From: Promethearchaeota archaeon
GTDB taxonomy: Archaea > Asgardarchaeota > Lokiarchaeia > Sigyniarchaeales > SOKP01
DNA: 64,000 nt
NCBI GenBank assembly: GCA_016840085.1
Contig: JAEOTA010000018.1
Span: 96,001 to 160,000 of the forward strand
Direction: 5' to 3'
The translations under genes and the position numbers were made by a program. This document shows, piece after piece, positions 1-64,000 of the stretch. Within the stretch, counting starts at the first letter, position 1, and each line of letters opens with the position of its first letter. The notes under the pieces were generated by a model, which worked only from the letters and a program-made list of their open reading frames with translations, had not been told where the DNA came from and ran no database searches.

Positions 1-260
1 ATAAAAGCTCCATATTGTAACGCAACTGACTTTTTTGGAATTTTAAAATCATCATTTAAATAAAATTTATTACCAGCTTCTTCTAATTGAGTAATTACTT
101 TTGCTAATGGAGATAAAAATTGGTTGATCATTGATATTAACTGGGGATAACATGGATAATCAACGCCTATTTGAATTAAATCTTCAAAGATCCTTATCAT
201 ATTTTCTTCATTGTTAGTTAGAGGCCAACTTCCAACAACAGTAGTGAATGGATTATCCAT
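1..260 (-). CDS. Partial (runs off window start) cobalamin-independent methionine synthase catalytic-domain/URO-D-fold protein
   Basis: Own translation from ATG at 260: MDNPFTTVVGSWPLTNNEENMIRIFEDLIQIGVDYPCYPQL...; the TTVVGSWP ... GVDYPxYPQL pattern matches the N-terminus of MetE C-terminal-domain (core MetE) proteins. Not in the ORF track. Confidence 0.65.
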   Translation of the reverse strand, partial: MDNPFTTVVGSWPLTNNEENMIRIFEDLIQIGVDYPCYPQLISMINQFLSPLAKVITQLEEAGNKFYLNDDFKIPKKSVALQYGAF

Positions 261-327
261 ATATAGTAAAAAAGTTCAAAGAATATAAAACTAGATAATA
301 TAAATTAAAGTATGCTAAGCTAAAAAT

Positions 328-2334
328 CTAGGTATAAAATCTTTTATTATTAAAATTTCTGTTATTTTGTTTAATAGATTCTAATTCTTCCAAATTATGT
401 TGTAAAGTTTGAATCTTCTTATCGATAAGATAAATTTCCTTGTTTAGATTTCTAAAAGTCCTAAAATAATCACTTTCTGATATCAAACCTTGATCAAACT
501 TCTTTTCAAGTTTTTTTAATGTAGTTTTAAGACCATATCGCTCTTTTTCTAATTCGTTCATCTTTTTTTGATTTTCTTTATCTAACTTATAAAGCTTTCT
601 TTTATTTCGAAAAGATTTACCTGTTAAAACATTATCACGGCTGAACAAAGAGGATAAATGATTTCTATTAAATTCTTGGAATGTAGATTCGTCATTTGAG
701 ATAATTGGGTCTTCATTAAAACCGTGTGTTTCGTCCATCTTTCTCATTATATTATGTCGATTATTAATATTATTAAATTGGGGATTATAACGATTATTAG
801 GTTGAGGATTATAATTCTGAAATCTGGTTGGATCGTAAAGATTTTGCATAAAGAATTTGCTTTGATATTGGTTTTGTGGTGAGTATTGATTTAAATGATT
901 TCTATAATTGTGTAAAAGCGCAGGAGATTGAAATACTTCTGGAAAACTGTTTATATTTTCGGGAATATATTGATTGTTTGGATATGAAATCATAGGATTA
1001 TTTGGAATTGGTTGCCTTAAATTTTGGTTATATTGTGAAGAGAATTGAGGATACATCTGAGAAGTAATATTTTGGATTTGGTTGGGTTGAAAATTATGAG
1101 AAAGAACTTTATTATAATTTTGAGGATTCCCATATCCTTTATTATATTGACATTTTAAACTGAAAAATGAATTAATACTTTCTTCTATGAAATCTATTAA
1201 AATGTTTAAATCAATATCGATTTCCCACAGTTCCTCTGCAGATTTTTTATCAAATATAGTAGTTTCATCAAAAGTTCTTGCCAAAAGAATATATTCAATT
1301 ACTCTTTTAATTGCTTTTGGAGGGAGTGTAAATTCATATTTACCATATTCAAACTCAATATACAATTTTTTGAATAGTTTTCCTTTTTCCTTAATCCGAA
1401 TTAAATCTTTAACTGGGGCTTTAAAGCTTAATTCTACTTTTTTTTTAAGTAAACCAAATTCATGAATAAATGATAAATCAAAATTAGTAATAAATAAGAT
1501 ACCCTTATCTTTCTTATATCTTTCTTCATTATTTAAACCATTAGCTAATTTAGCATGAATAGCATAAACAGGCTTCTCTTTCTCTGCTAAGTTTAGATGT
1601 TTTTTAAAATTAGTAAAATAATACCCTATTTTGTCAATAAATTTTAGATTTTTTTCAAAAGATTCTATGGTTTCATTAAAAGTATTAACATTATTTAATA
1701 CAAAATCATTGATAGAATTATAGCTACGAATAAGATTATCAAAAATCCCTTCGATAATTGTAATGTTCGTGTTAGGTTGGGCATATATATCAAAATAATA
1801 TTCTTTATAAAGAATTAATTGATGAAAATGAGCATTTATTTTATCATATAAGGTATTTTGCACATATATAAAGAGTTTAAAGAGAGCTAATAGATCTGAT
1901 TCCATTTTTGGAAAATGGTAATATTTAATTGGAGGATCTCTTGCTGTTTTTATTTTTTGTTGATATTTATATAAAGTATTAAGAACATCTCTTAAAGGAT
2001 TAACAAATAACCTTGAATTCTTGATTAATTCTAAAAAGGATTTTTCTAATTCTTCTTTTTTCTCATAAATATTAATAATTTTATGTGAGCTACATTTTGG
2101 GCATGATTTTAAAAGTTGGTGATCTTTTACAATATTTTCATTTCCGCAATCTTTACATCTTATTGTTTTTTCAGAATCAGTAACTTCAATGTTTTTGGAA
2201 TTACAATCTTGACAGATATAACTATCAACTTTTTTCTCATGTAAACAGTCAGAACAACAATTAGCACCACATTCTTCACAATAGTAAGCTAACTTTACAT
2301 ATCGTTGACAAAAACGACAAATTTGCTCTGACAT
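328..2334 (-). CDS. Multidomain hypothetical protein: six CxxC pairs, coiled coil, GRAM/PH-like domain, N/Q/P/Y-rich region, C-terminal coiled coil with steadiness-box/SHOCT-like motif
   Basis: CRFC, CEEC, CSDC, CQDC, CKDC, CPKC; KGILFITNFDLSFIHE (GRAM-like GxLxxT motif); low-complexity NQ-rich stretch; KFDQGLISESDYFRTFRNLNKEIYLI. Confidence 0.7.
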   Translation of the reverse strand: MSEQICRFCQRYVKLAYYCEECGANCCSDCLHEKKVDSYICQDCNSKNIEVTDSEKTIRCKDCGNENIVKDHQLLKSCPKCSSHKIINIYEKKEELEKSFLELIKNSRLFVNPLRDVLNTLYKYQQKIKTARDPPIKYYHFPKMESDLLALFKLFIYVQNTLYDKINAHFHQLILYKEYYFDIYAQPNTNITIIEGIFDNLIRSYNSINDFVLNNVNTFNETIESFEKNLKFIDKIGYYFTNFKKHLNLAEKEKPVYAIHAKLANGLNNEERYKKDKGILFITNFDLSFIHEFGLLKKKVELSFKAPVKDLIRIKEKGKLFKKLYIEFEYGKYEFTLPPKAIKRVIEYILLARTFDETTIFDKKSAEELWEIDIDLNILIDFIEESINSFFSLKCQYNKGYGNPQNYNKVLSHNFQPNQIQNITSQMYPQFSSQYNQNLRQPIPNNPMISYPNNQYIPENINSFPEVFQSPALLHNYRNHLNQYSPQNQYQSKFFMQNLYDPTRFQNYNPQPNNRYNPQFNNINNRHNIMRKMDETHGFNEDPIISNDESTFQEFNRNHLSSLFSRDNVLTGKSFRNKRKLYKLDKENQKKMNELEKERYGLKTTLKKLEKKFDQGLISESDYFRTFRNLNKEIYLIDKKIQTLQHNLEELESIKQNNRNFNNKRFYT

Positions 2335-2487
2335 TTTTTTAATTTAAACCCAACCTAATAAGATAAAAATTCGTTTATAATCGCTTTATCAGAAGAATAA
2401 CAAATTTCAAACCATAAAAAAAGTTATATTATTGTTATATTATCCAGATATGGTGAGTGAGAAAAATAAGTGTGAATCTTAAAAAAG

Positions 2488-2781
2488 TTATTTTATTATT
2501 TTTACTTTTTTTCCTAACGCTTGCCCAGGAACTCCTGCTTTTTTAAAATGAGCTCTTACAGCACCATTATTTCCATGCGCACGAGTTATTACACCTTTTA
2601 ATTCCTTACCTGAAGGAGTATCCCAAACAACGGTCCTTCCAATAAGTCTGTTTGCCTCTTTTCTTGTCCTTATATTTGGAAAAACTAAAATACAGTGTTT
2701 CTGATGAACTGTGTGACGACCCCTTTTATAATTTGATATAACTCCTTCCATACCCAAAATATCTAATTTACTTAATGACAT
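2488..2781 (-). CDS. rpl35ae: 50S ribosomal protein L35Ae
   Basis: GVISNYKRG...LIGRTVVW...GVITRAHGNNGAVRAHFKK..PGQALG, typical of eL33/L35Ae. Confidence 0.95.
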   Translation of the reverse strand: MSLSKLDILGMEGVISNYKRGRHTVHQKHCILVFPNIRTRKEANRLIGRTVVWDTPSGKELKGVITRAHGNNGAVRAHFKKAGVPGQALGKKVKIIK

Positions 2782-2954
2782 AGATGACTAATCAGCAGTT
2801 AAATTTAATTTTCTGTATTAATAGGAAAAATACTCCAAAACTATTAAGTTTTTTCGATTATATTGTTATTTCTTAAAAAATAGGATTGAAATTAAGATAT
2901 TCATAGTATCTTAGTAAAAAACATTTTTGAACTTATCAAGTTTAATATAATTAA

Positions 2955-4358
2955 ATGAGAGTAGCTTTTAGTAAAATTAAACTTACACCAAAAAATTATA
3001 TTGGAAAATCCTTGGCAGGTTATACAAGAAAAGACCCTTGTTTGGGGAAATTAGATGATATCTATGCGTATGCTGTTTTAATTGATGGAACTTCAGAAGC
3101 TACTAAAAAAAGTATTTTATTATTGATTTCAATAGATACCTTAAAAATTCCGTTATCAATTTCAAAATATATTAAGAAAAAAATCAGTTCTAATCATCCC
3201 AAATTAGATTCTGAACATATTTTAATACATGCCACTCATACACATGCTTCTTTCGATCTTACTGGTGAGTTCTATAAACCAGGAGGTACTTTTAATGTGA
3301 TGAAGGGCATAATGTTTGGGGCGAATAGAAATGATAGTTATATAGTATGGTTTGCTAGAAAGATTATTAAAATGGTCAAGGAATTATTTAATAAACTAAA
3401 ACCATGTATCATTGCTTCTAAGAAAGAAAAATTTAATCCAGATATTGTAATCAATCGAAGACATCCTACAAGTAATACGAAACCACATTTAGGTGTTATT
3501 ACTTTTAAAAGCTTAGATACAAAAGAATTGGTTGGAATTATTGTTAATTATGCTTGTCATCCTACAACTCTATCCTATAAAAATAATAAACTATCAGCTG
3601 ATTATCCTGGACGAATAATTCATAAAATAGAAGAATTAACTAATGGTAGAATAAACACTATATATTTTAATGGTCCTTCGGGAGATTTAAATCCTATAAC
3701 TACTTGTGGAATAGATTATCCAAAATTAGAAGTTGACAAATCTCTTATATACGATCAACTTGGAACTTATGAAGACACAATTAGAATTGGAAATTCTATA
3801 GCAGAAGCGGCATTAAAATTGGCTAATAGTATTTCAGAGGAGGATTATTTTGATAGTATTGAAATTCAGCCCAATACAAAATATATCTGGATTCCTATGA
3901 AAGATTATAAATATATTTCGAAATTATGGTTAAAAAACAAGCTTATTTTTGCACTCAAGAAATATTTCTTATTAATGGTTGCTAGAGTTAATATACTCAA
4001 TTCAAATTTCCCAATCTTTATTTTAAATAAGAAAATTTTAGGGATAAAATGTAAGACTTTAATTCAAAATATTAAAATTAAAATCAGTAAAAAGTCTAAA
4101 TCAAAGGAGTTTAGCATTTTGACCATTCCAGGTGAATTATTTGAAGATATTGGCAAATTTTTATATAGATATTCAATAACAGGAATAATGAATACATATA
4201 TATTTCAAAATACTCAAGATTGGATTGCTTATTTATTTCCACTAAAAGAATACATTAATGAAGGAGGTTATGAGCCAATACCGAGTTTCAGTCCTATCTG
4301 TGGATATTATATAAAAAATGAGATGAGGAATCTTATAAATGATATAAAAAAAATATAG
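2955..4358 (+). CDS. Neutral/alkaline ceramidase-like Zn amidohydrolase
   Basis: LAGY, ATHTHAS, NYACHPT, SADYPG, GDLNP, PGELF and GGYE motifs of the neutral ceramidase family. Confidence 0.8.
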   Translation: MRVAFSKIKLTPKNYIGKSLAGYTRKDPCLGKLDDIYAYAVLIDGTSEATKKSILLLISIDTLKIPLSISKYIKKKISSNHPKLDSEHILIHATHTHASFDLTGEFYKPGGTFNVMKGIMFGANRNDSYIVWFARKIIKMVKELFNKLKPCIIASKKEKFNPDIVINRRHPTSNTKPHLGVITFKSLDTKELVGIIVNYACHPTTLSYKNNKLSADYPGRIIHKIEELTNGRINTIYFNGPSGDLNPITTCGIDYPKLEVDKSLIYDQLGTYEDTIRIGNSIAEAALKLANSISEEDYFDSIEIQPNTKYIWIPMKDYKYISKLWLKNKLIFALKKYFLLMVARVNILNSNFPIFILNKKILGIKCKTLIQNIKIKISKKSKSKEFSILTIPGELFEDIGKFLYRYSITGIMNTYIFQNTQDWIAYLFPLKEYINEGGYEPIPSFSPICGYYIKNEMRNLINDIKKI

Positions 4359-4366
4359 TTTTATTT

Positions 4367-5533
4367 CTACTCACTAAGATTTTCAGCTTTTATCCAAGCT
4401 TCTTGATTAATCTTATTTAATTCAGTGATAATATTTTCTTTAGTTAAATAGGGCTTCTCTTGTATTATTTTCTCTACTTTAGATAATAAATCAGATTCTA
4501 AACTTCTTAGTTTAGAAATGTTTATTCGTGATTTTGACATAGTATGTTTACACCAATACCATTCTAGATCAACGTTTTTATATGGCCCAGGTTCATAATA
4601 TTTTTGTCCTTCTACAGGAAAAATATAAGGTTTATAGATGCTAAGACACGGTAACGTGGTCCCAGTGAACCAATGTATTGATTGTTTTCCTTTCCTTAGA
4701 TGTGAAACTTGAGAACCTGTGGATTCAAAACCTCCATGCATACAAATTCCTGCATCATGTTCTCTAAGAAATTTCATCATCATTTCATGAGTTATATTCC
4801 CTTTATTTTCGTTCAAAAGTAGTGCTGATTTTCCACCTCGAGATAATGGAGATGGTTTGTCAGAGATATAAGATCCTGAAAAGGATACTGCGAAATCAAA
4901 ATCATTATCATCTTTACAATAACCTTTTTCTATAGCATGCTGGATAATCCCATCGCTGCGAATATCTCCTTTACCTCTAATTGAAATGCCATTTGATATT
5001 GATCTTACATCCTTTACTTTTTCAGCGACCCACCACACGTCAGCAGTTTCTAATACAAACGCTTCATTAGGATCGGCAATTAAAAATGAATTATGATACA
5101 TCCAATTCGGATCGTTATAAGCACATCCTCCACCTTGTCCATATTTTTCTAATAAAGCAACAATGATAGTTAATGCTTCTTTTGCCGTTTTCCCTCTTTC
5201 AAGGCCTAGTCTTAATACATCCATGCCTAATAATCCAATAGATCTTAACGATTCATGAGTATATACGGCTTCATTCCCAATCGCAACACCACATTCATTA
5301 ACACCCATTTCTGCCCCCCACATCCACCATGGTTGGCTCAATAACACAGCATAAGTTTCAGAAACTTGAGGAATTGAGATATAAGTACATTTTAATTCTT
5401 CTCCCTTTGAATGCATAGCTCCTGGATTATATGTTATTAATTGGACCTCATTATAAGGTCTATCAGAATTTTTTCCAAATATAATGTTTCTATCTTTTGT
5501 AGAATTACCAAGTGCTACTAATGTGTCACACAT
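4367..5533 (-). CDS. Secernin/dipeptidase, peptidase family C69 (Ntn hydrolase)
   Basis: N-terminal MCDT nucleophile; FGKNSDRP; WMWGAEMGVNECGVAIGNEAV; GLLGMDVLRLGLER. Confidence 0.9.
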   Translation of the reverse strand: MCDTLVALGNSTKDRNIIFGKNSDRPYNEVQLITYNPGAMHSKGEELKCTYISIPQVSETYAVLLSQPWWMWGAEMGVNECGVAIGNEAVYTHESLRSIGLLGMDVLRLGLERGKTAKEALTIIVALLEKYGQGGGCAYNDPNWMYHNSFLIADPNEAFVLETADVWWVAEKVKDVRSISNGISIRGKGDIRSDGIIQHAIEKGYCKDDNDFDFAVSFSGSYISDKPSPLSRGGKSALLLNENKGNITHEMMMKFLREHDAGICMHGGFESTGSQVSHLRKGKQSIHWFTGTTLPCLSIYKPYIFPVEGQKYYEPGPYKNVDLEWYWCKHTMSKSRINISKLRSLESDLLSKVEKIIQEKPYLTKENIITELNKINQEAWIKAENLSE

Positions 5534-5556
5534 AATCCTTTTTTCGGAATGTTTGT

Positions 5557-6777
5557 TTATTTGAGGTAATTTAAGGCCGTAAGCGCAAAAATTTTTGTTA
5601 CATTTATAACATCTTCGATATAAACAAACTCATCAGTGGAGTGAATATTACTCTCCCCTCGAAAAGATCCTATTAATATTGTTTCTATTCCTTTTTGTTG
5701 AAAAAAATGGGCGTCTGTAGTAGGGAGAAGGGCTTTAAACTCTCTCTCTTCATTATATACTGTCTTGAATGCATTTTTAACTATTTTAGCAAAATTTGAG
5801 TTAATATCTGTTATTTGTGGTTCAATATAAACTGGAATTTGAACGATTATGTTTAAATCTGGATCTTTTCTCTTTAAATCCTCAACAAAATCTAGTATTC
5901 TTGTTTTTAAATCCTCCAAATTTTGTTCTGGTATAGTATTTATTAAGCAATTTAAAATGCATTTATCAGGTATTGAAGTAACTGAAACTCCTCCTTCTAT
6001 TGATGTAAAATTAACACTACTAATTTTAGATGGCATATCCGGAGGAAGCGGATATTTTGTTTCCTTAAATTTTAATTCTTCTTGTATCTCCATTAGAAAA
6101 TTCATAATTAGAAGCATTTTATTAATTGCATTTATCCCGGAATATTTATTACGATTAGGGGAGAGTAAATCGGGCCATCCTTGTGCATGTCTACGTATTC
6201 CTTTAATATTAAAACTTATTTGAAACGTTCCTCCTCGAAAAGCCACTGGATAATCACTAATGGAATCACCCAATAAACAAGCATCTCCTTTTACAATCTC
6301 CTCATTAACAAGATATTTAGCTCCTAGGAAACCTCCAATCTCCTCATTTATTACTGCCGTTATGATTAATTTTCCATTTAAATCAAATCCAGCATCTAAT
6401 AAAGCTTTGGTTGCAAAAATTTCGGCAGCTATACAAGATTTATCATCAGCAGTTCCACGACCATATATCCTATCTCCTATTTTTTCAGCCCCATGCGGTT
6501 TTTTTGTCCAACCGTTATAAGTAGCAACTGTATCAAGATGGGCATTAAATATTAAAGTGGGACCTTTATCATTGCCTATTTCACCTATAACATTATGCCT
6601 TTTCCTTTGAGTATTTATTCCAAGCTCGCTTATTTTAGAAGCGATAAATTTAGATATTTCTTTATATTTGCCGGGAGGAACTTCTGAAGGGATTTTTATA
6701 AGTTCTTGAAGAAATTCAATAATTTCTCCTTTCATATTGTCAATTTTTTCTAGAACTATTTTTTCTATACCATTCAT
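5557..6777 (-). CDS. M20 family metallopeptidase (ArgE/DapE-like)
   Basis: AHLDTV, YGRGTADDK, NEEIGG and C-terminal HSTDE metal-binding motifs. Confidence 0.9.
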   Translation of the reverse strand: MNGIEKIVLEKIDNMKGEIIEFLQELIKIPSEVPPGKYKEISKFIASKISELGINTQRKRHNVIGEIGNDKGPTLIFNAHLDTVATYNGWTKKPHGAEKIGDRIYGRGTADDKSCIAAEIFATKALLDAGFDLNGKLIITAVINEEIGGFLGAKYLVNEEIVKGDACLLGDSISDYPVAFRGGTFQISFNIKGIRRHAQGWPDLLSPNRNKYSGINAINKMLLIMNFLMEIQEELKFKETKYPLPPDMPSKISSVNFTSIEGGVSVTSIPDKCILNCLINTIPEQNLEDLKTRILDFVEDLKRKDPDLNIIVQIPVYIEPQITDINSNFAKIVKNAFKTVYNEEREFKALLPTTDAHFFQQKGIETILIGSFRGESNIHSTDEFVYIEDVINVTKIFALTALNYLK

Positions 6778-7026
6778 ATTCTCTAAATTTTTTTTAATTT
6801 AAGGATATAAGTAATAATATTACATATTATCAATATTAGAAAATAAAAAACTTTTATGAGTAAATTTTAAGATATTACTATTTCTGTCATAATTTCTCAT
6901 ACAAATCCAAATTTAATTAAGTTTTAATAAAATTCTTATTTTAAAGAATTAAATAATACTATACTTAGATTAATAGATTTATTATTTTTATTCCGCTAAT
7001 AAGAGTCTTTTTAAAAGAATTGAAAT

Positions 7027-8841
7027 ATGTTGAAAGAGACTAAAGAAAATATTTGGATATTTACATTTGAATATGCAGGAATAGCTAAAGTGGGGGGTCT
7101 TGGAGAAGTTCCTGCAAATCAAGCCAAACACCTTGCTAATGATTTTAATATCACTGTATTTATTCCCTCTCACGGGCAAATTGATCGGTTAAGAAAAAAG
7201 CATATCCTTGAAAAATTACCCTTTAATTGTGTGGGACAAATTAACCCTTTAATTTTTGGAATTAATGAACCAGAAGAAAATTACAATATATCTTTTTTTA
7301 AATTAAGAATAAATAATGTTAACATCATTTTATTATCTGGTGAAAACATATTTACACGTAGGTTTTTGGATGATTCTATTGTTTACAACCCAGATACGCT
7401 TGATGGGAAAATATGTCTTTTTAGCATTGGAATGCGATGTTTTATTGATTTTCTAATTGATGCTCATAAATCTGATTTACCAAACGCAATACATCTACAT
7501 GATTATCATGCTGTTATACCATTTATAGGAATAAAGCAAAGATTAATTAAAAATGGTTTAGATGTACCTTCAATTATTACAATCCATTTATTGACTTGGC
7601 CAAGGTATAATATTGATTTTTATTACGCTTGTGGAATTGATCAAACACCAATAACCATCCTTTTCAAAGATGGAATTAAATCTTTAACTTTAAATGAAAT
7701 TTTTAAAATTCATCAAAATTCAGATCATTACAACGATGTATATCAAAATCCTACAGTTGAACAAATTGGGGCACTTATTTGTGATATAATCACTACAGTA
7801 AGCCAATCCTATTTGATCTCCCATATTATTCCTAACTGTGGAAAATATTTAATTGAATTTAAATCCGATTTTGTCTGGGATGGTTGTGATTGGGATTTTG
7901 AAGAGATTTATCAAAATGTCAATCAAGTTATGGGATATGAAGTGCGGGAGGTGCTTAAAATCCCATATCAACAAAAGCTAACTAAATCTAATTTAAAAGA
8001 ATATTTACTTACCTACAAAATTAGCCATTTAAGCCAAAGTCCATTAATCAATTCAGCTAAAGTATTAGCAACTATTAATGAAATTTCAAATGGAAATCCT
8101 TTTAAAAAAAATGGAATGGTAAAACCCTTTTCTGATTCAGGACCATTAGTTATCACTACAGGAAGAATATCTCCTCAAAAGGGTTTTGATATTGTATTTA
8201 AGGCAGTCCCAGAGGTCTTGGATGTGGTATCTAATGCGAAATTTCTTTTTCTTATATTACCTACTGATTATAGCTTGAATGAAATTAGAGAGTATTCTTA
8301 TTATGTAAAAAAATATCCCCGCAATATTAGAATCATTTTTGGGGTTGCTTCTGAAATTTTTAATTTAGCACATTTGGCTGCAGATGTCTATTGTGCGTTA
8401 TCAAGATGGGAACCCTTTGGTATTATGGCCTTAGAAGCTATGGCGTCGAAGCTTCCAATAATAGCGACAAAGGTTGGAGGGCTCCAAGAAACTATTATAG
8501 ATATGAGAATATATCCTGAAATTGGCACGGGTATTTTAATAGAAAAAGATAATCCCTCGCAATTTTCTGATGCATTAATTTCACTTTTTAAAGCATTAGA
8601 AGTTGCTGATAGAGTAGAAGTTTCTGAAACTCATACGGTTTATGATGCTGATACATTTAAAATTGTAAATCAAATTCCAGATGATATTATTAAATCTCGC
8701 GTTTTGATTGATGCTAACTATTTTTATCAGATAAGAGAGAATTGTATCAAGAGAGTGATAAATAATTTCACATGGAAAAATGTTTCACAAAAATTAATTG
8801 AGTTATATTCCAAAATACAGAAGATTCATAATCTAACATAA
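7027..8841 (+). CDS. glgA: Glycogen synthase (GT5)
   Basis: FEYAGIAKVGGLG, HLHDYH, TIH, TVS, GRISPQKG, SRWEPFGIMALEAM, VGGL. Confidence 0.85.
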   Translation: MLKETKENIWIFTFEYAGIAKVGGLGEVPANQAKHLANDFNITVFIPSHGQIDRLRKKHILEKLPFNCVGQINPLIFGINEPEENYNISFFKLRINNVNIILLSGENIFTRRFLDDSIVYNPDTLDGKICLFSIGMRCFIDFLIDAHKSDLPNAIHLHDYHAVIPFIGIKQRLIKNGLDVPSIITIHLLTWPRYNIDFYYACGIDQTPITILFKDGIKSLTLNEIFKIHQNSDHYNDVYQNPTVEQIGALICDIITTVSQSYLISHIIPNCGKYLIEFKSDFVWDGCDWDFEEIYQNVNQVMGYEVREVLKIPYQQKLTKSNLKEYLLTYKISHLSQSPLINSAKVLATINEISNGNPFKKNGMVKPFSDSGPLVITTGRISPQKGFDIVFKAVPEVLDVVSNAKFLFLILPTDYSLNEIREYSYYVKKYPRNIRIIFGVASEIFNLAHLAADVYCALSRWEPFGIMALEAMASKLPIIATKVGGLQETIIDMRIYPEIGTGILIEKDNPSQFSDALISLFKALEVADRVEVSETHTVYDADTFKIVNQIPDDIIKSRVLIDANYFYQIRENCIKRVINNFTWKNVSQKLIELYSKIQKIHNLT

Positions 8842-8971
8842 ATCGAGGGATGAGCTTATTTTATTTATTTTTAATGTCTTTAAACTTCACATTGTATCAA
8901 GAATTGACAATATATAATTATAAATATTTCACCTTTTACAATGTAATAACTGTTGTAGGTTGGTTTCTTGG

Positions 8972-10246
8972 CTATAACCAAAACACGAGCAAAAGACCTA
9001 TAAGAGGGATTAAAGCGGCAAAAGGCAAAACCAAAGTAGGAGAATAAATAATCCAAATAAATGCAAATACTTGGTAAGAAATAATTTTAGCTACTTGAAG
9101 ATCTGTAATCCAAATACCCATATAAAATGCTCTATCCATAGGAGCTCGGTTTATTATATATTTCACAGCTCCTGTATATATACATCCCCAACCAAAACCA
9201 AGGCAAATCTGACCAATTATGAAATAGATTAGAAGACCCGTAGCAGAACCGCCCGCATAACAAAGTAAGGTTAATGCTGACAAGCTAAATCCAACAGCGA
9301 GCATTAATTTTTCTGAGACTTTTGGATTATCTACGATTCTTCCCATAATCACCATAGCTAGCACTTGTAAAATAGGGTTAAGAGCAATAACAACACCAAT
9401 TAACCCTATAGAAATACCTGCGTCAGTTAGTATAAGGCTTATTATCTGAAGGAAAGGTATAACACCGAATTGGCGAAAAAAGACACTAATAAAGAGAAGG
9501 AATTTGACCTTTGCTCTTTTTCTTGTGTTTTTCAATTTTCCCTGTACCGACTCTTGTATTAATAATTCTTCTTTAATAATTTCAGTCTCACTGTCATTAA
9601 TTGTCATTTCTTCCTTCTTTATATCTCGCACGGGTATAGCAAATAATAGGGCTATCATTGTTGCTATTATCAAGAAGAGGACTAACGATCCTACTCCAAA
9701 AATTGAAATAATGAAACTTGAACTTAAAACTCCAATAGCCCAACCAGTGCTTTTAGTTGCATTAAGAAGTGATAGCTGAGCTCCACTAACTTCAATTGTA
9801 TCTAAATTTGCATCAAATTCATTTTTTTTATTTGCTTTTTCCACAATATCAGCAAATAAAGCATTCGATGCAGGCATTCTCATCCCTAATAGAGAACCCC
9901 TAAAAAAATTTAATATACTATAAAATATAATATGATTAATCAGATTTAACAATAAAAATACAATAATTTGAGAAAATAAGGCAAAAATGAAAAATAATTT
10001 TCTACGACCTGTTCTGTCGCTTATTCTTCCAAATAACCATGAAAAGATGGCCATACCGACGCCCATCCAAGTCAAAATAAATATTATTTCTCCAGCAGAG
10101 AAACCTTTTGAATCTAAAAATAACGGTAAGAATGCAAAATAAGCATAACCAGCTATACCTGCAAAAAACACAGCAATTGTAAGGGAAATCTTGTTTATAG
10201 TGAATTTTTGTTCATCAGATTCAATCTGAATCTTCAGTAGCTTCAT
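8972..10246 (-). CDS. MFS transporter
   Basis: About 12 hydrophobic segments; motif A FGRISDRTGRRK with second-half repeat MGRIVD. Confidence 0.9.
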   Translation of the reverse strand: MKLLKIQIESDEQKFTINKISLTIAVFFAGIAGYAYFAFLPLFLDSKGFSAGEIIFILTWMGVGMAIFSWLFGRISDRTGRRKLFFIFALFSQIIVFLLLNLINHIIFYSILNFFRGSLLGMRMPASNALFADIVEKANKKNEFDANLDTIEVSGAQLSLLNATKSTGWAIGVLSSSFIISIFGVGSLVLFLIIATMIALLFAIPVRDIKKEEMTINDSETEIIKEELLIQESVQGKLKNTRKRAKVKFLLFISVFFRQFGVIPFLQIISLILTDAGISIGLIGVVIALNPILQVLAMVIMGRIVDNPKVSEKLMLAVGFSLSALTLLCYAGGSATGLLIYFIIGQICLGFGWGCIYTGAVKYIINRAPMDRAFYMGIWITDLQVAKIISYQVFAFIWIIYSPTLVLPFAALIPLIGLLLVFWL

Positions 10247-10456
10247 GTTAATTGAAATTATTATTTAATTATTAATTTAATTGATGATGAAAGTATTATT
10301 GATTTTTTTTATAAATACAGTATCGCTTCTTAAGATAGGAATTTTACAATTTAATAAATCTTTAAGACAGTAAACATTAAAAAAGATTATTAACGATTTT
10401 TCTATTATTATCCACTCTAAGTATCTTTATAAAATTTCAACCAAAACAAAAAATAC

Positions 10457-12421
10457 TCACGAATTCCAAAAAGGATTTAGATTCTTAAATATAGCATCAG
10501 GTCTATCAGGGATTATTTCCAATTCTTTTCTTATCCACTCTGATATCCATTTATATTTTGTTTTAAATCTACTGTCCATAAAAATTATTGCTCCTTTATC
10601 AGCAATTTTTCTTATTGGTCTTCCGGAAGCTTGATTTGCTCGTTGAATAGCTGGATATAAATATGCAAAATTCCAGCCTTGTCTATTAAATACCTTGTCG
10701 TAATATTTTATTTTTGCCTCAACTCGAGGAGTTGGTAGATGATACGGGAAACCTGCTATTATAACAGAATTCATAAAATTCCCCGGATAGTCTTCTCCTT
10801 CTGAATTTCTCCCACCACAAACTCCTAATAAGACTGCACCTCCATTTGAAGCCATGTTTTTGAAGTCATCCACTAATAAAGCATTTTCAGAGGCTGACAA
10901 ACCAGATTCCTCAAAAAATAATTTTTTATTATTTTTTTCTATTACAAATTCTATCCCATTCCTTATGAGTCCTCTAAGAATTTGATAAGAAGCACAAAAA
11001 ATTCCAATATTTGCAGGAGTTGTACATATCACTTCATTAATTTTATCAATCATTTTTTTAAACATGATTGGTGTTCTATTAACTCTTTTAGTATTTACTC
11101 CTTCAGTTATAATAGCCTTAATATTTTTCTTACTAAATGGGGAATCTGCGATTATTCCTTTATAACTCTTTCCACAATCATTTAATCCCATTAAATTATT
11201 ATAAACATATGGATTAACAGTTCCAGAGAGATTTAAAGAGGTATAACCTCTTTTCAAGATGGGAATAACAATTTCTCTAGGATCCAATGCTACAATTTCA
11301 AGTGAGATTGATTTTCTTCCTTTAACTTCTTTAACATTATAACAGAAAAAATAGTTATCTAAGGAATATGTGTTCAACCATTTCAACCAAAATTCTGCCA
11401 AGTAACCAACAAAATCTCTTGAAATTTCACCATTTGCTAGTTTTTCCTCATGTATTGAAAGGCCAAAATCATTAAAATCTTCAATAAAATTCTTAAATCT
11501 GTTTAGATCATTAAAACCTAATTTTTTATAAATTATTTCTAAAAACTTATCAGGTTTAATTGCCTTTTCTTCAATTCTTAGATCTTCTTTTTGCGTGTTT
11601 AATTGATCTATTAATATTTTAGCAAAACTCTGCATTAGAATAGGAGATCTATACATTTCTAGATCTTTCAAACATAACCTTAATGAATATGGTGTAATTT
11701 TTTTTGAACTTACTTCTGTAGCAACGTCTATTACATTATGACATTCATCTATTACTAAAATACAACTTTGAAGTTCTTTACCAATAAATTCTAAAAAAGA
11801 TTCACGAATAAATGGATTAAAAATCCATTGATAATTGCATATAATAACTTTCATTTTCTCAAGTAAGAACTTACTTAAAAAATAAGGACAAAATTTTTTT
11901 TCCTTACAGAACATTATGAGTTCTTCGGCATCTATAGGTTTATTAAACAATTCTGGTGCAATTAATAAGGGATTTTCAGTTTGTCCTTTTTTTTTTAATA
12001 AGTTGATAAAATGTCTGCAACTCCTATTTTTCCGTAAATCGCTACAAACTGACATTGCTTCTCTTGGATTTAACTTAAGAGATAATAAAGTTTCATTTAG
12101 GCACATCTCATTTCTACCTCTTATCGAAAGCCCATTAATCTTAACTCCAAGATGGGCATCGTTTATTTTTTGTGAGATCTTTATCAATTCTTTGATTATC
12201 CGCCGATTTTGAGAATGTGTTCTGCACATATAAATAATTTTAAGATCTTTTTCAAAAGCTAAAGGTAGAAGTCCACAGAGAGCAATTATTGTCTTTCCTG
12301 TTCCATTAGGGGCTGATAATAAAGTGATCTTTTTTGATCTTGAACTCAATTCGATCTGCTTAGTAATATTCTCTTGATTTTCTCTGAATTGCTTGTATGG
12401 AAAAAAAGATAAATAATCTAT
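10457..12421 (-). CDS. xpd: XPD/Rad3-type Fe-S DNA helicase; start extended to ATA at 12421
   Basis: APNGTGKT, RTHSQ, Fe-S Cys (EMC, VC, SC, CPY), DECHN, SGT, SEGEDY, QASGRPIR. The Q-motif FPYKQFRENQ is in frame upstream of the track start at 12349. Confidence 0.9.
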   Translation of the reverse strand: MDYLSFFPYKQFRENQENITKQIELSSRSKKITLLSAPNGTGKTIIALCGLLPLAFEKDLKIIYMCRTHSQNRRIIKELIKISQKINDAHLGVKINGLSIRGRNEMCLNETLLSLKLNPREAMSVCSDLRKNRSCRHFINLLKKKGQTENPLLIAPELFNKPIDAEELIMFCKEKKFCPYFLSKFLLEKMKVIICNYQWIFNPFIRESFLEFIGKELQSCILVIDECHNVIDVATEVSSKKITPYSLRLCLKDLEMYRSPILMQSFAKILIDQLNTQKEDLRIEEKAIKPDKFLEIIYKKLGFNDLNRFKNFIEDFNDFGLSIHEEKLANGEISRDFVGYLAEFWLKWLNTYSLDNYFFCYNVKEVKGRKSISLEIVALDPREIVIPILKRGYTSLNLSGTVNPYVYNNLMGLNDCGKSYKGIIADSPFSKKNIKAIITEGVNTKRVNRTPIMFKKMIDKINEVICTTPANIGIFCASYQILRGLIRNGIEFVIEKNNKKLFFEESGLSASENALLVDDFKNMASNGGAVLLGVCGGRNSEGEDYPGNFMNSVIIAGFPYHLPTPRVEAKIKYYDKVFNRQGWNFAYLYPAIQRANQASGRPIRKIADKGAIIFMDSRFKTKYKWISEWIRKELEIIPDRPDAIFKNLNPFWNS

Positions 12422-12519
12422 CCTAGTACACCAAATTCTAATATATAAAATTGATACGATTTTAACCCTTATATTACCATAGACTATAAAAATTTATTTA
12501 TTAAGAATAGGCAGTAAAG

Positions 12520-13956
12520 TTAATCATGTAATACAGGTTTTCTCGCAGCAAGAACAGCATCTAAACGTTTAACAGGCATGCGATAGGGGGCATTTTTTAA
12601 AAGTTCTGGATTATCTTTTGCTTCTTCTTTAATTTTATTCATTATTTCAACAAAAGAATCTAGAGATTTTTTTGATTCAGTTTCAGTAGGCTCTATCATT
12701 AAAGCACCTTGAACTATTAATGGAAAATAAATGGTTGGTGCGTATATTCCATAATCTAAAATACGTTTAGCAATATCTTCTGTAGTGATATCATTTGCCA
12801 TATCTCTATCTGAAAGTATAAATTCATGTTTACAGATTCTGTTGTATGGAAGATTATAATTCTGCTGTAATAAAACTCTTAAATAATTTGCATTTAAAAC
12901 CGCAATCTGACCAACTTTTTTCAGTCCGTCAGCGCCTAGTGCTAAAATATATGCATAAGCTCTTATAATTACTCCGAAATTGCCCCAAAATGCTTTAATT
13001 CTTCCAATTGATTTGTCATTGCTTTCTCGACATATTATCCCGTCCTTAGTTGAGATTAAAAAGGGTTCAGGAAGAAAATCAATTAATTCATTTACAACGC
13101 CAATAGGTCCAGATCCTGGTCCACCCCCACCATGTGGTGTAGAAAAAGTCTTATGTAGATTTAGATGAACAATATCAAATCCCATATCCTTAGGACGGCA
13201 TATTCCTAACATTGGATTTAGGTTTGCTCCATCATAATAACATAATCCACCATTATCATGTACAATTCGTGTGATCTCCTTTATTTGTCTATCAAAAACT
13301 CCTAAAGTATTAGGATTAGTAAGCATAATTCCAGCAACATCGCCTTCTAGCATAGCAAATTCCAATTGATCCAATGGAACCTCTCCATTTTCATCTGACT
13401 TTAATTCTATAATCGAGAATCCTGCCATTTTTGCAGAAGCAGGATTAGTGCCATGTGCAGAATCGGGAATTATTATTTTTCCTTTTTTGAGGTTTTTATT
13501 CTCAAAATACTTTTTTATAATTAATAATCCGACTAATTCTCCATGAGCTCCCGCTGCTGGTTGTAAAGTGAACCCTTCCATCCCAGTTATTTCTTCTAAT
13601 GATTCTGATAATCTATGCATAATTTCCAGAGCACCATGATTTTTTTCTTGTAATGGATGAATTTGGGAAAATTCTGGCAAACGGGCAATAATTTCATTAA
13701 TTTTTGGATTATATTTCATAGTGCAGGATCCTAAGGGATAAATTCCTGTATCAACACCATAATTTTTTTGGCTTAAGTTGATGAAATGACGAACTATCTC
13801 TACTTCTGGAACATTAGGAATGGAAATGTCTTTCCTTTGAAGCGTTTTAGGAATAATTTCGTCCAGATTAATGGTCCTAATATCCATAGCTGGTATAAAA
13901 TTGCATAGTTCATTCTCATTTCCTTTTTCAAAAATTGACGTTGGTTTTGAGTTTAT
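12520..13956 (-). CDS. gcvPB: Glycine dehydrogenase (decarboxylating) subunit 2; start probably ATA at 13956
   Basis: YPLGSCTMKYNP, QPAAGAHGE, SAHGTNPASA, PLP motif HLNLHKTFSTPHGGGGPG. The conserved IFEK motif is in frame upstream of the track ATG at 13887. Confidence 0.95.
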   Translation of the reverse strand: MNSKPTSIFEKGNENELCNFIPAMDIRTINLDEIIPKTLQRKDISIPNVPEVEIVRHFINLSQKNYGVDTGIYPLGSCTMKYNPKINEIIARLPEFSQIHPLQEKNHGALEIMHRLSESLEEITGMEGFTLQPAAGAHGELVGLLIIKKYFENKNLKKGKIIIPDSAHGTNPASAKMAGFSIIELKSDENGEVPLDQLEFAMLEGDVAGIMLTNPNTLGVFDRQIKEITRIVHDNGGLCYYDGANLNPMLGICRPKDMGFDIVHLNLHKTFSTPHGGGGPGSGPIGVVNELIDFLPEPFLISTKDGIICRESNDKSIGRIKAFWGNFGVIIRAYAYILALGADGLKKVGQIAVLNANYLRVLLQQNYNLPYNRICKHEFILSDRDMANDITTEDIAKRILDYGIYAPTIYFPLIVQGALMIEPTETESKKSLDSFVEIMNKIKEEAKDNPELLKNAPYRMPVKRLDAVLAARKPVLHD

Positions 13957-15317
13957 ATTCTTTCACCATCCTCGTTATTTTTTAAAGCTATTTTAGCTGC
14001 CTTTATAAAATTATCTATAGATTTTTTTGAATTCATTTCAGTGACGCAAACTAATGCAGTACCTTTCATTTCGGGGTAAAATTTTGTAATTTTCAGAGGT
14101 GGAAGTAAATTCATCTTATAGCAATGCTCAATGAAAGCATCTAAATTAGGACATTGGATTAAAAATTCATTGTACGTTGGTTTAACATTTAAAATTTTAT
14201 AACCTGGAACTTTACTAAGCTCTCTTTTTACGTAATTGGATTTTTGAATATTCTGAATCGCAACTTTCCGAAGACCAGTTCTACCTAAAGCTAAAAGGTA
14301 CGTCAGTGCTGCTAACGAGCATAATGCTTGGTTAGTACAGATATTCGAAGATGCTTTCTCTCGTCGAATATGTTGTTCACGTGCTTGTAATGTTAAAAGA
14401 AATCCTTCTTTTTCACCGTTAATTTCTTTAGTCTTTCCTATCAATCTTCCGGGAATTTTTCTCAAAAATTTCTGTTTTGTAGCAAAAATTCCTAAACCAG
14501 GCCCACCGAAAGATGGATTTATTCCAAAAGATTGCCCTTCTGCTACAAAAATATCTATATTTGTTTCTCCTGGAGGTTTCAAAATTCCTAGACATGTAGG
14601 ATCAGTCATGACTTGAATTAATAAACAGTTAGGGAACTTTTGCTTTACATCCTTTGCTAACTGTGAAATATCATTAATATCTCCGAAAAAATTAGGATTT
14701 TGAAATAGTACTGCTGCATCATCATTATCTAATTTATTTAATAGATTATCTTCTGTTGCTGATTTTATTAAAATATTTTGACCCCAACAATATGTTTTTA
14801 CAACCTCTAAATATTCTGGGTGAATTCCTTCAAGCATCATTATAGATTTTTTGTTAGTAATGATTGTAGCCATAATTGCAGCTTCTGCAAGAGCCGTGGA
14901 TCCATCATACATACTTGCATTGGCTACATCCATTTGAGTAAGTCGTGAAATAATTGTTTGATATTCATAAATAGCTTGTAAATATCCCTGACTTGCTTCA
15001 GCTTGATATGGTGTATAAGATGTATAAAATTCCGATCTAGAAATAACAAAATCTACTAATGAAGGAATATAATGATAATAACATCCTGCTCCTAAAAAAG
15101 CACTTGAATATAATTTATTTTTATTTGCTATTTCTTCTAATTTTCGTAAAAGATCTGGTTCTGAAAGAGATGAAGGTAAATCTAACTTTTCCAAATGCAA
15201 ATCTTTTGGAATGTCGTGAAATAAATCATCTAATTTACTAACACCTATTATTTTTAACATTTCTTTTACACTTAAATCATCATGAGGTACAAAATCCATC
15301 CAAGACACCTCAAACAT
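13953..15317 (-). CDS. gcvPA: Glycine dehydrogenase (decarboxylating) subunit 1 (start possibly ATG 15299)
   Basis: FLGAGCY, EFYTSYTPYQAEASQG, NASMYDG, LQAREQHIRREKASSNICTNQAL. Confidence 0.95.
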   Translation of the reverse strand: MFEVSWMDFVPHDDLSVKEMLKIIGVSKLDDLFHDIPKDLHLEKLDLPSSLSEPDLLRKLEEIANKNKLYSSAFLGAGCYYHYIPSLVDFVISRSEFYTSYTPYQAEASQGYLQAIYEYQTIISRLTQMDVANASMYDGSTALAEAAIMATIITNKKSIMMLEGIHPEYLEVVKTYCWGQNILIKSATEDNLLNKLDNDDAAVLFQNPNFFGDINDISQLAKDVKQKFPNCLLIQVMTDPTCLGILKPPGETNIDIFVAEGQSFGINPSFGGPGLGIFATKQKFLRKIPGRLIGKTKEINGEKEGFLLTLQAREQHIRREKASSNICTNQALCSLAALTYLLALGRTGLRKVAIQNIQKSNYVKRELSKVPGYKILNVKPTYNEFLIQCPNLDAFIEHCYKMNLLPPLKITKFYPEMKGTALVCVTEMNSKKSIDNFIKAAKIALKNNEDGERI

Positions 15318-15359
15318 AAAAATTATGAGTAGTTAATTTAAAAAAGAAGAAAAAAAACA

Positions 15360-15764
15360 TTAATGATCCTCTTGTTCGATCAATTCTTTATATTGTTCGA
15401 GTGACAGAAGATCTCCTATTTCATCATTATGATTAACTTTTATTTTTATTATCCAACCATCTTCATATGGAGATTTATTTATTAATTCTGGGTTATTGGT
15501 AAGGTTTTCATTGGTTTCAATAATTTCTCCTGACAGTGGCATTAAAACATCACCTACAGCTTTTACAGACTCAATTTCTGCAGTGTTACTGCCCTTTTCA
15601 AATACCATACCAACATCAGGGAGCTCAATGAAAACAATATCTCCTAGTTGATGTTGTGCATAGTCAGTAATCCCTACTGTACCAATATTATCTTTGATTT
15701 TTATCCATTCGTGAGTAGAGGTATAATTTATATCATTAGGTAATTTGTAATCCATAATTTTCAC
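15360..15764 (-). CDS. gcvH: Glycine cleavage system H protein
   Basis: HEWI, VGITDYAQHQLGDIVF, lipoyl-Lys IESVKA, PELIN.SPY..GWI. Confidence 0.95.
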   Translation of the reverse strand: MKIMDYKLPNDINYTSTHEWIKIKDNIGTVGITDYAQHQLGDIVFIELPDVGMVFEKGSNTAEIESVKAVGDVLMPLSGEIIETNENLTNNPELINKSPYEDGWIIKIKVNHNDEIGDLLSLEQYKELIEQEDH

Positions 15765-15793
15765 TTATTTTCTAAAACTTTAATTATTTGTCC

Positions 15794-16891
15794 TTACACA
15801 TTTCTATAAAAAGGCGTTTGTACGATGATTCCTCTTAAAAGTTTGTTTCTAATTTCAATTTCCAATTCTGTACCAACTTCCTTATATTGAGTTTTTATTA
15901 GACCTAAACCAATAGTCTTCTCTAGAGTTGGTGAATAACCACCAGAAGTTACATACCCAATTTCATTTTCATCTTTAAAAATTTTATAGTTTTCTCTTAT
16001 AATACCCTTATCTATTAAGTTTAGTCCAACTAATGTTCTTTCTGTTCCTTCTGATTTCTGTTTCATTAATACTTCTTTACCAAGATAATCTATTGCTTCT
16101 TTTGGTTTGGCTAACCAATTAAGCCCAGCTTCAATAGGAGTAATTGAATCACTAATCTCATGACCATATAATGAATAACATGCCTCTAATCTCAAGGAGT
16201 CTCTTGCACCTAATCCAGCAGGAGTTGCACCTATTTCTATTAAAATGTTCCAGATTTTCACAGCATATTTATTCTCAAGTGAAAGTTCAAACCCACGTTC
16301 CCCTGTGTATCCTGTTCTTGTAATAAAAATAGGTATGTTATTTAACTTACAATGTGCAAAATAGAATCTATTTATCTTTGCTAAATCAACATCTACTAAT
16401 GGTTGTAAGAGAGTATCGCTTTCTGGACCCTGAAAGGCTAACCTAGATCGTTCATTTGAAAGGTTTGATATCTTTACATCTTGATTCTTAATATGTTTAT
16501 TTAACCATTGCTGATCCTTTTCAATATTAACAGCATTCACAATCATTCTAAAAAAGTCTTCATTTTCCTCATAGTAAACTAAGTCATCAACAACTGTACC
16601 ATTCTCATAGCACATACAAGAATATTGCCCTTTTGATTTCTCTAATAAATTCAAATCATTTATCATTATATATTGAAGAAAAGGGATAATATCTCTACCT
16701 TTTAGAATAAATTCTCCCATATGTGAGATATCAAACACTCCAGCTTTAGATCTAACTGCGTTATGCTCCTTTATGATACTCTCGTATTGTACTGGCATAA
16801 AAAAGTTAGCAAACTCAACCATTCTTGCGCCAAGTTTTATATGTTCCTCATAAAGTGGAGTTTTTTTCAATATCTTGTGTTCTTCATTCAT
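15794..16891 (-). CDS. gcvT: Glycine cleavage system aminomethyltransferase T
   Basis: KTPLY, FDISHMGE, RTGYTGERGFE, GLGARDSLRLEA, VTSGGYSPTL. Confidence 0.95.
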   Translation of the reverse strand: MNEEHKILKKTPLYEEHIKLGARMVEFANFFMPVQYESIIKEHNAVRSKAGVFDISHMGEFILKGRDIIPFLQYIMINDLNLLEKSKGQYSCMCYENGTVVDDLVYYEENEDFFRMIVNAVNIEKDQQWLNKHIKNQDVKISNLSNERSRLAFQGPESDTLLQPLVDVDLAKINRFYFAHCKLNNIPIFITRTGYTGERGFELSLENKYAVKIWNILIEIGATPAGLGARDSLRLEACYSLYGHEISDSITPIEAGLNWLAKPKEAIDYLGKEVLMKQKSEGTERTLVGLNLIDKGIIRENYKIFKDENEIGYVTSGGYSPTLEKTIGLGLIKTQYKEVGTELEIEIRNKLLRGIIVQTPFYRNV

Positions 16892-17056
16892 TTTTACTAC
16901 ACTCTTTTAATAGCATTAATGTGTAAATCATTAATATAAATTAATGATTAAATTAAATTTTTAGGGTTAAATGTAATCCTTTATTTAAGATTAATACTGA
17001 AAAATCAATATCAATAATCATAAAAGTTTAATTATTAAGCTTATTTTTATAAAAAA

Positions 17057-17962
17057 ATGAATGATGATAAAAATAATAAGAATTATTTCTTATCTTTTAT
17101 AGATATAATAAATGAGAGCTTAATAAGAGACTTCATTTTATTCAGCTTCCTTTTTGTATTAGTATTAACTCAAGTATGGGACAATATTTTTTTATTGTTA
17201 TTTCCTTTAATTACATTTTCATTTTCATTATTTTTTAGAGTAATTAACACAAATAAATGGAGAACTGAATTTGATAATAGTCCTATTATTTACAATCCTT
17301 TAGGATTAGAAAAAAAACATGCGAATCGATTATTTTTTTCAGCTTTAATCCAATTGCTCTTAATATTTTGGATGGGGAGTGAGTCTTTATATCATCCACA
17401 TTTGATTACAGAATATATTCCGTACTTTACGATTTTATTTATTTTCTCATATACTTTTGGATTTTTTTGGATTTTTCTTGATTTTTGGAAATATTCTAAA
17501 ATAGAGATAACTACCAGATCAAATGATCTAAAATCTTCTCAAGAGAGTGAGAAAGCTTTTTCTCATGATTTAAGCAAAGTCATATCTTTCTTAAAAATGA
17601 AAGAGTTTATAATAATTTCTATTGTTAATTTTTCGGTATTTGTTGTTTTAAATCTTATAAATTTGATATCTATGATACTTATACAAAATAATTTCCCTTT
17701 GAGATTAGAGCTTAATTTACCAGGAACAAGAAGCCAAGGGTCAAATCCAATAACCTTACCATTAAGTTTCTACGGTTTCCTTATTATTTCACCTGTATTA
17801 ACAATTATTTTTCTAATTTTTAATTATAGATTTATTAACAATATTAATATAGAAAAACTACATGAGATTCTTGAGTCCTTACCAAGAACCATTCAAATAA
17901 AAGTAATTGAAAACCTTAAAACATTGAATAACAAAATAGAAGAAGATTTGAAAATTGAATAA
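17057..17962 (+). CDS. Hypothetical polytopic membrane protein
   Basis: 301-aa ORF with about 6 hydrophobic segments; no recognised family. Confidence 0.7.
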   Translation: MNDDKNNKNYFLSFIDIINESLIRDFILFSFLFVLVLTQVWDNIFLLLFPLITFSFSLFFRVINTNKWRTEFDNSPIIYNPLGLEKKHANRLFFSALIQLLLIFWMGSESLYHPHLITEYIPYFTILFIFSYTFGFFWIFLDFWKYSKIEITTRSNDLKSSQESEKAFSHDLSKVISFLKMKEFIIISIVNFSVFVVLNLINLISMILIQNNFPLRLELNLPGTRSQGSNPITLPLSFYGFLIISPVLTIIFLIFNYRFINNINIEKLHEILESLPRTIQIKVIENLKTLNNKIEEDLKIE

Positions 17963-18020
17963 AATTTAATTAAATCAAGTTTAATATTAATAATAATAGT
18001 GTTTAGATTAAATTTGGATC

Positions 18021-18557
18021 TTGATTATGGCTCAGCAAAAGCTATTATTCAAAGTCGTCGTTGTAGGTGATGGCGGAATTGGTAAAAGCACTATGGTTCA
18101 GAGATTGACAACGGGTCAATTCATTCCGCAAAAGATTACAATAGGAACAGATCTAGCGGTAGAAGAGATCCAAGTTAATGAGAGGATTACAGTGCGACTT
18201 CAAATATGGGATTTTGCAGGAGAACGACGGTTTAGACTCTTTTTACCTAATTATTCAAGAGGTGCTACTGGTTGTTTATTATGTTATGATATAACCCGGC
18301 GAAGTAGCTTTGATAACTTGATTGAATGGTATGATATTGTAAGTAATAATGCTGATAATCCCGTAATTATTTTAGTTGGAGAAAAACTTGATTTAGTAGA
18401 TGTTAGAAGGAGTGTTGACTATGAACAAGCCGAAGAGTTTAAAGAAAAATATAATTTAGATTATTTTTTTGAAACATCTTCCAAGAGTGGTGAAAATAAT
18501 AATGCAGTTTTTACAACATTAACAAGCTCTATTTTGAAAAAACGGGGATATATATAA
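18021..18557 (+). CDS. Rab-like small GTPase (Ras superfamily)
   Basis: G1 GDGGIGKS, G2 TIG, G3 WDFAGE, G4 GEKLD, G5 ETSSK; no C-terminal Cys for prenylation. Confidence 0.9.
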   Translation: MIMAQQKLLFKVVVVGDGGIGKSTMVQRLTTGQFIPQKITIGTDLAVEEIQVNERITVRLQIWDFAGERRFRLFLPNYSRGATGCLLCYDITRRSSFDNLIEWYDIVSNNADNPVIILVGEKLDLVDVRRSVDYEQAEEFKEKYNLDYFFETSSKSGENNNAVFTTLTSSILKKRGYI

Positions 18558-18649
18558 TGATTTAAATTTAGTTGTGACGAAAATCAACTAAGATTTAATT
18601 AAAATAAATATAAAAAAAATATTAGTAAAAATAGTATTTATTATTTCTA

Positions 18650-19594
18650 TTACTCTTCAAGTATATCTTTTAATTCATCAACATTAAAATTAAGATACTT
18701 AGCTGTTATTAAATCTTTCCCAAGAAGAGTTAAAAAATTTTTCTTTCGCTTTTTATTTAGGAATTTTTTCATCTCAGATAAATCTGGATTTGGATCAGTG
18801 ATTTCAAGCAATTTCTTCTTAAGCGCAGTATCAACAACTTTTTGCCCTATATCTGTTCTAATAATAAGAAAAGCTTCCCCAGATCCTTTTGGAGCGCCCC
18901 AGGGGGAGTAAGATATGTCTGAAAATTCTCCAGAAAAGTCAGTACAATATTTGCATCCTGTCATACCACCTGAAGAGCAGGCAAACGCAATCTTTAGGCT
19001 TGTTCGCTCAGCTCCCGTGTTAAAGTCTGAAGTAAGAATTTTCGCAAGACCTTGGAGATGACATGGATTACCTATGATTCCAATATCACGTTTATAATCT
19101 TTGTAAGCCTGTCCTATACCAGTAATTAATGGTCCTGCATTATCCATTGTCTTCTTTGGGATGTATTTTTTCGCATCTTTAACATTATCAACTACAACTG
19201 GGAAAGCAACTGGAGGTTTTTTGCTTTTAGGTTCACTTAAAACCATATGTTTTACAATACCCGCATCAAATGCAGCAACTACAAGATTATACAAGATATC
19301 ATTCTTATTACTTGATTTAACTTGAATTATATCATTGTAAACGCCAACACCTAAATCAACACGTGTTTTACCATATAATTTTTGTTCCATTTCTGATATT
19401 CGTAAAAAACTCCTTGGACACGCATTATAACATAAACCTATCGTTTCAGCACATTCATCTACAACAAAAGCTTCTCCCGTTTCTTGGTTAAAATCCATAT
19501 GTGGGCAAAAGGCATTACAACTTCCACAATGAATGCATAGTCCAGCATATATTACCTCATTTTCGAGATCTTGACTTGATTTTTCGACTTTCAT
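18650..19594 (-). CDS. FrhB/FdhB-family (F420 hydrogenase/dehydrogenase beta-like) protein with N-terminal ferredoxin
   Basis: GLCIHCGSCNAFCP...GLCYNACPR; IGNPCH; GCKYCTDFSGEFSDIS; IRTDIG. Confidence 0.75.
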   Translation of the reverse strand: MKVEKSSQDLENEVIYAGLCIHCGSCNAFCPHMDFNQETGEAFVVDECAETIGLCYNACPRSFLRISEMEQKLYGKTRVDLGVGVYNDIIQVKSSNKNDILYNLVVAAFDAGIVKHMVLSEPKSKKPPVAFPVVVDNVKDAKKYIPKKTMDNAGPLITGIGQAYKDYKRDIGIIGNPCHLQGLAKILTSDFNTGAERTSLKIAFACSSGGMTGCKYCTDFSGEFSDISYSPWGAPKGSGEAFLIIRTDIGQKVVDTALKKKLLEITDPNPDLSEMKKFLNKKRKKNFLTLLGKDLITAKYLNFNVDELKDILEE

Positions 19595-19627
19595 TTAATT
19601 ATAACACATACTTCATTATTTCTGTTT

Positions 19628-19643
19628 GTGTGAAACTTCACAC
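19628..19643. promoter_or_regulatory. Palindrome GTGTGAA-AC-TTCACAC, candidate operator, nested in a larger inverted repeat (19615-19658)
   Basis: Perfect 7-bp arms plus outer arms ATTATTTCT/AGAAATAAT; lies between the divergent frhB-like and rhaA genes. Confidence 0.45.
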
Positions 19644-19765
19644 TATAATAGAAATAATAGAACACAAAATATAAAGTTTAAACTTTCCTTTTAACAGACT
19701 AAAAATATAAGATAATTGCTTTTTTCATTATATTCAAAAAAATCAAATAAATTATATAGTTAAAA

Positions 19766-21031
19766 ATGAATAAAGAAATAAAGGAAGCGTATGATCTAGC
19801 TTCTAAAAAGTATGAAAATCTTGGAATTAATACAGAAAAAATATTGGAACACCTAAAGGAAATTCCAATCTCAATTCATGCTTGGCAGGGTGATGATGTT
19901 GGAGGTTTTGAAAGACCTAATGCAGAACTAACCGGAGGAGGAATTATAGCTACAGGAAATTATTTCGGAAAAGCAAGAAATATACAAGAACTTAAGTTAG
20001 ACTTAGAAAAAGCACTTTCTTTAATTCCAGGGAATCATCGCATAAACTTACATTCTTTTCATGGTGATTTTGGAGGAAAATTTGTTGATCGTAATCAATA
20101 TAAGATTGAGTATTTTCACTCTTGGATTGACTGGGCTGATGAAAAAGAAGTAAAATTAGATCTTAATAGTACTCTCTTTTCGCATCCGAAAGCCGATGAT
20201 GGATTTACTTTGAGTAGTAAAGTAAAAGAAATTCGTCAATTCTGGATGGAACATGTTTGTAGATGTCGAGAAATAAGTGCTGAAATTGGAAGACAATTAA
20301 AAAGCCCTTGTATTCATAATATCTGGATACCTGACGGTTTAAAAGACATCCCTATCGATAGAAAGGGATATAGAGAATTATTAAAAGACTCTTTAGATGA
20401 GATTCTAAGAGATAAATATCCTTCTTCTATAATGAAAGATTCTCTTGAGGGCAAGCTTTTTGGCATTGGTAGTGAAGCGTTTGTAGTTGGAAGCAATGAA
20501 TTCTATTTATGTTATGCTATCGCCAACCAAAAAATGTTAACTCTTGATACGGGACATTTTCATCCCACTGAATCTGTAGGAGATAAAATATCTGCAATTC
20601 TCCCATTTATCCCAGAATTAATGCTTCATATAAGCCGTGGTGTAAGATGGGACAGCGATCATGTTGTAATTTTGAGTGATGATCTAATTCAACTAGCTGA
20701 AGAAATAGTAAAAAGTCAGGCTATGGATAAAATACATATAGCATTAGATTATTTTGACGCATCAATTAATCGTATTAGTGCCTGGGTGATCGGCACACGA
20801 GCAGTTCAAAAAAGCCTATTATATGCTCTGCTTCAACCATGGGATATGTTAAGAGAGTATGAAGAGAATGGACAATATTTTCAAAGACTTGCCTTTTTAG
20901 AAGAATTAAAAACACTTCCATTTGGTGCTGTATGGGACTTTTTTTGTTTAAAAAATGATGTTCCAGTAGGATATTCTTGGATTAAAGAAATCGAGAAATA
21001 TGAAATGACCGTATTACGAGAGAGAAGTTAA
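19766..21031 (+). CDS. rhaA: L-rhamnose isomerase
   Basis: WQGDDVGGFE, LTGGGIIATGNY, NIWIPDG, KLFGIGSE, LDTGHFHPTE, RWDSDHVV, LDYFDASINR. Confidence 0.93.
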   Translation: MNKEIKEAYDLASKKYENLGINTEKILEHLKEIPISIHAWQGDDVGGFERPNAELTGGGIIATGNYFGKARNIQELKLDLEKALSLIPGNHRINLHSFHGDFGGKFVDRNQYKIEYFHSWIDWADEKEVKLDLNSTLFSHPKADDGFTLSSKVKEIRQFWMEHVCRCREISAEIGRQLKSPCIHNIWIPDGLKDIPIDRKGYRELLKDSLDEILRDKYPSSIMKDSLEGKLFGIGSEAFVVGSNEFYLCYAIANQKMLTLDTGHFHPTESVGDKISAILPFIPELMLHISRGVRWDSDHVVILSDDLIQLAEEIVKSQAMDKIHIALDYFDASINRISAWVIGTRAVQKSLLYALLQPWDMLREYEENGQYFQRLAFLEELKTLPFGAVWDFFCLKNDVPVGYSWIKEIEKYEMTVLRERS

Positions 21032-21041
21032 TTATAAGAGA

Positions 21042-21332
21042 TTAACTCTCCTCATCAGAGTCCTCTAAAAAACGAGAACAGGTATCATCCAGTTTTTTAA
21101 TTAAGTGGTCTCGATCTTTCCAAGAAATCCAAGTATTTCCTGATTTTTCAAAATTAAAACCCTCGTATTCTTCATTTATCTTAGCTAAAGTTTTTTTAAT
21201 AAAACTCCAAGAAAAACCTGTGTCTTCCACTATTTTTGCTATAGCAATAGGATGATTAATTTCAAGATGATTATTAAAATAATCGATTATTTTTTCAAAT
21301 CCAGATTTAGGAGATGTATTTGTTTCAGACAT
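21042..21332 (-). CDS. Small putative winged-helix/HTH protein
   Basis: IAIAKIVEDTGFSWSFIKKTL helix-turn-helix-like segment followed by a beta-hairpin-like FNFEKSGNTWISW. Confidence 0.5.
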   Translation of the reverse strand: MSETNTSPKSGFEKIIDYFNNHLEINHPIAIAKIVEDTGFSWSFIKKTLAKINEEYEGFNFEKSGNTWISWKDRDHLIKKLDDTCSRFLEDSDEES

Positions 21333-21416
21333 CTTAATTAGATATTAATAAGTATTCAAATAATTAAATTCCTTGTATTATTAAAAGTAATATAAAAAAA
21401 GTGTTATTAAAGAAGT

Positions 21417-22433
21417 TTATTTCGATTTTTTCCCTTCTTTATGGAAGAAAATAGCGTAGAGCCCAAATAATAATGTACAAATTAAAAATATACCTAATAA
21501 CCAAAGATGAAGGTTTATAATAACTTCAGTAGGAGTAGGAGATCCTGTAATAATTGGTATGATTTTTGTTAATTGAGCATATAATTTCATTATTATAACA
21601 AATAATGCTATTGTATCTGCTCTAAATATTATAAGTTTGCTTTTTAAATATTGTACTTTATCGAATATGGAGCCAACAATAAAGAGAAAAAGGAATAAGT
21701 CGATTAAAAATGAAATCCAAGCATATGATGGAGTAATTGGAAATAATAGTTCGGCAATAGTGTCAATAATTATGAACAGGATATACAGAAAGGTTAATAT
21801 GTAAAATAAAGGGATGAAAGCTGCTAGTTTTTGAACAAATAGCAGTCTTATTAAAACAAAAGCCAATAGAATTAGATCAACAAAAAACATTGTGCGGAAT
21901 ATATTAGCACTTACAGTATCAATAGGGGAGGGCATAGTTTGGAAAAATTTCCAAAAATACCAAAAAGCTAATAATCCAAAAATACCAAAAACTACAAATT
22001 CTAGTGGTCGTGTAATTTTTCTCGATTTTTTTTTATTATACAAATAATCATCAATTTTAGTAGAGGAATCAATGCACAATTTAAAGGCAAAGCCAGCAGT
22101 TAGTATTTGGTTTGATATTAAGAAAAAATTCCTAAAAAACTCCGTTTTCATTATATTTTCGAATACGAAAATTATTGTTAATGATAATAAAAATAAAATA
22201 AGAATTATCACATTACTTAATTTATCAATGGGTCTTAGGAATGAAATTATTAACAATAGAAAAGCAAAAAACCCTAAAACACCAATAAATTGTAAAATAA
22301 AGAAGTTATACCCATAAGCGGGAATATACGCATATCCAATTAATAGCAGAAACCAGGCTGTGATAAATAATATTATTATAATAGCAAAAATGGGTTTTTT
22401 AAATAGATTTTTTAATCCCGCTATAAATGACAT
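21417..22433 (-). CDS. Hypothetical polytopic membrane protein
   Basis: 338 aa with about 10 hydrophobic segments. Confidence 0.7.
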   Translation of the reverse strand: MSFIAGLKNLFKKPIFAIIIILFITAWFLLLIGYAYIPAYGYNFFILQFIGVLGFFAFLLLIISFLRPIDKLSNVIILILFLLSLTIIFVFENIMKTEFFRNFFLISNQILTAGFAFKLCIDSSTKIDDYLYNKKKSRKITRPLEFVVFGIFGLLAFWYFWKFFQTMPSPIDTVSANIFRTMFFVDLILLAFVLIRLLFVQKLAAFIPLFYILTFLYILFIIIDTIAELLFPITPSYAWISFLIDLFLFLFIVGSIFDKVQYLKSKLIIFRADTIALFVIIMKLYAQLTKIIPIITGSPTPTEVIINLHLWLLGIFLICTLLFGLYAIFFHKEGKKSK

Positions 22434-22628
22434 TTTAATAGTCTCTTATTAATGATTTTGAATTTTGTATATTAAATACAATATAAGTTTTTTGATAAAA
22501 TAACATTTTCTCGATAAGAATTGACAAAAAGTTAAAAATACTATAAATTAATCCTTATTACAATTAAATATTTATTTAATTTCCAGTTTATTAATTCTAA
22601 TACATATCTGATTTCAGTTTAATTAATT

Positions 22629-23885
22629 TTGAATGTTTCATCAACACCAGAAGAAATCGAGCAGTATTTTACAGATAATTTAATGAGTAAAGAAGAAGCT
22701 CACTCAATATTTAGCACATTTATTGAAAACTGTGATTCTGATAGAATTAGAGCCAAATTCCTTGAAACATTTACAAAAATGGCTCCTAAAAATGAAAATA
22801 CTTTTAAAATTCTTGAAAATTGTTTAATTTCAGATGAAAGTCCTTTAGTAAGAAGCACTGCTGCTCGCTACATTTTACGTGAGTTCCCCAAATTTAGCTT
22901 AATACCATTACGTTATATGATTCACAATGACAGATCCATTATTGTATTAAAGATCTTTTTAGATCTTTTAGAATACCCAAATAATCAATATTCTTATGAG
23001 TTGAAAAAGGAATTATTTAACAAATTAGCAAAATCATATCAAGTTGTTCTTGAAGAATCAAAATTTATGTTAGAAATAGAAAGTATGATAAATAGAAATT
23101 CGGATATTAATTTTTCTAAACCAATAATAAGCAAAAATCATGTTACAGCTTTAGATTTTGCAGGACAAAAATTAAAAAAGATTCCTGACTCCATTGGTTC
23201 TGTTTCAAAATTACAGTATTTAAATTTATGGGATAATAATTTAACTACACTACCAAAATCAATTGAACTTCTATCAAACCTTAAGTATCTCTTCTTAGAT
23301 TGGAATAGATTCACTAAATTTCCAGATTTAAGATGGGATAAATTAATATCATTAGAAAAAATGAGTATCACAAATAATTTTAAATTGAGGGAATTTCCCA
23401 ACTCGTTATTTTTACTTATTAAACAAAACCTCATTAAAAAATATATTAACGAAGGAGTTCATTCGAATGACGCATTTGTTTTGGGATTATTAGAGATTCT
23501 GACTGGTATGAAATTAAGAAAATTAACAAAAAACAAATTACCTAGATTATATACGTGTAGTTATAAAGTTGATTTAGATGGGCATATCATTGGAATATAT
23601 TTATATGGTTACCACAGTTTTCAAATTAATTTAATACCAATCCAGATATGCAGATTGAAGCACCTTGAAGAACTTATATTACGAGGTCAAAATATTCAAA
23701 TTATTCCAGAATGCATTAAAAGCTTAAAATCATTAAAGCATTTAGATTTATTCCAAAATGATATTAGATTTGTTCCTGATTATCTTAAAGAATTGCATGC
23801 ATTAGAATTATTAGATTTAGGAGAAAATAAAATTAGAGAGATTCCTGAATCATTAACACAATTAAAACTAGAATTTTGGGTATAA
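22629..23885 (+). CDS. HEAT-like repeat plus leucine-rich repeat protein
   Basis: LISDESPLVRSTAA (HEAT-like); LRRs such as LQYLNLWDNNLTTLPKSI, LKHLDLFQNDIRFVP and LELLDLGENKIREIPESL. Confidence 0.85.
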   Translation: MNVSSTPEEIEQYFTDNLMSKEEAHSIFSTFIENCDSDRIRAKFLETFTKMAPKNENTFKILENCLISDESPLVRSTAARYILREFPKFSLIPLRYMIHNDRSIIVLKIFLDLLEYPNNQYSYELKKELFNKLAKSYQVVLEESKFMLEIESMINRNSDINFSKPIISKNHVTALDFAGQKLKKIPDSIGSVSKLQYLNLWDNNLTTLPKSIELLSNLKYLFLDWNRFTKFPDLRWDKLISLEKMSITNNFKLREFPNSLFLLIKQNLIKKYINEGVHSNDAFVLGLLEILTGMKLRKLTKNKLPRLYTCSYKVDLDGHIIGIYLYGYHSFQINLIPIQICRLKHLEELILRGQNIQIIPECIKSLKSLKHLDLFQNDIRFVPDYLKELHALELLDLGENKIREIPESLTQLKLEFWV

Positions 23886-23913
23886 ATTGACTTAAAATAC
23901 TTAAAATTTATTA

Positions 23914-25110
23914 TTATTCTTTCATATTAATAAACGCACCAGATTTCATTAAATTACAAGGTTTTAAATATTCTAAACCTGATCTATGTGCAAAATCATC
24001 TAATAGTTTTGTCCATTCCTTATAATTTCTCTTCCCTGCTCCAAATGGTCCAGGCATATCCATCCCAGCTATCATAGAATCGTCTATTACTTTATAACCA
24101 CTAACAATGCCTTCCTCCAAAAGTTTACAACCTTCATTTAATTGAATTGCATAATATAATTCTAAGTTGAAAAGATTTGCTTTTTCGTCGCTATTAATGA
24201 TGTGTTTACCTTCTTTCCACTCATAAAGTCCTTTTCCTGTCTTTTTTCCTAATTTTTCCTCTTTTAATAAAGTTCTAAGAGTTTTTCCTGGAGTAAATTC
24301 AGGAGATAATTCTTTAGCGAAATAATTATGAGTATCACATACTACATCAATACCGAAATAATCCCATTTTGCAAATGGTCCTATAGCGGGATAAGAGACA
24401 ACGTCATTATCAATAGTTTCTACCGGAATGCCTTTTTCCATAGCCATATCAAGAAGCCAATTTAGATATAAACTAGTACCTATAGTTAATCTATTAACTA
24501 TGAATCCAGGACTCTCTTTTTCAATTTTTGCTATGTATCTTTTACCTTTTAACGCCGGAAATTTCTTACCTAGTGTAATACTAGTATCAAATGTTTCTTG
24601 GGAAGTATGAGCCCCTTTAATAACTTCAATCAATCTAAGAACTACGATAGGGGTAAGAAAATGCATACCAATAACCTTATCTGCTCTTCCAGAAGCCTCT
24701 GCTATCTTTGTTATACTCATGGTTGATGTATTAGTTGCTAGAATAGCATGCTTAGGAGCGAAGTTCCCTAATTTTTTAAAAATCTCTTGTTTGAGATTCA
24801 TATTTTCTGGAACAGATTCGATTACGAAATCAGCATTCTCAACAGTTTTTTCTATATCCCTATTTAAAATGAGATTTTTCATTAGTAACTCTGGAGTAAC
24901 TCCCTCATCAAGAGCACCTTTTGATTTAAGTTTTTTTAAACCATTTTCAATAAAATTTTTTGCTTTAGTAATTGTTTCTATCGATCTACTATATAAAAAA
25001 ACCTTCTCAAAACCCGCCATAAGTGCAACCTGAGCAATTTCGCGTCCCATTGTTCCAGCTCCTACTACTGCGATTTTTTTGATATAACTTATATCAGCCA
25101 TAATATTCAA
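23914..25110 (-). CDS. 3-hydroxyacyl-CoA dehydrogenase
   Basis: VVGAGTMG, VIESVPEN..LK, ATNTST, IGMHF, PGFIVNRL; duplicated C-terminal domain. Confidence 0.92.
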   Translation of the reverse strand: MNIMADISYIKKIAVVGAGTMGREIAQVALMAGFEKVFLYSRSIETITKAKNFIENGLKKLKSKGALDEGVTPELLMKNLILNRDIEKTVENADFVIESVPENMNLKQEIFKKLGNFAPKHAILATNTSTMSITKIAEASGRADKVIGMHFLTPIVVLRLIEVIKGAHTSQETFDTSITLGKKFPALKGKRYIAKIEKESPGFIVNRLTIGTSLYLNWLLDMAMEKGIPVETIDNDVVSYPAIGPFAKWDYFGIDVVCDTHNYFAKELSPEFTPGKTLRTLLKEEKLGKKTGKGLYEWKEGKHIINSDEKANLFNLELYYAIQLNEGCKLLEEGIVSGYKVIDDSMIAGMDMPGPFGAGKRNYKEWTKLLDDFAHRSGLEYLKPCNLMKSGAFINMKE

Positions 25111-25189
25111 CTGTTTTTCTTATCTATATTATTTTTAGAAGTTTGTTATTTAATAAATTAAATATAAATTAAACTTTAAAGTTTTAAAT

Positions 25190-26230
25190 TCATAATATTG
25201 AGAATAAATACCAAGATAATAACATCGTTCCAATACCAAGAAAGATAGAAATAGGCAAACCAGGTAAAATTTTATTACGTTTCAATCCTGTAATCGTTAT
25301 TCCTGTCCCAATAATTATAGCAATTGAAGTTAAAACCATAACGAGTAAATTATTTGTCTGAACTAGTGCACTAGAAGTAAGCATGCTATAAAAAGCCAAA
25401 TCTCCAATTCCAATCTCTAATTTAGAGGTATCATAGGCATATTCACCACTTTTAATTTTTCCTTTTATTTCCTCTCCCGATAATACCTCTTCATCATTTG
25501 ATTGCGACGCAATATCAATTAATTGCTTAATAGGTCCATGTTTATAAAACACAGCAAAAATATCCCAACATGAAATCCCAATTAAGATAGCTAATGTAGT
25601 CCAGAGGGGCATTAACACACCCATGGATGCTCCAATTAATAATCCTATATATAATACGATAAAATTTTTAGTGTTAATTGATTTTGAAGTAAAATACCTA
25701 TAAATCATAACAATAGTGAAAATAGCTGTAAAGAAAATTAATTCAATATCTAATAAATAAAACAAATTAGCATTATTATAAAAAATTAAATACAATATAA
25801 TTTCACCAAAAAACCAAGTTTGGAAAAAGGCTACTAACCCAAAACCCACTCCAAAAATATACATTAAGATGCCTATTCCTTTTCTCTTTATTAAAAAGAT
25901 TATAATAAATGCTGTAAATGCTGCTATAGTTGTATAAATTAAACCGTTTAGAAGTCCACCAACGGCACCAAGTTCACTTTCAGAAAAATATCCACCATCA
26001 ATTTGTACCCCTGCTTCTATATAAGTTAAATAAGCTAAAATACCCGCTATTACCACAACAACTACTATAGGAAAGGGATATAACTTCCTTTTAATTCTAT
26101 AAGTCGGAAAGAAATGAGGAATAAAATCTTTTTGAATAACTTTGTCATCTGATTTATTTTCCTCATAAGAATCTTTAATTCTTTCTGTCTTTAACTCTAT
26201 ATCCTCTGAACTTTCAGAATTCTCTGCCAT
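25190..26230 (-). CDS. Presenilin-like GxGD intramembrane aspartyl protease (A22)
   Basis: About 9 TMs; SCWDIFAVFYKHGPIKQL, LEIGIGDLAFYSML, LPGLPISIFLG. Confidence 0.88.
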   Translation of the reverse strand: MAENSESSEDIELKTERIKDSYEENKSDDKVIQKDFIPHFFPTYRIKRKLYPFPIVVVVVIAGILAYLTYIEAGVQIDGGYFSESELGAVGGLLNGLIYTTIAAFTAFIIIFLIKRKGIGILMYIFGVGFGLVAFFQTWFFGEIILYLIFYNNANLFYLLDIELIFFTAIFTIVMIYRYFTSKSINTKNFIVLYIGLLIGASMGVLMPLWTTLAILIGISCWDIFAVFYKHGPIKQLIDIASQSNDEEVLSGEEIKGKIKSGEYAYDTSKLEIGIGDLAFYSMLTSSALVQTNNLLVMVLTSIAIIIGTGITITGLKRNKILPGLPISIFLGIGTMLLSWYLFSIL

Positions 26231-26379
26231 ACTCTTGAATTTAATTAATAATGTAAATAAATTAATTTATTTTATAATATTATTACTGATTTAAATACCT
26301 AATAATTATGAAATTAAATATTTCATAATAGTTTTATATTTAATGAAATAGAATTAATTCAAATCCAATTATTCTTATA

Positions 26380-27153
26380 ATGAAGAAATTTCGGAAATCT
26401 GAACAAAAATTATCTAAATATATTAAAAAATTATCAAAATTAAGATTTAAAGAAAAAGCAAGAAAGTTTGTTTTTAGGATAGGAATATATCATGCTGCTG
26501 ATTTTGAATTAATTAAAGAAACTCCAAGTCAAAAAATATTTCCTTGTCATGCAGGAGTTTTATATACAGGGGATTTTAGCAATAATCTTTTTGAAAAAAT
26601 TAAGTTGTATTTGGATCAAATTTTTAATTCGTTCTTCTATAGTGTTAGAAATTTAGGGGAATACACCTTTTCTAAAGTGCTTTTTTTTAAAGGTATAAAA
26701 AAAGAATTTAAAGAAAAAAGAAAAAATAATAAAAAATTAAAATTACATCCTACAAATAAATTTTATAAGATTCTCATAGAAAAGAAAAAAGAAGAGGATC
26801 TTGATATGATATGCGTTATTACTGAGCTTCCAATATTTTCAAGTAAAGATGATAAAATTATTTTTTTATTTGGAGAAGCTCAACTACAACATCAGTGTTG
26901 TATAGTATCGACATTAACACTAAAGGAAACGTTCTATAACAGGATTGAAGACCAAAATTTATTTGAACAGAGGATAATTAAAGAAATTACACATGAAATC
27001 GGTCATTTAATTCTTGGTCCGAACCATTGTCAAAATAATTCTTGTGTTATGAGATTTTCCAAAGAGGTTGAAGAAATTGATCAGAAATCCTATAAGTTAT
27101 GTGAAAATTGTAGAAATAACCTAAACGAGATTAGAGAACGATTTAATTTCTAA
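26380..27153 (+). CDS. Archaemetzincin-like Zn metalloprotease (M54)
   Basis: FLFGEA, HEIGHLILGPNHC-QNNS-CVM...CENC. Confidence 0.85.
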   Translation: MKKFRKSEQKLSKYIKKLSKLRFKEKARKFVFRIGIYHAADFELIKETPSQKIFPCHAGVLYTGDFSNNLFEKIKLYLDQIFNSFFYSVRNLGEYTFSKVLFFKGIKKEFKEKRKNNKKLKLHPTNKFYKILIEKKKEEDLDMICVITELPIFSSKDDKIIFLFGEAQLQHQCCIVSTLTLKETFYNRIEDQNLFEQRIIKEITHEIGHLILGPNHCQNNSCVMRFSKEVEEIDQKSYKLCENCRNNLNEIRERFNF

Positions 27154-27171
27154 TAAATCGCAAAACAAAAA

Positions 27172-28422
27172 TTAGAAACTAACAATAGGTAATTTTTGAA
27201 TGAATTCCTTAACCAAATTTACTCTTTCTTTCCTTTCCTTTTTGTAATATCTAAGCGGGTAAAGTTCATTAATCAGAAATTTATATATTTTTATCCAAAT
27301 TTTCGCAATATTACTTATTCTATAATTCTCAGCCATTTTTTGTGCATTATTTCCCATTTCCATTCGAAGATCATCATCTTTAAAAAGTCTTACAGTGTTC
27401 TCTTTAAACTCATCCAAATTATTTGCTAAATAGCCAGTTTTTCCATGTTTAATTACGTCTGAAATGCCACAACTATTTGCACCCACGCATGGAGTGCCTT
27501 GTGCCATGCTTTCTAAAAGAACTAATCCCTCAGCCTCTATCCAAGACCAAAGGCAAGAGAGATCAGCGGTATTATACAATTTTAATAAATCTGTAAAAGG
27601 TACTCTACCCAAATAGGAAACATAATCTCTATACTGCTTCTTTTTAATTAATTTTAGAATATGTGATGTTGATGGGCCATCGCTTCCTACAAGAACTAAA
27701 TGTGAATCTGGTACCTCTTTATGGATTTTCTTGAACGTTTTTATAATGTTTAATTGATGTTTCTCAGGAGAAAGTCTTGAAGCGTAAAGCATAATTTTAT
27801 TACTATCTAAGTCGTACTTATCTCTTATACCATTTTCCTTTATGTCTGTATAATATAAATCTGATATGCCATTGGATAAGCAAATAATGGGTTCTTTGAA
27901 TCTCTGTTTTCTTAATAAATCTTTTTTAGACATAGTTGGAACTGAAACAAGATCATATTTGTCTAAAACATGTCTTTCATATCGCCACACCCAATCCATC
28001 CTCGACAACAATTTCCCTACAATAGGAATATATTGGGAAGTATAGTATGAAAGTGGAGAATTATGAGTACCACACATTGGAATTCCAATATATTTTGCCC
28101 AATTTATCGCCATTGAACCAAAACTGGCATGTGTGTGAATATGGGCGATATCCAGATAATCATGTTGACAGAAGAAGTATTTATGTAACGGTAAACTCAG
28201 AACAAAACCAGTTTTAGGTGAAATTTTTGCTCCAAAAAAATTATGAAGACATAGATTTTTAGGTCCATTTTTTGGTTTTTGAATACCAGGGGCATACACA
28301 TGAACAGTATGGTCAGTATATTTTGCGATTGCTTCGGCTAGGTTTCTACAAGCAATAGCTGTTCCGTTGAGTTGTGAGTACATGCTTGTAAAAAATCCAA
28401 TATCGAGCATTTGTTTTGCCAA
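27172..28422 (-). CDS. Glycosyltransferase family 4
   Basis: NGTA, HIHT, SNG, SRLSPEKH, VGSDGP, EAEGLVLLESMAQGTP. Confidence 0.88.
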   Translation of the reverse strand: MAKQMLDIGFFTSMYSQLNGTAIACRNLAEAIAKYTDHTVHVYAPGIQKPKNGPKNLCLHNFFGAKISPKTGFVLSLPLHKYFFCQHDYLDIAHIHTHASFGSMAINWAKYIGIPMCGTHNSPLSYYTSQYIPIVGKLLSRMDWVWRYERHVLDKYDLVSVPTMSKKDLLRKQRFKEPIICLSNGISDLYYTDIKENGIRDKYDLDSNKIMLYASRLSPEKHQLNIIKTFKKIHKEVPDSHLVLVGSDGPSTSHILKLIKKKQYRDYVSYLGRVPFTDLLKLYNTADLSCLWSWIEAEGLVLLESMAQGTPCVGANSCGISDVIKHGKTGYLANNLDEFKENTVRLFKDDDLRMEMGNNAQKMAENYRISNIAKIWIKIYKFLINELYPLRYYKKERKERVNLVKEFIQKLPIVSF

Positions 28423-28912
28423 GGCGGACGTCCCTAAAAATTTAGTTAAGTATTTGTTATTTTATCTAGATAAGTATTTGAATATTTAATTGATTTAACA
28501 ACAAAAATCAATAATTCCTTTTAAGTTATTTCTTTTAATAAAAAAAAATCAAATTTTTAATAAGAAGTAGAAATCTTAAAACAATGGATTATTACGATGT
28601 TATATGTTATAATTCATTTAATGAAGGATATTCAATTTAAGGTAAAAATTATCTATAGTTATCAATTTATCTCCCATCTTTTTATCATTTTCATTTAATT
28701 ATAAGTAACAGGTAGAAATTGAAGAAAAGTCGTTGAATTTCTTCAAGCGACTTTAATATTGTATTATATGTAAGAATAATAGAATAATGAGTTATTTATG
28801 TTTTTGAAATTCAGCTTTCTTGGAGGTTTCGTTAGATTTACAATTTTTTTGAACCATCAACTTATTAGCTTAATTAATAAAATTTTTTTGATATAAATAA
28901 TATCTCCTATTT

Positions 28913-29089
28913 ATGGACCCAGTAGAAGAAAAAATGATAATTATAGATATTTTGAAAAAGCGAAGATTATCTTATTCGATTGAAATTTTAGATGTGCAAG
29001 GAGATAGATATACTGTTCGTAATAATTTTGGATCAACTATAGTATATATAAAGAAAAATAACGATTATTTCTTAGAATCAGAATTTTAA
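28913..29089 (+). CDS. Small hypothetical protein (58 aa), not in ORF track
   Basis: ATG 28913 to TAA 29089: MDPVEEKMIIIDILKKRRLSYSIEILDVQGDRYTVRNNFGSTIVYIKKNNDYFLESEF; protein-like helix plus beta-strand pattern. Confidence 0.6.
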   Translation: MDPVEEKMIIIDILKKRRLSYSIEILDVQGDRYTVRNNFGSTIVYIKKNNDYFLESEF

Positions 29090-29288
29090 TGAAAAATTAC
29101 TAATTTTTCAGTGTTTTAATAGATATATTAAACGAAATAGAAAAAGAAATTAATTCTTTTAAGATTTTATTTTTTCAAACTAATATAATAAAGGTATTAA
29201 TATTTATTATTAGATAAGAATTTAAGATAAAAATATTATAAATAAATTAACTAATAGTAAAATTATAAAAATAATTAGTTGATTTAAT

Positions 29289-30422
29289 ATTCGACGTAGA
29301 AGAGTAGGTTCAGAAAATACTGAAAGTAAGTTCATTGAAAAGTTTAGAGCAGTTATTGATGACCATACATCTCTTTCGATATATAATAAAAAAAAAAGAT
29401 CTGTTTGTGTTATTCGAAAAGATTTAGCCAAATCTTATGAAATTGAAGTAGATGCTTCTGAAGCTCCTGTGTTGAATAAAATATTAAGTGATCCAGAACC
29501 ATATGAGATTTCTATTGCTGATTTGAAAATCTTAGAGGAAGAAATATTCCCTATAAATGAAGCTTTACAGAAAGTGTTTGGATCAGAAAAAGACCTGAAA
29601 TTAAATGCGATAAAATTAGCTATTGGGAGTACTTATACAGATTATGTTACCATTGGAGAGAATGATTTAATTAGATTCGATGTTAAGCCTACCCTTAATG
29701 GGTTAAATGAATTTATTAAAGAAAATAAAGAGAGTATTTTAGGATTTTTAGATTGTGAGTATATTAGCGAAGAGGGTAATGTTATATATTTGAATTGTAG
29801 CAAAAAAAATGTGTCTGAAAATATCTACTCAATAAAGTTATTAATTCTGGCATCTATGCAACAAAGAGGATTTTTCCTTCAACAAGAGCATAAATATTAT
29901 GGGCTCCAACTCTATATTATAATTGAATCTAGAAAGCCTAATGAAAATAAATTGTTGGAATTTTTAAAAGAACTTAATATTGATTGGGAAGTTATATTTT
30001 TCAGAAGAAAACTAGCGATCCATGATTGGACAGAGATAGAGTGTGAAAGAAATAGTGAAAATCTAAAAAGTTTTCTCCGTGGAAAATATGATACATTAAA
30101 TTATTTTGACGTAAACAATATAATTCGTCTAATAGTGAAGAACCAATTACCTTTTAAAGTAGCTGATAAAATGGCATCTCTTTTATATAAAATGAAAAGT
30201 GAAAGAGCAAGTCGCTTTCATGATAGAAAATATAATGAAATCGCTTATCAGGATGATCAGTTACAACAAGATGAATATTCAGTAACACTAAAAAAAGCAG
30301 AAGTTGCCGCAGCTGCTAAACTCGCATGTGCTTATTTAGGAATACATAATAAAATTAATTTTGATAGAGATATTTCTATAGATGAAATTCTAAAATATCA
30401 AGAAGAATTATCAAATATCTAG
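29289..30422 (+). CDS. Hypothetical protein; reading frame open from 29283, upstream of the track GTG start at 29469
   Basis: In-frame extension IRRRRVGSENTESKFIEKFRAVIDDHTSLSIYNKKKRSVCVIRKDLAKSYEIEVDASEAP; start codon uncertain (ATT 29289 or GTG 29469). Confidence 0.6.
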   Translation: MRRRRVGSENTESKFIEKFRAVIDDHTSLSIYNKKKRSVCVIRKDLAKSYEIEVDASEAPVLNKILSDPEPYEISIADLKILEEEIFPINEALQKVFGSEKDLKLNAIKLAIGSTYTDYVTIGENDLIRFDVKPTLNGLNEFIKENKESILGFLDCEYISEEGNVIYLNCSKKNVSENIYSIKLLILASMQQRGFFLQQEHKYYGLQLYIIIESRKPNENKLLEFLKELNIDWEVIFFRRKLAIHDWTEIECERNSENLKSFLRGKYDTLNYFDVNNIIRLIVKNQLPFKVADKMASLLYKMKSERASRFHDRKYNEIAYQDDQLQQDEYSVTLKKAEVAAAAKLACAYLGIHNKINFDRDISIDEILKYQEELSNI

Positions 30423-30490
30423 ATATTTCTATTATATTAATATAAAAAAATAAATTTATAAAAAATATCCCAATTTTAATCTTGTTTTTT

Positions 30491-31486
30491 TTAAATTAAT
30501 CCATAGGATTGTTTTAATAATTCATGATTTGCATTCCCTACTGTTATACTTTTACCTGTCTTAATATTTGTGATCGTATAGATTGCTGGTGCAAATAATC
30601 CTGGATCAATATCATAGAAATTATAATCTGCTGCTTTAAATGTGTCAATGAAAGGTTTTCCATAACTAGAAGAAGTGTTTGCTGGTGCCTTATTAACGAT
30701 TTCAAATAATTCTGCTTCTTTTTCTTTCTCGACATTTATTGTATAATAAGTTATTCCCCCAGCAATTATTGAGTCATTAGTACGTCCCATAGCACCAAGA
30801 TCATCTTTAGCAATTGGTGCAATAGTAGTTGTTCCAAAACCATCATGGATTACTTCAATTGGAAAATTGATTTCATGTAATTTATGAATACCTGTTTCAA
30901 CAATTCTTGCAGCTACTTGGATTGATCCTATAAGACAGGCAGTTGGAGCACAAATTGCGTATGTATTCTTCACTTCTATTCCACATTTATTTGCTACAAT
31001 TTCCATAACTTCTTCATTCGGTAATCTTGGAGTCTCAAAAACGATGATTGCACAATCGGAATTATCTGTATAATTAATTTCTTCAAATAATTTTTCAACT
31101 TTACTTTTAGCTCGAGCTGGTCCTGAACCCAGTGATTGAAAAATAACTTTCTTCTTTTTTACTCCCTCTTTTTCTACTTCTTTTTTTAATTTAATATTCC
31201 AACCAGCTAATTGAGAAGCCATGCAAGCAATTATGGGATCTGAAGTATAAACATTAACACTTGGTATAATTTGTCCATCTAAGTCGTAATATGAAAAATC
31301 TACGGTACCTAAACCCCCCATACAAATTTCTCCAACTAATTTACCTCCTAACCAAGAAGAATTTGACATGTCTAGAATTATGGCATCATTATCTAATTTG
31401 TGAATTTCAGCCTTATAGATTTCGTTATGATCTATTATTTTATCAACGATATTCCTTGCAAGTTCATTTATTTTTATATGATGCAC
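30491..31486 (-). CDS. mch: Methenyl-H4MPT cyclohydrolase
   Basis: EICMGGLG, ACMASQLAGW, GSGPARA, GSIQVAARIVETG.HKL, AMGRTND, FYDIDPGLFAPA. Confidence 0.95.
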   Translation of the reverse strand: MHHIKINELARNIVDKIIDHNEIYKAEIHKLDNDAIILDMSNSSWLGGKLVGEICMGGLGTVDFSYYDLDGQIIPSVNVYTSDPIIACMASQLAGWNIKLKKEVEKEGVKKKKVIFQSLGSGPARAKSKVEKLFEEINYTDNSDCAIIVFETPRLPNEEVMEIVANKCGIEVKNTYAICAPTACLIGSIQVAARIVETGIHKLHEINFPIEVIHDGFGTTTIAPIAKDDLGAMGRTNDSIIAGGITYYTINVEKEKEAELFEIVNKAPANTSSSYGKPFIDTFKAADYNFYDIDPGLFAPAIYTITNIKTGKSITVGNANHELLKQSYGLI

Positions 31487-31599
31487 TTATTTTCACCTTA
31501 TTAAAATTTCTTTTTTTAATTGAGTATTTAATATTAATTTGATATATAATTATAATATATTTTTAATTTTGAATATATGATAATCAAACTCTCTATAAT

Positions 31600-33126
31600 A
31601 TGAAAAACGCCGAAGAAAAATTAAGTAAGCTAAATAAAGATCTTGCGAAAGCTAAAACTTTTTTCTTAGATAATATAAAAGATATAGATTCTCCAATTCA
31701 TATTTATACTCATTTAGATGCTGATGGTTTAAGTTCAGGAGCTATCCTTGGAAAAGCTCTGTATCGAGAAAGATTACCATTTCAAATTACTGTGCTTAGA
31801 CAATTAGAAAAAAGCGAAATTCAGAGTCTTTCTAATAAAATTAAAGATAATAATGGTTTTCTTTTCTTTTGCGACCTTGGAAGTGGGCAATATTTAGAAT
31901 TACAAAAAAACTTAATAATTAATAAAAAATTCACTTCCTTTTTAATTCTGGACCATCATCTTCCTCAAGATATATCTAATAAAGAAGAAATTGATTCAAT
32001 TAACGAAATTCATAGAAATACAAGTCCTTGGCATATTAATCCCTATTTTTTTGATATAGATGGAAGTAAAGAGATTTCCGCAGCAGGATTATGTTATTAT
32101 TTTTCAAAATGCTTAAATAGCCAAAATTTAGATCTTTCTCCTATAGCTATTGTAGGAGCAATTGGAGATATTCAAAATCAATATACAAATAAATCTTTTC
32201 AAGGTTTGAATTCCTTAATATTAGAAGATGCGAAAAATTCAGGATTAATAGAAGTTGTTAATGACTTGAATTTTTCTGCCTTAAGACCTATAAATGAAGC
32301 TATTGCTTATTCTAATGAAATTAAATTGCCAGGATTGACTAATAATGCCGCTAAAACTTTAGTATTCTTAAAAACATTAGGAATATTAATTGAGAATACA
32401 GAAGGAAGTGTAAAAACTTTAAACGAATTAAATCAAGATGAAAAACAAAAGATTTCCTCAGCAATAATTGAATATGCATCATTAAAACTTGATCTAGAAC
32501 CAAGTAATATAATTAACAAATTAATAATCAATAGATATATCTTAAGAGAGGAAATAACTCATTCTGAACTTCATGATGCTAGAGAATTTTCTTATCTCCT
32601 TAATGCGTGTGGTAGAACTTATAATGCATCATTAGGTATTGCGATTGCCATGGGAGATAGAAAAAAAATTTATAAGCAATCAAAGGAGGTCAGACAAAAC
32701 TATAGAAAACTTTTACATGAAAGTCTTTTTTGGATTGAAAATAAAGAAAAAATCCAGCAAAAAGAATATATCCAATACTTTTTTGGGGAAAACGTAATTC
32801 CTGAAAATATAATAGGAACAATAACATCGATATTGATTTTTCAGAATATTCAAGGGATCGATAAGTCTAAACCAATATTTGGTTTAGCAAAAAGAAAAGA
32901 TGAGAATGTCTATAAAGTATCAGGAAGAGCGCACGAAAAAATTGTAAAAAAAGGAGTAAATCTTTCAGAAGCAATAAGAGAAGCTTGTATACATTTAAAT
33001 TTAGATGTATTAGGAGGGGGACATCCTCCTGCGGCGGGAACAAAAATTCCTGTAGATACAGTTGAAAGTTTTCTTGAAAATTGTAATTTGGCTATTCAAA
33101 ATCAATTAAAGCACATAAAAAGTTAG
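31600..33126 (+). CDS. RecJ/Cdc45-like DHH phosphoesterase
   Basis: HLDADG, DLGS, LDHH, INP, GAIGD, LLNACGR, KVSGR, GGGHPPAAG. Confidence 0.9.
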   Translation: MKNAEEKLSKLNKDLAKAKTFFLDNIKDIDSPIHIYTHLDADGLSSGAILGKALYRERLPFQITVLRQLEKSEIQSLSNKIKDNNGFLFFCDLGSGQYLELQKNLIINKKFTSFLILDHHLPQDISNKEEIDSINEIHRNTSPWHINPYFFDIDGSKEISAAGLCYYFSKCLNSQNLDLSPIAIVGAIGDIQNQYTNKSFQGLNSLILEDAKNSGLIEVVNDLNFSALRPINEAIAYSNEIKLPGLTNNAAKTLVFLKTLGILIENTEGSVKTLNELNQDEKQKISSAIIEYASLKLDLEPSNIINKLIINRYILREEITHSELHDAREFSYLLNACGRTYNASLGIAIAMGDRKKIYKQSKEVRQNYRKLLHESLFWIENKEKIQQKEYIQYFFGENVIPENIIGTITSILIFQNIQGIDKSKPIFGLAKRKDENVYKVSGRAHEKIVKKGVNLSEAIREACIHLNLDVLGGGHPPAAGTKIPVDTVESFLENCNLAIQNQLKHIKS

Positions 33127-33136
33127 ATTAATAGTA

Positions 33137-34441
33137 TTAAATTTGATATACTTCTCCTATTTCAGGAGCTATTGAATTATATCCCTTTTTAGTTAACTCG
33201 CTTGCTAATTTAGTTGTTGATTTATTGTCACCATGAATACAAAATACATTATTATTGGAATGCTCTTGAAAATTCAAATTTGCTATATAATCATGAATAT
33301 GCACATTGTCAGAATGGCTTGAAAAATCAAAATAATCATAATCACACGTTGCTTTTATCCTTAATTCATTTGAAATATGCCTTTTTCTTCCTGAATCTTT
33401 GAATTCAAAAATTCCATTATCTATTAGGCCTCTCCCCGGAGTTCCTTCTACTTGATATCCTACTAAATAGATTGCAGAGGTAGGATCTTGTAAAATAGTC
33501 TCAATATACTCAATTGCAGCACCCCCCTTAAGCATACCTGAAGGTGCAATTATGACACCTTCAGATTTTTTTACAATTGATCTTGTTTTTGGTCTGGTCA
33601 CAAAGTGGGCTTTTTTTAAAGCTTTTCTAAACGATATTATGTTTCTGATGAAATCTGGATAATCTAAGTAAATCCTAGACATTTTTCTTGCTAAGCCATC
33701 AATGAATATTTTACCCCTATAGTTATATTTTTCTAATATTAATAAGACTTCTTGAGAGCGTGCAACTCCAAAAGCAGGAATTAAGACTTTCCCACCATTA
33801 TTAGTAATATGATTAATTCTTTCTACTAAATCCTTCTCTAGTTGCTGTCTTGGTGGGTGTTCTCTAAGAGCATATGTTGATTCTATTATTAACGTATCCA
33901 ATTTCGGAACATCTTGAGAATTTGCTGGATTGATTAAATTTGTTGTAAGCGTATTAATATCTCCTGAATATAAAACAATTTTATTGTCAACCTCGATTAA
34001 AATAGATACACTTCCAGGAATATGACCCGCATCAATAAATGTAATATAAAAATTATCATCAATTTTTTGACGTGTTCCATTTTTAAGAAAATATGTATTT
34101 TGTTTTAATAGATCTAATTCTCTAAATCCAAAGGGATAAGGGTATTTTGAAATTCTTATCATATCTTTTATAAGAACTTCAGTTGTAGCAAGAGAAACGG
34201 GATTAGTAAAGAAAGGAATCTTTGTAGTTTTATATAATAGAGGTAAAGCACCTGAATGATCAATATGGCTATGAGTTAATGCTATTGCTTTTAGGTTATT
34301 TATATCAGTTTTATAGGGTAATCTATCATCGCTATTGAATCCTATTCCGTAATCCAAAATACATTGTGTTCCATTTTTTGACTCTACTAGAATTCCAGAA
34401 CGACCTATTTCTCTACAGCTTCCTAAAAATGTGATTTTCAT
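33137..34441 (-). CDS. MBL-fold beta-CASP ribonuclease (no KH domains)
   Basis: FLGSCREIGRS, THSHIDHSG, AGHIPGS, YSGD, ESTY, SGMLKGG, FSSHSD, IHGD. Confidence 0.9.
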   Translation of the reverse strand: MKITFLGSCREIGRSGILVESKNGTQCILDYGIGFNSDDRLPYKTDINNLKAIALTHSHIDHSGALPLLYKTTKIPFFTNPVSLATTEVLIKDMIRISKYPYPFGFRELDLLKQNTYFLKNGTRQKIDDNFYITFIDAGHIPGSVSILIEVDNKIVLYSGDINTLTTNLINPANSQDVPKLDTLIIESTYALREHPPRQQLEKDLVERINHITNNGGKVLIPAFGVARSQEVLLILEKYNYRGKIFIDGLARKMSRIYLDYPDFIRNIISFRKALKKAHFVTRPKTRSIVKKSEGVIIAPSGMLKGGAAIEYIETILQDPTSAIYLVGYQVEGTPGRGLIDNGIFEFKDSGRKRHISNELRIKATCDYDYFDFSSHSDNVHIHDYIANLNFQEHSNNNVFCIHGDNKSTTKLASELTKKGYNSIAPEIGEVYQI

Positions 34442-34605
34442 TAGTAATGAAAAGATTTTTAAAAATTTCTAAAAATTTATTATTTCTAAAAAAGAATATC
34501 AGTTTTTTTAAAATTTCTATTTAGACTAAAAAATGTATTAATTCTTTTTGTACTTTTTTTTTATAGAGCCAAATAAAAAAAAGAAGCTACGAAGAAATAG
34601 AAAGA

Positions 34606-35367
34606 TTATTTTAATTTTTTTATCGTATTAGTCAATAAAGCAATAACATTATCAACATTTTTAGCAAAGATTTCTAAGATTTCTTCCCAAGTAACAGGAG
34701 CTTCATCAGCTTTCCAGCAATCATAATCCGTAGACATAGCTACAGCAGCATATGGGATGCTTGCTTCATTTGCTAAAATTGTTTCAGGAGCTATGCTCAT
34801 ATTTATCACATCAGCACCCCATATCCTAAACATCTCTGATTCTGCCCTTGTTGAAAATCTTGGTCCTTCAATAGTGACTACCGTTCCTTTTTCATGGAAT
34901 TTAAGATTAAGTTCTTTCGCTGTTTCAATAAGGATATTTCTTATCTCTTCTGAATAAGGATCAGCCATGGGTGTATGTTTCATATCACCTGGAGCAAATT
35001 CTTCAAAAAAAGATATTTTCCTAAGTCGGGTGAAGTCTATAAATTGGTCAAGAATAACGAGATCACCTCTGTCTATTTTTTCTCTCAAGCTACCACAAGC
35101 TGTAGTTGCAAGGATATGAGAACACCCTTGATCTTTTAATGCTTGTATGTTAGCCCTATAATTTATTTGCGTGGGAGGAATTTTATGCTCTCTTCCATGT
35201 CTAGCAATAAGAACTACATCAACATCATGAATTTTCCCTAATTTTAAAGGAGAAGACGGTTTTCCATATGATGTATTAACATCGATATCTTTTGCATCCT
35301 TTAAAATTTCCGGATTGTCTAATCCCGAACCGCCAATTATTCCTATTTTTACCATAATATTCAACAT
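34606..35367 (-). CDS. mtnP: S-methyl-5'-thioadenosine phosphorylase
   Basis: KIGIIGGSG, ARHG, NYRANI.AL, EGPRFSTRAES, VINMS..PE, MSTDYDCW. Confidence 0.95.
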   Translation of the reverse strand: MLNIMVKIGIIGGSGLDNPEILKDAKDIDVNTSYGKPSSPLKLGKIHDVDVVLIARHGREHKIPPTQINYRANIQALKDQGCSHILATTACGSLREKIDRGDLVILDQFIDFTRLRKISFFEEFAPGDMKHTPMADPYSEEIRNILIETAKELNLKFHEKGTVVTIEGPRFSTRAESEMFRIWGADVINMSIAPETILANEASIPYAAVAMSTDYDCWKADEAPVTWEEILEIFAKNVDNVIALLTNTIKKLK

Positions 35368-35506
35368 ATAGTTTTTTTAAATTATAAAATTTTAAATTTT
35401 ATAAATTATTTGTTAAAAAACTTACCCACTGCTGCCAAATTCTATAAAGTTTTAACATAATATTGATTAGTGTAAAATATATTTCTAAAATTTATTTTTA
35501 TAATTA

Positions 35507-36505
35507 ATGCTAAAAAACAAAGTTCTTGTTCTTGGGTCATTGGCTTTTGATTATATAATGGGTTTTAAAGAGAGTTTTATTAAAGCGGTATCTATAAATC
35601 AAGATAAAGGGGAATATCAAAGTACTGTTACTGCAGATAGTCGTCATCAATTTTTTGGGGGAACAGCCGGTAATATTGCTTACAACTTAGGGCTTTTGAA
35701 TATTGCGAAAGTATCTTTATTTGGTTCAGTAGGCGATGATTTCGAGAGATTAGGATATAAGGATCATATAAACCAATTTTCAAATATAGAATTACTAGTT
35801 GATATATATGATGATCTTTTCACTGCAGCTTGTTATATAGTTAATGATATTAAATCTAATCAAATGATCATTTTTCATGGAGGTGCTTTAGACAAGTGTA
35901 AGGAAATTAATTTAATAAAAAAAGTTCCAAATCCGGAAGAGTTTATTTATGCAATAAATTCAACACAAAGTGTCGAAGCTATGACTAATTTTGCTATTCA
36001 ATTAGATGATTTGAAAATACCCTCTATATTTGATCCTGGTCAAGTAACTCCACTTTTCCAGAAAGAACGTTTAATAGATATAATCAAAAAATCAGAAATT
36101 TTAATCGGCAATAGCCATGAGATAATGCAAATAAAAGAGAAATCTGAGTTAACTGAAGAGAAGATTCTTGAATATGTCAGAGCAATTATAATAACACGAG
36201 GATCTGGAGGCTCTGAATTGATTTATAAAGATGAAAACAAAAAAATCTTTAAATATAATATCCCTATTGCTACTCCTGCGAAGGTTTTGGATACAACTGG
36301 GGCGGGAGATGGTTATCGTGCGGGAATACTAACGGGCTTAATGTTAAATATGACTATATTAGATTCTTGTCGATTAGGTGCAATAATTAGTTCATTTGTA
36401 GTTGAAACTAGTGGAGCTCAGACGCATCTTTTTGATATAAAACAAGTAAGGAAGAGATTTTTCAACACGTTTGGCTACTTCCCTCCTGAAATAGAAAGGA
36501 TATAA
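35507..36505 (+). CDS. PfkB-family nucleoside (adenosine) kinase
   Basis: GSLAFDYIM, GGTAGNIAY, FDPGQ, DTTGAGDGYRAG; lies between mtnP and apt. Confidence 0.85.
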   Translation: MLKNKVLVLGSLAFDYIMGFKESFIKAVSINQDKGEYQSTVTADSRHQFFGGTAGNIAYNLGLLNIAKVSLFGSVGDDFERLGYKDHINQFSNIELLVDIYDDLFTAACYIVNDIKSNQMIIFHGGALDKCKEINLIKKVPNPEEFIYAINSTQSVEAMTNFAIQLDDLKIPSIFDPGQVTPLFQKERLIDIIKKSEILIGNSHEIMQIKEKSELTEEKILEYVRAIIITRGSGGSELIYKDENKKIFKYNIPIATPAKVLDTTGAGDGYRAGILTGLMLNMTILDSCRLGAIISSFVVETSGAQTHLFDIKQVRKRFFNTFGYFPPEIERI

Positions 36506-36554
36506 AAAAATAATATTCTTAAATTAAAATTTTTATTTAAACAAAACGTATATA

Positions 36555-37088
36555 TCATTCTACTATGGGGATTTCTAATAATGAGAGAACATCATATCCT
36601 TTTAATTTATCTCTACCATGTAAACTTCCAGTAAGTTCAATAACAAAAGCTACACCTATAACATCTCCATTAACTTTTTCTACTAAGTGGCATGCCGCTT
36701 TAGCAGTTCCCCCAGTTGCTAATAAATCATCAAAAACTAAGACTTTATCACCTTTTATAATGGCATCTTTATGCATTTCAATAGAATCAGTACCATATTC
36801 AAGATCGTAAGTTACACTAATTGTCTCGGCAGGTAATTTTCCAGGTTTTCTCATTAATACAAAACCAGCACCCAAATGATAAGCAATAACGCCTCCCCAT
36901 ACATATCCACGGGCTTCGATTGCTGCTACTTTAGTAATACCTTTACCTTTGTAATGATTTATGATTCTATCACACGATTCTTTAAAAGGTTCATAAGCTT
37001 TACATAAAGTGGTAATATCCTTAAATTGTATTCCTGGTTTGGGCCAATCTGGTACATTTCTTATATATTTCAGAAGTGGATCTTCCAT
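36555..37088 (-). CDS. apt: Adenine phosphoribosyltransferase
   Basis: PDWPKPGIQFKDITTL, IEARG, RKPGKLP, YDLEYG, VFDDLLATGGT. Confidence 0.95.
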   Translation of the reverse strand: MEDPLLKYIRNVPDWPKPGIQFKDITTLCKAYEPFKESCDRIINHYKGKGITKVAAIEARGYVWGGVIAYHLGAGFVLMRKPGKLPAETISVTYDLEYGTDSIEMHKDAIIKGDKVLVFDDLLATGGTAKAACHLVEKVNGDVIGVAFVIELTGSLHGRDKLKGYDVLSLLEIPIVE

Positions 37089-37282
37089 ATTTTTATCAAA
37101 TCCATTTATACTTCATTATTTTTTAAAATTTTTTAATTAAAAATTATATTTAATTATATTTAATCGTCATAGGAATAGATTACTAAAAAACTAAATTCTC
37201 TTTTTAATAATTAGAAAAAATTAAATAAAGATAAAATTATAAAATTTATATAAAAGCAATTAAAATCAACGGTGAAATAAAA

Positions 37283-38239
37283 ATTAAGGTACTTCTCTTC
37301 GGACCTGCTGGGGCGGGTAAAACATCACTTATGAGAACTACTTGCTTAGGATATAATTTCATGAAAGTTTTAAATCTAAAACCAACAAAAGGAGTTTCAA
37401 GAGAAAATTTCATATTTAGAGGGATTTTAGAATTATCGATATGGGATCTTGGAGGTCAAGAACGGTATTTAGAACGTTATTTCTCTGAATCACGACGCGA
37501 ATTAATATTTTCAGAAGTTGCTACTGCTGTTTTTATGGTTGATTCTGCTTCTGTGAACCCAGAAGTACGAGATGTTTTTGATAATTTTTTGAATTTTTTG
37601 TTTGAATTTTCTCCTAAAATAGATCAAGTTTATGTGTTATTAAATAAAGTAGATTTACAAGAGTCAAAAGAAGATGATTTTTACCAAATTCTAACGAAAG
37701 ATTCAAGTGGAGAATTGATGGAAAAAATTTCCTTTACTCCTGTGTCAGTAAAAGAGGGAAGTGCTCAGCATAGACTAATTGAAATTTTAGATTATGAGAT
37801 CCAAAAAAATACTCTTTCAATGCAACGCTTAGGGAAAATTAGGCATTTATTAGATGAATTGAAAGTAAATACAATATCAGAATATCTTTTATTTAATCAA
37901 CCTGATGGGTTATTAATTTCATCTACTTTTGGAAAGTTTGATTCTAAACCGCTTCAATTTATGAAATTTGAGATTGGGACTTTAGATTCAAATATTTATA
38001 GTATTTATCAGCAAATTATGGAACTCCAAAACGTATCCGACCTTTCACCATTATCTTTGTCAACTGTTGTTTATGAATCTGAAAATTGTTGGATTCTAGT
38101 AAAAGAAGTTAGTAATGGAGCTGTTTTAATGGTTGTTACACGAAGTAAAGATCCTGAAGTTTTCTCAAGTGTAATGAATGCATTAACTGGAGAAACGTTT
38201 GAAAATTTAAAATTTTATTTAAAATCTTCTGAGTTTTGA
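37283..38239 (+). CDS. RagA/Gtr1-like GTPase with C-terminal roadblock-like domain; start extended upstream (ATT 37283 or ATA 37277)
   Basis: The P-loop KVLLFGPAGAGKTS is in frame upstream of the track ATG at 37331; LKPTKG, WDLGGQERYLERYF, LNKVD; tail EYLLFNQPDGLLISS...ILVKEVSNGAVLMVV. Confidence 0.85.
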   Translation: MKVLLFGPAGAGKTSLMRTTCLGYNFMKVLNLKPTKGVSRENFIFRGILELSIWDLGGQERYLERYFSESRRELIFSEVATAVFMVDSASVNPEVRDVFDNFLNFLFEFSPKIDQVYVLLNKVDLQESKEDDFYQILTKDSSGELMEKISFTPVSVKEGSAQHRLIEILDYEIQKNTLSMQRLGKIRHLLDELKVNTISEYLLFNQPDGLLISSTFGKFDSKPLQFMKFEIGTLDSNIYSIYQQIMELQNVSDLSPLSLSTVVYESENCWILVKEVSNGAVLMVVTRSKDPEVFSSVMNALTGETFENLKFYLKSSEF

Positions 38240-38300
38240 ATATTTTACAAAAAATATCAAAAATAAAAAATAAAATTCTTTAAATTATTTTATTATTTGA

Positions 38301-39140
38301 TTATTGCTCTTTATCGTATAATCCTAATTTTGTTAAAAGATGCTGTTTAGTATGATGAGGTCTTCTTATAACAGTGTCATTGGATTTTTCAAGTTCCCGT
38401 GCTTCATCACACATTAAAGCTGCAGTTCTCATCATCTCATGTGCTGCGGCTAATAAAGGCATATACTCGGATTTTTCTTGTAGTTTAAAGCAAGCGGTTG
38501 CGGTAAGATTGGATACTGATGCTGCTAATTCAAAAGCGGCTATAGCTTTAGCTCTCGCATAAGGATTTGAGAATTTTGCAGCTTCAGTTGCTATAGTTGA
38601 GTTAATAAATATTTGAGGTAGAGTCAGCATTTTTCCCTCTAAAATATCTAAGATAACTTTATTCAATTCCTCTGCTATAACTTGTAATGCCCCAGTAATC
38701 GCAAGAACTTTTAATAAATCTGAATTATATATGCTCATTTCAATTGGATCGAGGAATGGTCTACGTGCTCCTATCATACTATCACAATTCACTAAAATAT
38801 AACCCATATTCTTTTCTTTAATTTCTTCAGTAGCTTTTTTTGCTGGAGCATCAGAAATTATAATGGTTGGAATATTGCCTGCTAAAGTACGTGCTTCTTT
38901 TGGACCTGGTAAAGCAGCATTCGGACTTGACATTAATATTAATTCAGGTTCAAATTCAAGTAATTTTTTCATAGTTTCTAAACATTCTTCAGGTGGATGC
39001 ATTTTTGCACCAGAGGTGACTTCTCTTACACTAATTCTCTTAGATTCCGCTCTTTCATCCATAAGAAAAGCAAGTAATAAAGATGATCCTATTGTCCCGT
39101 TCTTAAGGATACCAATACGTAAAATTTTATCTTCGCTCAT
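38301..39140 (-). CDS. mtd: F420-dependent methylene-H4MPT dehydrogenase
   Basis: LKNGTIG, DERA, SGAKM, SPNAALPGP, DSMIGARRPFLDPIEM, FSNPYARAKA, AAHEMMR. Confidence 0.93.
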   Translation of the reverse strand: MSEDKILRIGILKNGTIGSSLLLAFLMDERAESKRISVREVTSGAKMHPPEECLETMKKLLEFEPELILMSSPNAALPGPKEARTLAGNIPTIIISDAPAKKATEEIKEKNMGYILVNCDSMIGARRPFLDPIEMSIYNSDLLKVLAITGALQVIAEELNKVILDILEGKMLTLPQIFINSTIATEAAKFSNPYARAKAIAAFELAASVSNLTATACFKLQEKSEYMPLLAAAHEMMRTAALMCDEARELEKSNDTVIRRPHHTKQHLLTKLGLYDKEQ

Positions 39141-39307
39141 TATTTATCACTTGATTTATAATTTCAATTTTAAAATTAATAATATAATCCATACAATTTT
39201 ACAATATTTTTAATTTTTTTTCAAACTTTTATATTAAATAGAACTCTATTAGTTAATACTTCAATTAAAAATTATATTAAAAAAAGATAAGAAGAGTTAT
39301 AAAGAAA

Positions 39308-40219
39308 ATGGAATTAAATGGTGTTGAGATTGAAGATACATTCTGTGAAGCTTTTGGGGCATTTTTTACAAGAATAGTAGTAACAGCAAAAAATGAGAAA
39401 TGGGCTACCATAGTTGCCCAGGAAGCAACGGGTTATGGTACATCAACAATAGGCTGCGATGCTGAAGCTGGAATTGATATGTTTTTACCTTCGCAAAATA
39501 CCCCTGATAACCGTCCAGGTGTAGTTTTAATGTTTTTTAAAAACAAAAAAGATGAGATGAGTCTAGTTTTAACCCATCGAATTGGTGAATGTATTCTAAC
39601 TTGTCCTACAACTGCATGTTTTGATGCTTTAAGTGATTCTCTTGATTCTTCCAAGGAATTTGAAATAAAAACTGGTAATAATTTAAAATTTTTTGGTGAT
39701 GGATTCCAAGAAAAAATTGAGGGGGCTTATCAGTTTCCAAGTTGGAAAATTCCTATTATGAGTGGAGAATTTATAATACAAGATTCATTCAAAGTTGGGA
39801 AAGGAATAGCCGGGGGTAATTTTTTAATAATTGGAAAAGACCACGATTCTACCCTAGAAGCTGCTGAGAAAGCAATTGAGGCAATAAAAGAGATAGAGAA
39901 CGTTATTACTCCTTTTCCTGGAGGAATTGTATCATCAGGATCTAAAGTTGGTTCAAAATATGATTTTATGCGGGCTTCTACCAATCAAGCATATTGTCCA
40001 ACATTGAAAACTAAAGTAGAAGATTCTGAATTAAGAGATGGAGATAATTGCGTTTATGAAATTGTACTTGATGGGGCTACTGAAGAGGCTATTAAGAAAG
40101 CAATGAAATTAGGGATTCAAGCAGCTGTAAAAGTCCCAGGCGTAAATCGAATCACAGCAGGTAATTATGGGGGAAACCTAGGTAAATATCAATACAAACT
40201 TTATGATATTCTAGGATAA
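39308..40219 (+). CDS. ftr: Formylmethanofuran:H4MPT formyltransferase
   Basis: NGVEIEDTFCEAF, IGCDAEAG, TPDNRPG, GIAGGN, PFPGGIVSSGSKVGS, AGNYGGNLG. Confidence 0.95.
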   Translation: MELNGVEIEDTFCEAFGAFFTRIVVTAKNEKWATIVAQEATGYGTSTIGCDAEAGIDMFLPSQNTPDNRPGVVLMFFKNKKDEMSLVLTHRIGECILTCPTTACFDALSDSLDSSKEFEIKTGNNLKFFGDGFQEKIEGAYQFPSWKIPIMSGEFIIQDSFKVGKGIAGGNFLIIGKDHDSTLEAAEKAIEAIKEIENVITPFPGGIVSSGSKVGSKYDFMRASTNQAYCPTLKTKVEDSELRDGDNCVYEIVLDGATEEAIKKAMKLGIQAAVKVPGVNRITAGNYGGNLGKYQYKLYDILG

Positions 40220-40272
40220 ATATTGAATTATTGGAATTAACATTAAAGAAAAAGATATCTATTTCTCTTTTA

Positions 40273-41976
40273 TTACAATTTCCTTTTTATTTTTCGCTTA
40301 GGAATTTTTTCTTTTTCCTCTTTTTCTTCCAACTCTTTAGTTTCTTCTTTCTCAATTTCTTCTTTAACTTGTTTTTGCTTTTCTTTTTTCTTAATTGTAG
40401 ACTTTTTAGTAGTTTCTTTTGTCTTTTTGGGCTTGATTTCTTCAGATTTTATGAATTTCGACTTGAAATATTTATATATTATCCCTATGCTAGCAACAAT
40501 TCCTAAAAGTAATCCTATTGAAAAAGTAATCCAAGGTGTATAAGGGCTTATAACATCTGGGATAATCCTTATCGCTTGAGGTGCCATATCATAATCATCA
40601 ATAAGACTTGTGATAGCGCCATCAGAATCAATGACATATATATAAACATACCAAATCCCAGATATTAAATCAACAGTCCGTATTGTAATTTTTGTATCAT
40701 TAACATTATAGGCGCGTGTAATGTTAAACCATTTATTCTTTGCTCCTAGAAGCGCAACTTTAATGAATGCTATTCCTTCTATATCAGATACGTTAAAAGT
40801 GAATATTAAATCTTTACCGTACAATAATGAGATACTTTCATTCCTAGAAAGCCCATTGATTTTATAACTATGTATCTTAGGCATATTATTTTTTACTGTA
40901 AGAAACGTTAAAAATGAACTAGATCCTCCCTTTGGATCTTCTGCGCTAATATTGACATTATGTCTCCCTAAGGCAAAATCCGCAGGGATTGAAAAAGTAC
41001 CTTTATATGTTTCATTCTCTCGATGACTTAATGATACTAAAGGAAGAGTTCTACCAGTTGGATCTTCAATAGTAGTGGATATTGATAAACTTTCAGGTTT
41101 ACTTTCAATATCAGTTACATTTAGTGAAATAGTACACTCTTCAGTTCTATAGACTATTTCTGGAGAGAACTCAATCGACTCTCTTATTATATTAGGATTG
41201 GAGTTAAAAATCTTAAAAGGAAAGTATGTTGCATATTTTTTTCCAGAAATGTCTGAAATATTTACTTTTATATAATAAATCTCATTTACTTGGCCGAAAG
41301 TCTCATTATTAATCTCAAAAGCAAATTGGAAAAGATTTCTTTCAAGATTAAAAAGATTTTTCTGTGTTGATTCATTCACGCTGTCTACAATAGTTATATT
41401 CCACCAGCGAAAATCATCATGACCACTGATATTAAGTAATACTAATTCTGCATATAAAGTATCCCCGATATAATATTCTGTGCTATTAAAATTCATCATA
41501 TAATTTGAACGAATAGTAAAATTAGAATAAGTTGTATGAGCATTTAAAAGTATATTGGTTTCATTAAAAATATAGAAACTTACATTTTGTAATCCTAAGG
41601 GAGCATTATATTCTGGTGTATATTCAACGTAGAATATATCATTACCAGCAGAAACCGTAGTGAAATTTTTAACAGTTCCATTAGTAAAAGAGATTTCCGT
41701 AAATGTGTAATTTGCATCTTTATATCCTGATGCATTAACCGTGATATTAATTGCTTCAAACAAACGATATACCTTGGATCTAGTTAGAATTATGGATGAA
41801 TAATTTAAAGAAGGTTCAGCTAATTTTGGGGTTTTATAATTCTCATTTTCTATATTATAATTTTCTTTATGAAGATCACTAGGTGTTTCAGTCATAATTG
41901 ATAGAACACTCGAGAAAATGCTAAATATTAAAAAAAAAGTAATAATTAACCTTATATATTGCCTATTCTTCATCAT
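40273..41976 (-). CDS. Membrane-anchored surface protein with beta-rich (Ig-like) repeats
   Basis: N-terminal hydrophobic signal; repeats such as ISLNVTDIE and FTFNVSDIEG; many NxS/T sequons; C-terminal TM and K/E-rich tail. Confidence 0.7.
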   Translation of the reverse strand: MMKNRQYIRLIITFFLIFSIFSSVLSIMTETPSDLHKENYNIENENYKTPKLAEPSLNYSSIILTRSKVYRLFEAINITVNASGYKDANYTFTEISFTNGTVKNFTTVSAGNDIFYVEYTPEYNAPLGLQNVSFYIFNETNILLNAHTTYSNFTIRSNYMMNFNSTEYYIGDTLYAELVLLNISGHDDFRWWNITIVDSVNESTQKNLFNLERNLFQFAFEINNETFGQVNEIYYIKVNISDISGKKYATYFPFKIFNSNPNIIRESIEFSPEIVYRTEECTISLNVTDIESKPESLSISTTIEDPTGRTLPLVSLSHRENETYKGTFSIPADFALGRHNVNISAEDPKGGSSSFLTFLTVKNNMPKIHSYKINGLSRNESISLLYGKDLIFTFNVSDIEGIAFIKVALLGAKNKWFNITRAYNVNDTKITIRTVDLISGIWYVYIYVIDSDGAITSLIDDYDMAPQAIRIIPDVISPYTPWITFSIGLLLGIVASIGIIYKYFKSKFIKSEEIKPKKTKETTKKSTIKKKEKQKQVKEEIEKEETKELEEKEEKEKIPKRKIKRKL

Positions 41977-41979
41977 CTC

Positions 41980-44838
41980 TCATCTTGTCAATTTTTTATG
42001 CTTTATTTCTTTATTTACAAAATATAATATGATACCAATTGGTATTATGCTAGGAAGTAAATAAAAGATGATTAAATTAAAAATAGATAACTCCAAGTCT
42101 ACTTCAAAATAAAATTGGGCAATAACTCCTTCAGAGCTATCTTTTAATTCAACTTTATATATTTTTGTCCCAAATTCATAAGGATTGATGGTAGGTGTAA
42201 TTTTTTTTACAAGTCTATTTTCTCCATAAACAAATTCGTCTATATTGGTCTCTACTGGTTTACTATTGATATATAATGAAAAATTTTCAGGACTTTCTTT
42301 ATTATATTGTACTAAAATGATTAGATAAGCTGAAGCTCCTTGAGAAATTGCATTCGGAAATGAAACACTTATTATTTCGAATTTAGGTATTAGTTCTATA
42401 GTGAGAATTTCACTGTAATATACTGTTACGTTCTGTAAAATATTCATTTCAATTTCGAATGTATCATTTTTTACATTTTCAAGTGTTTTAAGAAAGAAAG
42501 ATACTGTTTTAATTTCGTTCTCTAGTAAAGTCTCTTCCTTAATATAGGGCTCAATTACACCAGGTTTTGTACCTGAAAAACTCACGTTTAATGACTGAGT
42601 AGCATTTGGTAAAAAGTTAATTAAATCAAATGAAACATAAATATTATCTCCACTAACAACTCTACTTTCATATACTAAATTTTCGTAATCAAATGAATAA
42701 CCAATTTCTATAACTTTCCTAACATTTAGATAAAGTACATTTCCTTTCTTGATCTTAAAAAATATTTCACTAGAGCCTGGAATAGCTCCCACTTTAGCAG
42801 TTAGATTGAAATAGATTGTAATTTCTTCTAAAGAAGTGAAATAAATTTCTTGTGAAGGGGACGTTATTATATCTTCCCCCTCTAAATATGCTGTTAAGGT
42901 GAGATTATCTTTTCGTGTATAATTTACCGTAAGAGACACATTTACTTCTGGTCCTTGGTATATAATACTGCCTAAGCCCTCAATTGTTTTATTTATAACT
43001 CCAGATATGACATTGAAGCGTTTTAAGTTTTCAGCCATACCAAAATATGATTTGTTAGCCCAAATATATAGAGAATAACCATCTCCTATTGGTAAAGTTT
43101 CCTCAATATCATAAATGAATGTATGATTAGTAGCAGGACTAGTTATTTGATGCTCAAACATATTTAAATAAGTTCCATTTGGATATTTCAAAATGTAATT
43201 TATGGAAGCATCTGTTATATTATAACTTACTGTAAACGGTACATAAGAATTATCAGAACGATTGAAATAATAATCTCTATTTATGAATGAATAAGTTGAT
43301 GTTAAATTCAGAACATCTTGATTAAATATATAATTTGGAATTTCCTTAGATATATTATATTCTGAGATGAGAACCATACTACTATAAATTTCAGCAGCTT
43401 TTAAGAATGTTTCGCATAATTTCAAATTTGAATTAAAGTTTTTATTACCATCAGTTTGGGAAAAGTTATATGCCCCATTTATACTATCGAAAAAATGATT
43501 ATCAATTGATTTTGAAACATTAATAGCTCTCTCATAATAAGTAAAATTACCTGTAACCTCGAATAGTTTTAAAGATGCACTCATCATCATTGCATTTGCT
43601 TTAAGGTCAAAATCCTTATCGATTAAATCCTGATCAATCCAATCAGGGTCTGAAGAATAATTATAATATAATTTCACAGTATCATTCCACAAATAAGTAT
43701 CAAGAGTATTATATATTTCAACTGCTTTGTCATAATAAGTAGAAGTTTCATTCATACCTGTTTCGATCCAATATTCTAATAATGTAATTATTCCTAAAGC
43801 ATTTACACTTAAATGATATTCTTTTTGTCCACTTCCATCTGTAGTCCAATCTTCATCAGCATTATGATAAAAAGCTCCACTACCCCACATATTGTAGGGT
43901 GTTCCCAATAATAGGGCGTCCATTGTTTGATTTGCTAATTCATATACTCTTTCTTTTATATTGTTATCATCATCCAAATCGAATTGTTCATAAACTCTAT
44001 GAATTAGCAAATTTGCTAAAATACTATACAAATTGCTTTCTGTATATTTTTGGGTAGTTGAATTATGGTGATAAAATCCTTTATAATGAGTGGGGAACCT
44101 ATCATCCCAAAACTCAGATGAGTTTATTAACGAGAACATCTCTTCAATTGAAATCTTTGGCGTTGTATTATTTATTGAGATATCTTCAATATTATCACCA
44201 ATATTTTCAATCAATAAGAAAATTGGTAGTAGATTGTCAATAAGATATCTATTATTATCTTTTACTTCACCTGTGCTATTATCAATTGATCTTACAAATC
44301 CATATTTGAATTGAGCAATATCATCTTTATACCATAAAGGAGTTGATTTTAAATCTAAATATATATCAAATGTTTCAGTTTGGCTAATTTCTGTTTTCAT
44401 CAATGTTTTATAGAGAAGTAGATTATCTTCGGCATAAATTGTATCATCTGTTATGGTTCCATTAACATCCCCATATCTATAATATGTGAAAATATTAAGA
44501 TCTAAACTAGATTTATAATTATCATCAAAAAATTGACGCATCAGATCTATATTCTTAGTAAAAGGGATTTGAAGCATTGATGTATCTGTTGAAGGGATAG
44601 GATTATTCTGATTAAATTCAGACGTATTTTCGTTTTCATTATTTAACTGGTCATTAGAATCATTTATTTGGTTAAAAGAATCACTAATATAGAGAAAATT
44701 CAGAAAAATTATTAGAATGAAAAATAAACATAGTAAAATCTTTAAGTATTGGCTTTTTTGCCTTTTTTTTTCCCCAAGAGCTGCAAAATTAAAAAATCTC
44801 ATTTTAGCTTGAATAAGACTATTAATATATTGTATCAA
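41980..44838 (-). CDS. Membrane-anchored surface protein with six-hairpin glycosidase-like (GH76/AGE-like) domain and Ig-like domains
   Basis: Signal anchor; SVNALGIITLLEYWIETG...YYDKA and KANAMMMSASLKLFEVTGNFTYYERA helical-hairpin repeats; C-terminal TM. Confidence 0.6.
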   Translation of the reverse strand: MIQYINSLIQAKMRFFNFAALGEKKRQKSQYLKILLCLFFILIIFLNFLYISDSFNQINDSNDQLNNENENTSEFNQNNPIPSTDTSMLQIPFTKNIDLMRQFFDDNYKSSLDLNIFTYYRYGDVNGTITDDTIYAEDNLLLYKTLMKTEISQTETFDIYLDLKSTPLWYKDDIAQFKYGFVRSIDNSTGEVKDNNRYLIDNLLPIFLLIENIGDNIEDISINNTTPKISIEEMFSLINSSEFWDDRFPTHYKGFYHHNSTTQKYTESNLYSILANLLIHRVYEQFDLDDDNNIKERVYELANQTMDALLLGTPYNMWGSGAFYHNADEDWTTDGSGQKEYHLSVNALGIITLLEYWIETGMNETSTYYDKAVEIYNTLDTYLWNDTVKLYYNYSSDPDWIDQDLIDKDFDLKANAMMMSASLKLFEVTGNFTYYERAINVSKSIDNHFFDSINGAYNFSQTDGNKNFNSNLKLCETFLKAAEIYSSMVLISEYNISKEIPNYIFNQDVLNLTSTYSFINRDYYFNRSDNSYVPFTVSYNITDASINYILKYPNGTYLNMFEHQITSPATNHTFIYDIEETLPIGDGYSLYIWANKSYFGMAENLKRFNVISGVINKTIEGLGSIIYQGPEVNVSLTVNYTRKDNLTLTAYLEGEDIITSPSQEIYFTSLEEITIYFNLTAKVGAIPGSSEIFFKIKKGNVLYLNVRKVIEIGYSFDYENLVYESRVVSGDNIYVSFDLINFLPNATQSLNVSFSGTKPGVIEPYIKEETLLENEIKTVSFFLKTLENVKNDTFEIEMNILQNVTVYYSEILTIELIPKFEIISVSFPNAISQGASAYLIILVQYNKESPENFSLYINSKPVETNIDEFVYGENRLVKKITPTINPYEFGTKIYKVELKDSSEGVIAQFYFEVDLELSIFNLIIFYLLPSIIPIGIILYFVNKEIKHKKLTR

Positions 44839-44914
44839 AAGTTTTATTTTAGAATTATATTTTTAAAAAATCCTTCTCTTTAAAATTTTTTTAGAAGGTA
44901 GCTCAAAAAACATA

Positions 44915-46432
44915 TTATTTAGTAAAATTGATATTATTATGTTCTTCTTGCTTCTTTTTAATAATTTCAGAAAGATCTGAGATTTTTACTCTCATCTGTT
45001 CCATTGAATCACGGTCTCTAATTGTTACCGTATTATCTTCTATAGAATCATAATCGATTGTAATGCAATATGGAGTTCCCAGTTCGTCTTGCCTTCGATA
45101 TCGTTTTCCTATAGAACCTGTTGCATCAAAGAAGGAACCAATACGATTTTCCAATAATTCTCGATGCACCTTTAAAGCTAATTTTCTTATGTTTTCTTTA
45201 TTTCTAACGAGGGGAAATACTGCCACAGTATTTGGTGCTAAATTTGGATTTATCTTTAGAATTAATCTTCCCTCTTCAACATTAAAAGTAGATTCGAGTA
45301 AAGTATAAATAATTCTATCGATCCCAAACGCGATTTCAAGAACTTGGGGTATTTCCTTTACGGTCGGGTCGACACCCATACTTACTTCAAAATTTTGTTT
45401 TGAATATTCGGCATGTCTTTTCAAGTCATAATCAGTCCTATCATGTATCCCACATATCTCAACCCATCCATATTGCATTGTTTTAATTTCTAAATCCCAC
45501 GCATCATCAGCATAATGAGCTCGTTCATTAAGAGAATGCTGCCTAAATCGAATTAATTCTTCAGGAATACCTAAAATTTTTGTAAGATAATAAGACACAT
45601 AAAGACAATATGCATAAGCAGGTTTTTTAAGAATTTTATCTATGATAGCTTTTTCAAGAGAAATAAGATTTGGCTTGTTAATACCATTTTCTTGGAGTTT
45701 CCAATCTAAAAGTGGTAATGCATTATTCTTTACTTCTTCGTAATCTTCATATTCCATTTCTTGTTCTCTACTGATAAATATTTGAAGTTCGAATTGATCA
45801 AATGACCTCATTCGGAGAACTCCTTGTCTAGGTGAGATTTCATTTCTATAAGCTTTACCATATTGGTAAATTTTGATAGGATATTGCCTACGCGCATCTT
45901 GATCCAAGCGATTGAAAAGTAAATATGTAGTTGTTGCTGTTTCAGGGCGTAAATAAGCAATAACATTATTTCCCACAGAGGTTTTCAACATCAAATTATA
46001 TTCTTCAATTTTTTGCATACTATTTCCGCATTTGGGGCAAATTAATTTATGTTTTTTAATTAGTTTCTCCATTTCCTCAAATGACAAACCATCAACCATA
46101 AGATCAGGAAGATTTTCTTGAAGAAATTTATCTGCTCGATATAATGTATTGCATTTAATACACCTCATTACTGGATCAATAAATCTTTCTAAGTGCCCTG
46201 AAGCTTCCCAAACGATACTTGGCATGATTGTAGGGCACTCAACCTCTCCAAATCCAAAATATCGACATTCTTTTCTAAATAGAGCTAAGATATTATTTTT
46301 AAGTGCCATCCCTGCTGGACCATAGGAATAGAAACCTGCAAATCCTCCATAAATCTCTGGAGAAGGTCCCCACACGAATCCTCGGCGTTTTAGTAATGAA
46401 TTAAACGTATCAATGCTATTCTCGATTTTCAT
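44915..46432 (-). CDS. glyS: Glycine--tRNA ligase (alpha2 type)
   Basis: RRGF..PSPEIYGG, ASGH, LRPETA, AYRNEISPRQG..R.RSF.Q.E, anticodon domain GSIGKRYRRQDELGTP. Confidence 0.96.
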   Translation of the reverse strand: MKIENSIDTFNSLLKRRGFVWGPSPEIYGGFAGFYSYGPAGMALKNNILALFRKECRYFGFGEVECPTIMPSIVWEASGHLERFIDPVMRCIKCNTLYRADKFLQENLPDLMVDGLSFEEMEKLIKKHKLICPKCGNSMQKIEEYNLMLKTSVGNNVIAYLRPETATTTYLLFNRLDQDARRQYPIKIYQYGKAYRNEISPRQGVLRMRSFDQFELQIFISREQEMEYEDYEEVKNNALPLLDWKLQENGINKPNLISLEKAIIDKILKKPAYAYCLYVSYYLTKILGIPEELIRFRQHSLNERAHYADDAWDLEIKTMQYGWVEICGIHDRTDYDLKRHAEYSKQNFEVSMGVDPTVKEIPQVLEIAFGIDRIIYTLLESTFNVEEGRLILKINPNLAPNTVAVFPLVRNKENIRKLALKVHRELLENRIGSFFDATGSIGKRYRRQDELGTPYCITIDYDSIEDNTVTIRDRDSMEQMRVKISDLSEIIKKKQEEHNNINFTK

Positions 46433-46557
46433 ATAGATTTTAAAAGTAATTGATAATATTTGTATTTTAAGAATTACTCAAATTGAAATAAATTTTTATA
46501 CAACTAAAAGATAATAATATTATATTTTTTTAAAGTTAAAAAAAAAATTGATGAGAT

Positions 46558-47409
46558 ATGTTATTCCAAGAAACTCCATTTAGCCAATTTAACGTATGGG
46601 ATTTAATAGAATCTGGTCTATACTTCATCATTGCTGGATATTTCGCTTTATTGTTTTTCTATTTCCTTTTCATAAGATTTCGAACTTCTAAAAAGCTATA
46701 TTGGTTATATTTTAGTGTGTTATTTTTATGTTTAGGAATTGGACGCGTATTTTTCATTGTATATTACTTTTATGCTCCAGAATTATACACTGGTACAAAT
46801 GATGTTGAAGTCGTATCTTTCCTGATGTTTAACTATCGCATGGCTACATTTTTTACGTGGATTGGAATTGCATGTGCTGTGGGAGTTTTAGGGATATTAC
46901 TTTTTCCTCCTGATACAGAAATAGAAAAAACTGGTAAATCACTTAAAGAATGGTTTAGAAATAAAAATAATATTAAATTATTAATTCGATTAGGACTTAT
47001 AACGATTCCAGTAATTATTGGAATACTTGCATTAACATTGTCAGATGGTTATTTCATTGATCCTGATTTCTTGGAGACTTACAATATTACTATAGAACCA
47101 ATAACAGTAAGAATTGGAGGATGGGAATATCCTATTGGTAGGCTTCTTTTGAATTTTGTATTTTTACCAATATTTGTGGCAATTATTCCTTTTATCTTTA
47201 TTTACCTTGCCTGGAAAACTTTCGGTGTTTTAAGAAAATCTTATGCCTTGAATGCTATTGGATTCTTTCTCTATTTTATAGGCAGAATATCCCAAGGGGT
47301 TCTTGATATTGCGGGATTGCCACATTTTGATGCTATACTACCTCCACTGTTAATCTTATTGGCTCTCCTCCTTATGGTAATTGCCAATAACTATGAACAA
47401 CTAAAATAG
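46558..47409 (+). CDS. Seven-TM hypothetical membrane protein
   Basis: Seven hydrophobic segments and no cytoplasmic output domain. Confidence 0.65.
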   Translation: MLFQETPFSQFNVWDLIESGLYFIIAGYFALLFFYFLFIRFRTSKKLYWLYFSVLFLCLGIGRVFFIVYYFYAPELYTGTNDVEVVSFLMFNYRMATFFTWIGIACAVGVLGILLFPPDTEIEKTGKSLKEWFRNKNNIKLLIRLGLITIPVIIGILALTLSDGYFIDPDFLETYNITIEPITVRIGGWEYPIGRLLLNFVFLPIFVAIIPFIFIYLAWKTFGVLRKSYALNAIGFFLYFIGRISQGVLDIAGLPHFDAILPPLLILLALLLMVIANNYEQLK

Positions 47410-47596
47410 CGACAATTTCATTTTACTTTTTCATATTTTTGGGAAAACTCTTTTTTATTATTTACATAAATTTATTAGACAAAGATTTAGTATAGAATTC
47501 AATTTCAAAAAGATTAAAATTTTAAAACTGAATCTCTTTAAATTTAATATATTTAAATTAATATAAAATAAATAGAAAAAAAATAAAAGATAATTC

Positions 47597-49225
47597 ATGA
47601 CAGTCCATGGGAACCAATATTTATTACCTTTTTTTATTAATAAAGTCACAGGGCGCCCAACAATTCAAGGAAATGATGAACTATCTCTTTCATTTTATCT
47701 TTTAACAAAAGATTTAGGGAAAAATCATAAAATTATTTCTTTTTCAAGACTTCTTTGGCCAATCTTAAGCATCCAAGGAGTAATTAGTACTCATATAATG
47801 TTAGATGGATTAAATTTACTAAACAAAAAAGATAGACTCTCAAATCCACCACGACAACCTATGGTAGGTCATATTCTTAGAAATATTGAAAATAGGAATA
47901 AAATTGAACAATTGAATAAATTGATAGATGTATTAACATATAAAGACACTAAAGCTGAAGAAATAGGAGAAGGGGAAGAATCAGAATTTCAAACATTACA
48001 AATCAATGGTTTAATTTATCCTGGATTTCTTCAAGCATTAGTTAAGATAATTCCTTTAATTGAATATAACCCAATTTCTGATTATACTGTATTAGATACA
48101 TCCATTACTACTGAAATTGCTTTAAATATATCAGAAAGGTATCGCGAAATAATAAATACAATGAAAGGCAATGCATTAAGATGGAAAACTCAAATAGATT
48201 TAATAGAAAAAGAGGTATCAAAATGGCTAATAGATCTAAACGTTCAATTAAAAGATGTTGACTCTAGATATTCAAGTCAAATTACAAAAACTTCTTCAAC
48301 AATAGTTCCAAGTCAGGTTGATCAGCAATTAAAATTAGAACAAGATAAGGTTGATCAATGGAATGTTAATGAGAAAAAGATTATAATTGAGAACATAACA
48401 ACTCTATTTAAGACTTCTGAAAGGCATCTTGAAGAAATTATAAAAAAAAATAAATTTTTTACATCGGGGGATTCATTAAAAAGTAGAGTTTATGAAGATA
48501 TTATACCACATTTTGAAAATCATTTTGTTTATTTAAAAGAAGAAGTAATGAAGTTTTTAGAGTCTCTGGAATCATTAAATCAAAGATTCCTAGAATTAAA
48601 AGAGCGCGGATTGCAAATTGATGATGATACTAAAAGAAAATTGGAACAATATAGAGAATCTATTAAAGTGAAGCTACAGGACAGAGATAAATTATTAACT
48701 GAATTTGAAAGTGAAAAAAAATTACAAATCTCTGAATTATATTCTTTAAAAGAGCATATTGAAAGTTTATTTAATGAAATCAAAAATATCGTCCAAATAA
48801 AGCATAATACGTGTTTACAAGAAGCTCAACAGTTAATAGCATGGTCTCTAAATGATAATCAATCAGATTTATTTTCTAGACCTATACAATGGATTTATAT
48901 ACCTGTTTATGCGATATTTTTTGAAGATGAGAATAATTCTGAAGAATATATGCACGTGCTATTTCCTGGATACATTAATAATGACCCGAATGCGATATAT
49001 GAAGAAATTTCGGATCAATTCGTAGCTTTGAAAAATATGGTATATGAAAAACTTGAAAGTGATATGGCCACCAGGTCAAACTTTGAATTTTCTTGTGAAA
49101 GGAAAAATTTAATTAAAGATCCAAACTTTGCAAAGAGAATTCAAATAGGGCTTTCAAAATTAAGAGAAAATGCAATTTTAACTGATGACATTGAAAAAAA
49201 GGTAAGAGAATATATTAATTTATAA
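47597..49225 (+). CDS. Hypothetical protein with long central coiled coil
   Basis: Heptad-rich E/K/L/Q segment (about aa 175-420) flanked by globular regions (RLLWPIL; WIYIPVY). Confidence 0.7.
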   Translation: MTVHGNQYLLPFFINKVTGRPTIQGNDELSLSFYLLTKDLGKNHKIISFSRLLWPILSIQGVISTHIMLDGLNLLNKKDRLSNPPRQPMVGHILRNIENRNKIEQLNKLIDVLTYKDTKAEEIGEGEESEFQTLQINGLIYPGFLQALVKIIPLIEYNPISDYTVLDTSITTEIALNISERYREIINTMKGNALRWKTQIDLIEKEVSKWLIDLNVQLKDVDSRYSSQITKTSSTIVPSQVDQQLKLEQDKVDQWNVNEKKIIIENITTLFKTSERHLEEIIKKNKFFTSGDSLKSRVYEDIIPHFENHFVYLKEEVMKFLESLESLNQRFLELKERGLQIDDDTKRKLEQYRESIKVKLQDRDKLLTEFESEKKLQISELYSLKEHIESLFNEIKNIVQIKHNTCLQEAQQLIAWSLNDNQSDLFSRPIQWIYIPVYAIFFEDENNSEEYMHVLFPGYINNDPNAIYEEISDQFVALKNMVYEKLESDMATRSNFEFSCERKNLIKDPNFAKRIQIGLSKLRENAILTDDIEKKVREYINL

Positions 49226-49239
49226 TCTTAATCATTGTT

Positions 49240-49941
49240 TTGTTGCTTCTAAGTATGCCAAGTTCTAAAATAGAACGGAGAAAAAAGTTAGATATTAAAA
49301 AAAGGAAAATAAGAACTTTTTTTCTATCTATAGAAACTAAAAAGAAAAAAAAAGAAGTAATAGATAAAGCAACAGAAGAACTCTACCAGGATGGGATGAT
49401 CTATTACCAAATGAGATTACCTGTTGAAAAAATTACTAAAGAATTTGAAAACAAATTGAAAGAAAAAATCGAACATAATATAATTCAAGCGAAAATCAGA
49501 GAAGCTACTATAAAAGATCTCGACACTCTTAAAAATATATATAATAGGGCTTGGCTCACCAGTAACACCCCCTTCAGACCAATTAGTAAAACTGATCTTC
49601 AAAAAATCTTAGAATATTCTGATACCATTTTTTTAATAGCGAAAGTATATGGTGTAGATGCTGCATTTGTGCTCCTAGATTTTGAAGGCGAGAATAGAGA
49701 ATATGCAATAATAGCTGCTTTAGCTGTTATTCCTAGATTCCAGAGGCGTGGAGTAGGAACAATTTTAGGGGTAAATATATGGAATTATTTAAAACAAAAT
49801 TATAATAATGTTAAGGAAATTAGATGTGAAGTTTATAAAGACAATAATGTTTCATATGCTTTTATTAAAGGTATTGGTTTTGAAGAATATGATAAAAAGG
49901 TCTATAAGGTAGAAGATTTTGAGATAGAAAATAATCACTAA
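49240..49941 (+). CDS. GNAT family N-acetyltransferase
   Basis: IREAT..D, LAVIPRFQRRGVG, N..SY.F...IGF. Confidence 0.88.
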   Translation: MLLLSMPSSKIERRKKLDIKKRKIRTFFLSIETKKKKKEVIDKATEELYQDGMIYYQMRLPVEKITKEFENKLKEKIEHNIIQAKIREATIKDLDTLKNIYNRAWLTSNTPFRPISKTDLQKILEYSDTIFLIAKVYGVDAAFVLLDFEGENREYAIIAALAVIPRFQRRGVGTILGVNIWNYLKQNYNNVKEIRCEVYKDNNVSYAFIKGIGFEEYDKKVYKVEDFEIENNH

Positions 49942-49972
49942 TATGTAAATAAGATTTTAAGATATATTATTT

Positions 49973-51415
49973 TTAAAGAAGATAATTATTCTTATTATTT
50001 GTTATAGATTTTATTTTTTCCTCTAATAAATTTACATTATACTCATCATTTAATTCTAAATAATGAGTTCTTGCATTATCGAAATTTCTCAAGGCTAAAT
50101 CTTTCAAACCTCTATTTAGGTAAATATCACCCATTTTATGTAGAACTATAGCTGCCTCTTTAATATAGCCTTTATGCTCGTAAATATTTAATGCTTCGTC
50201 AAAATGATTTATCGCTTCTACATTATTTTCTATAAATTCTAAAAAAATTTTACCAACTTTAAATTTTAGTTCAGCTTTTTTATAATCATCTCCAAATTTA
50301 TGAAATATCTCACTTGACAGATTATAATATTCAATTGCCCTTTCAATTTCTCCTTTTGTCATATATAATTCTGCTAAATTTTCTAAAATCTCACCTTCAT
50401 TAATATTATCACCGATTTCAAATATACGAACAGCCTCAAGACTTTTAAGTAAAAAAGTTTCTGCTTTAGTCGAATTATTCCATAACATATCTAATTTTCC
50501 TAGATAAAAATAACATTCCCATTCCAGTTTAGATTTCAGGTAAATAGATATTTTTTCTTTTACTCTACTAATCAACTCTATAGCGTTATTTAAATGTTCA
50601 TATGCTAGATCATAATCTTCACCAATAAGATAATATAATTTCCCATACTTAATATCTGACTGAATTATACCATAATAATCATCATGTTCTTTGAAGAATT
50701 TGATATTTCTCGTTAAAATTCTTTTTATTCGTTCATAATCTTTTAGTAAATAAAGAACCTCTATTAGATTACTAGACGATTTTATTTCCTCATAAAGTAG
50801 ATTTTCTTGCTTAGATAATTTAATAGCTTCTTGGTAATATTCATAAGAATGCTCTAAATCTTTGATAACAAAATATACGTTTCCTAGATTATTCAAAATT
50901 TTATTCACTTTTTCAGTTTCATCGAGATCTTTAAGAATTTCAAGAGATCTATTAAAATGATATATTGCTTGATCGAAAAATCCAATATCTTCCTGAATCA
51001 GACCTATTTCATTATGACAGATTGCTATATTAAGCAGTTCATTTTCTTCTTTGAAATTTTTTAGTGCTAACTCAAGGTTCTTCATTGCATTAGTAAAATC
51101 TCTTTTTTTATAATAGAGACTTGATTTTTCTATCAATAATGCGCCAGGTATAGGTTCCCCTAATTCTTCTTTACTTGATAACTTATCATCAACTTCTTGT
51201 ATCATTCGGTCAATTTCCTTATCTTCTATAATAGAATTATCATAAAATTCTTCTTCTGCTTCTAATTCAATATAAGGAACGTCTGGTTTATCATAAGAAT
51301 CTTTTAAACTTCTGTGTAGTACATCTTGTAGATTTGATATTAAAGGTTTTTCACAAGATTTACAATAAAACCAATTATCTTCGACAGGTGAGTGACAATA
51401 TGGGCATTTTTTCAT
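49973..51415 (-). CDS. Zn-ribbon plus TPR repeat protein
   Basis: CPYC...CKSC at the N-terminus; repeated TPR helices (NNLGNVY...YYQEAI). Confidence 0.85.
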   Translation of the reverse strand: MKKCPYCHSPVEDNWFYCKSCEKPLISNLQDVLHRSLKDSYDKPDVPYIELEAEEEFYDNSIIEDKEIDRMIQEVDDKLSSKEELGEPIPGALLIEKSSLYYKKRDFTNAMKNLELALKNFKEENELLNIAICHNEIGLIQEDIGFFDQAIYHFNRSLEILKDLDETEKVNKILNNLGNVYFVIKDLEHSYEYYQEAIKLSKQENLLYEEIKSSSNLIEVLYLLKDYERIKRILTRNIKFFKEHDDYYGIIQSDIKYGKLYYLIGEDYDLAYEHLNNAIELISRVKEKISIYLKSKLEWECYFYLGKLDMLWNNSTKAETFLLKSLEAVRIFEIGDNINEGEILENLAELYMTKGEIERAIEYYNLSSEIFHKFGDDYKKAELKFKVGKIFLEFIENNVEAINHFDEALNIYEHKGYIKEAAIVLHKMGDIYLNRGLKDLALRNFDNARTHYLELNDEYNVNLLEEKIKSITNNKNNYLL

Positions 51416-51486
51416 AGACTGGAGAAAACCTAATTTATAATTTAAATTTCTGAATTAAAAATGGGAATATCTTTATTTATAATTAT

Positions 51487-52203
51487 TTAATTCAATCTTT
51501 TAATAATTTCAATTGATTCAGAAATCCTCTTAATTTTATAATCGGGTTTAATTTCTTCTGATTGTAGGTAGGAAGAATCATTAATCCATATCGCTTTCAT
51601 ATCACATTGTTTAGCTCCTTTAACATCTGTTTCTAAGATATCTCCAATATGGATTATATTAGAAGGTTTGCAATTAAATTTTTTTATCACAGTTTTAAAC
51701 AAAATTGAGCAAGGTTTATAGAACCCAATTTCATCAGAAAAAACCAATATTTGAAAAAAATTAAGAATATTATATTCTTTAAAGACTTTTTTTATAAAAC
51801 TACCTGGAGTAATTCCTGTATTAGAAATGAGACCAATTTTATAGTTGGAAGATAGTTCTTCTAATGTTTGTTTAACGCCTGTTTTTAAAGATGGTGGTTC
51901 TGTTAACATTACTCTTTCAAATTCATCTGTGATCAATCTTTTGTCTGAATTTGTTAATCTAACGTTCAAAATATTAAGAACCTCAGAAACTCGTTCTTCT
52001 GTATAAATATGGCGATAATTAATATCTTCCAAATTAATATTAGATAATTTTAATCCCATATTAAATGCACTTCTTACATCCTCAAAGGAACAAGATATTT
52101 TCCTCTCTTTTAAAAATTTAGTAAATATTTTTAATCGAATATCTGAATAAAATTTATTTTCAAATAAAGTATTCCATAAATCAAATGAAATTGCTTCTAT
52201 CAT
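51487..52203 (-). CDS. HAD-family hydrolase
   Basis: FDLWNTL, ISNT, KP, HIGD...DVKGA. Confidence 0.9.
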   Translation of the reverse strand: MIEAISFDLWNTLFENKFYSDIRLKIFTKFLKERKISCSFEDVRSAFNMGLKLSNINLEDINYRHIYTEERVSEVLNILNVRLTNSDKRLITDEFERVMLTEPPSLKTGVKQTLEELSSNYKIGLISNTGITPGSFIKKVFKEYNILNFFQILVFSDEIGFYKPCSILFKTVIKKFNCKPSNIIHIGDILETDVKGAKQCDMKAIWINDSSYLQSEEIKPDYKIKRISESIEIIKRLN

Positions 52204-52398
52204 TGCATTCTAAGTGAATACTATTGTATATTATATCTTAATTCAATGAATTTTTTAATATTGTTGGTTAAAGAGAATATTCTTCTTTAAATTGAACTTT
52301 TCAAGAAAATATGACACATATGTTATTTCAACAAAATAAATAAAAAAGACCAATTTTTTAGATCCTAATATAAAAAATATATTAATTTGTGAAAAGAA

Positions 52399-52551
52399 TT
52401 GGATAATAAACTGTTCAAAAAGACTTATCCTTACATTTGTAATGAATGTCATAATTTTACTCATACAGAATATCAGTATTGTGATAAGTGTGGTTCAGAA
52501 AACTCCCTAAGAAAAGCTGAAAAAGAAGATTATAAAAATTATCATAAATAA
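52399..52551 (+). CDS. Small Zn-ribbon protein (50 aa), not in ORF track
   Basis: TTG 52399 (GTGA upstream) to TAA 52551: MDNKLFKKTYPYICNECHNFTHTEYQYCDKCGSENSLRKAEKEDYKNYHK; CxxC-x10-CxxCG. Confidence 0.7.
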   Translation: MDNKLFKKTYPYICNECHNFTHTEYQYCDKCGSENSLRKAEKEDYKNYHK

Positions 52552-52732
52552 ACTATTAGAAATAACAGGGTTTATTAGAATTTTAATTCTATCTTAAAAA
52601 ACTGGACATAATTTGGAGTTTAAATAAGTAATATAAGAACTATAATAACTGGATAATTTTTTCTGTAAAATTTTATAATTTTTATAATATTGAGTTATTC
52701 ATATTTAAATTAAATTATAAAAATGCTCGAAA

Positions 52733-53515
52733 GTGAGTAAAAATATGAATGAACAAATAATGTACAAAACTGAAAAAGGAGTTTTTCACATTATTTTGAA
52801 CCGGCCAGAGAAAAGGAATGCACTTACAAAAATAATGTATACAGGAATTGCTAAGGGGATAGAAAAGGCTGAAAATAATCCAAAAATCAGAATTATCTTG
52901 ATTTACGGTAATGGAAAATGTTTTTGTGCAGGAAATGACCTAAAAGACTTTCAGGATCTGGATTGGGGATCTGGAACTAGACCCGGAAGAAGTTGGACAG
53001 AAGAGATTCTCAAAGCTAAGAAGCCAATAATAGCAGCTGTACATGGTTACGCTATTGGTGTTGGGGTAACTATGTTATTACAATTCGATTTAGTCTATGC
53101 GGGAAAAGGGTGCAGATTCCAGTTTCCATTTGTGAGTCTTGGTTTAGTACCCGAGTTTGGTTCTACGTTTCGGTTACCTCAATTAATAGGTTATCAACGC
53201 GCAGCAGAATTGTTTTTCTTTGGAGATTGGTTTACTGCTGAAGAAGCTGAAAAAATGGGGATAATAAATAAAATCTTCTCTGAAGAAAAATTGATTACTG
53301 AGGTAACCCTTTTAGCTGAAAATTTAGCTGAAAAACCTCCAGTAGCCTTACGAAAAACTAAAGAGTTAATTAAAAAACATTATATGGAATTATTACAAAA
53401 ATTAATGCCGGAAGAAGGAGCAGAATTCGTAAGAAGACAAAGATCTCCCGAAGCCCAGGAAGCATTTAGAGCTTTCTTTGAGCGTAGAAAACCAGAATTC
53501 TCAAAATTTTCATAA
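52733..53515 (+). CDS. Enoyl-CoA hydratase/isomerase (crotonase superfamily)
   Basis: LNRPEKRNAL, FCAGNDL, KPIIAAVHGYAIG, PFVSLGLVPE. Confidence 0.92.
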   Translation: MSKNMNEQIMYKTEKGVFHIILNRPEKRNALTKIMYTGIAKGIEKAENNPKIRIILIYGNGKCFCAGNDLKDFQDLDWGSGTRPGRSWTEEILKAKKPIIAAVHGYAIGVGVTMLLQFDLVYAGKGCRFQFPFVSLGLVPEFGSTFRLPQLIGYQRAAELFFFGDWFTAEEAEKMGIINKIFSEEKLITEVTLLAENLAEKPPVALRKTKELIKKHYMELLQKLMPEEGAEFVRRQRSPEAQEAFRAFFERRKPEFSKFS

Positions 53516-53520
53516 ATAAA

Positions 53521-54438
53521 CTACTTTCTGCTTTTCTCATACTTTTTTAATTCTTCTAAAATGTGTTTATCCTGTAAGCCAAGTGAATTTAGCAGCACGC
53601 ATAATTGAACTTTTGCATTTTCTGCTTTAATTTTATTTGCTAAATATAACGCTTTAATATATTGATCTTTTGCTTCTTTGATTTCCCCTAAATAAAACAG
53701 TGTTTCACCAACATAGCTTAATCCTCTAATGATTAATTCAGTAAAGTTTGCATCAATCGCTACGTTAGTCCCTTTCTTAAAGTATCTGAGAGCTCGCTCA
53801 AAATGATTGTTTTTCTTCTGAAGGATTCCTAAGTTAAAATAGGAAGTAATAATACCCTTACTATCGTTAATCTCTTTAAACGCTTTTAAAGATTTCTTGT
53901 ACAATTCAAAAACAATGTCCCATCTCTCCATTTTTTCATGAATGAGAATTAGATTTCCTAAGCAATCTAATAAATTATATATATCGTTGCTATCCGAACA
54001 TAGCGCACTGCAATTTAAGAAAGTGTCACAAGCTTCGTCTAATTTATTTAATTTGATATAATTATTTCCGATTCCTTTTAAACAAGTAATTTGTTCTTGG
54101 ACTTGTTTTAATTCTTCATAAATATTATACGCGTTTTCATAAGATTCAATAGATCTTTGATATTCACCCTCTTTAAAAAATAAAATGCTTAATACACCAT
54201 AAACTGCTGCTTGACCTAATCGATCTTTTTGTTTTTTAAAATGCTTTAGACAGATTATGTAATTTTTTTCTGAGTCTCTAAATTTCTCCAATTGTGATTG
54301 GATTAGAGCAATATCACTTAATTCTTTAATATAATTTGAATTTTTACCAAATTCTTCTAACTCTTTTAAGTTTTCCAACTTTTTATTTAATAATTGCTGT
54401 AATTCCTCTTTTTTAAATTCAGTTTCATTCTCTGTCAT
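53521..54438 (-). CDS. Tetratricopeptide repeat protein
   Basis: Repeated TPR-like helices (GIITSYFNLGILQ...ALRYFKK). Confidence 0.8.
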   Translation of the reverse strand: MTENETEFKKEELQQLLNKKLENLKELEEFGKNSNYIKELSDIALIQSQLEKFRDSEKNYIICLKHFKKQKDRLGQAAVYGVLSILFFKEGEYQRSIESYENAYNIYEELKQVQEQITCLKGIGNNYIKLNKLDEACDTFLNCSALCSDSNDIYNLLDCLGNLILIHEKMERWDIVFELYKKSLKAFKEINDSKGIITSYFNLGILQKKNNHFERALRYFKKGTNVAIDANFTELIIRGLSYVGETLFYLGEIKEAKDQYIKALYLANKIKAENAKVQLCVLLNSLGLQDKHILEELKKYEKSRK

Positions 54439-54478
54439 AAAAATTAAATATAAATTGTATTTCCTTTATTTAATCCCT

Positions 54479-54913
54479 CTATAATATTTCTTCTAAAATC
54501 TTTGCAGAATCTTTTACATATTGAAAGCACTTCTTTTCAAAAAAATCATTTCGATCGTAGTAGGCTTTTCCTTCAGGTGTATTAATATCACAACCAAGCA
54601 ATTCCTTACAGACTATTGAGTCATGAATTTCTTGAAATCGATTTGAAAATTCTCTTATAACCTGATACGTCTTTTCTCTCGCTTCTGTATCGTCATTTAT
54701 CCCCATACCATATCTTAAACCAATAACCATAAAAGCCCCAGACACTGCACCACATGTATTTTGCAAATGTCCCATTCCACCTCCAAATCCTGTAGCTAAT
54801 CTTAGAGCCGTATCTTTATCTAATCCATATTGAGCGGCATAAGAACTTAATATTGATTGAGCACAATTAAAATCTCCTCTAAAGGAAGAAATAGCTTTTT
54901 CTATTCCGGACAT
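54479..54913 (-). CDS. C-GCAxxG-C-C family putative redox protein
   Basis: NCAQS, GFGGGMG, TCGAVSGA, CKELLG, KKC. Confidence 0.88.
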   Translation of the reverse strand: MSGIEKAISSFRGDFNCAQSILSSYAAQYGLDKDTALRLATGFGGGMGHLQNTCGAVSGAFMVIGLRYGMGINDDTEAREKTYQVIREFSNRFQEIHDSIVCKELLGCDINTPEGKAYYDRNDFFEKKCFQYVKDSAKILEEIL

Positions 54914-55016
54914 TTTGAATAACTCCTTTTTTTTATGAATTTTGCATTTTAAAGGTGTAAGAAATATAAAATTTCATGTCTATTATATATCTAGTGATAC
55001 AATAAGCAAATAATCA

Positions 55017-56147
55017 ATGAACAAAGGTAATAGTATGAAATTAAAAGCGAAATTATTTGATAAATTAGATGATAAGAAAGTTAAATGTCATGTATGTGCT
55101 AATGAATGTAAAATCCTTCCCGATAAAGTTGGGATATGTAGAACAAGAAAGAATTTTGATGGAGAATTATACACGTTAATTTATGGTTCAATGATATCAT
55201 CTGGTAGTTTAGATCCCATTGAGAAGAAGCCACTTTATAATTTCTGGCCTGGTGCTACAGCATATTCGATTGCATCAATTGGATGTTCTTTTAAGTGCCA
55301 GAATTGCCAGAATTGGTCGATAAGTCAAGCTAATCCTACAGATAACGGAAAAAAAGGTTTTTACGATTTAGAAGAATATAAAGGAAGAGGTATGTCTTTA
55401 GTTGAAATGACTCCTCAGCAATTGGAAAAGAGAGTGGTAAAAAGTGGAGCAAAAACACTTGCTTATACCTATAATGAACCTTTAATATGGCATGAATGGA
55501 TTCTAGATACTGTTCCTCTTCTAAAAAAGCATGATATTAAAACTATTTTAGTAACAAATGGATATTCAACGCCAGAGGCTTCAAAAGAGTTGGTTGAAGT
55601 AGGAATTGATGCTGCTAATATTGATATTAAGGCAATGTCAGATGAGTTTTATAAAAGAATTTGTGGGGTTCCATCTGTTCAACCTGTTTTAGATACAGCT
55701 AAATATTTTAAATCCAATGGCATGCATATTGAAATTACTAATTTAATCATCCCTGATTTGAATGATAGTAAAGAAGATATTAAAAAATTATGTAGTTGGA
55801 TTGTAGATAATTTAGGAAATAACACTCCTACTCATTTTTCTGCATACCATCCTGATTTTAAAATGCCTTCTACTAAAAGAACTCCATATGAAACTTTAAA
55901 TATGGCATATAAAATTGCTAAAGATGCTGGGATTTATTTTCCTTATGTAGGAAATATTGCTCATGAGGAGGGAGGTAACACTTATTGTCCTAATTGCCAC
56001 TATTTATTATTTGAAAGAAGAGGATATAGCTTCAAAAAAATAGATATTACTCATGAGAAAAAATGTCCTAACTGTAATTATGAATTAGATAATGATATAA
56101 TTGGCGAAATAAATAAAAATTCTTCCCATCGATTTGCTTTCCTTTAA
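55017..56147 (+). CDS. AmmeMemoRadiSam-system radical SAM enzyme (PflA-like)
   Basis: CHVCANEC..GIC, DPIEKKPLY.F.PG, CSFKCQNCQNW.ISQ, AYTYNEP, C-terminal CPNC twice. Confidence 0.9.
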   Translation: MNKGNSMKLKAKLFDKLDDKKVKCHVCANECKILPDKVGICRTRKNFDGELYTLIYGSMISSGSLDPIEKKPLYNFWPGATAYSIASIGCSFKCQNCQNWSISQANPTDNGKKGFYDLEEYKGRGMSLVEMTPQQLEKRVVKSGAKTLAYTYNEPLIWHEWILDTVPLLKKHDIKTILVTNGYSTPEASKELVEVGIDAANIDIKAMSDEFYKRICGVPSVQPVLDTAKYFKSNGMHIEITNLIIPDLNDSKEDIKKLCSWIVDNLGNNTPTHFSAYHPDFKMPSTKRTPYETLNMAYKIAKDAGIYFPYVGNIAHEEGGNTYCPNCHYLLFERRGYSFKKIDITHEKKCPNCNYELDNDIIGEINKNSSHRFAFL

Positions 56148-56186
56148 AATTTTAAAGAAAAAAAATAAAACTTTATTTTATGATAA

Positions 56187-56849
56187 TTAGAATAGTCCTG
56201 TAATAGATATTCCAACTACTAAAAGTAAAAATCCTTGAATTAAACAGAGAACTGCAACAATAAAAGCAAAAGGAGGCCACGAGATTATTTTTGAAGCAGT
56301 CATTAATCCTCCAATATAGAATTTCACCAAGATTGCTACTACTGCAAAAACTATGATAAATAATATTATGAAAAACCATTTTGGATCAAAATGAATTGCA
56401 ATATGTTGGACAAGCACATCAGGAATTACTGAGGCTACTATTATTGCCACTGCGCTGGCAGCTAAAATTCCAACCACGCTAGCTATAGGTAAGTCATTTA
56501 AAGGTTTTAAAAATGTGAATACACCAATCACAATTAGAAAAATTGATGTAAAAATACTTCTACCATCTCCTATAAAAGCTACACTTGGTTTTACATCTAG
56601 AATTAAACCTCCTACACCAGAAAGAATACCAAAAATACCCACAATAAATCCTAAATAAGTTAATCCTTTCAAAAATTTAGTAACTTTAAGATCATAGTCT
56701 TCGGTTTTTCTTTTCTTGAAACCCCCTCTTCTTTTTGCTTCATATAATGCAAAGATAATCCAAATAACCCCAAGAACCAAAATAATAAAAGCAGCAAATT
56801 TAGCTAATGGTTCCAAAAAATTATCAGTAAAATCGAATTGAAAAATCAT
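56187..56849 (-). CDS. Hypothetical membrane protein (about 6 TMs)
   Basis: Hydrophobic segments with a basic loop; GGAG Shine-Dalgarno upstream. Confidence 0.7.
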   Translation of the reverse strand: MIFQFDFTDNFLEPLAKFAAFIILVLGVIWIIFALYEAKRRGGFKKRKTEDYDLKVTKFLKGLTYLGFIVGIFGILSGVGGLILDVKPSVAFIGDGRSIFTSIFLIVIGVFTFLKPLNDLPIASVVGILAASAVAIIVASVIPDVLVQHIAIHFDPKWFFIILFIIVFAVVAILVKFYIGGLMTASKIISWPPFAFIVAVLCLIQGFLLLVVGISITGLF

Positions 56850-56971
56850 ATGTTTTCACTCCTTAATTTAGAAATTATTATATTATTATGTTGAAGATTA
56901 TTTAATAAATATATTAAATTAATGAAGTCCAGTTTTTAATATTAACAAATACAGTATTAGAGAATTATATT

Positions 56972-58666
56972 TTATTTTATAAATGACACAGTCTTAGAAA
57001 CATAATCCAAATAATCTTGGATTTCATTTTTTATTTTATCTTCTCTCCAAGAATATTCTTTTGCTATAATGTCTGCTACATTTTTGGCAGCTTTAGAGGC
57101 TTTTTTATGACTTATCCAAAGAGACATTTCAGTTCTTCGACAAAACATATCAATTAAATGTGGAGTCATTTCATAACGTAAACAATAAATAATTTCTGCA
57201 TGAATAAAATTATTTTCATCTATAATTCTCTCTTTAAGGGTTTCATCTTCTTTTATAAGTTCAAGGATCTTTATTGCTCCCCTACCATATTGTTGATATA
57301 AATGGTCAGCAATATCTCCATCTAAGCTTATACCAGAATTTTTAAATAATGAAAGCCATTCTTCTTTTTCAAGTCCTATTACAAATTTTTGTCTTGAAAA
57401 ATGTTTTTCTCTTTTAATATTAGGAAATATATTCTTTTCGTCTATTTTATTAAATAAATCTTCAGCCATGGCTCTCCATTCTGTTAACTTACCACCTGAA
57501 ATGGTTAAGAGTCCATCATCAGAGAAAAAGATAGTATGAATTCGAGAAACATCACTCTCAGATTTACCTTTTTGCATTACTAATGGTCTGATTCCCGCAT
57601 AAGTAGAAAGAATATTATTATAACTTAATTCTGCATTTGGAAAGAAATATTTAGTAGATTTAATTAAATAATCCGCATCTTCCTTCGTGCAAAAAGGATT
57701 AGCTAAATCACCCTGATAATCAGTGTCAGTTGTTCCAATTATGGTATAATCTCTATCACGAGGTAAAACAAAAAAAATCCTTCGATCTATGATAGAGTAC
57801 AATGCATCAGCCATTCTGTTATTTATATGCTCTCGTTTATATTGTAAATGAACACCTTTTGTGGGTCGTATTAAAGGTCTGGGGATATCTTCAGGATATT
57901 GATCCAATAATTCATCTGTCCAAATTCCTGTTGCATTTACAACTAAAGTTCCGCTAATTTCAAAATGGTTATTATTTTCAAGATCTTTGCACTTGACACC
58001 TGTGATTTTACCATCATCTTTAACATACCCAATAACTTTACAATAATTAATAGCATCAGTACCTCTTATTACTGCTTCTTTCAATATTTCAATTGTTAGT
58101 CTAGCGTCATCAATATTCGTATCATAGTATACAGTACCTCCTAAATTCCCTTCTCTTAAAAATTCAGGTTCCATTTCGAAAATTTCTTCGGGAGAATGCC
58201 ATTTATATTTTTTAAAATTTTTGAATTCTGATTTATCATCACTTAAAAAGTCATAGATCTTAACTGCCGATATTAATTCTCTCTTTTTATACTTTCCTCC
58301 TTCAAAATAAGGTAGATAGAATGGAATAGGTCTAACTAAGTGAGGAATATGATGCCGCATCCAATTTCTTTCTCTAGTAGCTTCTCTAACTAAATCCATT
58401 TCTCCATAAGTTAGATATCTCAAGCCACCATGAGCCATTTTTGAACTTCGTGAAGAAGTACCTGAAGCAAAATCTTGCATATCAACAATAGCACCTTTTA
58501 GACCTCTCATAGCAGCTTCTCTTGCTATGCCTGCTCCTGTGATTCCCACTCCTATTACTATAATGTCATAATGAGATTTTTTTAATCTTTCAATTATATT
58601 ATTACGATTTTTATAGGTCCATGTTTGATCAAATAATTTTTCAACTAAATCAGCCATTGCAATCAA
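56972..58666 (-). CDS. FAD-dependent glycerol-3-phosphate dehydrogenase (GlpA/GlpD family)
   Basis: IGVGITG, DFASGTSSRSSKMAHGGLRYL, DDARL, NATGIW, KGVHL, GTTD, YAGIRPL, GGKLT.WR.MAE. Confidence 0.92.
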   Translation of the reverse strand: MIAMADLVEKLFDQTWTYKNRNNIIERLKKSHYDIIVIGVGITGAGIAREAAMRGLKGAIVDMQDFASGTSSRSSKMAHGGLRYLTYGEMDLVREATRERNWMRHHIPHLVRPIPFYLPYFEGGKYKKRELISAVKIYDFLSDDKSEFKNFKKYKWHSPEEIFEMEPEFLREGNLGGTVYYDTNIDDARLTIEILKEAVIRGTDAINYCKVIGYVKDDGKITGVKCKDLENNNHFEISGTLVVNATGIWTDELLDQYPEDIPRPLIRPTKGVHLQYKREHINNRMADALYSIIDRRIFFVLPRDRDYTIIGTTDTDYQGDLANPFCTKEDADYLIKSTKYFFPNAELSYNNILSTYAGIRPLVMQKGKSESDVSRIHTIFFSDDGLLTISGGKLTEWRAMAEDLFNKIDEKNIFPNIKREKHFSRQKFVIGLEKEEWLSLFKNSGISLDGDIADHLYQQYGRGAIKILELIKEDETLKERIIDENNFIHAEIIYCLRYEMTPHLIDMFCRRTEMSLWISHKKASKAAKNVADIIAKEYSWREDKIKNEIQDYLDYVSKTVSFIK

Positions 58667-58780
58667 ATTTTAAAGTGAATATTATGTAATTAAAGTTACT
58701 TAGAATGCATAACTAGTAAAAAATGAGAGAATTATACATCTCGACAATAATTCTTTTCATAAAGTAAAGAGATGTTATAT

Positions 58781-58854
58781 TTATAATAACGAAATTTGGC
58801 ACTTATAATAAAGTTTATAATAAAGTTCTTTTATAACAATAGAAGTTATAACAA
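58781..58854. repeat. Five copies of TTATAAYAA in the divergent G3PDH/cheY intergenic region
   Basis: Copies start at 58781, 58803, 58815, 58831 and 58846; 58803-58826 is a tandem TTATAATAAAGT x2. Confidence 0.4.
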
Positions 58855-58878
58855 CCATTTTTTTCTATCTATAGAAAG

Positions 58879-59262
58879 TTGATAAAACCTATGAAAGAAA
58901 AGGGAGTCCTTATTGTGGATGATGCTCGATTTGTAAGAAATAAGCTTAAACAGATTATTGAAAAACTTCCTTCTGTTAAAGTAGTCGGAGAAGCTTCAAA
59001 TGGGGAGGAAGCAGTATCTTTATATAAAGATTTAAAACCAGATTTAGTTACAATGGATTTAGTTATGCCGAACATAGATGGTATAAAAGCAATAGAAAAA
59101 ATAATGAATTTTGATGAAAAAGCTAATATTCTAGTTGTTTCAGCAATGGGACAAGAAGCTTCGGTCCTTGAAGCTACAGAAAAAGGCGCAAAAGATTTTA
59201 TTAAAAAACCTTTTAAAGGTGATCAAGTTTCTAAGGTAATAGAAAGATTATTAAGAAATTAA
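58879..59262 (+). CDS. cheY: Single-domain response regulator, CheY-like
   Basis: LIVDDA, DLVTMDLVMP..DG, VSAMGQ, GAKDFIKKPF. Confidence 0.8.
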   Translation: MIKPMKEKGVLIVDDARFVRNKLKQIIEKLPSVKVVGEASNGEEAVSLYKDLKPDLVTMDLVMPNIDGIKAIEKIMNFDEKANILVVSAMGQEASVLEATEKGAKDFIKKPFKGDQVSKVIERLLRN

Positions 59263-59349
59263 TTAATTATTTTAAAGAATTTTTTTCTAAACTTCTTAAA
59301 GATTAATGAAATTATAAGATTTTAGCATTTTTTCATTATTTTCAGGACA

Positions 59350-60327
59350 CTAAATCTCTAAAAGCTTCTTTAAAATTAAGGGCATTGAATAAACATCATA
59401 GTAATTATGTTCAATACATTCTTTTACTAATCCGATATATCTTTCAGGCTTTTTTAGATATTTTTTATAGCATAAAGGTACCATACTTCCAGGAAGCTCA
59501 TTTTCCCGTTTCAGATTTAATAATTGTTCTTCTATGTTTGTAAGTGTATACCTATTAATAATTCCTCTAATCCTTCGACGACAAATATGATAAAGATCAA
59601 TATGATGATATTTTGAGTTACTAATCATGTAAGGAATATCTCTTTCAGAAATCATAGGATTTTCATCAAAATAATAGAGAAATCGAGAAGAAAGAACGGG
59701 AATATCAAATGATTTGCCATTATATGACACAAAACATTTGAAATTGGGAAGAATCTTATTTTTAAAATGCTCACATATTGCAATTTCCTCTTCTAAATTT
59801 CGGGCAAAAAAAAGATGAACTTCATATTTCTGATTTTTAAAAAATCCAATCCCTAAAATTATTATAGTGTTATCATATATTCCTAGAGTTTCAATATCTA
59901 AAAATAGTAAATCTTCAACATGGAAGCAAAAACTTACATCTAAATCATCAATATATCTATTTTTCTTAAGAGCTCTAAAATCTTTTTTGTTTATTAAGTC
60001 TAATATGCGATTAGCACTAAGCCCAAACCTTAAATTTAAAAACTTTAAATCTTTAAGAGTTTTAATTCCTCGTCTTTTTAAACGATCCTCAACATATTCT
60101 CCAATGTCATGTACAATTTTAAGATTATAAAAGAGCTTTTTCTTTGTTATATACAGATTTAAATAACAAGGATAACTATCTTCCTGCCAAATTAATTCTA
60201 CAAATTCACCATAAGAGTTTTTGATAATTTGATGATTTTGAAATATTTCTTCGATTTTTTTACCTCGATATCGGTTTATTACTTCTGTAATATCAAAATC
60301 TTGAATGCCATAATAATTCATTGTCAA
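59350..60327 (-). CDS. YprB-like RNase H-fold exonuclease domain protein
   Basis: FLDIETLG, SYNGKSFDIP, HIDLYH, HNYYDV. Confidence 0.85.
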   Translation of the reverse strand: MTMNYYGIQDFDITEVINRYRGKKIEEIFQNHQIIKNSYGEFVELIWQEDSYPCYLNLYITKKKLFYNLKIVHDIGEYVEDRLKRRGIKTLKDLKFLNLRFGLSANRILDLINKKDFRALKKNRYIDDLDVSFCFHVEDLLFLDIETLGIYDNTIIILGIGFFKNQKYEVHLFFARNLEEEIAICEHFKNKILPNFKCFVSYNGKSFDIPVLSSRFLYYFDENPMISERDIPYMISNSKYHHIDLYHICRRRIRGIINRYTLTNIEEQLLNLKRENELPGSMVPLCYKKYLKKPERYIGLVKECIEHNYYDVYSMPLILKKLLEI

Positions 60328-60443
60328 TAATATTAGTTCAAAGTATTTAATAACCTATTCTCTTGAGATTTATAATAATACAAATGAGATTTTTAAAAGA
60401 AGTAGTAGAAAATATAATTTTTTAGTAGAGAAATATCAATCAA

Positions 60444-61778
60444 TTAATAGTCAATTCTAGGAATTGTATCTTCTGTTTCTCTTCGAGTTGGTTTATATTT
60501 GAAAAATCTTCTAGATTCACTATCCTCCAATACATAATTCGACCCTCCACCATGCAGCATGCAATAGGGGTCTAATAAACCTATTTCATTTGCATACTGT
60601 CGGGTAAATCCACGTCCACCTAAAGTTCTGAAACAATGGATTGCACTTTCAAAGCCAAGTTCTGTAGAACTAATTTTCAAACCCATTGCATTAGCTGCCA
60701 TTAATTTTGAACTTCCTGACTCTGGATATTCATCCATTTTTCTTGCATATTGAATCAATGCCGAAAATAACAAGTTTAATTCTCGAATTTTTTTAGAAAT
60801 AGGAAAACGAATCACTTGATATTGATGAAGTCTTTTATCAAATTGCATTCGTTGAAGAGCATAAGCATGAGAATATAGTAATTTTTTCATAGCATCTCCA
60901 AGAGCTTCGGCACTAATAACCAATCGTTCTTCAGTAAGTTGGTGAAAAGCGATATCCAGTCCATGACCATGAAGTAAGTTTTCTTTTGGTATTTCTACTC
61001 TATCAAAGATTAAACGACTCACAAAAGCATCCGTCATACCGTAAGTTCTTACTCTAGCACTTCTAAAATTCTTTAATTGCTGATTTTCAGTATCAACTAC
61101 CGTTGCACCCAATTGTCCATTATCCAATCTCCCATATAAAACTATGAAATCAGCAATCATTCCATTTGTAATGAATAACTTCTTACCTTTTGCAATTAAT
61201 TTATTATCCTTTTCATATAATCTTAGTTCCATACTAAAGATATCAGAGCCAGCATTAAATTCTGTCATTCCTGAAGCTCCAATTTGACCATCTTTGGCAA
61301 CAGGGACTAAAAATTTCTCTTTTTGCATATTATCAGAAGCATAATTAACGGGATTACAATAAAGCGTTCCGCCAGATAATCTTCCCATCTCAATACTATA
61401 ATTTCCCGCTATATATCTTTCACTATATTCACTCCATCGTCCTCCACAAAGAGCATATGCAATAAGAGCATTTCTTGTAATTCTACCAATTTCATATTCC
61501 TCTGTATTAAGTACTGTAGAGTAATATCCCTTATCAGCTAATTTTTTCATTATTGCAATAACAATTTCTTTTTTCTTCTCCTGAGTTGGTTCCTCTACAA
61601 AATAATTTAAACTCTCTAATTTTCTTAACTCAGGATCTAGTTCTTTTTCCATAAAATCATATAATTCGGCCAAAAACTCTTTTTCTTTATCATTCAGAAC
61701 TGGATTATTTAATAAATCTAATTCGGGAACGTATCTTTGGATTCGGATGGGTTCAAACTCAGAAATTCTCGTGTCCAT
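60444..61778 (-). CDS. Acyl-CoA dehydrogenase family protein
   Basis: GMTEFNAGSD, GKKLFITNG, LTEERL, YALQRMQF...YQVI, LGGRGF. Confidence 0.88.
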   Translation of the reverse strand: MDTRISEFEPIRIQRYVPELDLLNNPVLNDKEKEFLAELYDFMEKELDPELRKLESLNYFVEEPTQEKKKEIVIAIMKKLADKGYYSTVLNTEEYEIGRITRNALIAYALCGGRWSEYSERYIAGNYSIEMGRLSGGTLYCNPVNYASDNMQKEKFLVPVAKDGQIGASGMTEFNAGSDIFSMELRLYEKDNKLIAKGKKLFITNGMIADFIVLYGRLDNGQLGATVVDTENQQLKNFRSARVRTYGMTDAFVSRLIFDRVEIPKENLLHGHGLDIAFHQLTEERLVISAEALGDAMKKLLYSHAYALQRMQFDKRLHQYQVIRFPISKKIRELNLLFSALIQYARKMDEYPESGSSKLMAANAMGLKISSTELGFESAIHCFRTLGGRGFTRQYANEIGLLDPYCMLHGGGSNYVLEDSESRRFFKYKPTRRETEDTIPRIDY

Positions 61779-62086
61779 TTTATTTCATCAAACTCATTTT
61801 AAAAAATAAGAATTTTTACAATATTATTTAAATCTGAATTTAAAATAAAACTTTACCTTAATTATCAATTCGTTTAGTTAAGCTACAAATTTAATAAAAA
61901 ACATTCATGAAGTTCATTTCGAAATTCTCTTTTAATTTAAAATAGGATTATTTTCCCATTCCTAATCATTAATCTTAATTAGAAATCTTTTAATCAAAAT
62001 AAAACATAAGAATAAAATATCAAATTTAGTAGAAAACTAAATTCTAAATATAAATTAAATTTAAAATTTTAAAAAGTGAAAGCAAT

Positions 62087-63508
62087 ATGATTAAATTTAG
62101 CGATAAACAATTAAAAATCCCCAAATTAATGCGACCAGTATATTTAGTAACAGTGGGAATGTCAAAGTTTGATCGTGCATTTCCTGAAACTCGAACAGAA
62201 GAATTATGTATTCAAGCATTAACGGCCGCAGCAGATTTCGTCAAAATGACCCCTAGCGAGTTAAAACAATATATTCATACTTGTTATTATGGTCATTTTG
62301 CTGATCACTTCGGGGATCAATTACTAGGAGAAGCTGTAATTCATGATAGACTGGGTCTAGATCCACTAGGAAACATCGGAATAAAGACAGGTGGAGCTAC
62401 AGGTGGTTCTGCTATGTGGGAAGCTGTTAAAGCTGTTGCTTCTGGATATAGCGATTGTGCTCTTGCTCTAGGGTGGGAGAGAATGGATGAAGTGCCTACA
62501 GATGAAGGTAATCACCTCATTTCCTGTGCTGCAGATAAAGATTGGGAAACACCGCTTGGACATATGTATACAGGTTATTATGCTGTCATGGCTCAGAGAT
62601 ACTGGAAAATTTTTGGAAAAGAAGAAGATTCATTTAGAAATACTATGGCAGAAATAGCAGTTAAAAATCGAGGGTATGCTAGAATGAATCCTTATGCCCA
62701 CGGACCGATGAAGATAACTGTAGAAGATGTGATTAACTCTCCCATAGTCGCATATCCTCTTCGTGCTTTAGATTGTTGTTTAATGAGCGTTGGATCGGCG
62801 TGTGGAATAGTATGTGATGAAAAAACAGCATATGAAATCACAGATAAACCACTTAGGATTTATATAGCAGCTGGGAGTCATACTTTGAGAGTCGCAGATC
62901 GTCGTGATATGAAGATACCTCTATTGCCTAATGAAACAAATAACTATTACGAAGACTTGGGGAAAAGATTTCCTGGTGGAGATCGCTATCCCGGGTTCAC
63001 AAGCTTTTTAGCAGCAAGGATATCTGCTTATTATGCGTATCATATGTCTGGTGTTGTTGATCCTAGTGAAGATCTTGATTTAGTTGAACTTCATGATGCA
63101 TTTACTATTAGCGATATTCAAACATATGAAGACATTGGAATAAGACCTTACGGTGAGGGAAGAACTTATATTGAGAGTGGAGATGCATATGTTATTAATC
63201 CAAATACTAAAAAACCAGGAAAATTAGCTAGCAATCCAAGTGGTGGTTTAATAGGGTGTATGCATGCTGTAGGAGCAACGGGACTTATGCAGATTGCTGA
63301 GATTGGATACCATATTTGGAAACGATGGGATGAAATCCATGAGCCTGAGGAGAAATGGAAAACTTTTGGAAGGAAAAAACCAAAAGATTGGGAGAGTTTA
63401 CAAGTTAAAGGAGCAAAAAGAGGATTAGCTATAAGCCATGCAGGTGTAGGATCTCATGTAACTTGTACTATTTTGATGGATCCAAATAATTTAATAAAGG
63501 AGGATTAA
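62087..63508 (+). CDS. Thiolase-superfamily (SCP2/Ltp-type) protein
   Basis: GMSKF, KTGGATGG, AVKN....NPYA, PLRALDCC, VELHDAF, NPSGGL, HAVGATG. Confidence 0.88.
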   Translation: MIKFSDKQLKIPKLMRPVYLVTVGMSKFDRAFPETRTEELCIQALTAAADFVKMTPSELKQYIHTCYYGHFADHFGDQLLGEAVIHDRLGLDPLGNIGIKTGGATGGSAMWEAVKAVASGYSDCALALGWERMDEVPTDEGNHLISCAADKDWETPLGHMYTGYYAVMAQRYWKIFGKEEDSFRNTMAEIAVKNRGYARMNPYAHGPMKITVEDVINSPIVAYPLRALDCCLMSVGSACGIVCDEKTAYEITDKPLRIYIAAGSHTLRVADRRDMKIPLLPNETNNYYEDLGKRFPGGDRYPGFTSFLAARISAYYAYHMSGVVDPSEDLDLVELHDAFTISDIQTYEDIGIRPYGEGRTYIESGDAYVINPNTKKPGKLASNPSGGLIGCMHAVGATGLMQIAEIGYHIWKRWDEIHEPEEKWKTFGRKKPKDWESLQVKGAKRGLAISHAGVGSHVTCTILMDPNNLIKED

Positions 63509-63510
63509 TA

Positions 63511-64000
63511 ATGGTAAAAAAAGATGATGAAAAGGGTTTTGTTGATATAATCAATGGTAGATATAAACCAAGGGGTATTTTCCACATTTCAGAGGCAAAT
63601 CAGCCAATTTTCAATAAAGATATAGGAAAACTAGCAGGTGTAACAAATCCTAGAGATATGACCTATATTCACTCTTATGGTGGTGAAGCTATATTTTTTG
63701 AATCTCTTGGGAAGGGTAAACTCATGGCTTCAAGATGTGATAACGATAAGTGCGACTCAAAAGGTTCTATCTTTGAACCTTTCAGAATTTTTTGTCCTGA
63801 CTGCTTAAGAAAAGCTACTCCAATTGATATAACCGAAAAAGCTCGAAAAATTGCAAGAATCCATTCCTTTATTGTGACTCATCGATCTGGGGCTTTTAAT
63901 ACACTTCCCAAACCAATAAAATTCATTAATGTCGAATTTGATGAAGAAGTGGTCACAATTCTTATGAGCATTCTAGCAGTTGGAGAACCGGAAATTGGGA
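63511..64000 (+). CDS. Partial DUF35-type Zn-ribbon/OB-fold thiolase partner (runs off window end)
   Basis: Own translation from ATG 63511: ...HSYGGEAIFFESLGKGKLMASRCDNDKC...FRIFCPDC...ARIHSFIVT...; starts directly after the thiolase stop. Confidence 0.85.
   Translation, partial: MVKKDDEKGFVDIINGRYKPRGIFHISEANQPIFNKDIGKLAGVTNPRDMTYIHSYGGEAIFFESLGKGKLMASRCDNDKCDSKGSIFEPFRIFCPDCLRKATPIDITEKARKIARIHSFIVTHRSGAFNTLPKPIKFINVEFDEEVVTILMSILAVGEPEIG

Follow-up and report, generated by a model that had tools for sequence, protein, structure and literature searches.

A Lokiarchaeial ortholog of Lokiarch_16740 as a probable ESCRT-I-like membrane adaptor with a Vps23-like assembly tail

Introduction

Within the archaeal ancestry of eukaryotic membrane remodelling, no part is less well understood than Asgard ESCRT-I. 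A gene found near the left end of the window analysed here (the whole stretch of 64,000 nucleotides at positions 96,001 to 160,000 of contig JAEOTA010000018.1, from a Promethearchaeota archaeon) raises the question of whether a single protein could combine membrane attachment, zinc-finger recognition and ESCRT-I-like assembly, and whether such a protein is new. A sequence-only reading of this gene had proposed zinc fingers, a long helical region, a GRAM/PH-like domain, a low-complexity linker and a steadiness-box-like tail, and had considered it to be an arrangement not recognised from described proteins.

Identity of the gene and its family

The ORF placed at 328-2334 on the minus strand runs from ATG to stop and encodes 668 aa plus the stop codon, and all the peptides quoted from it were found in place: LNLAEKEKPVY is encoded at nt 1596-1564, KGILFITNFDLSFIHE at nt 1506-1459, LYIEFEYGKYEF at nt 1365-1330 and KFDQGL...IYLI at nt 501-424. 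Based on the ORF, sequence identity and the published family table, the whole gene (328..2334, minus strand) is identified as an ortholog of Lokiarch_16740 and a member of the Asgard-specific Znr_CC_PH_SB family (asCOG cog.011556). The alignment with KKK44603.1 (Lokiarch_16740) covered the full length of the protein, with 61% identity and 74% positives in 677 columns. KKK44603.1 has 650 aa, which corresponds to 1953 nt with the stop codon, the same length as the cog.011556 entry As_004-p_01543 of Lokiarchaeum GC14_75, and it falls into one 90% cluster with P0081, one of the homologs collected here.

Lokiarch_16740 was given as the Asgard homolog of Vps23/TSG101 in a 2018 review (PMC5840170), and Makarova et al. 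(2024, mBio) described Znr_CC_PH_SB (cog.011556) as "a likely ESCRT-I component" whose PH domain is "expected to be membrane associated" (PMC10936438). The architecture of this family was published in 2022-2024, and the SB tail had been flagged before that. The family and its arrangement are already known, and the idea of an undescribed arrangement had to be abandoned, since the protein corresponds to the published Znr_CC_PH_SB / cog.011556 (PMC10936438). All the published features of the family, namely the three-site zinc module, the helical region, the PH domain, the steadiness box and the gene context, were found here. The present protein and Lokiarch_16740 belong to the same length class and have the same domain order, and the differences between them, such as the longer and more N/Q-rich linker of the former, are all at the ortholog level only. 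The survey of homologs across Asgard genomes that had been suggested revealed the family in 209 of the 301 sampled genomes of the phylum.

Single-sequence searches of the 668-aa protein (Pfam, NCBIfam, PDB) gave sub-threshold matches only, and the domain assignments needed scans across family members, profiles and the structure model. The AF2 model of the full-length protein reached pLDDT values >90 at residues 10-400 and 580-650, with helical regions at residues 89-247, 355-400 and 573-665. More than 260 full-length homologs share a common layout, which argues that this domain layout is not due to chance. Every feature of the initial domain list was recovered by these approaches, so that the multi-domain architecture had been read correctly from the raw sequence alone and matches the published layout.

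The N-terminal zinc module

The N-terminal region (residues 4-88) carries exactly the six CxxC pairs that had been counted, starting at C6, C19, C27, C41, C60 and C78; 13 of the 14 cysteines of the protein lie within residues 6-81, and across 40-50 homologs the pairs either do not vary or are conserved to at least 90%. The first four pairs (C6, C19, C27 and C41; residues 4-46; 2197..2325, minus strand) would form two putative zinc sites. Their spacing, C-x2-C-x9-C-x2-C-x4-C-x2-C-x10-C-x2-C, fits a B-box1/RING-like cross-brace, and two zinc ribbons in sequence are a possible alternative for this segment. Pfam zf-B_box was matched in 9 of 40 family members (best E 2.4e-5), and the PDB sequence matches of the family profile include TRIM28 B-box1 (E 0.016) and RING2. 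The last two pairs, C60xxC63 and C78PxC81, belong to a putative zinc ribbon with a three-stranded sheet (residues 57-88; 2071..2166, minus strand), assigned by DSSP, Pfam and Foldseek, with strands at residues 57-60, 68-77 and 86-88 (DSSP) and Pfam zinc-ribbon matches across residues 39-86. The best Foldseek match of the module was the Rpb2 zinc ribbon, over about 40 aa, with an rmsd of 1.3-1.9 Å and an E value of about 0.1. For the model of the N-terminal region alone (pLDDT 86), no PDB match was obtained above Z 4.2 (VIA) or below E 0.1 (Foldseek), and the VIA list, composed mostly of RING, B-box, ZZ and U-box domains at Z 3-4.2, was rated inconclusive by the tool. In the interpretation of Makarova et al., the module consists of three zinc ribbons (PMC10936438).

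The helical bundle and the PH-GRAM domain

The long helical region that had been noticed after the zinc module corresponds, in the AF2 model, to several long helices arranged as a bundle, which account for the 'CC' in the family name (residues 89-247; 1594..2070, minus strand; pLDDT >90). The bundle is composed of helices 89-110, 112-132, 144-175 and 188-242, the last of which continues into the next domain. Residues 250-353 (1276..1587, minus strand) are predicted to fold as a PH-GRAM-type domain of seven strands, located within residues 255-336, and a C-terminal capping helix at 339-353, modelled with pLDDT of about 90-97. This fold, which agrees with the GRAM/PH-like domain inferred at the outset, is supported by AF2, VIA, Foldseek and Pfam. 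The VIA matches to PH-GRAM domains reached Z 12-13 and rmsd 2.3-2.9 Å over about 105 residues, including 4tyz (Z 13.0), the MTMR2 PH-GRAM domain (Z 12.9, rmsd 2.7-2.8 Å, 107 residues aligned) and the Lam6 PH-like domain (Z 12.3). The Pfam comparison with GRAM, GLUE and bPH families, carried out in 40 family members, matched bPH_3 in 18, GRAM in nine and Vps36 GLUE (Vps36_ESCRT-II) in four of them, and Foldseek retrieved the Vps36 GLUE domain 2cay_B with an E value of 3.3e-4 and a TM score of 0.49 on the target. The domain is followed by helices at residues 355-358, 363-371 and 377-400 (residues 355-400; 1135..1272, minus strand; AF2 pLDDT about 95).

Conserved basic residues of the PH domain, K298, K322 and the KKK run at 297-299, are suggestive of lipid (phosphoinositide) binding. 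Archaeal lipids are unlike eukaryotic phosphoinositides, and for this reason the ligand of the domain could instead be a protein.

DH-PH tandems came first in the full-length Foldseek ranking (E about 1e-5) but with an rmsd of 18-27 Å, and the longer alignments of VIA (175-228 aa) had an rmsd of 5-15 Å and Z scores not above that of the PH domain alone. Given this poor rigid superposition, a RhoGEF-like reading was set aside as improbable, and the likeness was treated as a generic one, of the kind expected when long helices precede a PH domain.

The low-complexity linker

The linker was predicted to be disordered over about 170 aa (residues 403-572; 619..1128, minus strand; AF2 pLDDT <50), and its composition is as rich in N, Q, P and Y as had been claimed, with 21% N, 13% Q, 11% P and 8% Y at residues 401-545. 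It is kept in the homologs, with a median of 172 aa, and its sequence varies. Two conserved islands were detected by regular expressions and alignment. NHLSSLF (residues 558-564; 643..663, minus strand) lies in the linker directly before the stalk, and the expression NH[LIFM][ST]xxF was found in 116 of 118 close orthologs and in five of 63 distant representatives. The second island, FFMQNLYDPTRFQNY (residues 494-508; 811..855, minus strand), was matched by a strict expression in 51 of the 118 close orthologs and is also visible in the homologs P0081, P0141, P0163 and P0185. A motif search of the linker for P[ST]xP gave no match, which is a difference from Vps23/TSG101.

The steadiness-box-like tail

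The C-terminal coiled coil that had been pointed out is resolved by the AF2 model (pLDDT 90-96) and by profiles into a stalk helix at residues 573-614, a GLISE loop at 615-619 and a return helix at 620-665 (340..618, minus strand). The pattern G-x-I-x4-[FY]-x4-R-x-L, from which its likeness to Vps23 had been deduced, matches residues 616-630, and the G-x-I-S loop is nearly invariant in homologs. Pfam Vps23_core (PF09454) was matched at residues 588-637 with E 0.032 and 14.6 bits in the protein search, and in 18 of 40 family members with a best E value of 3e-4. Unlike Vps23/TSG101, the present protein remains below the Vps23_core gathering score of 26.8 bits, which no family match reaches, the best among related fragments being 21.3 bits. 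In the family profile search against the PDB, yeast Vps23 ranked at the top, followed by TSG101 and VPS37B, with E values of 0.0017, 0.0024 and 0.006 for the Vps23 core structures 2p22_A, 2f66_A and 2caz_A and of 0.069 for TSG101. Moreover, with a tail-only profile, these same three Vps23 core structures were the sole matches at E <0.1 among 177,635 PDB sequences. The alignment of the tail with the yeast Vps23 SB constructs runs through the hairpin loop with no gap, and hhalign of the tail against Vps23 gave P = 2e-4 and a probability of 47%. Taken as a whole, the profiles and the model support a tail formed by a helical hairpin in which a Vps23-type steadiness box occupies about residues 588-651.

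The tail had also been proposed for comparison with SHOCT, a reading that was rejected: Pfam SHOCT did not match the protein at E <=10, nor any of ten tail-bearing relatives at E <=0.1, in searches whose HMMER filters discard very weak matches.

Counted against the Vps23 reading of the tail were the simplicity of a helical hairpin as a fold, the Vps23 E values of only about 1e-3 to 1e-2 in the PDB search, the hhalign probability and the sub-threshold Vps23_core scores.

Gene neighbourhood and other ESCRT genes of the genome

The gene order, C69 peptidase (PepD), L35Ae, Znr_CC_PH_SB gene, MetE and Vps20-type ESCRT-III, equals that of the cog.011556 entry in Lokiarchaeum GC14_75 according to the published table (PMC10936438), in which L35Ae also adjoins the gene and L35Ae, MetE and ESCRT-III flank it as here. 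The exception is a ceramidase-like gene that sits here, unlike in GC14_75, between L35Ae and the C69 peptidase. The upstream neighbour, ribosomal protein L35Ae (2488..2781, minus strand; Pfam 7.6e-16), serves as a synteny marker. Downstream lies a cobalamin-independent methionine synthase-like gene (3..260, minus strand; Pfam Meth_synt_2 9.3e-9) that continues past the left end of the window, and beyond it, outside the window, the ESCRT-III (Snf7) gene (C4:94535-95182, plus strand; Pfam 3.3e-10). An ESCRT-III gene was found within about 8 kb of the Znr_CC_PH_SB gene in 6/6 genomes checked, from four GTDB families, being directly adjacent in three genomes of one family (f9) and 2-8 kb away in the others. 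This conserved linkage supports the ESCRT link of the protein.

The gene is placed outside the main Vps4/Vps25/Vps22 cluster, beside one ESCRT-III paralog, which was counted against the ESCRT-I reading. In the six-frame translation of the genome, the tail (18.9 bits) was the sole Vps23_core match at E <=1. The genome also encodes two candidate partners, Vps28 (contig C32, 217 aa; 37.6 bits, above the Pfam cut-off) and EAP30/Vps22 (C2:96916-97575). The UEV profile (PF05743) had no match in the genome, nor any in the control. E2-like genes, detected with the UQ_con profile, occur on contig C78 only, none of them linked to an SB, and the 668-aa protein itself had no Pfam match to UEV or UQ_con.

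Proposed role and alternative explanations

The protein is probably an ESCRT-I-like membrane adaptor with a Vps23-like assembly tail, a function that we infer from its architecture and context. The PH-GRAM domain, carried on a rigid helical bundle, would place the protein at the membrane or at a membrane-bound partner, and the three-zinc module could bind cargo, ubiquitin or another protein. The flexible tether, rich in N, Q, P and Y and about 170 residues long, would link this part to the stalk helix and the steadiness-box hairpin, which may pack with the corresponding hairpins in Vps28 and further SB proteins; the resulting ESCRT-I-like headpiece could couple the membrane site to ESCRT-II and ESCRT-III. 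Vps23/TSG101 likewise passes from a flexible low-complexity linker through a stalk helix to a C-terminal steadiness-box hairpin; its head is a UEV domain, whereas here the Vps23-like tail would have been kept and the UEV head replaced by zinc fingers, a helical bundle and a PH domain. Eukaryotes use zinc-finger and PH-type domains in Vps36 and Vps27. Vps36, an ESCRT-II subunit, joins a PH-fold domain and zinc fingers as the present protein does, but its GLUE domain is a PH domain split by an inserted NZF, whereas here the PH domain is unbroken and the zinc module lies about 160 residues upstream; moreover, the winged-helix ESCRT-II core domains of Vps36 are absent, and the best structural neighbours are MTMR2 and Lam6 PH-GRAM domains rather than Vps36 GLUE. 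In yeast two-hybrid assays, Hatano et al. (2022) reported that 'the Lokiarchaeota steadiness box protein', which may or may not be Lokiarch_16740, interacts with both Vps28 and Vps22. The Znr_CC_PH_SB family is a plausible candidate for the missing membrane and cargo adaptor of Asgard ESCRT-I.

The neighbourhood could also suggest a membrane-bound platform similar to CdvA, recruiting the neighbouring ESCRT-III (Vps20/32/60-type) directly in division or vesicle budding without a Vps23-Vps28 ESCRT-I, since the conserved partner gene is an ESCRT-III gene and not Vps28 or Vps22. Crenarchaeal CdvA shares the logic of a membrane recruiter, a gene located beside ESCRT-III and an SB-related helical hairpin, the similarity of the SB and CdvA hairpins having been noted by Makarova et al. 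(PMC10936438) and Lu et al. This explanation is considered unlikely: Pfam CdvA was marginally matched in 3/40 members, with a best E value of 0.098 that is weaker than that of Vps23_core, the protein lacks the PRC barrel of CdvA and a recognisable ESCRT-III-binding C-terminal peptide, and the Vps28 of the genome needs an SB partner, for which no second Vps23_core-like sequence was found in the genome. More improbable still is an adaptor of the ubiquitin system or E3-like protein, in which the RING/B-box cross-brace would bind E2 or ubiquitin and the protein would mainly tie ubiquitylation to a membrane instead of assembling ESCRT-I. The zf-B_box, TRIM28 and RING2 matches and the VIA list of the N-terminal model point in this direction, several orthologs were named 'B-box zinc finger protein' by NCBI, and the legend of Supplementary Fig. 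8 of Hatano et al. places a RING finger among the Loki ESCRT-I domains; yet the structural matches all remain at Z <=4.2, Foldseek ranked a plain zinc ribbon first, three zinc ribbons were seen by Makarova et al. (PMC10936438), and such a role would add to one in ESCRT-I rather than exclude it.

It could finally be argued that every Vps23_core score is under the Pfam threshold and that APG6_N, KIF21A and other coiled-coil families likewise give weak matches to the tail, so that its likeness to Vps23 would reflect coiled-coil composition in a generic zinc-finger/coiled-coil scaffold unrelated to ESCRT. The exclusive, gap-free tail-profile matches to three Vps23 core constructs, the near invariance of the G-x-I-S loop and the ESCRT-III linkage conserved in four families make this the least credible explanation, with a very slight chance of being correct.

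Within the preferred reading of an ESCRT-I-like membrane adaptor, a stronger version can be formulated. Because a canonical UEV-Vps23 was undetected in this lineage and the genome showed no Vps23_core-like sequence other than the tail, the protein might be its one ESCRT-I stalk subunit of the Vps23 type, combining ESCRT-0-like capture, ESCRT-I assembly and a condensate-type tether that recruits ESCRT-III, to which we give a low probability. If so, the RING/B-box-like zinc module and the PH-GRAM domain would provide ESCRT-0-like capture of membrane and cargo, and the prion-like N/Q-rich tether with its NHLSxLF motif would allow the adjacent ESCRT-III to be recruited in a multivalent or condensate-type manner.

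Relationship to a published Asgard family

The gene under study (window 328-2334, minus strand) reads from an ATG through to a stop codon and encodes 668 aa in DNA of about 25% G+C, and its features as observed in the sequence-only reading were confirmed. All the quoted peptides were found in place; a script count returned exactly the six CxxC pairs claimed (at C6, C19, C27, C41, C60 and C78), with 13 of the protein's 14 cysteines lying in residues 6-81; residues 616-630 fitted the steadiness box (SB) pattern G-x-I-x4-[FY]-x4-R-x-L; and the N/Q/P/Y-rich linker was recovered as a stretch (residues 401-545) of 21% N, 13% Q, 11% P and 8% Y. What did not stand was the impression that this arrangement had no match among described proteins. 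The locus is an ordinary ortholog of Znr_CC_PH_SB, a published Asgard family in which the arrangement is already known (asCOG cog.011556; Makarova et al. 2024, PMC10936438), and BLASTP aligned it end to end with the exemplar Lokiarch_16740 (KKK44603.1) at 61% identity and 74% positives.

More than 260 full-length relatives with 50-90% identity were retrieved from a collection of 5.8 billion proteins, and those with a named source mostly carried Asgard labels (Promethearchaeota, Lokiarchaeia, Thor-, Hod- or Heimdallarchaeota MAGs). One relative, P0081 (650 aa, 61% identical), carries the UniRef name 'SB domain-containing protein', and its 90% cluster includes KKK44603.1, 'hypothetical protein Lokiarch_16740 [Candidatus Lokiarchaeum sp. 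GC14_75]'. An exhaustive phmmer search of 1.84 billion cluster representatives yielded only 127 at E ≤ 0.001, many of them just 20-30% identical and yet sharing the layout. A homolog survey with a profile of 40 members (E ≤ 1e-10) matched 209 of the 301 sampled genomes of the phylum and 73 of the 90 high-quality ones, including 64/68 in the window genome's own GTDB family, 73/76 in family f9, 3/28 in f7, 0/21 in f24 and 0/4 in f5, which fits the published distribution in 'several Asgard lineages'.

Table 1 of a 2018 review (PMC5840170) listed Lokiarch_16740 as the Asgard Vps23/TSG101 homolog and Lokiarch_16760 as an ESCRT-III. Makarova et al. described the cog.011556 protein as 'a likely ESCRT-I component' and wrote that its PH domain 'is expected to be membrane associated', and Lu et al. 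(bioRxiv 10.1101/2023.07.25.550441) also treated it as a 'Steadiness/Vps23 box' family. The legend of Supplementary Fig. 8 of Hatano et al. (2022) gives RING, CC and PH among the domains of Lokiarchaeal ESCRT-I proteins and states that a canonical UEV-Vps23 was not identified in GC14_75. The same study reports yeast two-hybrid pairings of 'the Lokiarchaeota steadiness box protein', which may or may not be Lokiarch_16740, with Vps28 and with Vps22.

Domain architecture

The domain interpretation of the sequence-only reading was supported. An AlphaFold2 model built with a 40-sequence alignment reached pLDDT above 90 at residues 10-400 and 580-650, falling below 50 at residues 403-572. The proposed GRAM/PH-like middle domain was modelled as seven strands (residues 255-336) followed by a helix (339-353), and VIA-align superposed PH-GRAM domains on residues ~238-360, namely 4tyz (Z 13.0, rmsd 2.3 Å, 104/109 aligned), MTMR2 (Z 12.9, 2.7-2.8 Å, 107 aligned) and the Lam6 PH-like domain (Z 12.3, 2.9 Å, 107 aligned). 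Foldseek matches included the PH domain at the N-terminus of Vps36 (2cay_B, E 3.3e-4). When 40 family members were scanned singly against Pfam, bPH_3 was matched in 18 (best E 4.8e-7), GRAM in nine (4.7e-5) and Vps36 GLUE in four (0.014). The predicted PH/GRAM assignment is therefore solid, given the fold matches together with those across the family.

In the N-terminal zinc module, the first four cysteine pairs are spaced C-x2-C-x9-C-x2-C-x4-C-x2-C-x10-C-x2-C, compatible with a cross-brace of the B-box1 type, and the remaining two (pairs 5-6) make up a classical Zn ribbon. Pfam gave weak Zn-ribbon matches to the protein alone (E ~0.005), and zf-B_box was matched in 9/40 members (best E 2.4e-5). 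A model of the N-terminus only (pLDDT 86) had as its best Foldseek match the Rpb2 Zn ribbon (~40 aa, rmsd 1.3-1.9 Å, E ~0.1), and its wider VIA list consisted mostly of RING, B-box, ZZ and U-box domains at Z just 3-4.2. Makarova et al. read this module as 'three Zn ribbons', whereas the legend of Hatano et al. carries the label 'RING'.

The linker, predicted to be disordered, is present and retains its N/Q/P/Y bias across homologs (median 172 aa in the 118 where it could be delimited) and varies in sequence except for two islands that look like short linear binding motifs. NH[LIFM][ST]xxF (NHLSSLF, residues 558-564, window 643-663, minus strand) was present in 116/118 close orthologs, and FFMQNLYDPTRFQNY (FFxQN...RFQNY, residues 494-508, window 811-855, minus strand) in 51/118 under a strict regex. 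No P[ST]xP motif was found in the linker.

The steadiness-box-like tail was modelled as a hairpin (helix 573-614, loop GLISE at 615-619, helix 620-665). The protein alone gave nothing useful against NCBIfam or PDB sequences, and in Pfam it matched Vps23_core below threshold (residues 588-637, E 0.032; 14.6 bits, where the cut-off is 26.8) with no SHOCT match to the tail; across the family, Vps23_core was matched in 18/40 members (best E 3e-4). Among 177,635 PDB sequences, the family profile placed yeast Vps23 core constructs on top (2p22_A, E 0.0017; 2f66_A, 0.0024; 2caz_A, 0.006), followed by TSG101 (0.069) and VPS37B (0.78), and these three constructs were the sole PDB matches below E 0.1 for a tail-only profile of 19 sequences, in a gapless alignment of 58 residues across the hairpin loop. 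Comparison of the tail with the matched Vps23 segment by hhalign gave P = 2e-4 and a probability of 47%. When the whole source genome (G000) was translated in all six frames, Vps23_core matched nothing but this tail at E ≤ 1. The SB assignment is consistent and specific, though under curated thresholds.

The genome has EAP30/Vps22 and a Vps28 homolog (G000:C32:33667-34320, plus strand, 217 aa; PF03997 37.6 bits, above the Pfam cut-off), a natural candidate partner of the SB tail. Just upstream of the Vps28 gene lies one for a 311-aa protein that weakly matches a Zn-ribbon family (Pfam DZR).

The tail also occurs on another head. P0193, a 351-aa phmmer relative of different architecture, combines an N-terminal CpXC domain (Pfam 5e-20) with a C-terminal part that shares 43% identity with residues 551-668 of the window protein, and the coiled-coil and SB module therefore seems to have been shuffled among Asgard proteins. 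Another SB-bearing multidomain protein may be encoded at G000:C78:36952-38334 (plus strand), where the 460-aa product carries an IFT52 GIFT domain (Pfam 1.3e-9) and weakly matched the SB-tail profile at its C-terminus (E 0.005).

Gene order and possible function

The window (G000:C4:96001-160000) carries a C69 peptidase (4367-5533, Pfam E 4.9e-5), L35Ae (2488-2781, 7.6e-16) and a MetE-like gene extending past its left end (9.3e-9), and a Snf7/ESCRT-III gene lies outside it (C4:94535-95182, 3.3e-10). This is the order tabulated by Makarova et al. for Lokiarchaeum GC14_75 (PepD C69 peptidase, L35Ae, the family member of 1953 nt, so 650 aa, MetE and a Vps20-type ESCRT-III). The window's order differs by one inserted gene between L35Ae and the peptidase, a ceramidase-like one (2955-4358, plus strand, 467 aa) with a sub-threshold Pfam match to neutral/alkaline ceramidase (1.4e-7, 31 bits against 32.1). 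An ESCRT-III gene lay ~0.5-8 kb from the family member in 5/5 further genomes of three other GTDB families, a count of genomes related to one another and not a statistical test, and directly adjoined it in three f9 genomes. Since each genome held just 1-4 Snf7 copies in 2.6-4.4 Mb, this linkage is far from chance expectation.

In the most likely role, an ESCRT-I-like one, the PH-GRAM domain, carried by the helical bundle, would place the protein at the membrane or at a membrane-bound partner, the zinc module would take cargo, ubiquitin or another partner, and a long flexible tether would join these parts to the stalk and the SB hairpin, which would join Vps28-type hairpins in a headpiece leading onward to ESCRT-II and ESCRT-III. 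The conserved ESCRT-III adjacency motivates the main rival, in which the protein would recruit the neighbouring ESCRT-III directly, in a CdvA-like manner. An E3-like or ubiquitin-adaptor role of the N-terminus would complement both models, and a scaffold outside the ESCRT system is unlikely. The remaining interest lies in the biochemistry of the whole family rather than in this locus.

Two minus-strand ORFs were noted by eye in the 18 kb upstream of the ESCRT-III gene: one of 177 aa that resembles small Ras-superfamily GTPases (G000:C4:78064-78597) and one of 331 aa with an acidic Pro/Glu-rich tail and no Pfam match (87326-88321). The gene at G000:C4:89267-90337 (minus strand) encodes a homolog of CPBP/Rce1-like membrane proteases that bears double zinc ribbons at its N-terminus (Pfam Rce1-like 3.1e-9, with Zn_ribbon matches).

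Follow-up and report, generated by a model that had tools for sequence, protein, structure and literature searches.

Where does translation begin in genes whose conserved N-terminal residues are encoded upstream of every in-frame ATG, GTG, and TTG? The question is raised by four genes in a 64-kb stretch of DNA from an uncultured Loki-type Asgard archaeon (the window, meaning the whole stretch that was analyzed). An earlier note had singled out three of them, xpd, gcvPB, and a gene for a Rag-like GTPase, as starting at an isoleucine codon behind a GGTG(A) Shine-Dalgarno (SD) motif, with a possible fourth case at position 29289. From comparative sequence evidence, we consider it very probable that all four are intact genes that begin translation at AUA or AUU, that a GGUG(A)-type SD places the codon in the ribosomal P site, that the codon is read by an ordinary CAU initiator tRNA, and that this is a genome-wide habit.

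Conserved N-termini upstream of the first canonical start codon

Direct reading and family profiles both placed a conserved N-terminal motif upstream of the first ATG, GTG, or TTG in xpd, gcvPB, and the GTPase gene, in agreement with the earlier note. The absence of a canonical start between the preceding in-frame stop and the conserved N-terminus extended to all four genes, and in the first three the isoleucine codon lies 7 to 8 nt behind GGTG (Table 1). Start spacings in the four genes were 7, 7, 8, and 7 nt, the fourth having TGAT only. No further case of a start at ATA, ATT, or ATC (collectively, ATH) was found within the 64-kb window.

Table 1. Coordinates of the four genes, their proposed start codons, and their SD motifs within the window
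Feature	Position	Strand	Remarks
xpd/rad3 helicase gene	10457..12421	(-)	654 codons + stop; start ATA 12421
ATA start codon of xpd	12419..12421	(-)	7 nt behind GGTG
GGTG SD core of xpd	12429..12432	(-)	complementary to 16S rRNA 3' end (GGATCACCTCCT)
gcvPB gene	12520..13956	(-)	478 codons + stop; start ATA 13956
ATA start codon of gcvPB	13954..13956	(-)	6 nt behind GGTGA
GGTGA SD of gcvPB	13963..13967	(-)	inside gcvPA end
Conserved gene, no family match (fourth gene)	29289..30422	(+)	377 codons + stop; start ATT 29289
Degenerate SD of fourth gene, TGAT within GTTGAT	29280..29283	(+)	
Rag/Gtr-like small GTPase gene	37283..38239	(+)	318 codons + stop; start ATT 37283
GGTGA SD of Rag-like GTPase gene	37271..37275	(+)	7 nt before ATT 37283

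The xpd frame is open from 12493, and direct reading gave TTG 12349 as its first canonical codon; both the FFPYKQFRENQ motif and the beginning of the helicase domain are upstream of this TTG. The full product scored 281.4 bits against TIGR00604 (XPD/Rad3; curated cutoff, 246.95), with Pfam matches to DEAD_2, HBB, and Helicase_C_2 and with ResIII/DEAD matches beginning at residues 11 to 15. Across 43 loci from species-representative genomes, the start codon was ATA in 33 and ATG in 8, and GGTG was present in 31 of the 33 ATA-start orthologues versus none of the 8 ATG-start orthologues. Within the genus, the aligned codon is mostly ATA, with ATT in one member and ATG in others. Differences from orthologues in the 24-codon front segment numbered 66, 31, and 160 at codon positions 1, 2, and 3, respectively. 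Further in-frame ATH codons occur upstream of ATA 12421, and the choice of the exact start codon therefore rests on SD spacing and on the orthologues. Among the more distantly related orthologues are some whose GGTG holds an in-frame GTG (spacing 6), which might itself serve as the start.

The gcvPB frame is bounded by an in-frame stop within its own SD motif (TGA 13965-13963). Its first ATG, at 13887, would cost the protein 23 residues, and the full product scored 698.8 bits against NF003346 (cutoff, 441), residues 5 to 476 covering profile positions 9 to 485 of 487. Orthologues have ATA, ATG, GTG, or ATC at or beside the same codon; the front segment is weakly conserved (44 synonymous versus 151 nonsynonymous differences). 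Directly upstream, the open reading frame 13953-15317 is by reading a putative gcvPA, whose family model also matches the GcvPB protein, more weakly. The gcvPB ATA overlaps the gcvPA stop (TAA 13953-13955) as ATAA, comparable to the usual ATGA overlap.

In the GTPase gene, the first ATG (37331) lies past the P-loop, GPAGAGKT. Residues 2 to 138 match positions 1 to 137 of 232 in PF04670 (Gtr1_RagA; 81.2 bits; cutoff, 22) and the C-terminal 180 residues fall outside the match; "Rag-like" is a fair name. The codon that precedes K-x-L-L-F-G-P-A-G-A-G-K-T is ATG, TTG, GTG, ATA, or ATT in orthologues, so that the interchange of canonical and isoleucine codons at the very same position, which had been put forward as a check, was indeed observed. 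The 16-codon front segment showed 197 synonymous versus 18 nonsynonymous differences. ATG-start orthologues of both xpd and the GTPase gene mostly lack an SD.

The fourth candidate held up as well, with a degenerate SD. ATT 29289 stands three codons past an in-frame TGA, the TGA of TGAT, and the first canonical start is GTG 29469, 60 codons downstream. ATT was found in 25 of 25 same-genus genomes (the present one included), and protein similarity among the orthologues begins at this codon, while the distance from it to their first canonical start varies between 15 and 78 codons; in one relative, a TTG precedes the ATT by 2 codons. Orthologues within the genus retain (G)GTTGAT with minor variation, and an SD-consensus word of at least 4 nt was present in 24 of 24. 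Differences at codon positions 1, 2, and 3 numbered 182, 68, and 614. The product matched no Pfam or NCBIfam family.

Start codons behind GGTG across the genome

Codons 7 or 8 nt behind GGTG were counted throughout the genome and set against what background spacings would predict. Seven codons were enriched (observed, with expected in parentheses): ATG, 58 (3); ATT, 27 (5); ATA, 24 (5.7); TTG, 22 (2.3); GTG, 8 (1.7); ATC, 8 (0.7); and CTG, 6 (1.3). Every other codon was at background. Together, ATH codons occurred 59 times at this spacing versus about 11 expected. ATC and probably CTG also serve as starts. Composition-matched (AT-rich) control codons and permuted motifs gave no spacing peak. 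Behind GGTG, ATG peaked at 5 to 10 nt and ATH at 7 to 8 nt. Several early control motifs contained true SD words, leaving only one of them clean; we relied on the GGTG spacing test.

Most genes in this genome have no SD and start with ATG. The earlier suggestion that the organism routinely initiates at AUA/AUU describes the genes led by GGTG at 7 to 8 nt, of which ATH starts make up about one-third, but not the genome as a whole, where their share is about 1 to 3% of all genes at the least. A rough SD-independent estimate from codon usage found about 60 of 2,033 long genes with at least 15 coding-like codons before the first canonical start, using 20-codon scores that separate coding from noncoding sequence poorly (means, 2.8 versus -0.8; standard deviation, about 3). 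Scanning for homology beyond the called starts, another proposed check, yielded at least 11 further genes in which a Pfam domain would be cut by the first canonical start: uL16, FolE2, OCD, MBL, ThiF, GFO/IDH/MocA, two Ras-like GTPases, an HMA-ATPase, an abhydrolase, and an SDR.

The ATH starts depend on the SD. When the orthologue sets were pooled (they overlap and come from related genomes, so that the counts are not independent), an SD-consensus word of at least 4 nt preceded 105 of 107 ATH starts versus 18 of 44 ATG starts. Among GGTG-led genes, a longer SD compensating for ATH was considered and rejected (mean of 5.61 versus 5.48 for ATG; P = 0.21).

We propose that the GGUG(A)-type SD pairs with the 3' end of the 16S rRNA, to which it is complementary (Table 1), and would thereby set AUA or AUU in the P site. 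There, the ordinary initiator tRNA (anticodon CAU) would pair with the first two bases, the mismatch at the third being tolerated, and the protein would consequently most likely begin with methionine. At 7 to 8 nt behind GGTG, AUU, AUA, and AUC together are about as frequent as AUG. On this model, AUH starts need an SD, and, being weak, they would probably make translation slow or sensitive to initiation factors. In a crude search, the only initiator tRNA gene to turn up was a canonical one (CAT anticodon; A1:U72), with no second initiator-like tRNA. ARAGORN and Rfam recovered only about 20 tRNA genes from this intron-rich genome, so that any additional initiator with a different anticodon counts as "not found" rather than "absent."

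Alternative explanations for the proposed upstream starts

Of the competing explanations, the one that survives best, although we regard it as improbable, places the start upstream but has it reached by another route: a different noncanonical codon, reinitiation, A-to-I editing of AUA to AUG, or a noninitiator tRNA that inserts isoleucine. Termination-reinitiation would suit the ATAA overlap of gcvPB with gcvPA, but about 100 nt separate the gcvPB stop from the xpd ATA, and long spacers precede both the GTPase gene and the fourth gene, which stand beside opposite-strand genes. Moreover, for 29 of 43 ATH starts genome-wide, no same-strand gene ends within 150 nt upstream, indicating that translational coupling is not required. 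Editing could not make AUG from ATT, the commonest of these codons. The additional upstream ATH codons of xpd would leave room for another start codon there; against this, the genome-wide enrichment is confined to a spacing of 7 to 8 nt, as for ATG. A methionine that is predicted at the N-terminus leaves room for a tRNA inserting isoleucine as a candidate; the search for a second initiator-like tRNA, crude and covering few of the intron-rich tRNA genes, returned none.

Less likely still, at very low probability, is that the true starts are the first downstream ATG, TTG, or GTG codons and that the similarity upstream is an untranslated leftover. Prodigal-type public calls do take this form, giving an xpd product of 630 amino acids (aa) here, from TTG 12349, and of 590 to 623 aa in many relatives. 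However, the GTPase so truncated would lack its P-loop and GcvPB about 20 profile positions. The skipped segments also evolve as coding sequence, as seen in the synonymous excess of the GTPase gene and the third-position excess of the fourth gene; the first canonical start shifts in position between orthologues, as the fourth gene illustrates; and in relatives, the ATH position itself is occupied by ATG.

Finally, single-base indels or substitutions from sequencing or assembly that mask canonical starts are extremely unlikely: the sequence is indeed a draft metagenome-assembled genome (89 contigs; 7.6% contamination) with homopolymer runs near two of the sites, but separately assembled contigs from four runs (Logan contigs of one study, possibly the source of the assembly) span positions 12421, 13956, and 29289 (three, three, and four runs, respectively) and agree with the sequence with no indel, substitution, or gap, the same arrangement recurs in dozens of independently assembled relatives, nearby out-of-frame TTG and GTG codons reach stops within 1 to 3 codons (at xpd, the sole instance reads TTG GTG TAC TAG), and random errors cannot yield an enrichment specific to codon and spacing across the genome.

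Known near-cognate starts, aIF1, and annotation

Initiation at AUA and AUU behind an SD, the reading that we prefer, has precedents in Escherichia coli, where two AUU-start genes are confirmed, infC (encoding IF3) and pcnB (10.1101/063800). These share with the present genes a near-cognate codon with a third-base mismatch behind an SD (10.1101/063800; PMC4705826). They use a normal initiator tRNA, and their initiation is weak and factor sensitive; we propose by inference that the same would hold here. The scale differs, as we estimate roughly 50 to 90 SD-led near-cognate starts in this genome against the two confirmed cases in E. coli. The four near cognates enriched here are the same four that rank next as start codons in E. 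coli, AUA, AUC, AUU, and CUG, which there reach 0.02 to 3% of AUG and are almost never natural starts (10.1101/063800), whereas here near cognates head conserved housekeeping genes (uL16, aIF1, xpd, and gcvPB). The enriched set as a whole corresponds exactly to the initiators of NCBI translation table 11. Among 36 prokaryotic genome groups, AUG-to-AUU switches amounted to 1 in 61,358 (PMC5622118).

For archaea, the reviews that we consulted list only AUG, GUG, and UUG as start codons (PMC7531240; PMC4705826), and our full-text searches on archaeal and Asgard non-AUG starts found no published description of AUH starts in archaea. The published picture is otherwise matched here, in that SD-led and SD-less mRNAs coexist and GUG and UUG are also used. 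In vitro, Sulfolobus solfataricus aIF1 discriminates against an AUU model mRNA (PMC4705826), so the archaeal machinery would not be expected to accept AUH readily. The basic loop of aIF1 appears ordinary in the present genome (RRKWGR, versus KRRFGK in the solved Methanocaldococcus jannaschii factor).

For aIF1 itself, the start codon is ATT in 22 of 22 genomes of the genus and ATA, TTG, GTG, or ATG in other genera of the order; a rule that it never starts with ATG in this order failed on one genus of family f2 and both genomes of family f4. A fidelity factor whose own gene has such a codon recalls infC, and the fixed AUU start of this proofreading factor fits, but does not prove, an IF3-like feedback. 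The two factors are unrelated (aIF1 has the SUI1 fold), and autoregulation is known for infC and is a possibility for aIF1. Eukaryotic eIF1 holds down its own production by means of a poor initiation context (Ivanov et al. 2010, as cited in PMC6237735). That homologous fidelity factor likewise has a weak start signal, which is a weak Kozak context around AUG, in contrast to a non-AUG codon behind an SD for aIF1 here.

ATH and ATG codons 7 or 8 nt behind GGTG numbered 59 versus 58 in this genome (aIF1 start, ATT), 5 versus 8 in genome G030 (ATA; 0.8-Mb sample), and 4 versus 23 in genome G032 (TTG), which with three genomes only is a hint of an association between the aIF1 start and ATH tolerance. 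The last of these counts, 23 ATG and 4 ATH codons with no peak in 1.2 Mb sampled from a sister-family genome, served as a negative control for the method, suggesting that the high ATH frequency is lineage specific. One tentative and rather doubtful interpretation is that the genus has a relaxed start-codon rule in which the fixed-AUU aIF1 would act as an IF3-like feedback setting cell-wide stringency at a level where AUH always works; lineages with an AUH start on aIF1 would tolerate many AUH starts, and those with UUG or AUG would not. Archaea initiate translation with eukaryotic-type machinery. A genus in which AUH is as frequent as AUG on SD-led mRNAs, that of aIF1 included, may offer a natural system for studying start-codon stringency and its evolution, with the sampled sister-family genome, in which the habit was not seen, as a built-in comparison.

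Most of what is studied in Asgard archaea rests on predicted proteomes, and starts at ATA, ATT, or ATC mean that common gene finders cut the fronts off these proteins. If at least 1 to 3% of the genes of a lineage start this way, many database proteins would lack their N-termini; the parts lost here include P-loops, Rossmann folds, and half of uL16, which would distort domain catalogues, structure predictions, and phylogenies. The earlier expectation that gene callers truncate such proteins was correct for most public calls, but not for all. NCBI annotation of xpd is inconsistent: the records of 11 relatives are cut by 24 to 64 aa, as is the record for the present genome at its downstream TTG, whereas four protein records of orthologues begin exactly on the ATA, translated as M, so that an ATA start for xpd is already annotated.

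Start codons of four genes and their orthologues

An earlier note had placed the starts of xpd, gcvPB and a Rag-like GTPase gene at ATA or ATT behind GGTG or GGTGA, with canonical codons (ATG, GTG or TTG) only later in frame, and all of this was read directly in the window. The suspected fourth case was likewise borne out, and ATT occupies the position in 25 of 25 genus genomes. Every long frame of the window was scanned, and no fifth gene with an ATH start (ATA, ATT or ATC; AUH in mRNA) was found.

Locations, start codons and Shine-Dalgarno (SD) sequences of the features discussed (G000, the window's own genome; plain numbers are window positions)
Feature	Location	Strand	Start	SD, spacing	First canonical start
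xpd	12421 (start)	-	ATA	GGTG 12432-12429, 7 nt	TTG 12349
gcvPB	13956 (start)	-	ATA	GGTGA, 6 nt	ATG, 23 codons downstream
Rag-like GTPase	37283 (start)	+	ATT	GGTGA 37271-37275, 7 nt	ATG 37331, downstream of P-loop
Fourth gene	29289-30422		ATT		60 codons downstream
uL16 (L10e), locus L170	G000:C3:34198-34827		ATC	GGTG, 7 nt	109 codons downstream
aIF1/SUI1, locus L091:1426-1743	G000:C81:64201-64518		ATT	AAGGTTGTGATAAGAGAGT leader	none before zinc knuckle
Initiator tRNA	G000:C22:51652-51786	-
Variant segment	24855-25198

The xpd frame is open from 12493, and its FFPYKQFRENQ motif lies upstream of the TTG. In gcvPB, the ATA overlaps the gcvPA stop (ATAA), a near-cognate counterpart of the usual ATGA arrangement; in the fourth gene, an in-frame TGA lies three codons before the ATT. 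Curated profiles confirmed the identities of xpd and gcvPB, fit the name Rag-like for the GTPase and extend upstream of the canonical starts: Rad3 TIGR00604 for xpd (281 bits), NF003346 for GcvPB (698.8 bits; profile 9 to 485 on residues 5 to 476), and Gtr1_RagA for the GTPase (positions 1 to 137 aligned to residues 2 to 138). The fourth product (377 aa, conserved across the order, with an Arg-rich N-terminus, IRRRR...KFIEKFRAV) matched no Pfam or NCBIfam family in profile searches.

We aligned the codon at each proposed start across 40 relatives of the same order, 24 of them in the same genus. The xpd codon was ATA in nearly all genus members and ATT in one; in one member with an ATG start, GGTG had changed to GCTG. 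Among species-representative genomes, 33 of 43 xpd loci carried ATA (31/33 with GGTG) and 8 of 43 carried ATG (0/8 with GGTG). At the GTPase position, which is ATT in G000, relatives had ATG (most), TTG (4), GTG (1), ATA (3) or ATT (1), always followed directly by K-x-L-L-F-G-P-A-G-A-G-K-T, and the SD was absent from most ATG-start orthologues. The gcvPB orthologues had ATA, ATG, GTG or ATC at or adjoining the same position. For the fourth gene, the first canonical start varied from 15 to 78 codons downstream among genus genomes, and an orthologue in another family had ATG two codons upstream of the ATT position. In the pooled orthologues, SD words of 4 nt or more preceded 105 of 107 ATH starts versus 18 of 44 ATG starts, a pattern rather than a valid test given the relatedness of the genomes and the overlap between the xpd sets. 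As far as aligned sequences can settle it, this interchange of ATG, GTG, TTG, ATA and ATT at the same codon decides the start-codon question.

The segments before the first canonical start were also compared with orthologues, counting differences at codon positions 1/2/3. The counts were 56/7/210 for the GTPase, 182/68/614 for the fourth gene, 66/31/160 for xpd and 76/104/139 for gcvPB. Judged by these counts, the segments that gene callers omit evolve as coding sequence, with a weaker signal in gcvPB than in the other three genes.

Could assembly error account for the missing canonical starts? This explanation is excluded. Logan contigs of four runs (depth 9 to 27; all from one study, possibly the source of this assembly) showed zero differences and zero gaps, and hence no indel, at 12421, 13956 and 29289; within the 20 kb compared, an indel was listed only at 25160, and the arrangement recurs in many independently assembled relatives. 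A run search found the stretch in marine-sediment metagenome runs. Contigs of all four runs also held a variant of the segment at 24855 to 25198 (∼16 substitutions and the 1-base deletion at 25160; depth 24 to 101 versus ∼10 to 27 locally), probably from a more abundant relative or from a second copy sharing a conserved segment.

Genome-wide start-codon spectrum

The G000 draft comprises 4.68 Mb in 89 contigs (29.5% G+C), and the window is its segment C4:96001-160000. Its 16S rRNA terminates in GGATCACCTCCT, so the SD consensus is AGGAGGTGATCC. We counted codons 7 to 8 nt behind GGTG that were in frame with at least 100 open codons, with no canonical start upstream and none within four codons after, and took expectations from spacings of 16 to 23 nt. 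Enriched codons (observed/expected) were ATG (58/3.0), ATT (27/5.0), ATA (24/5.7), TTG (22/2.3), GTG (8/1.7), ATC (8/0.7) and CTG (6/1.3), a set identical to the initiators of translation table 11; AAA (8/11.3), TTT (3/7.7), TTA (3/7.3) and AAT (3/5.7) were not enriched. Permuted GGTG motifs gave no spacing peak genome-wide. The enriched noncanonical codons are also the near-cognates that come directly behind the canonical starts in the Escherichia coli ranking (10.1101/063800).

The excess at this spacing amounts to ∼47 ATH versus ∼81 canonical starts. With any 5-nt SD word at spacings of 4 to 10, 135 ATH frames were found versus 516 canonical ones, roughly 70 to 90 of the 135 being above the rate with one clean control. 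These counts, a crude SD-independent estimate of ∼3% of long genes, and the window's 4 among roughly 50 genes put the ATH share at about 1 to 3% of genes, possibly more. The habit is genome-wide and is not restricted to operon-internal genes, since for 29 of 43 ATH starts the nearest upstream gene on the same strand ends >150 nt away.

Homology beyond called starts was found in 11 of 37 further ATH candidates scanned against Pfam, in which the domain starts 2 to 33 residues from the ATH codon and is cut by the first canonical start: uL16, FolE2, ornithine cyclodeaminase, metallo-beta-lactamase, ThiF/MoeB, a GFO/IDH/MocA oxidoreductase, two Ras-like GTPases, an HMA-type P-ATPase, an alpha/beta hydrolase and a short-chain dehydrogenase. 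In uL16, over half of the domain would be removed. That gene callers truncate such proteins, as the earlier note expected, held for most public records but not for all: the public G000 xpd record has 630 aa and the xpd of 11 relatives is shortened by 24 to 64 aa, but four NCBI xpd records start exactly at ATA. Probable lineage-wide initiation at ATH codons has real consequences for Asgard gene models.

Initiation machinery and mechanism

Comparative and statistical evidence shows the ATH codons in question to be the starts, as read from sequence, and supports the proposal that this organism initiates at AUA and AUU. SD-positioned near-cognate initiation is the best-supported reading: the SD/anti-SD duplex would place AUH in the P site, where its first two bases would pair with Met-tRNAi. 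By analogy with bacterial infC/IF3 and eukaryotic eIF1 (PMC4705826; PMC6237735), Met-tRNAi would be the tRNA used at AUH starts, initiation there would be inefficient, and aIF1 may feed back on itself and on ATH-start genes.

In 22 of 22 genus genomes the sole aIF1 gene starts with ATT behind its conserved leader; other genera of the order have ATA, TTG, GTG or ATG there. Residue 5 of the G000 aIF1 aligns to chain residue 3 of the solved Methanocaldococcus jannaschii protein, and the character of basic loop 1 is kept (RRKWGR versus KRRFGK). The aIF1 of Sulfolobus solfataricus rejects AUU in vitro (PMC4705826), which makes the ATH frequency in G000 notable. The reviews searched list only AUG, GUG and UUG as archaeal start codons (PMC7531240; PMC4705826). 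Across 36 prokaryotic genome groups, AUG-to-AUU switches were put at 1 in 61,358 (PMC5622118), and our full-text search on archaeal and Asgard non-AUG starts turned up no account of archaeal AUH initiation. Initiation at ATH codons here is probably a variant, spread through this lineage, of an already known type of initiation.

One initiator tRNA gene was found (anticodon CAT, A1:U72, GGG/CCC anticodon stem); a crude pattern search gave no second initiator-like gene in a genome where standard tools detect only ∼20 tRNA genes. The gene spans 135 nt with at least one intron. Because ARAGORN and Rfam find only ∼20 tRNA genes in 4.7 Mb, most are probably split by introns and missed by standard tools.

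Phylogenetic range and xpd variants

In 1.2 Mb sampled from G032, a complete sister-family genome (31% G+C) whose aIF1 probably starts with TTG, the same GGTG test gave ATG 23, TTG 3, GTG 3 and ATH 4, and no peak appeared across spacings. This spectrum differs from that of G000 (Fisher P = 0.001), providing both the method's negative control and evidence that the high ATH-start frequency is lineage specific. In 0.8 Mb of G030, a relative whose aIF1 starts with ATA, ATG 8 and ATH 5 at spacing 7 are too few to judge.

In distant xpd orthologues (L146 to L153 and L156), GGTG lies 6 nt, not 7, before ATA, so the GTG inside it is in frame and is itself a possible start; depending on the lineage, the same sequence may function as SD or as start codon. 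Some related lineages have a fused xpd form (L017 of relative G021, public records P0030, P0031, P0044, P0050 and others; 727 to 741 aa) with a normal ATG start and an N-terminal extension of ∼75 aa, which carries CxxC...CxxC zinc-ribbon motifs (PF02150 match on record) and is absent from the window's xpd.
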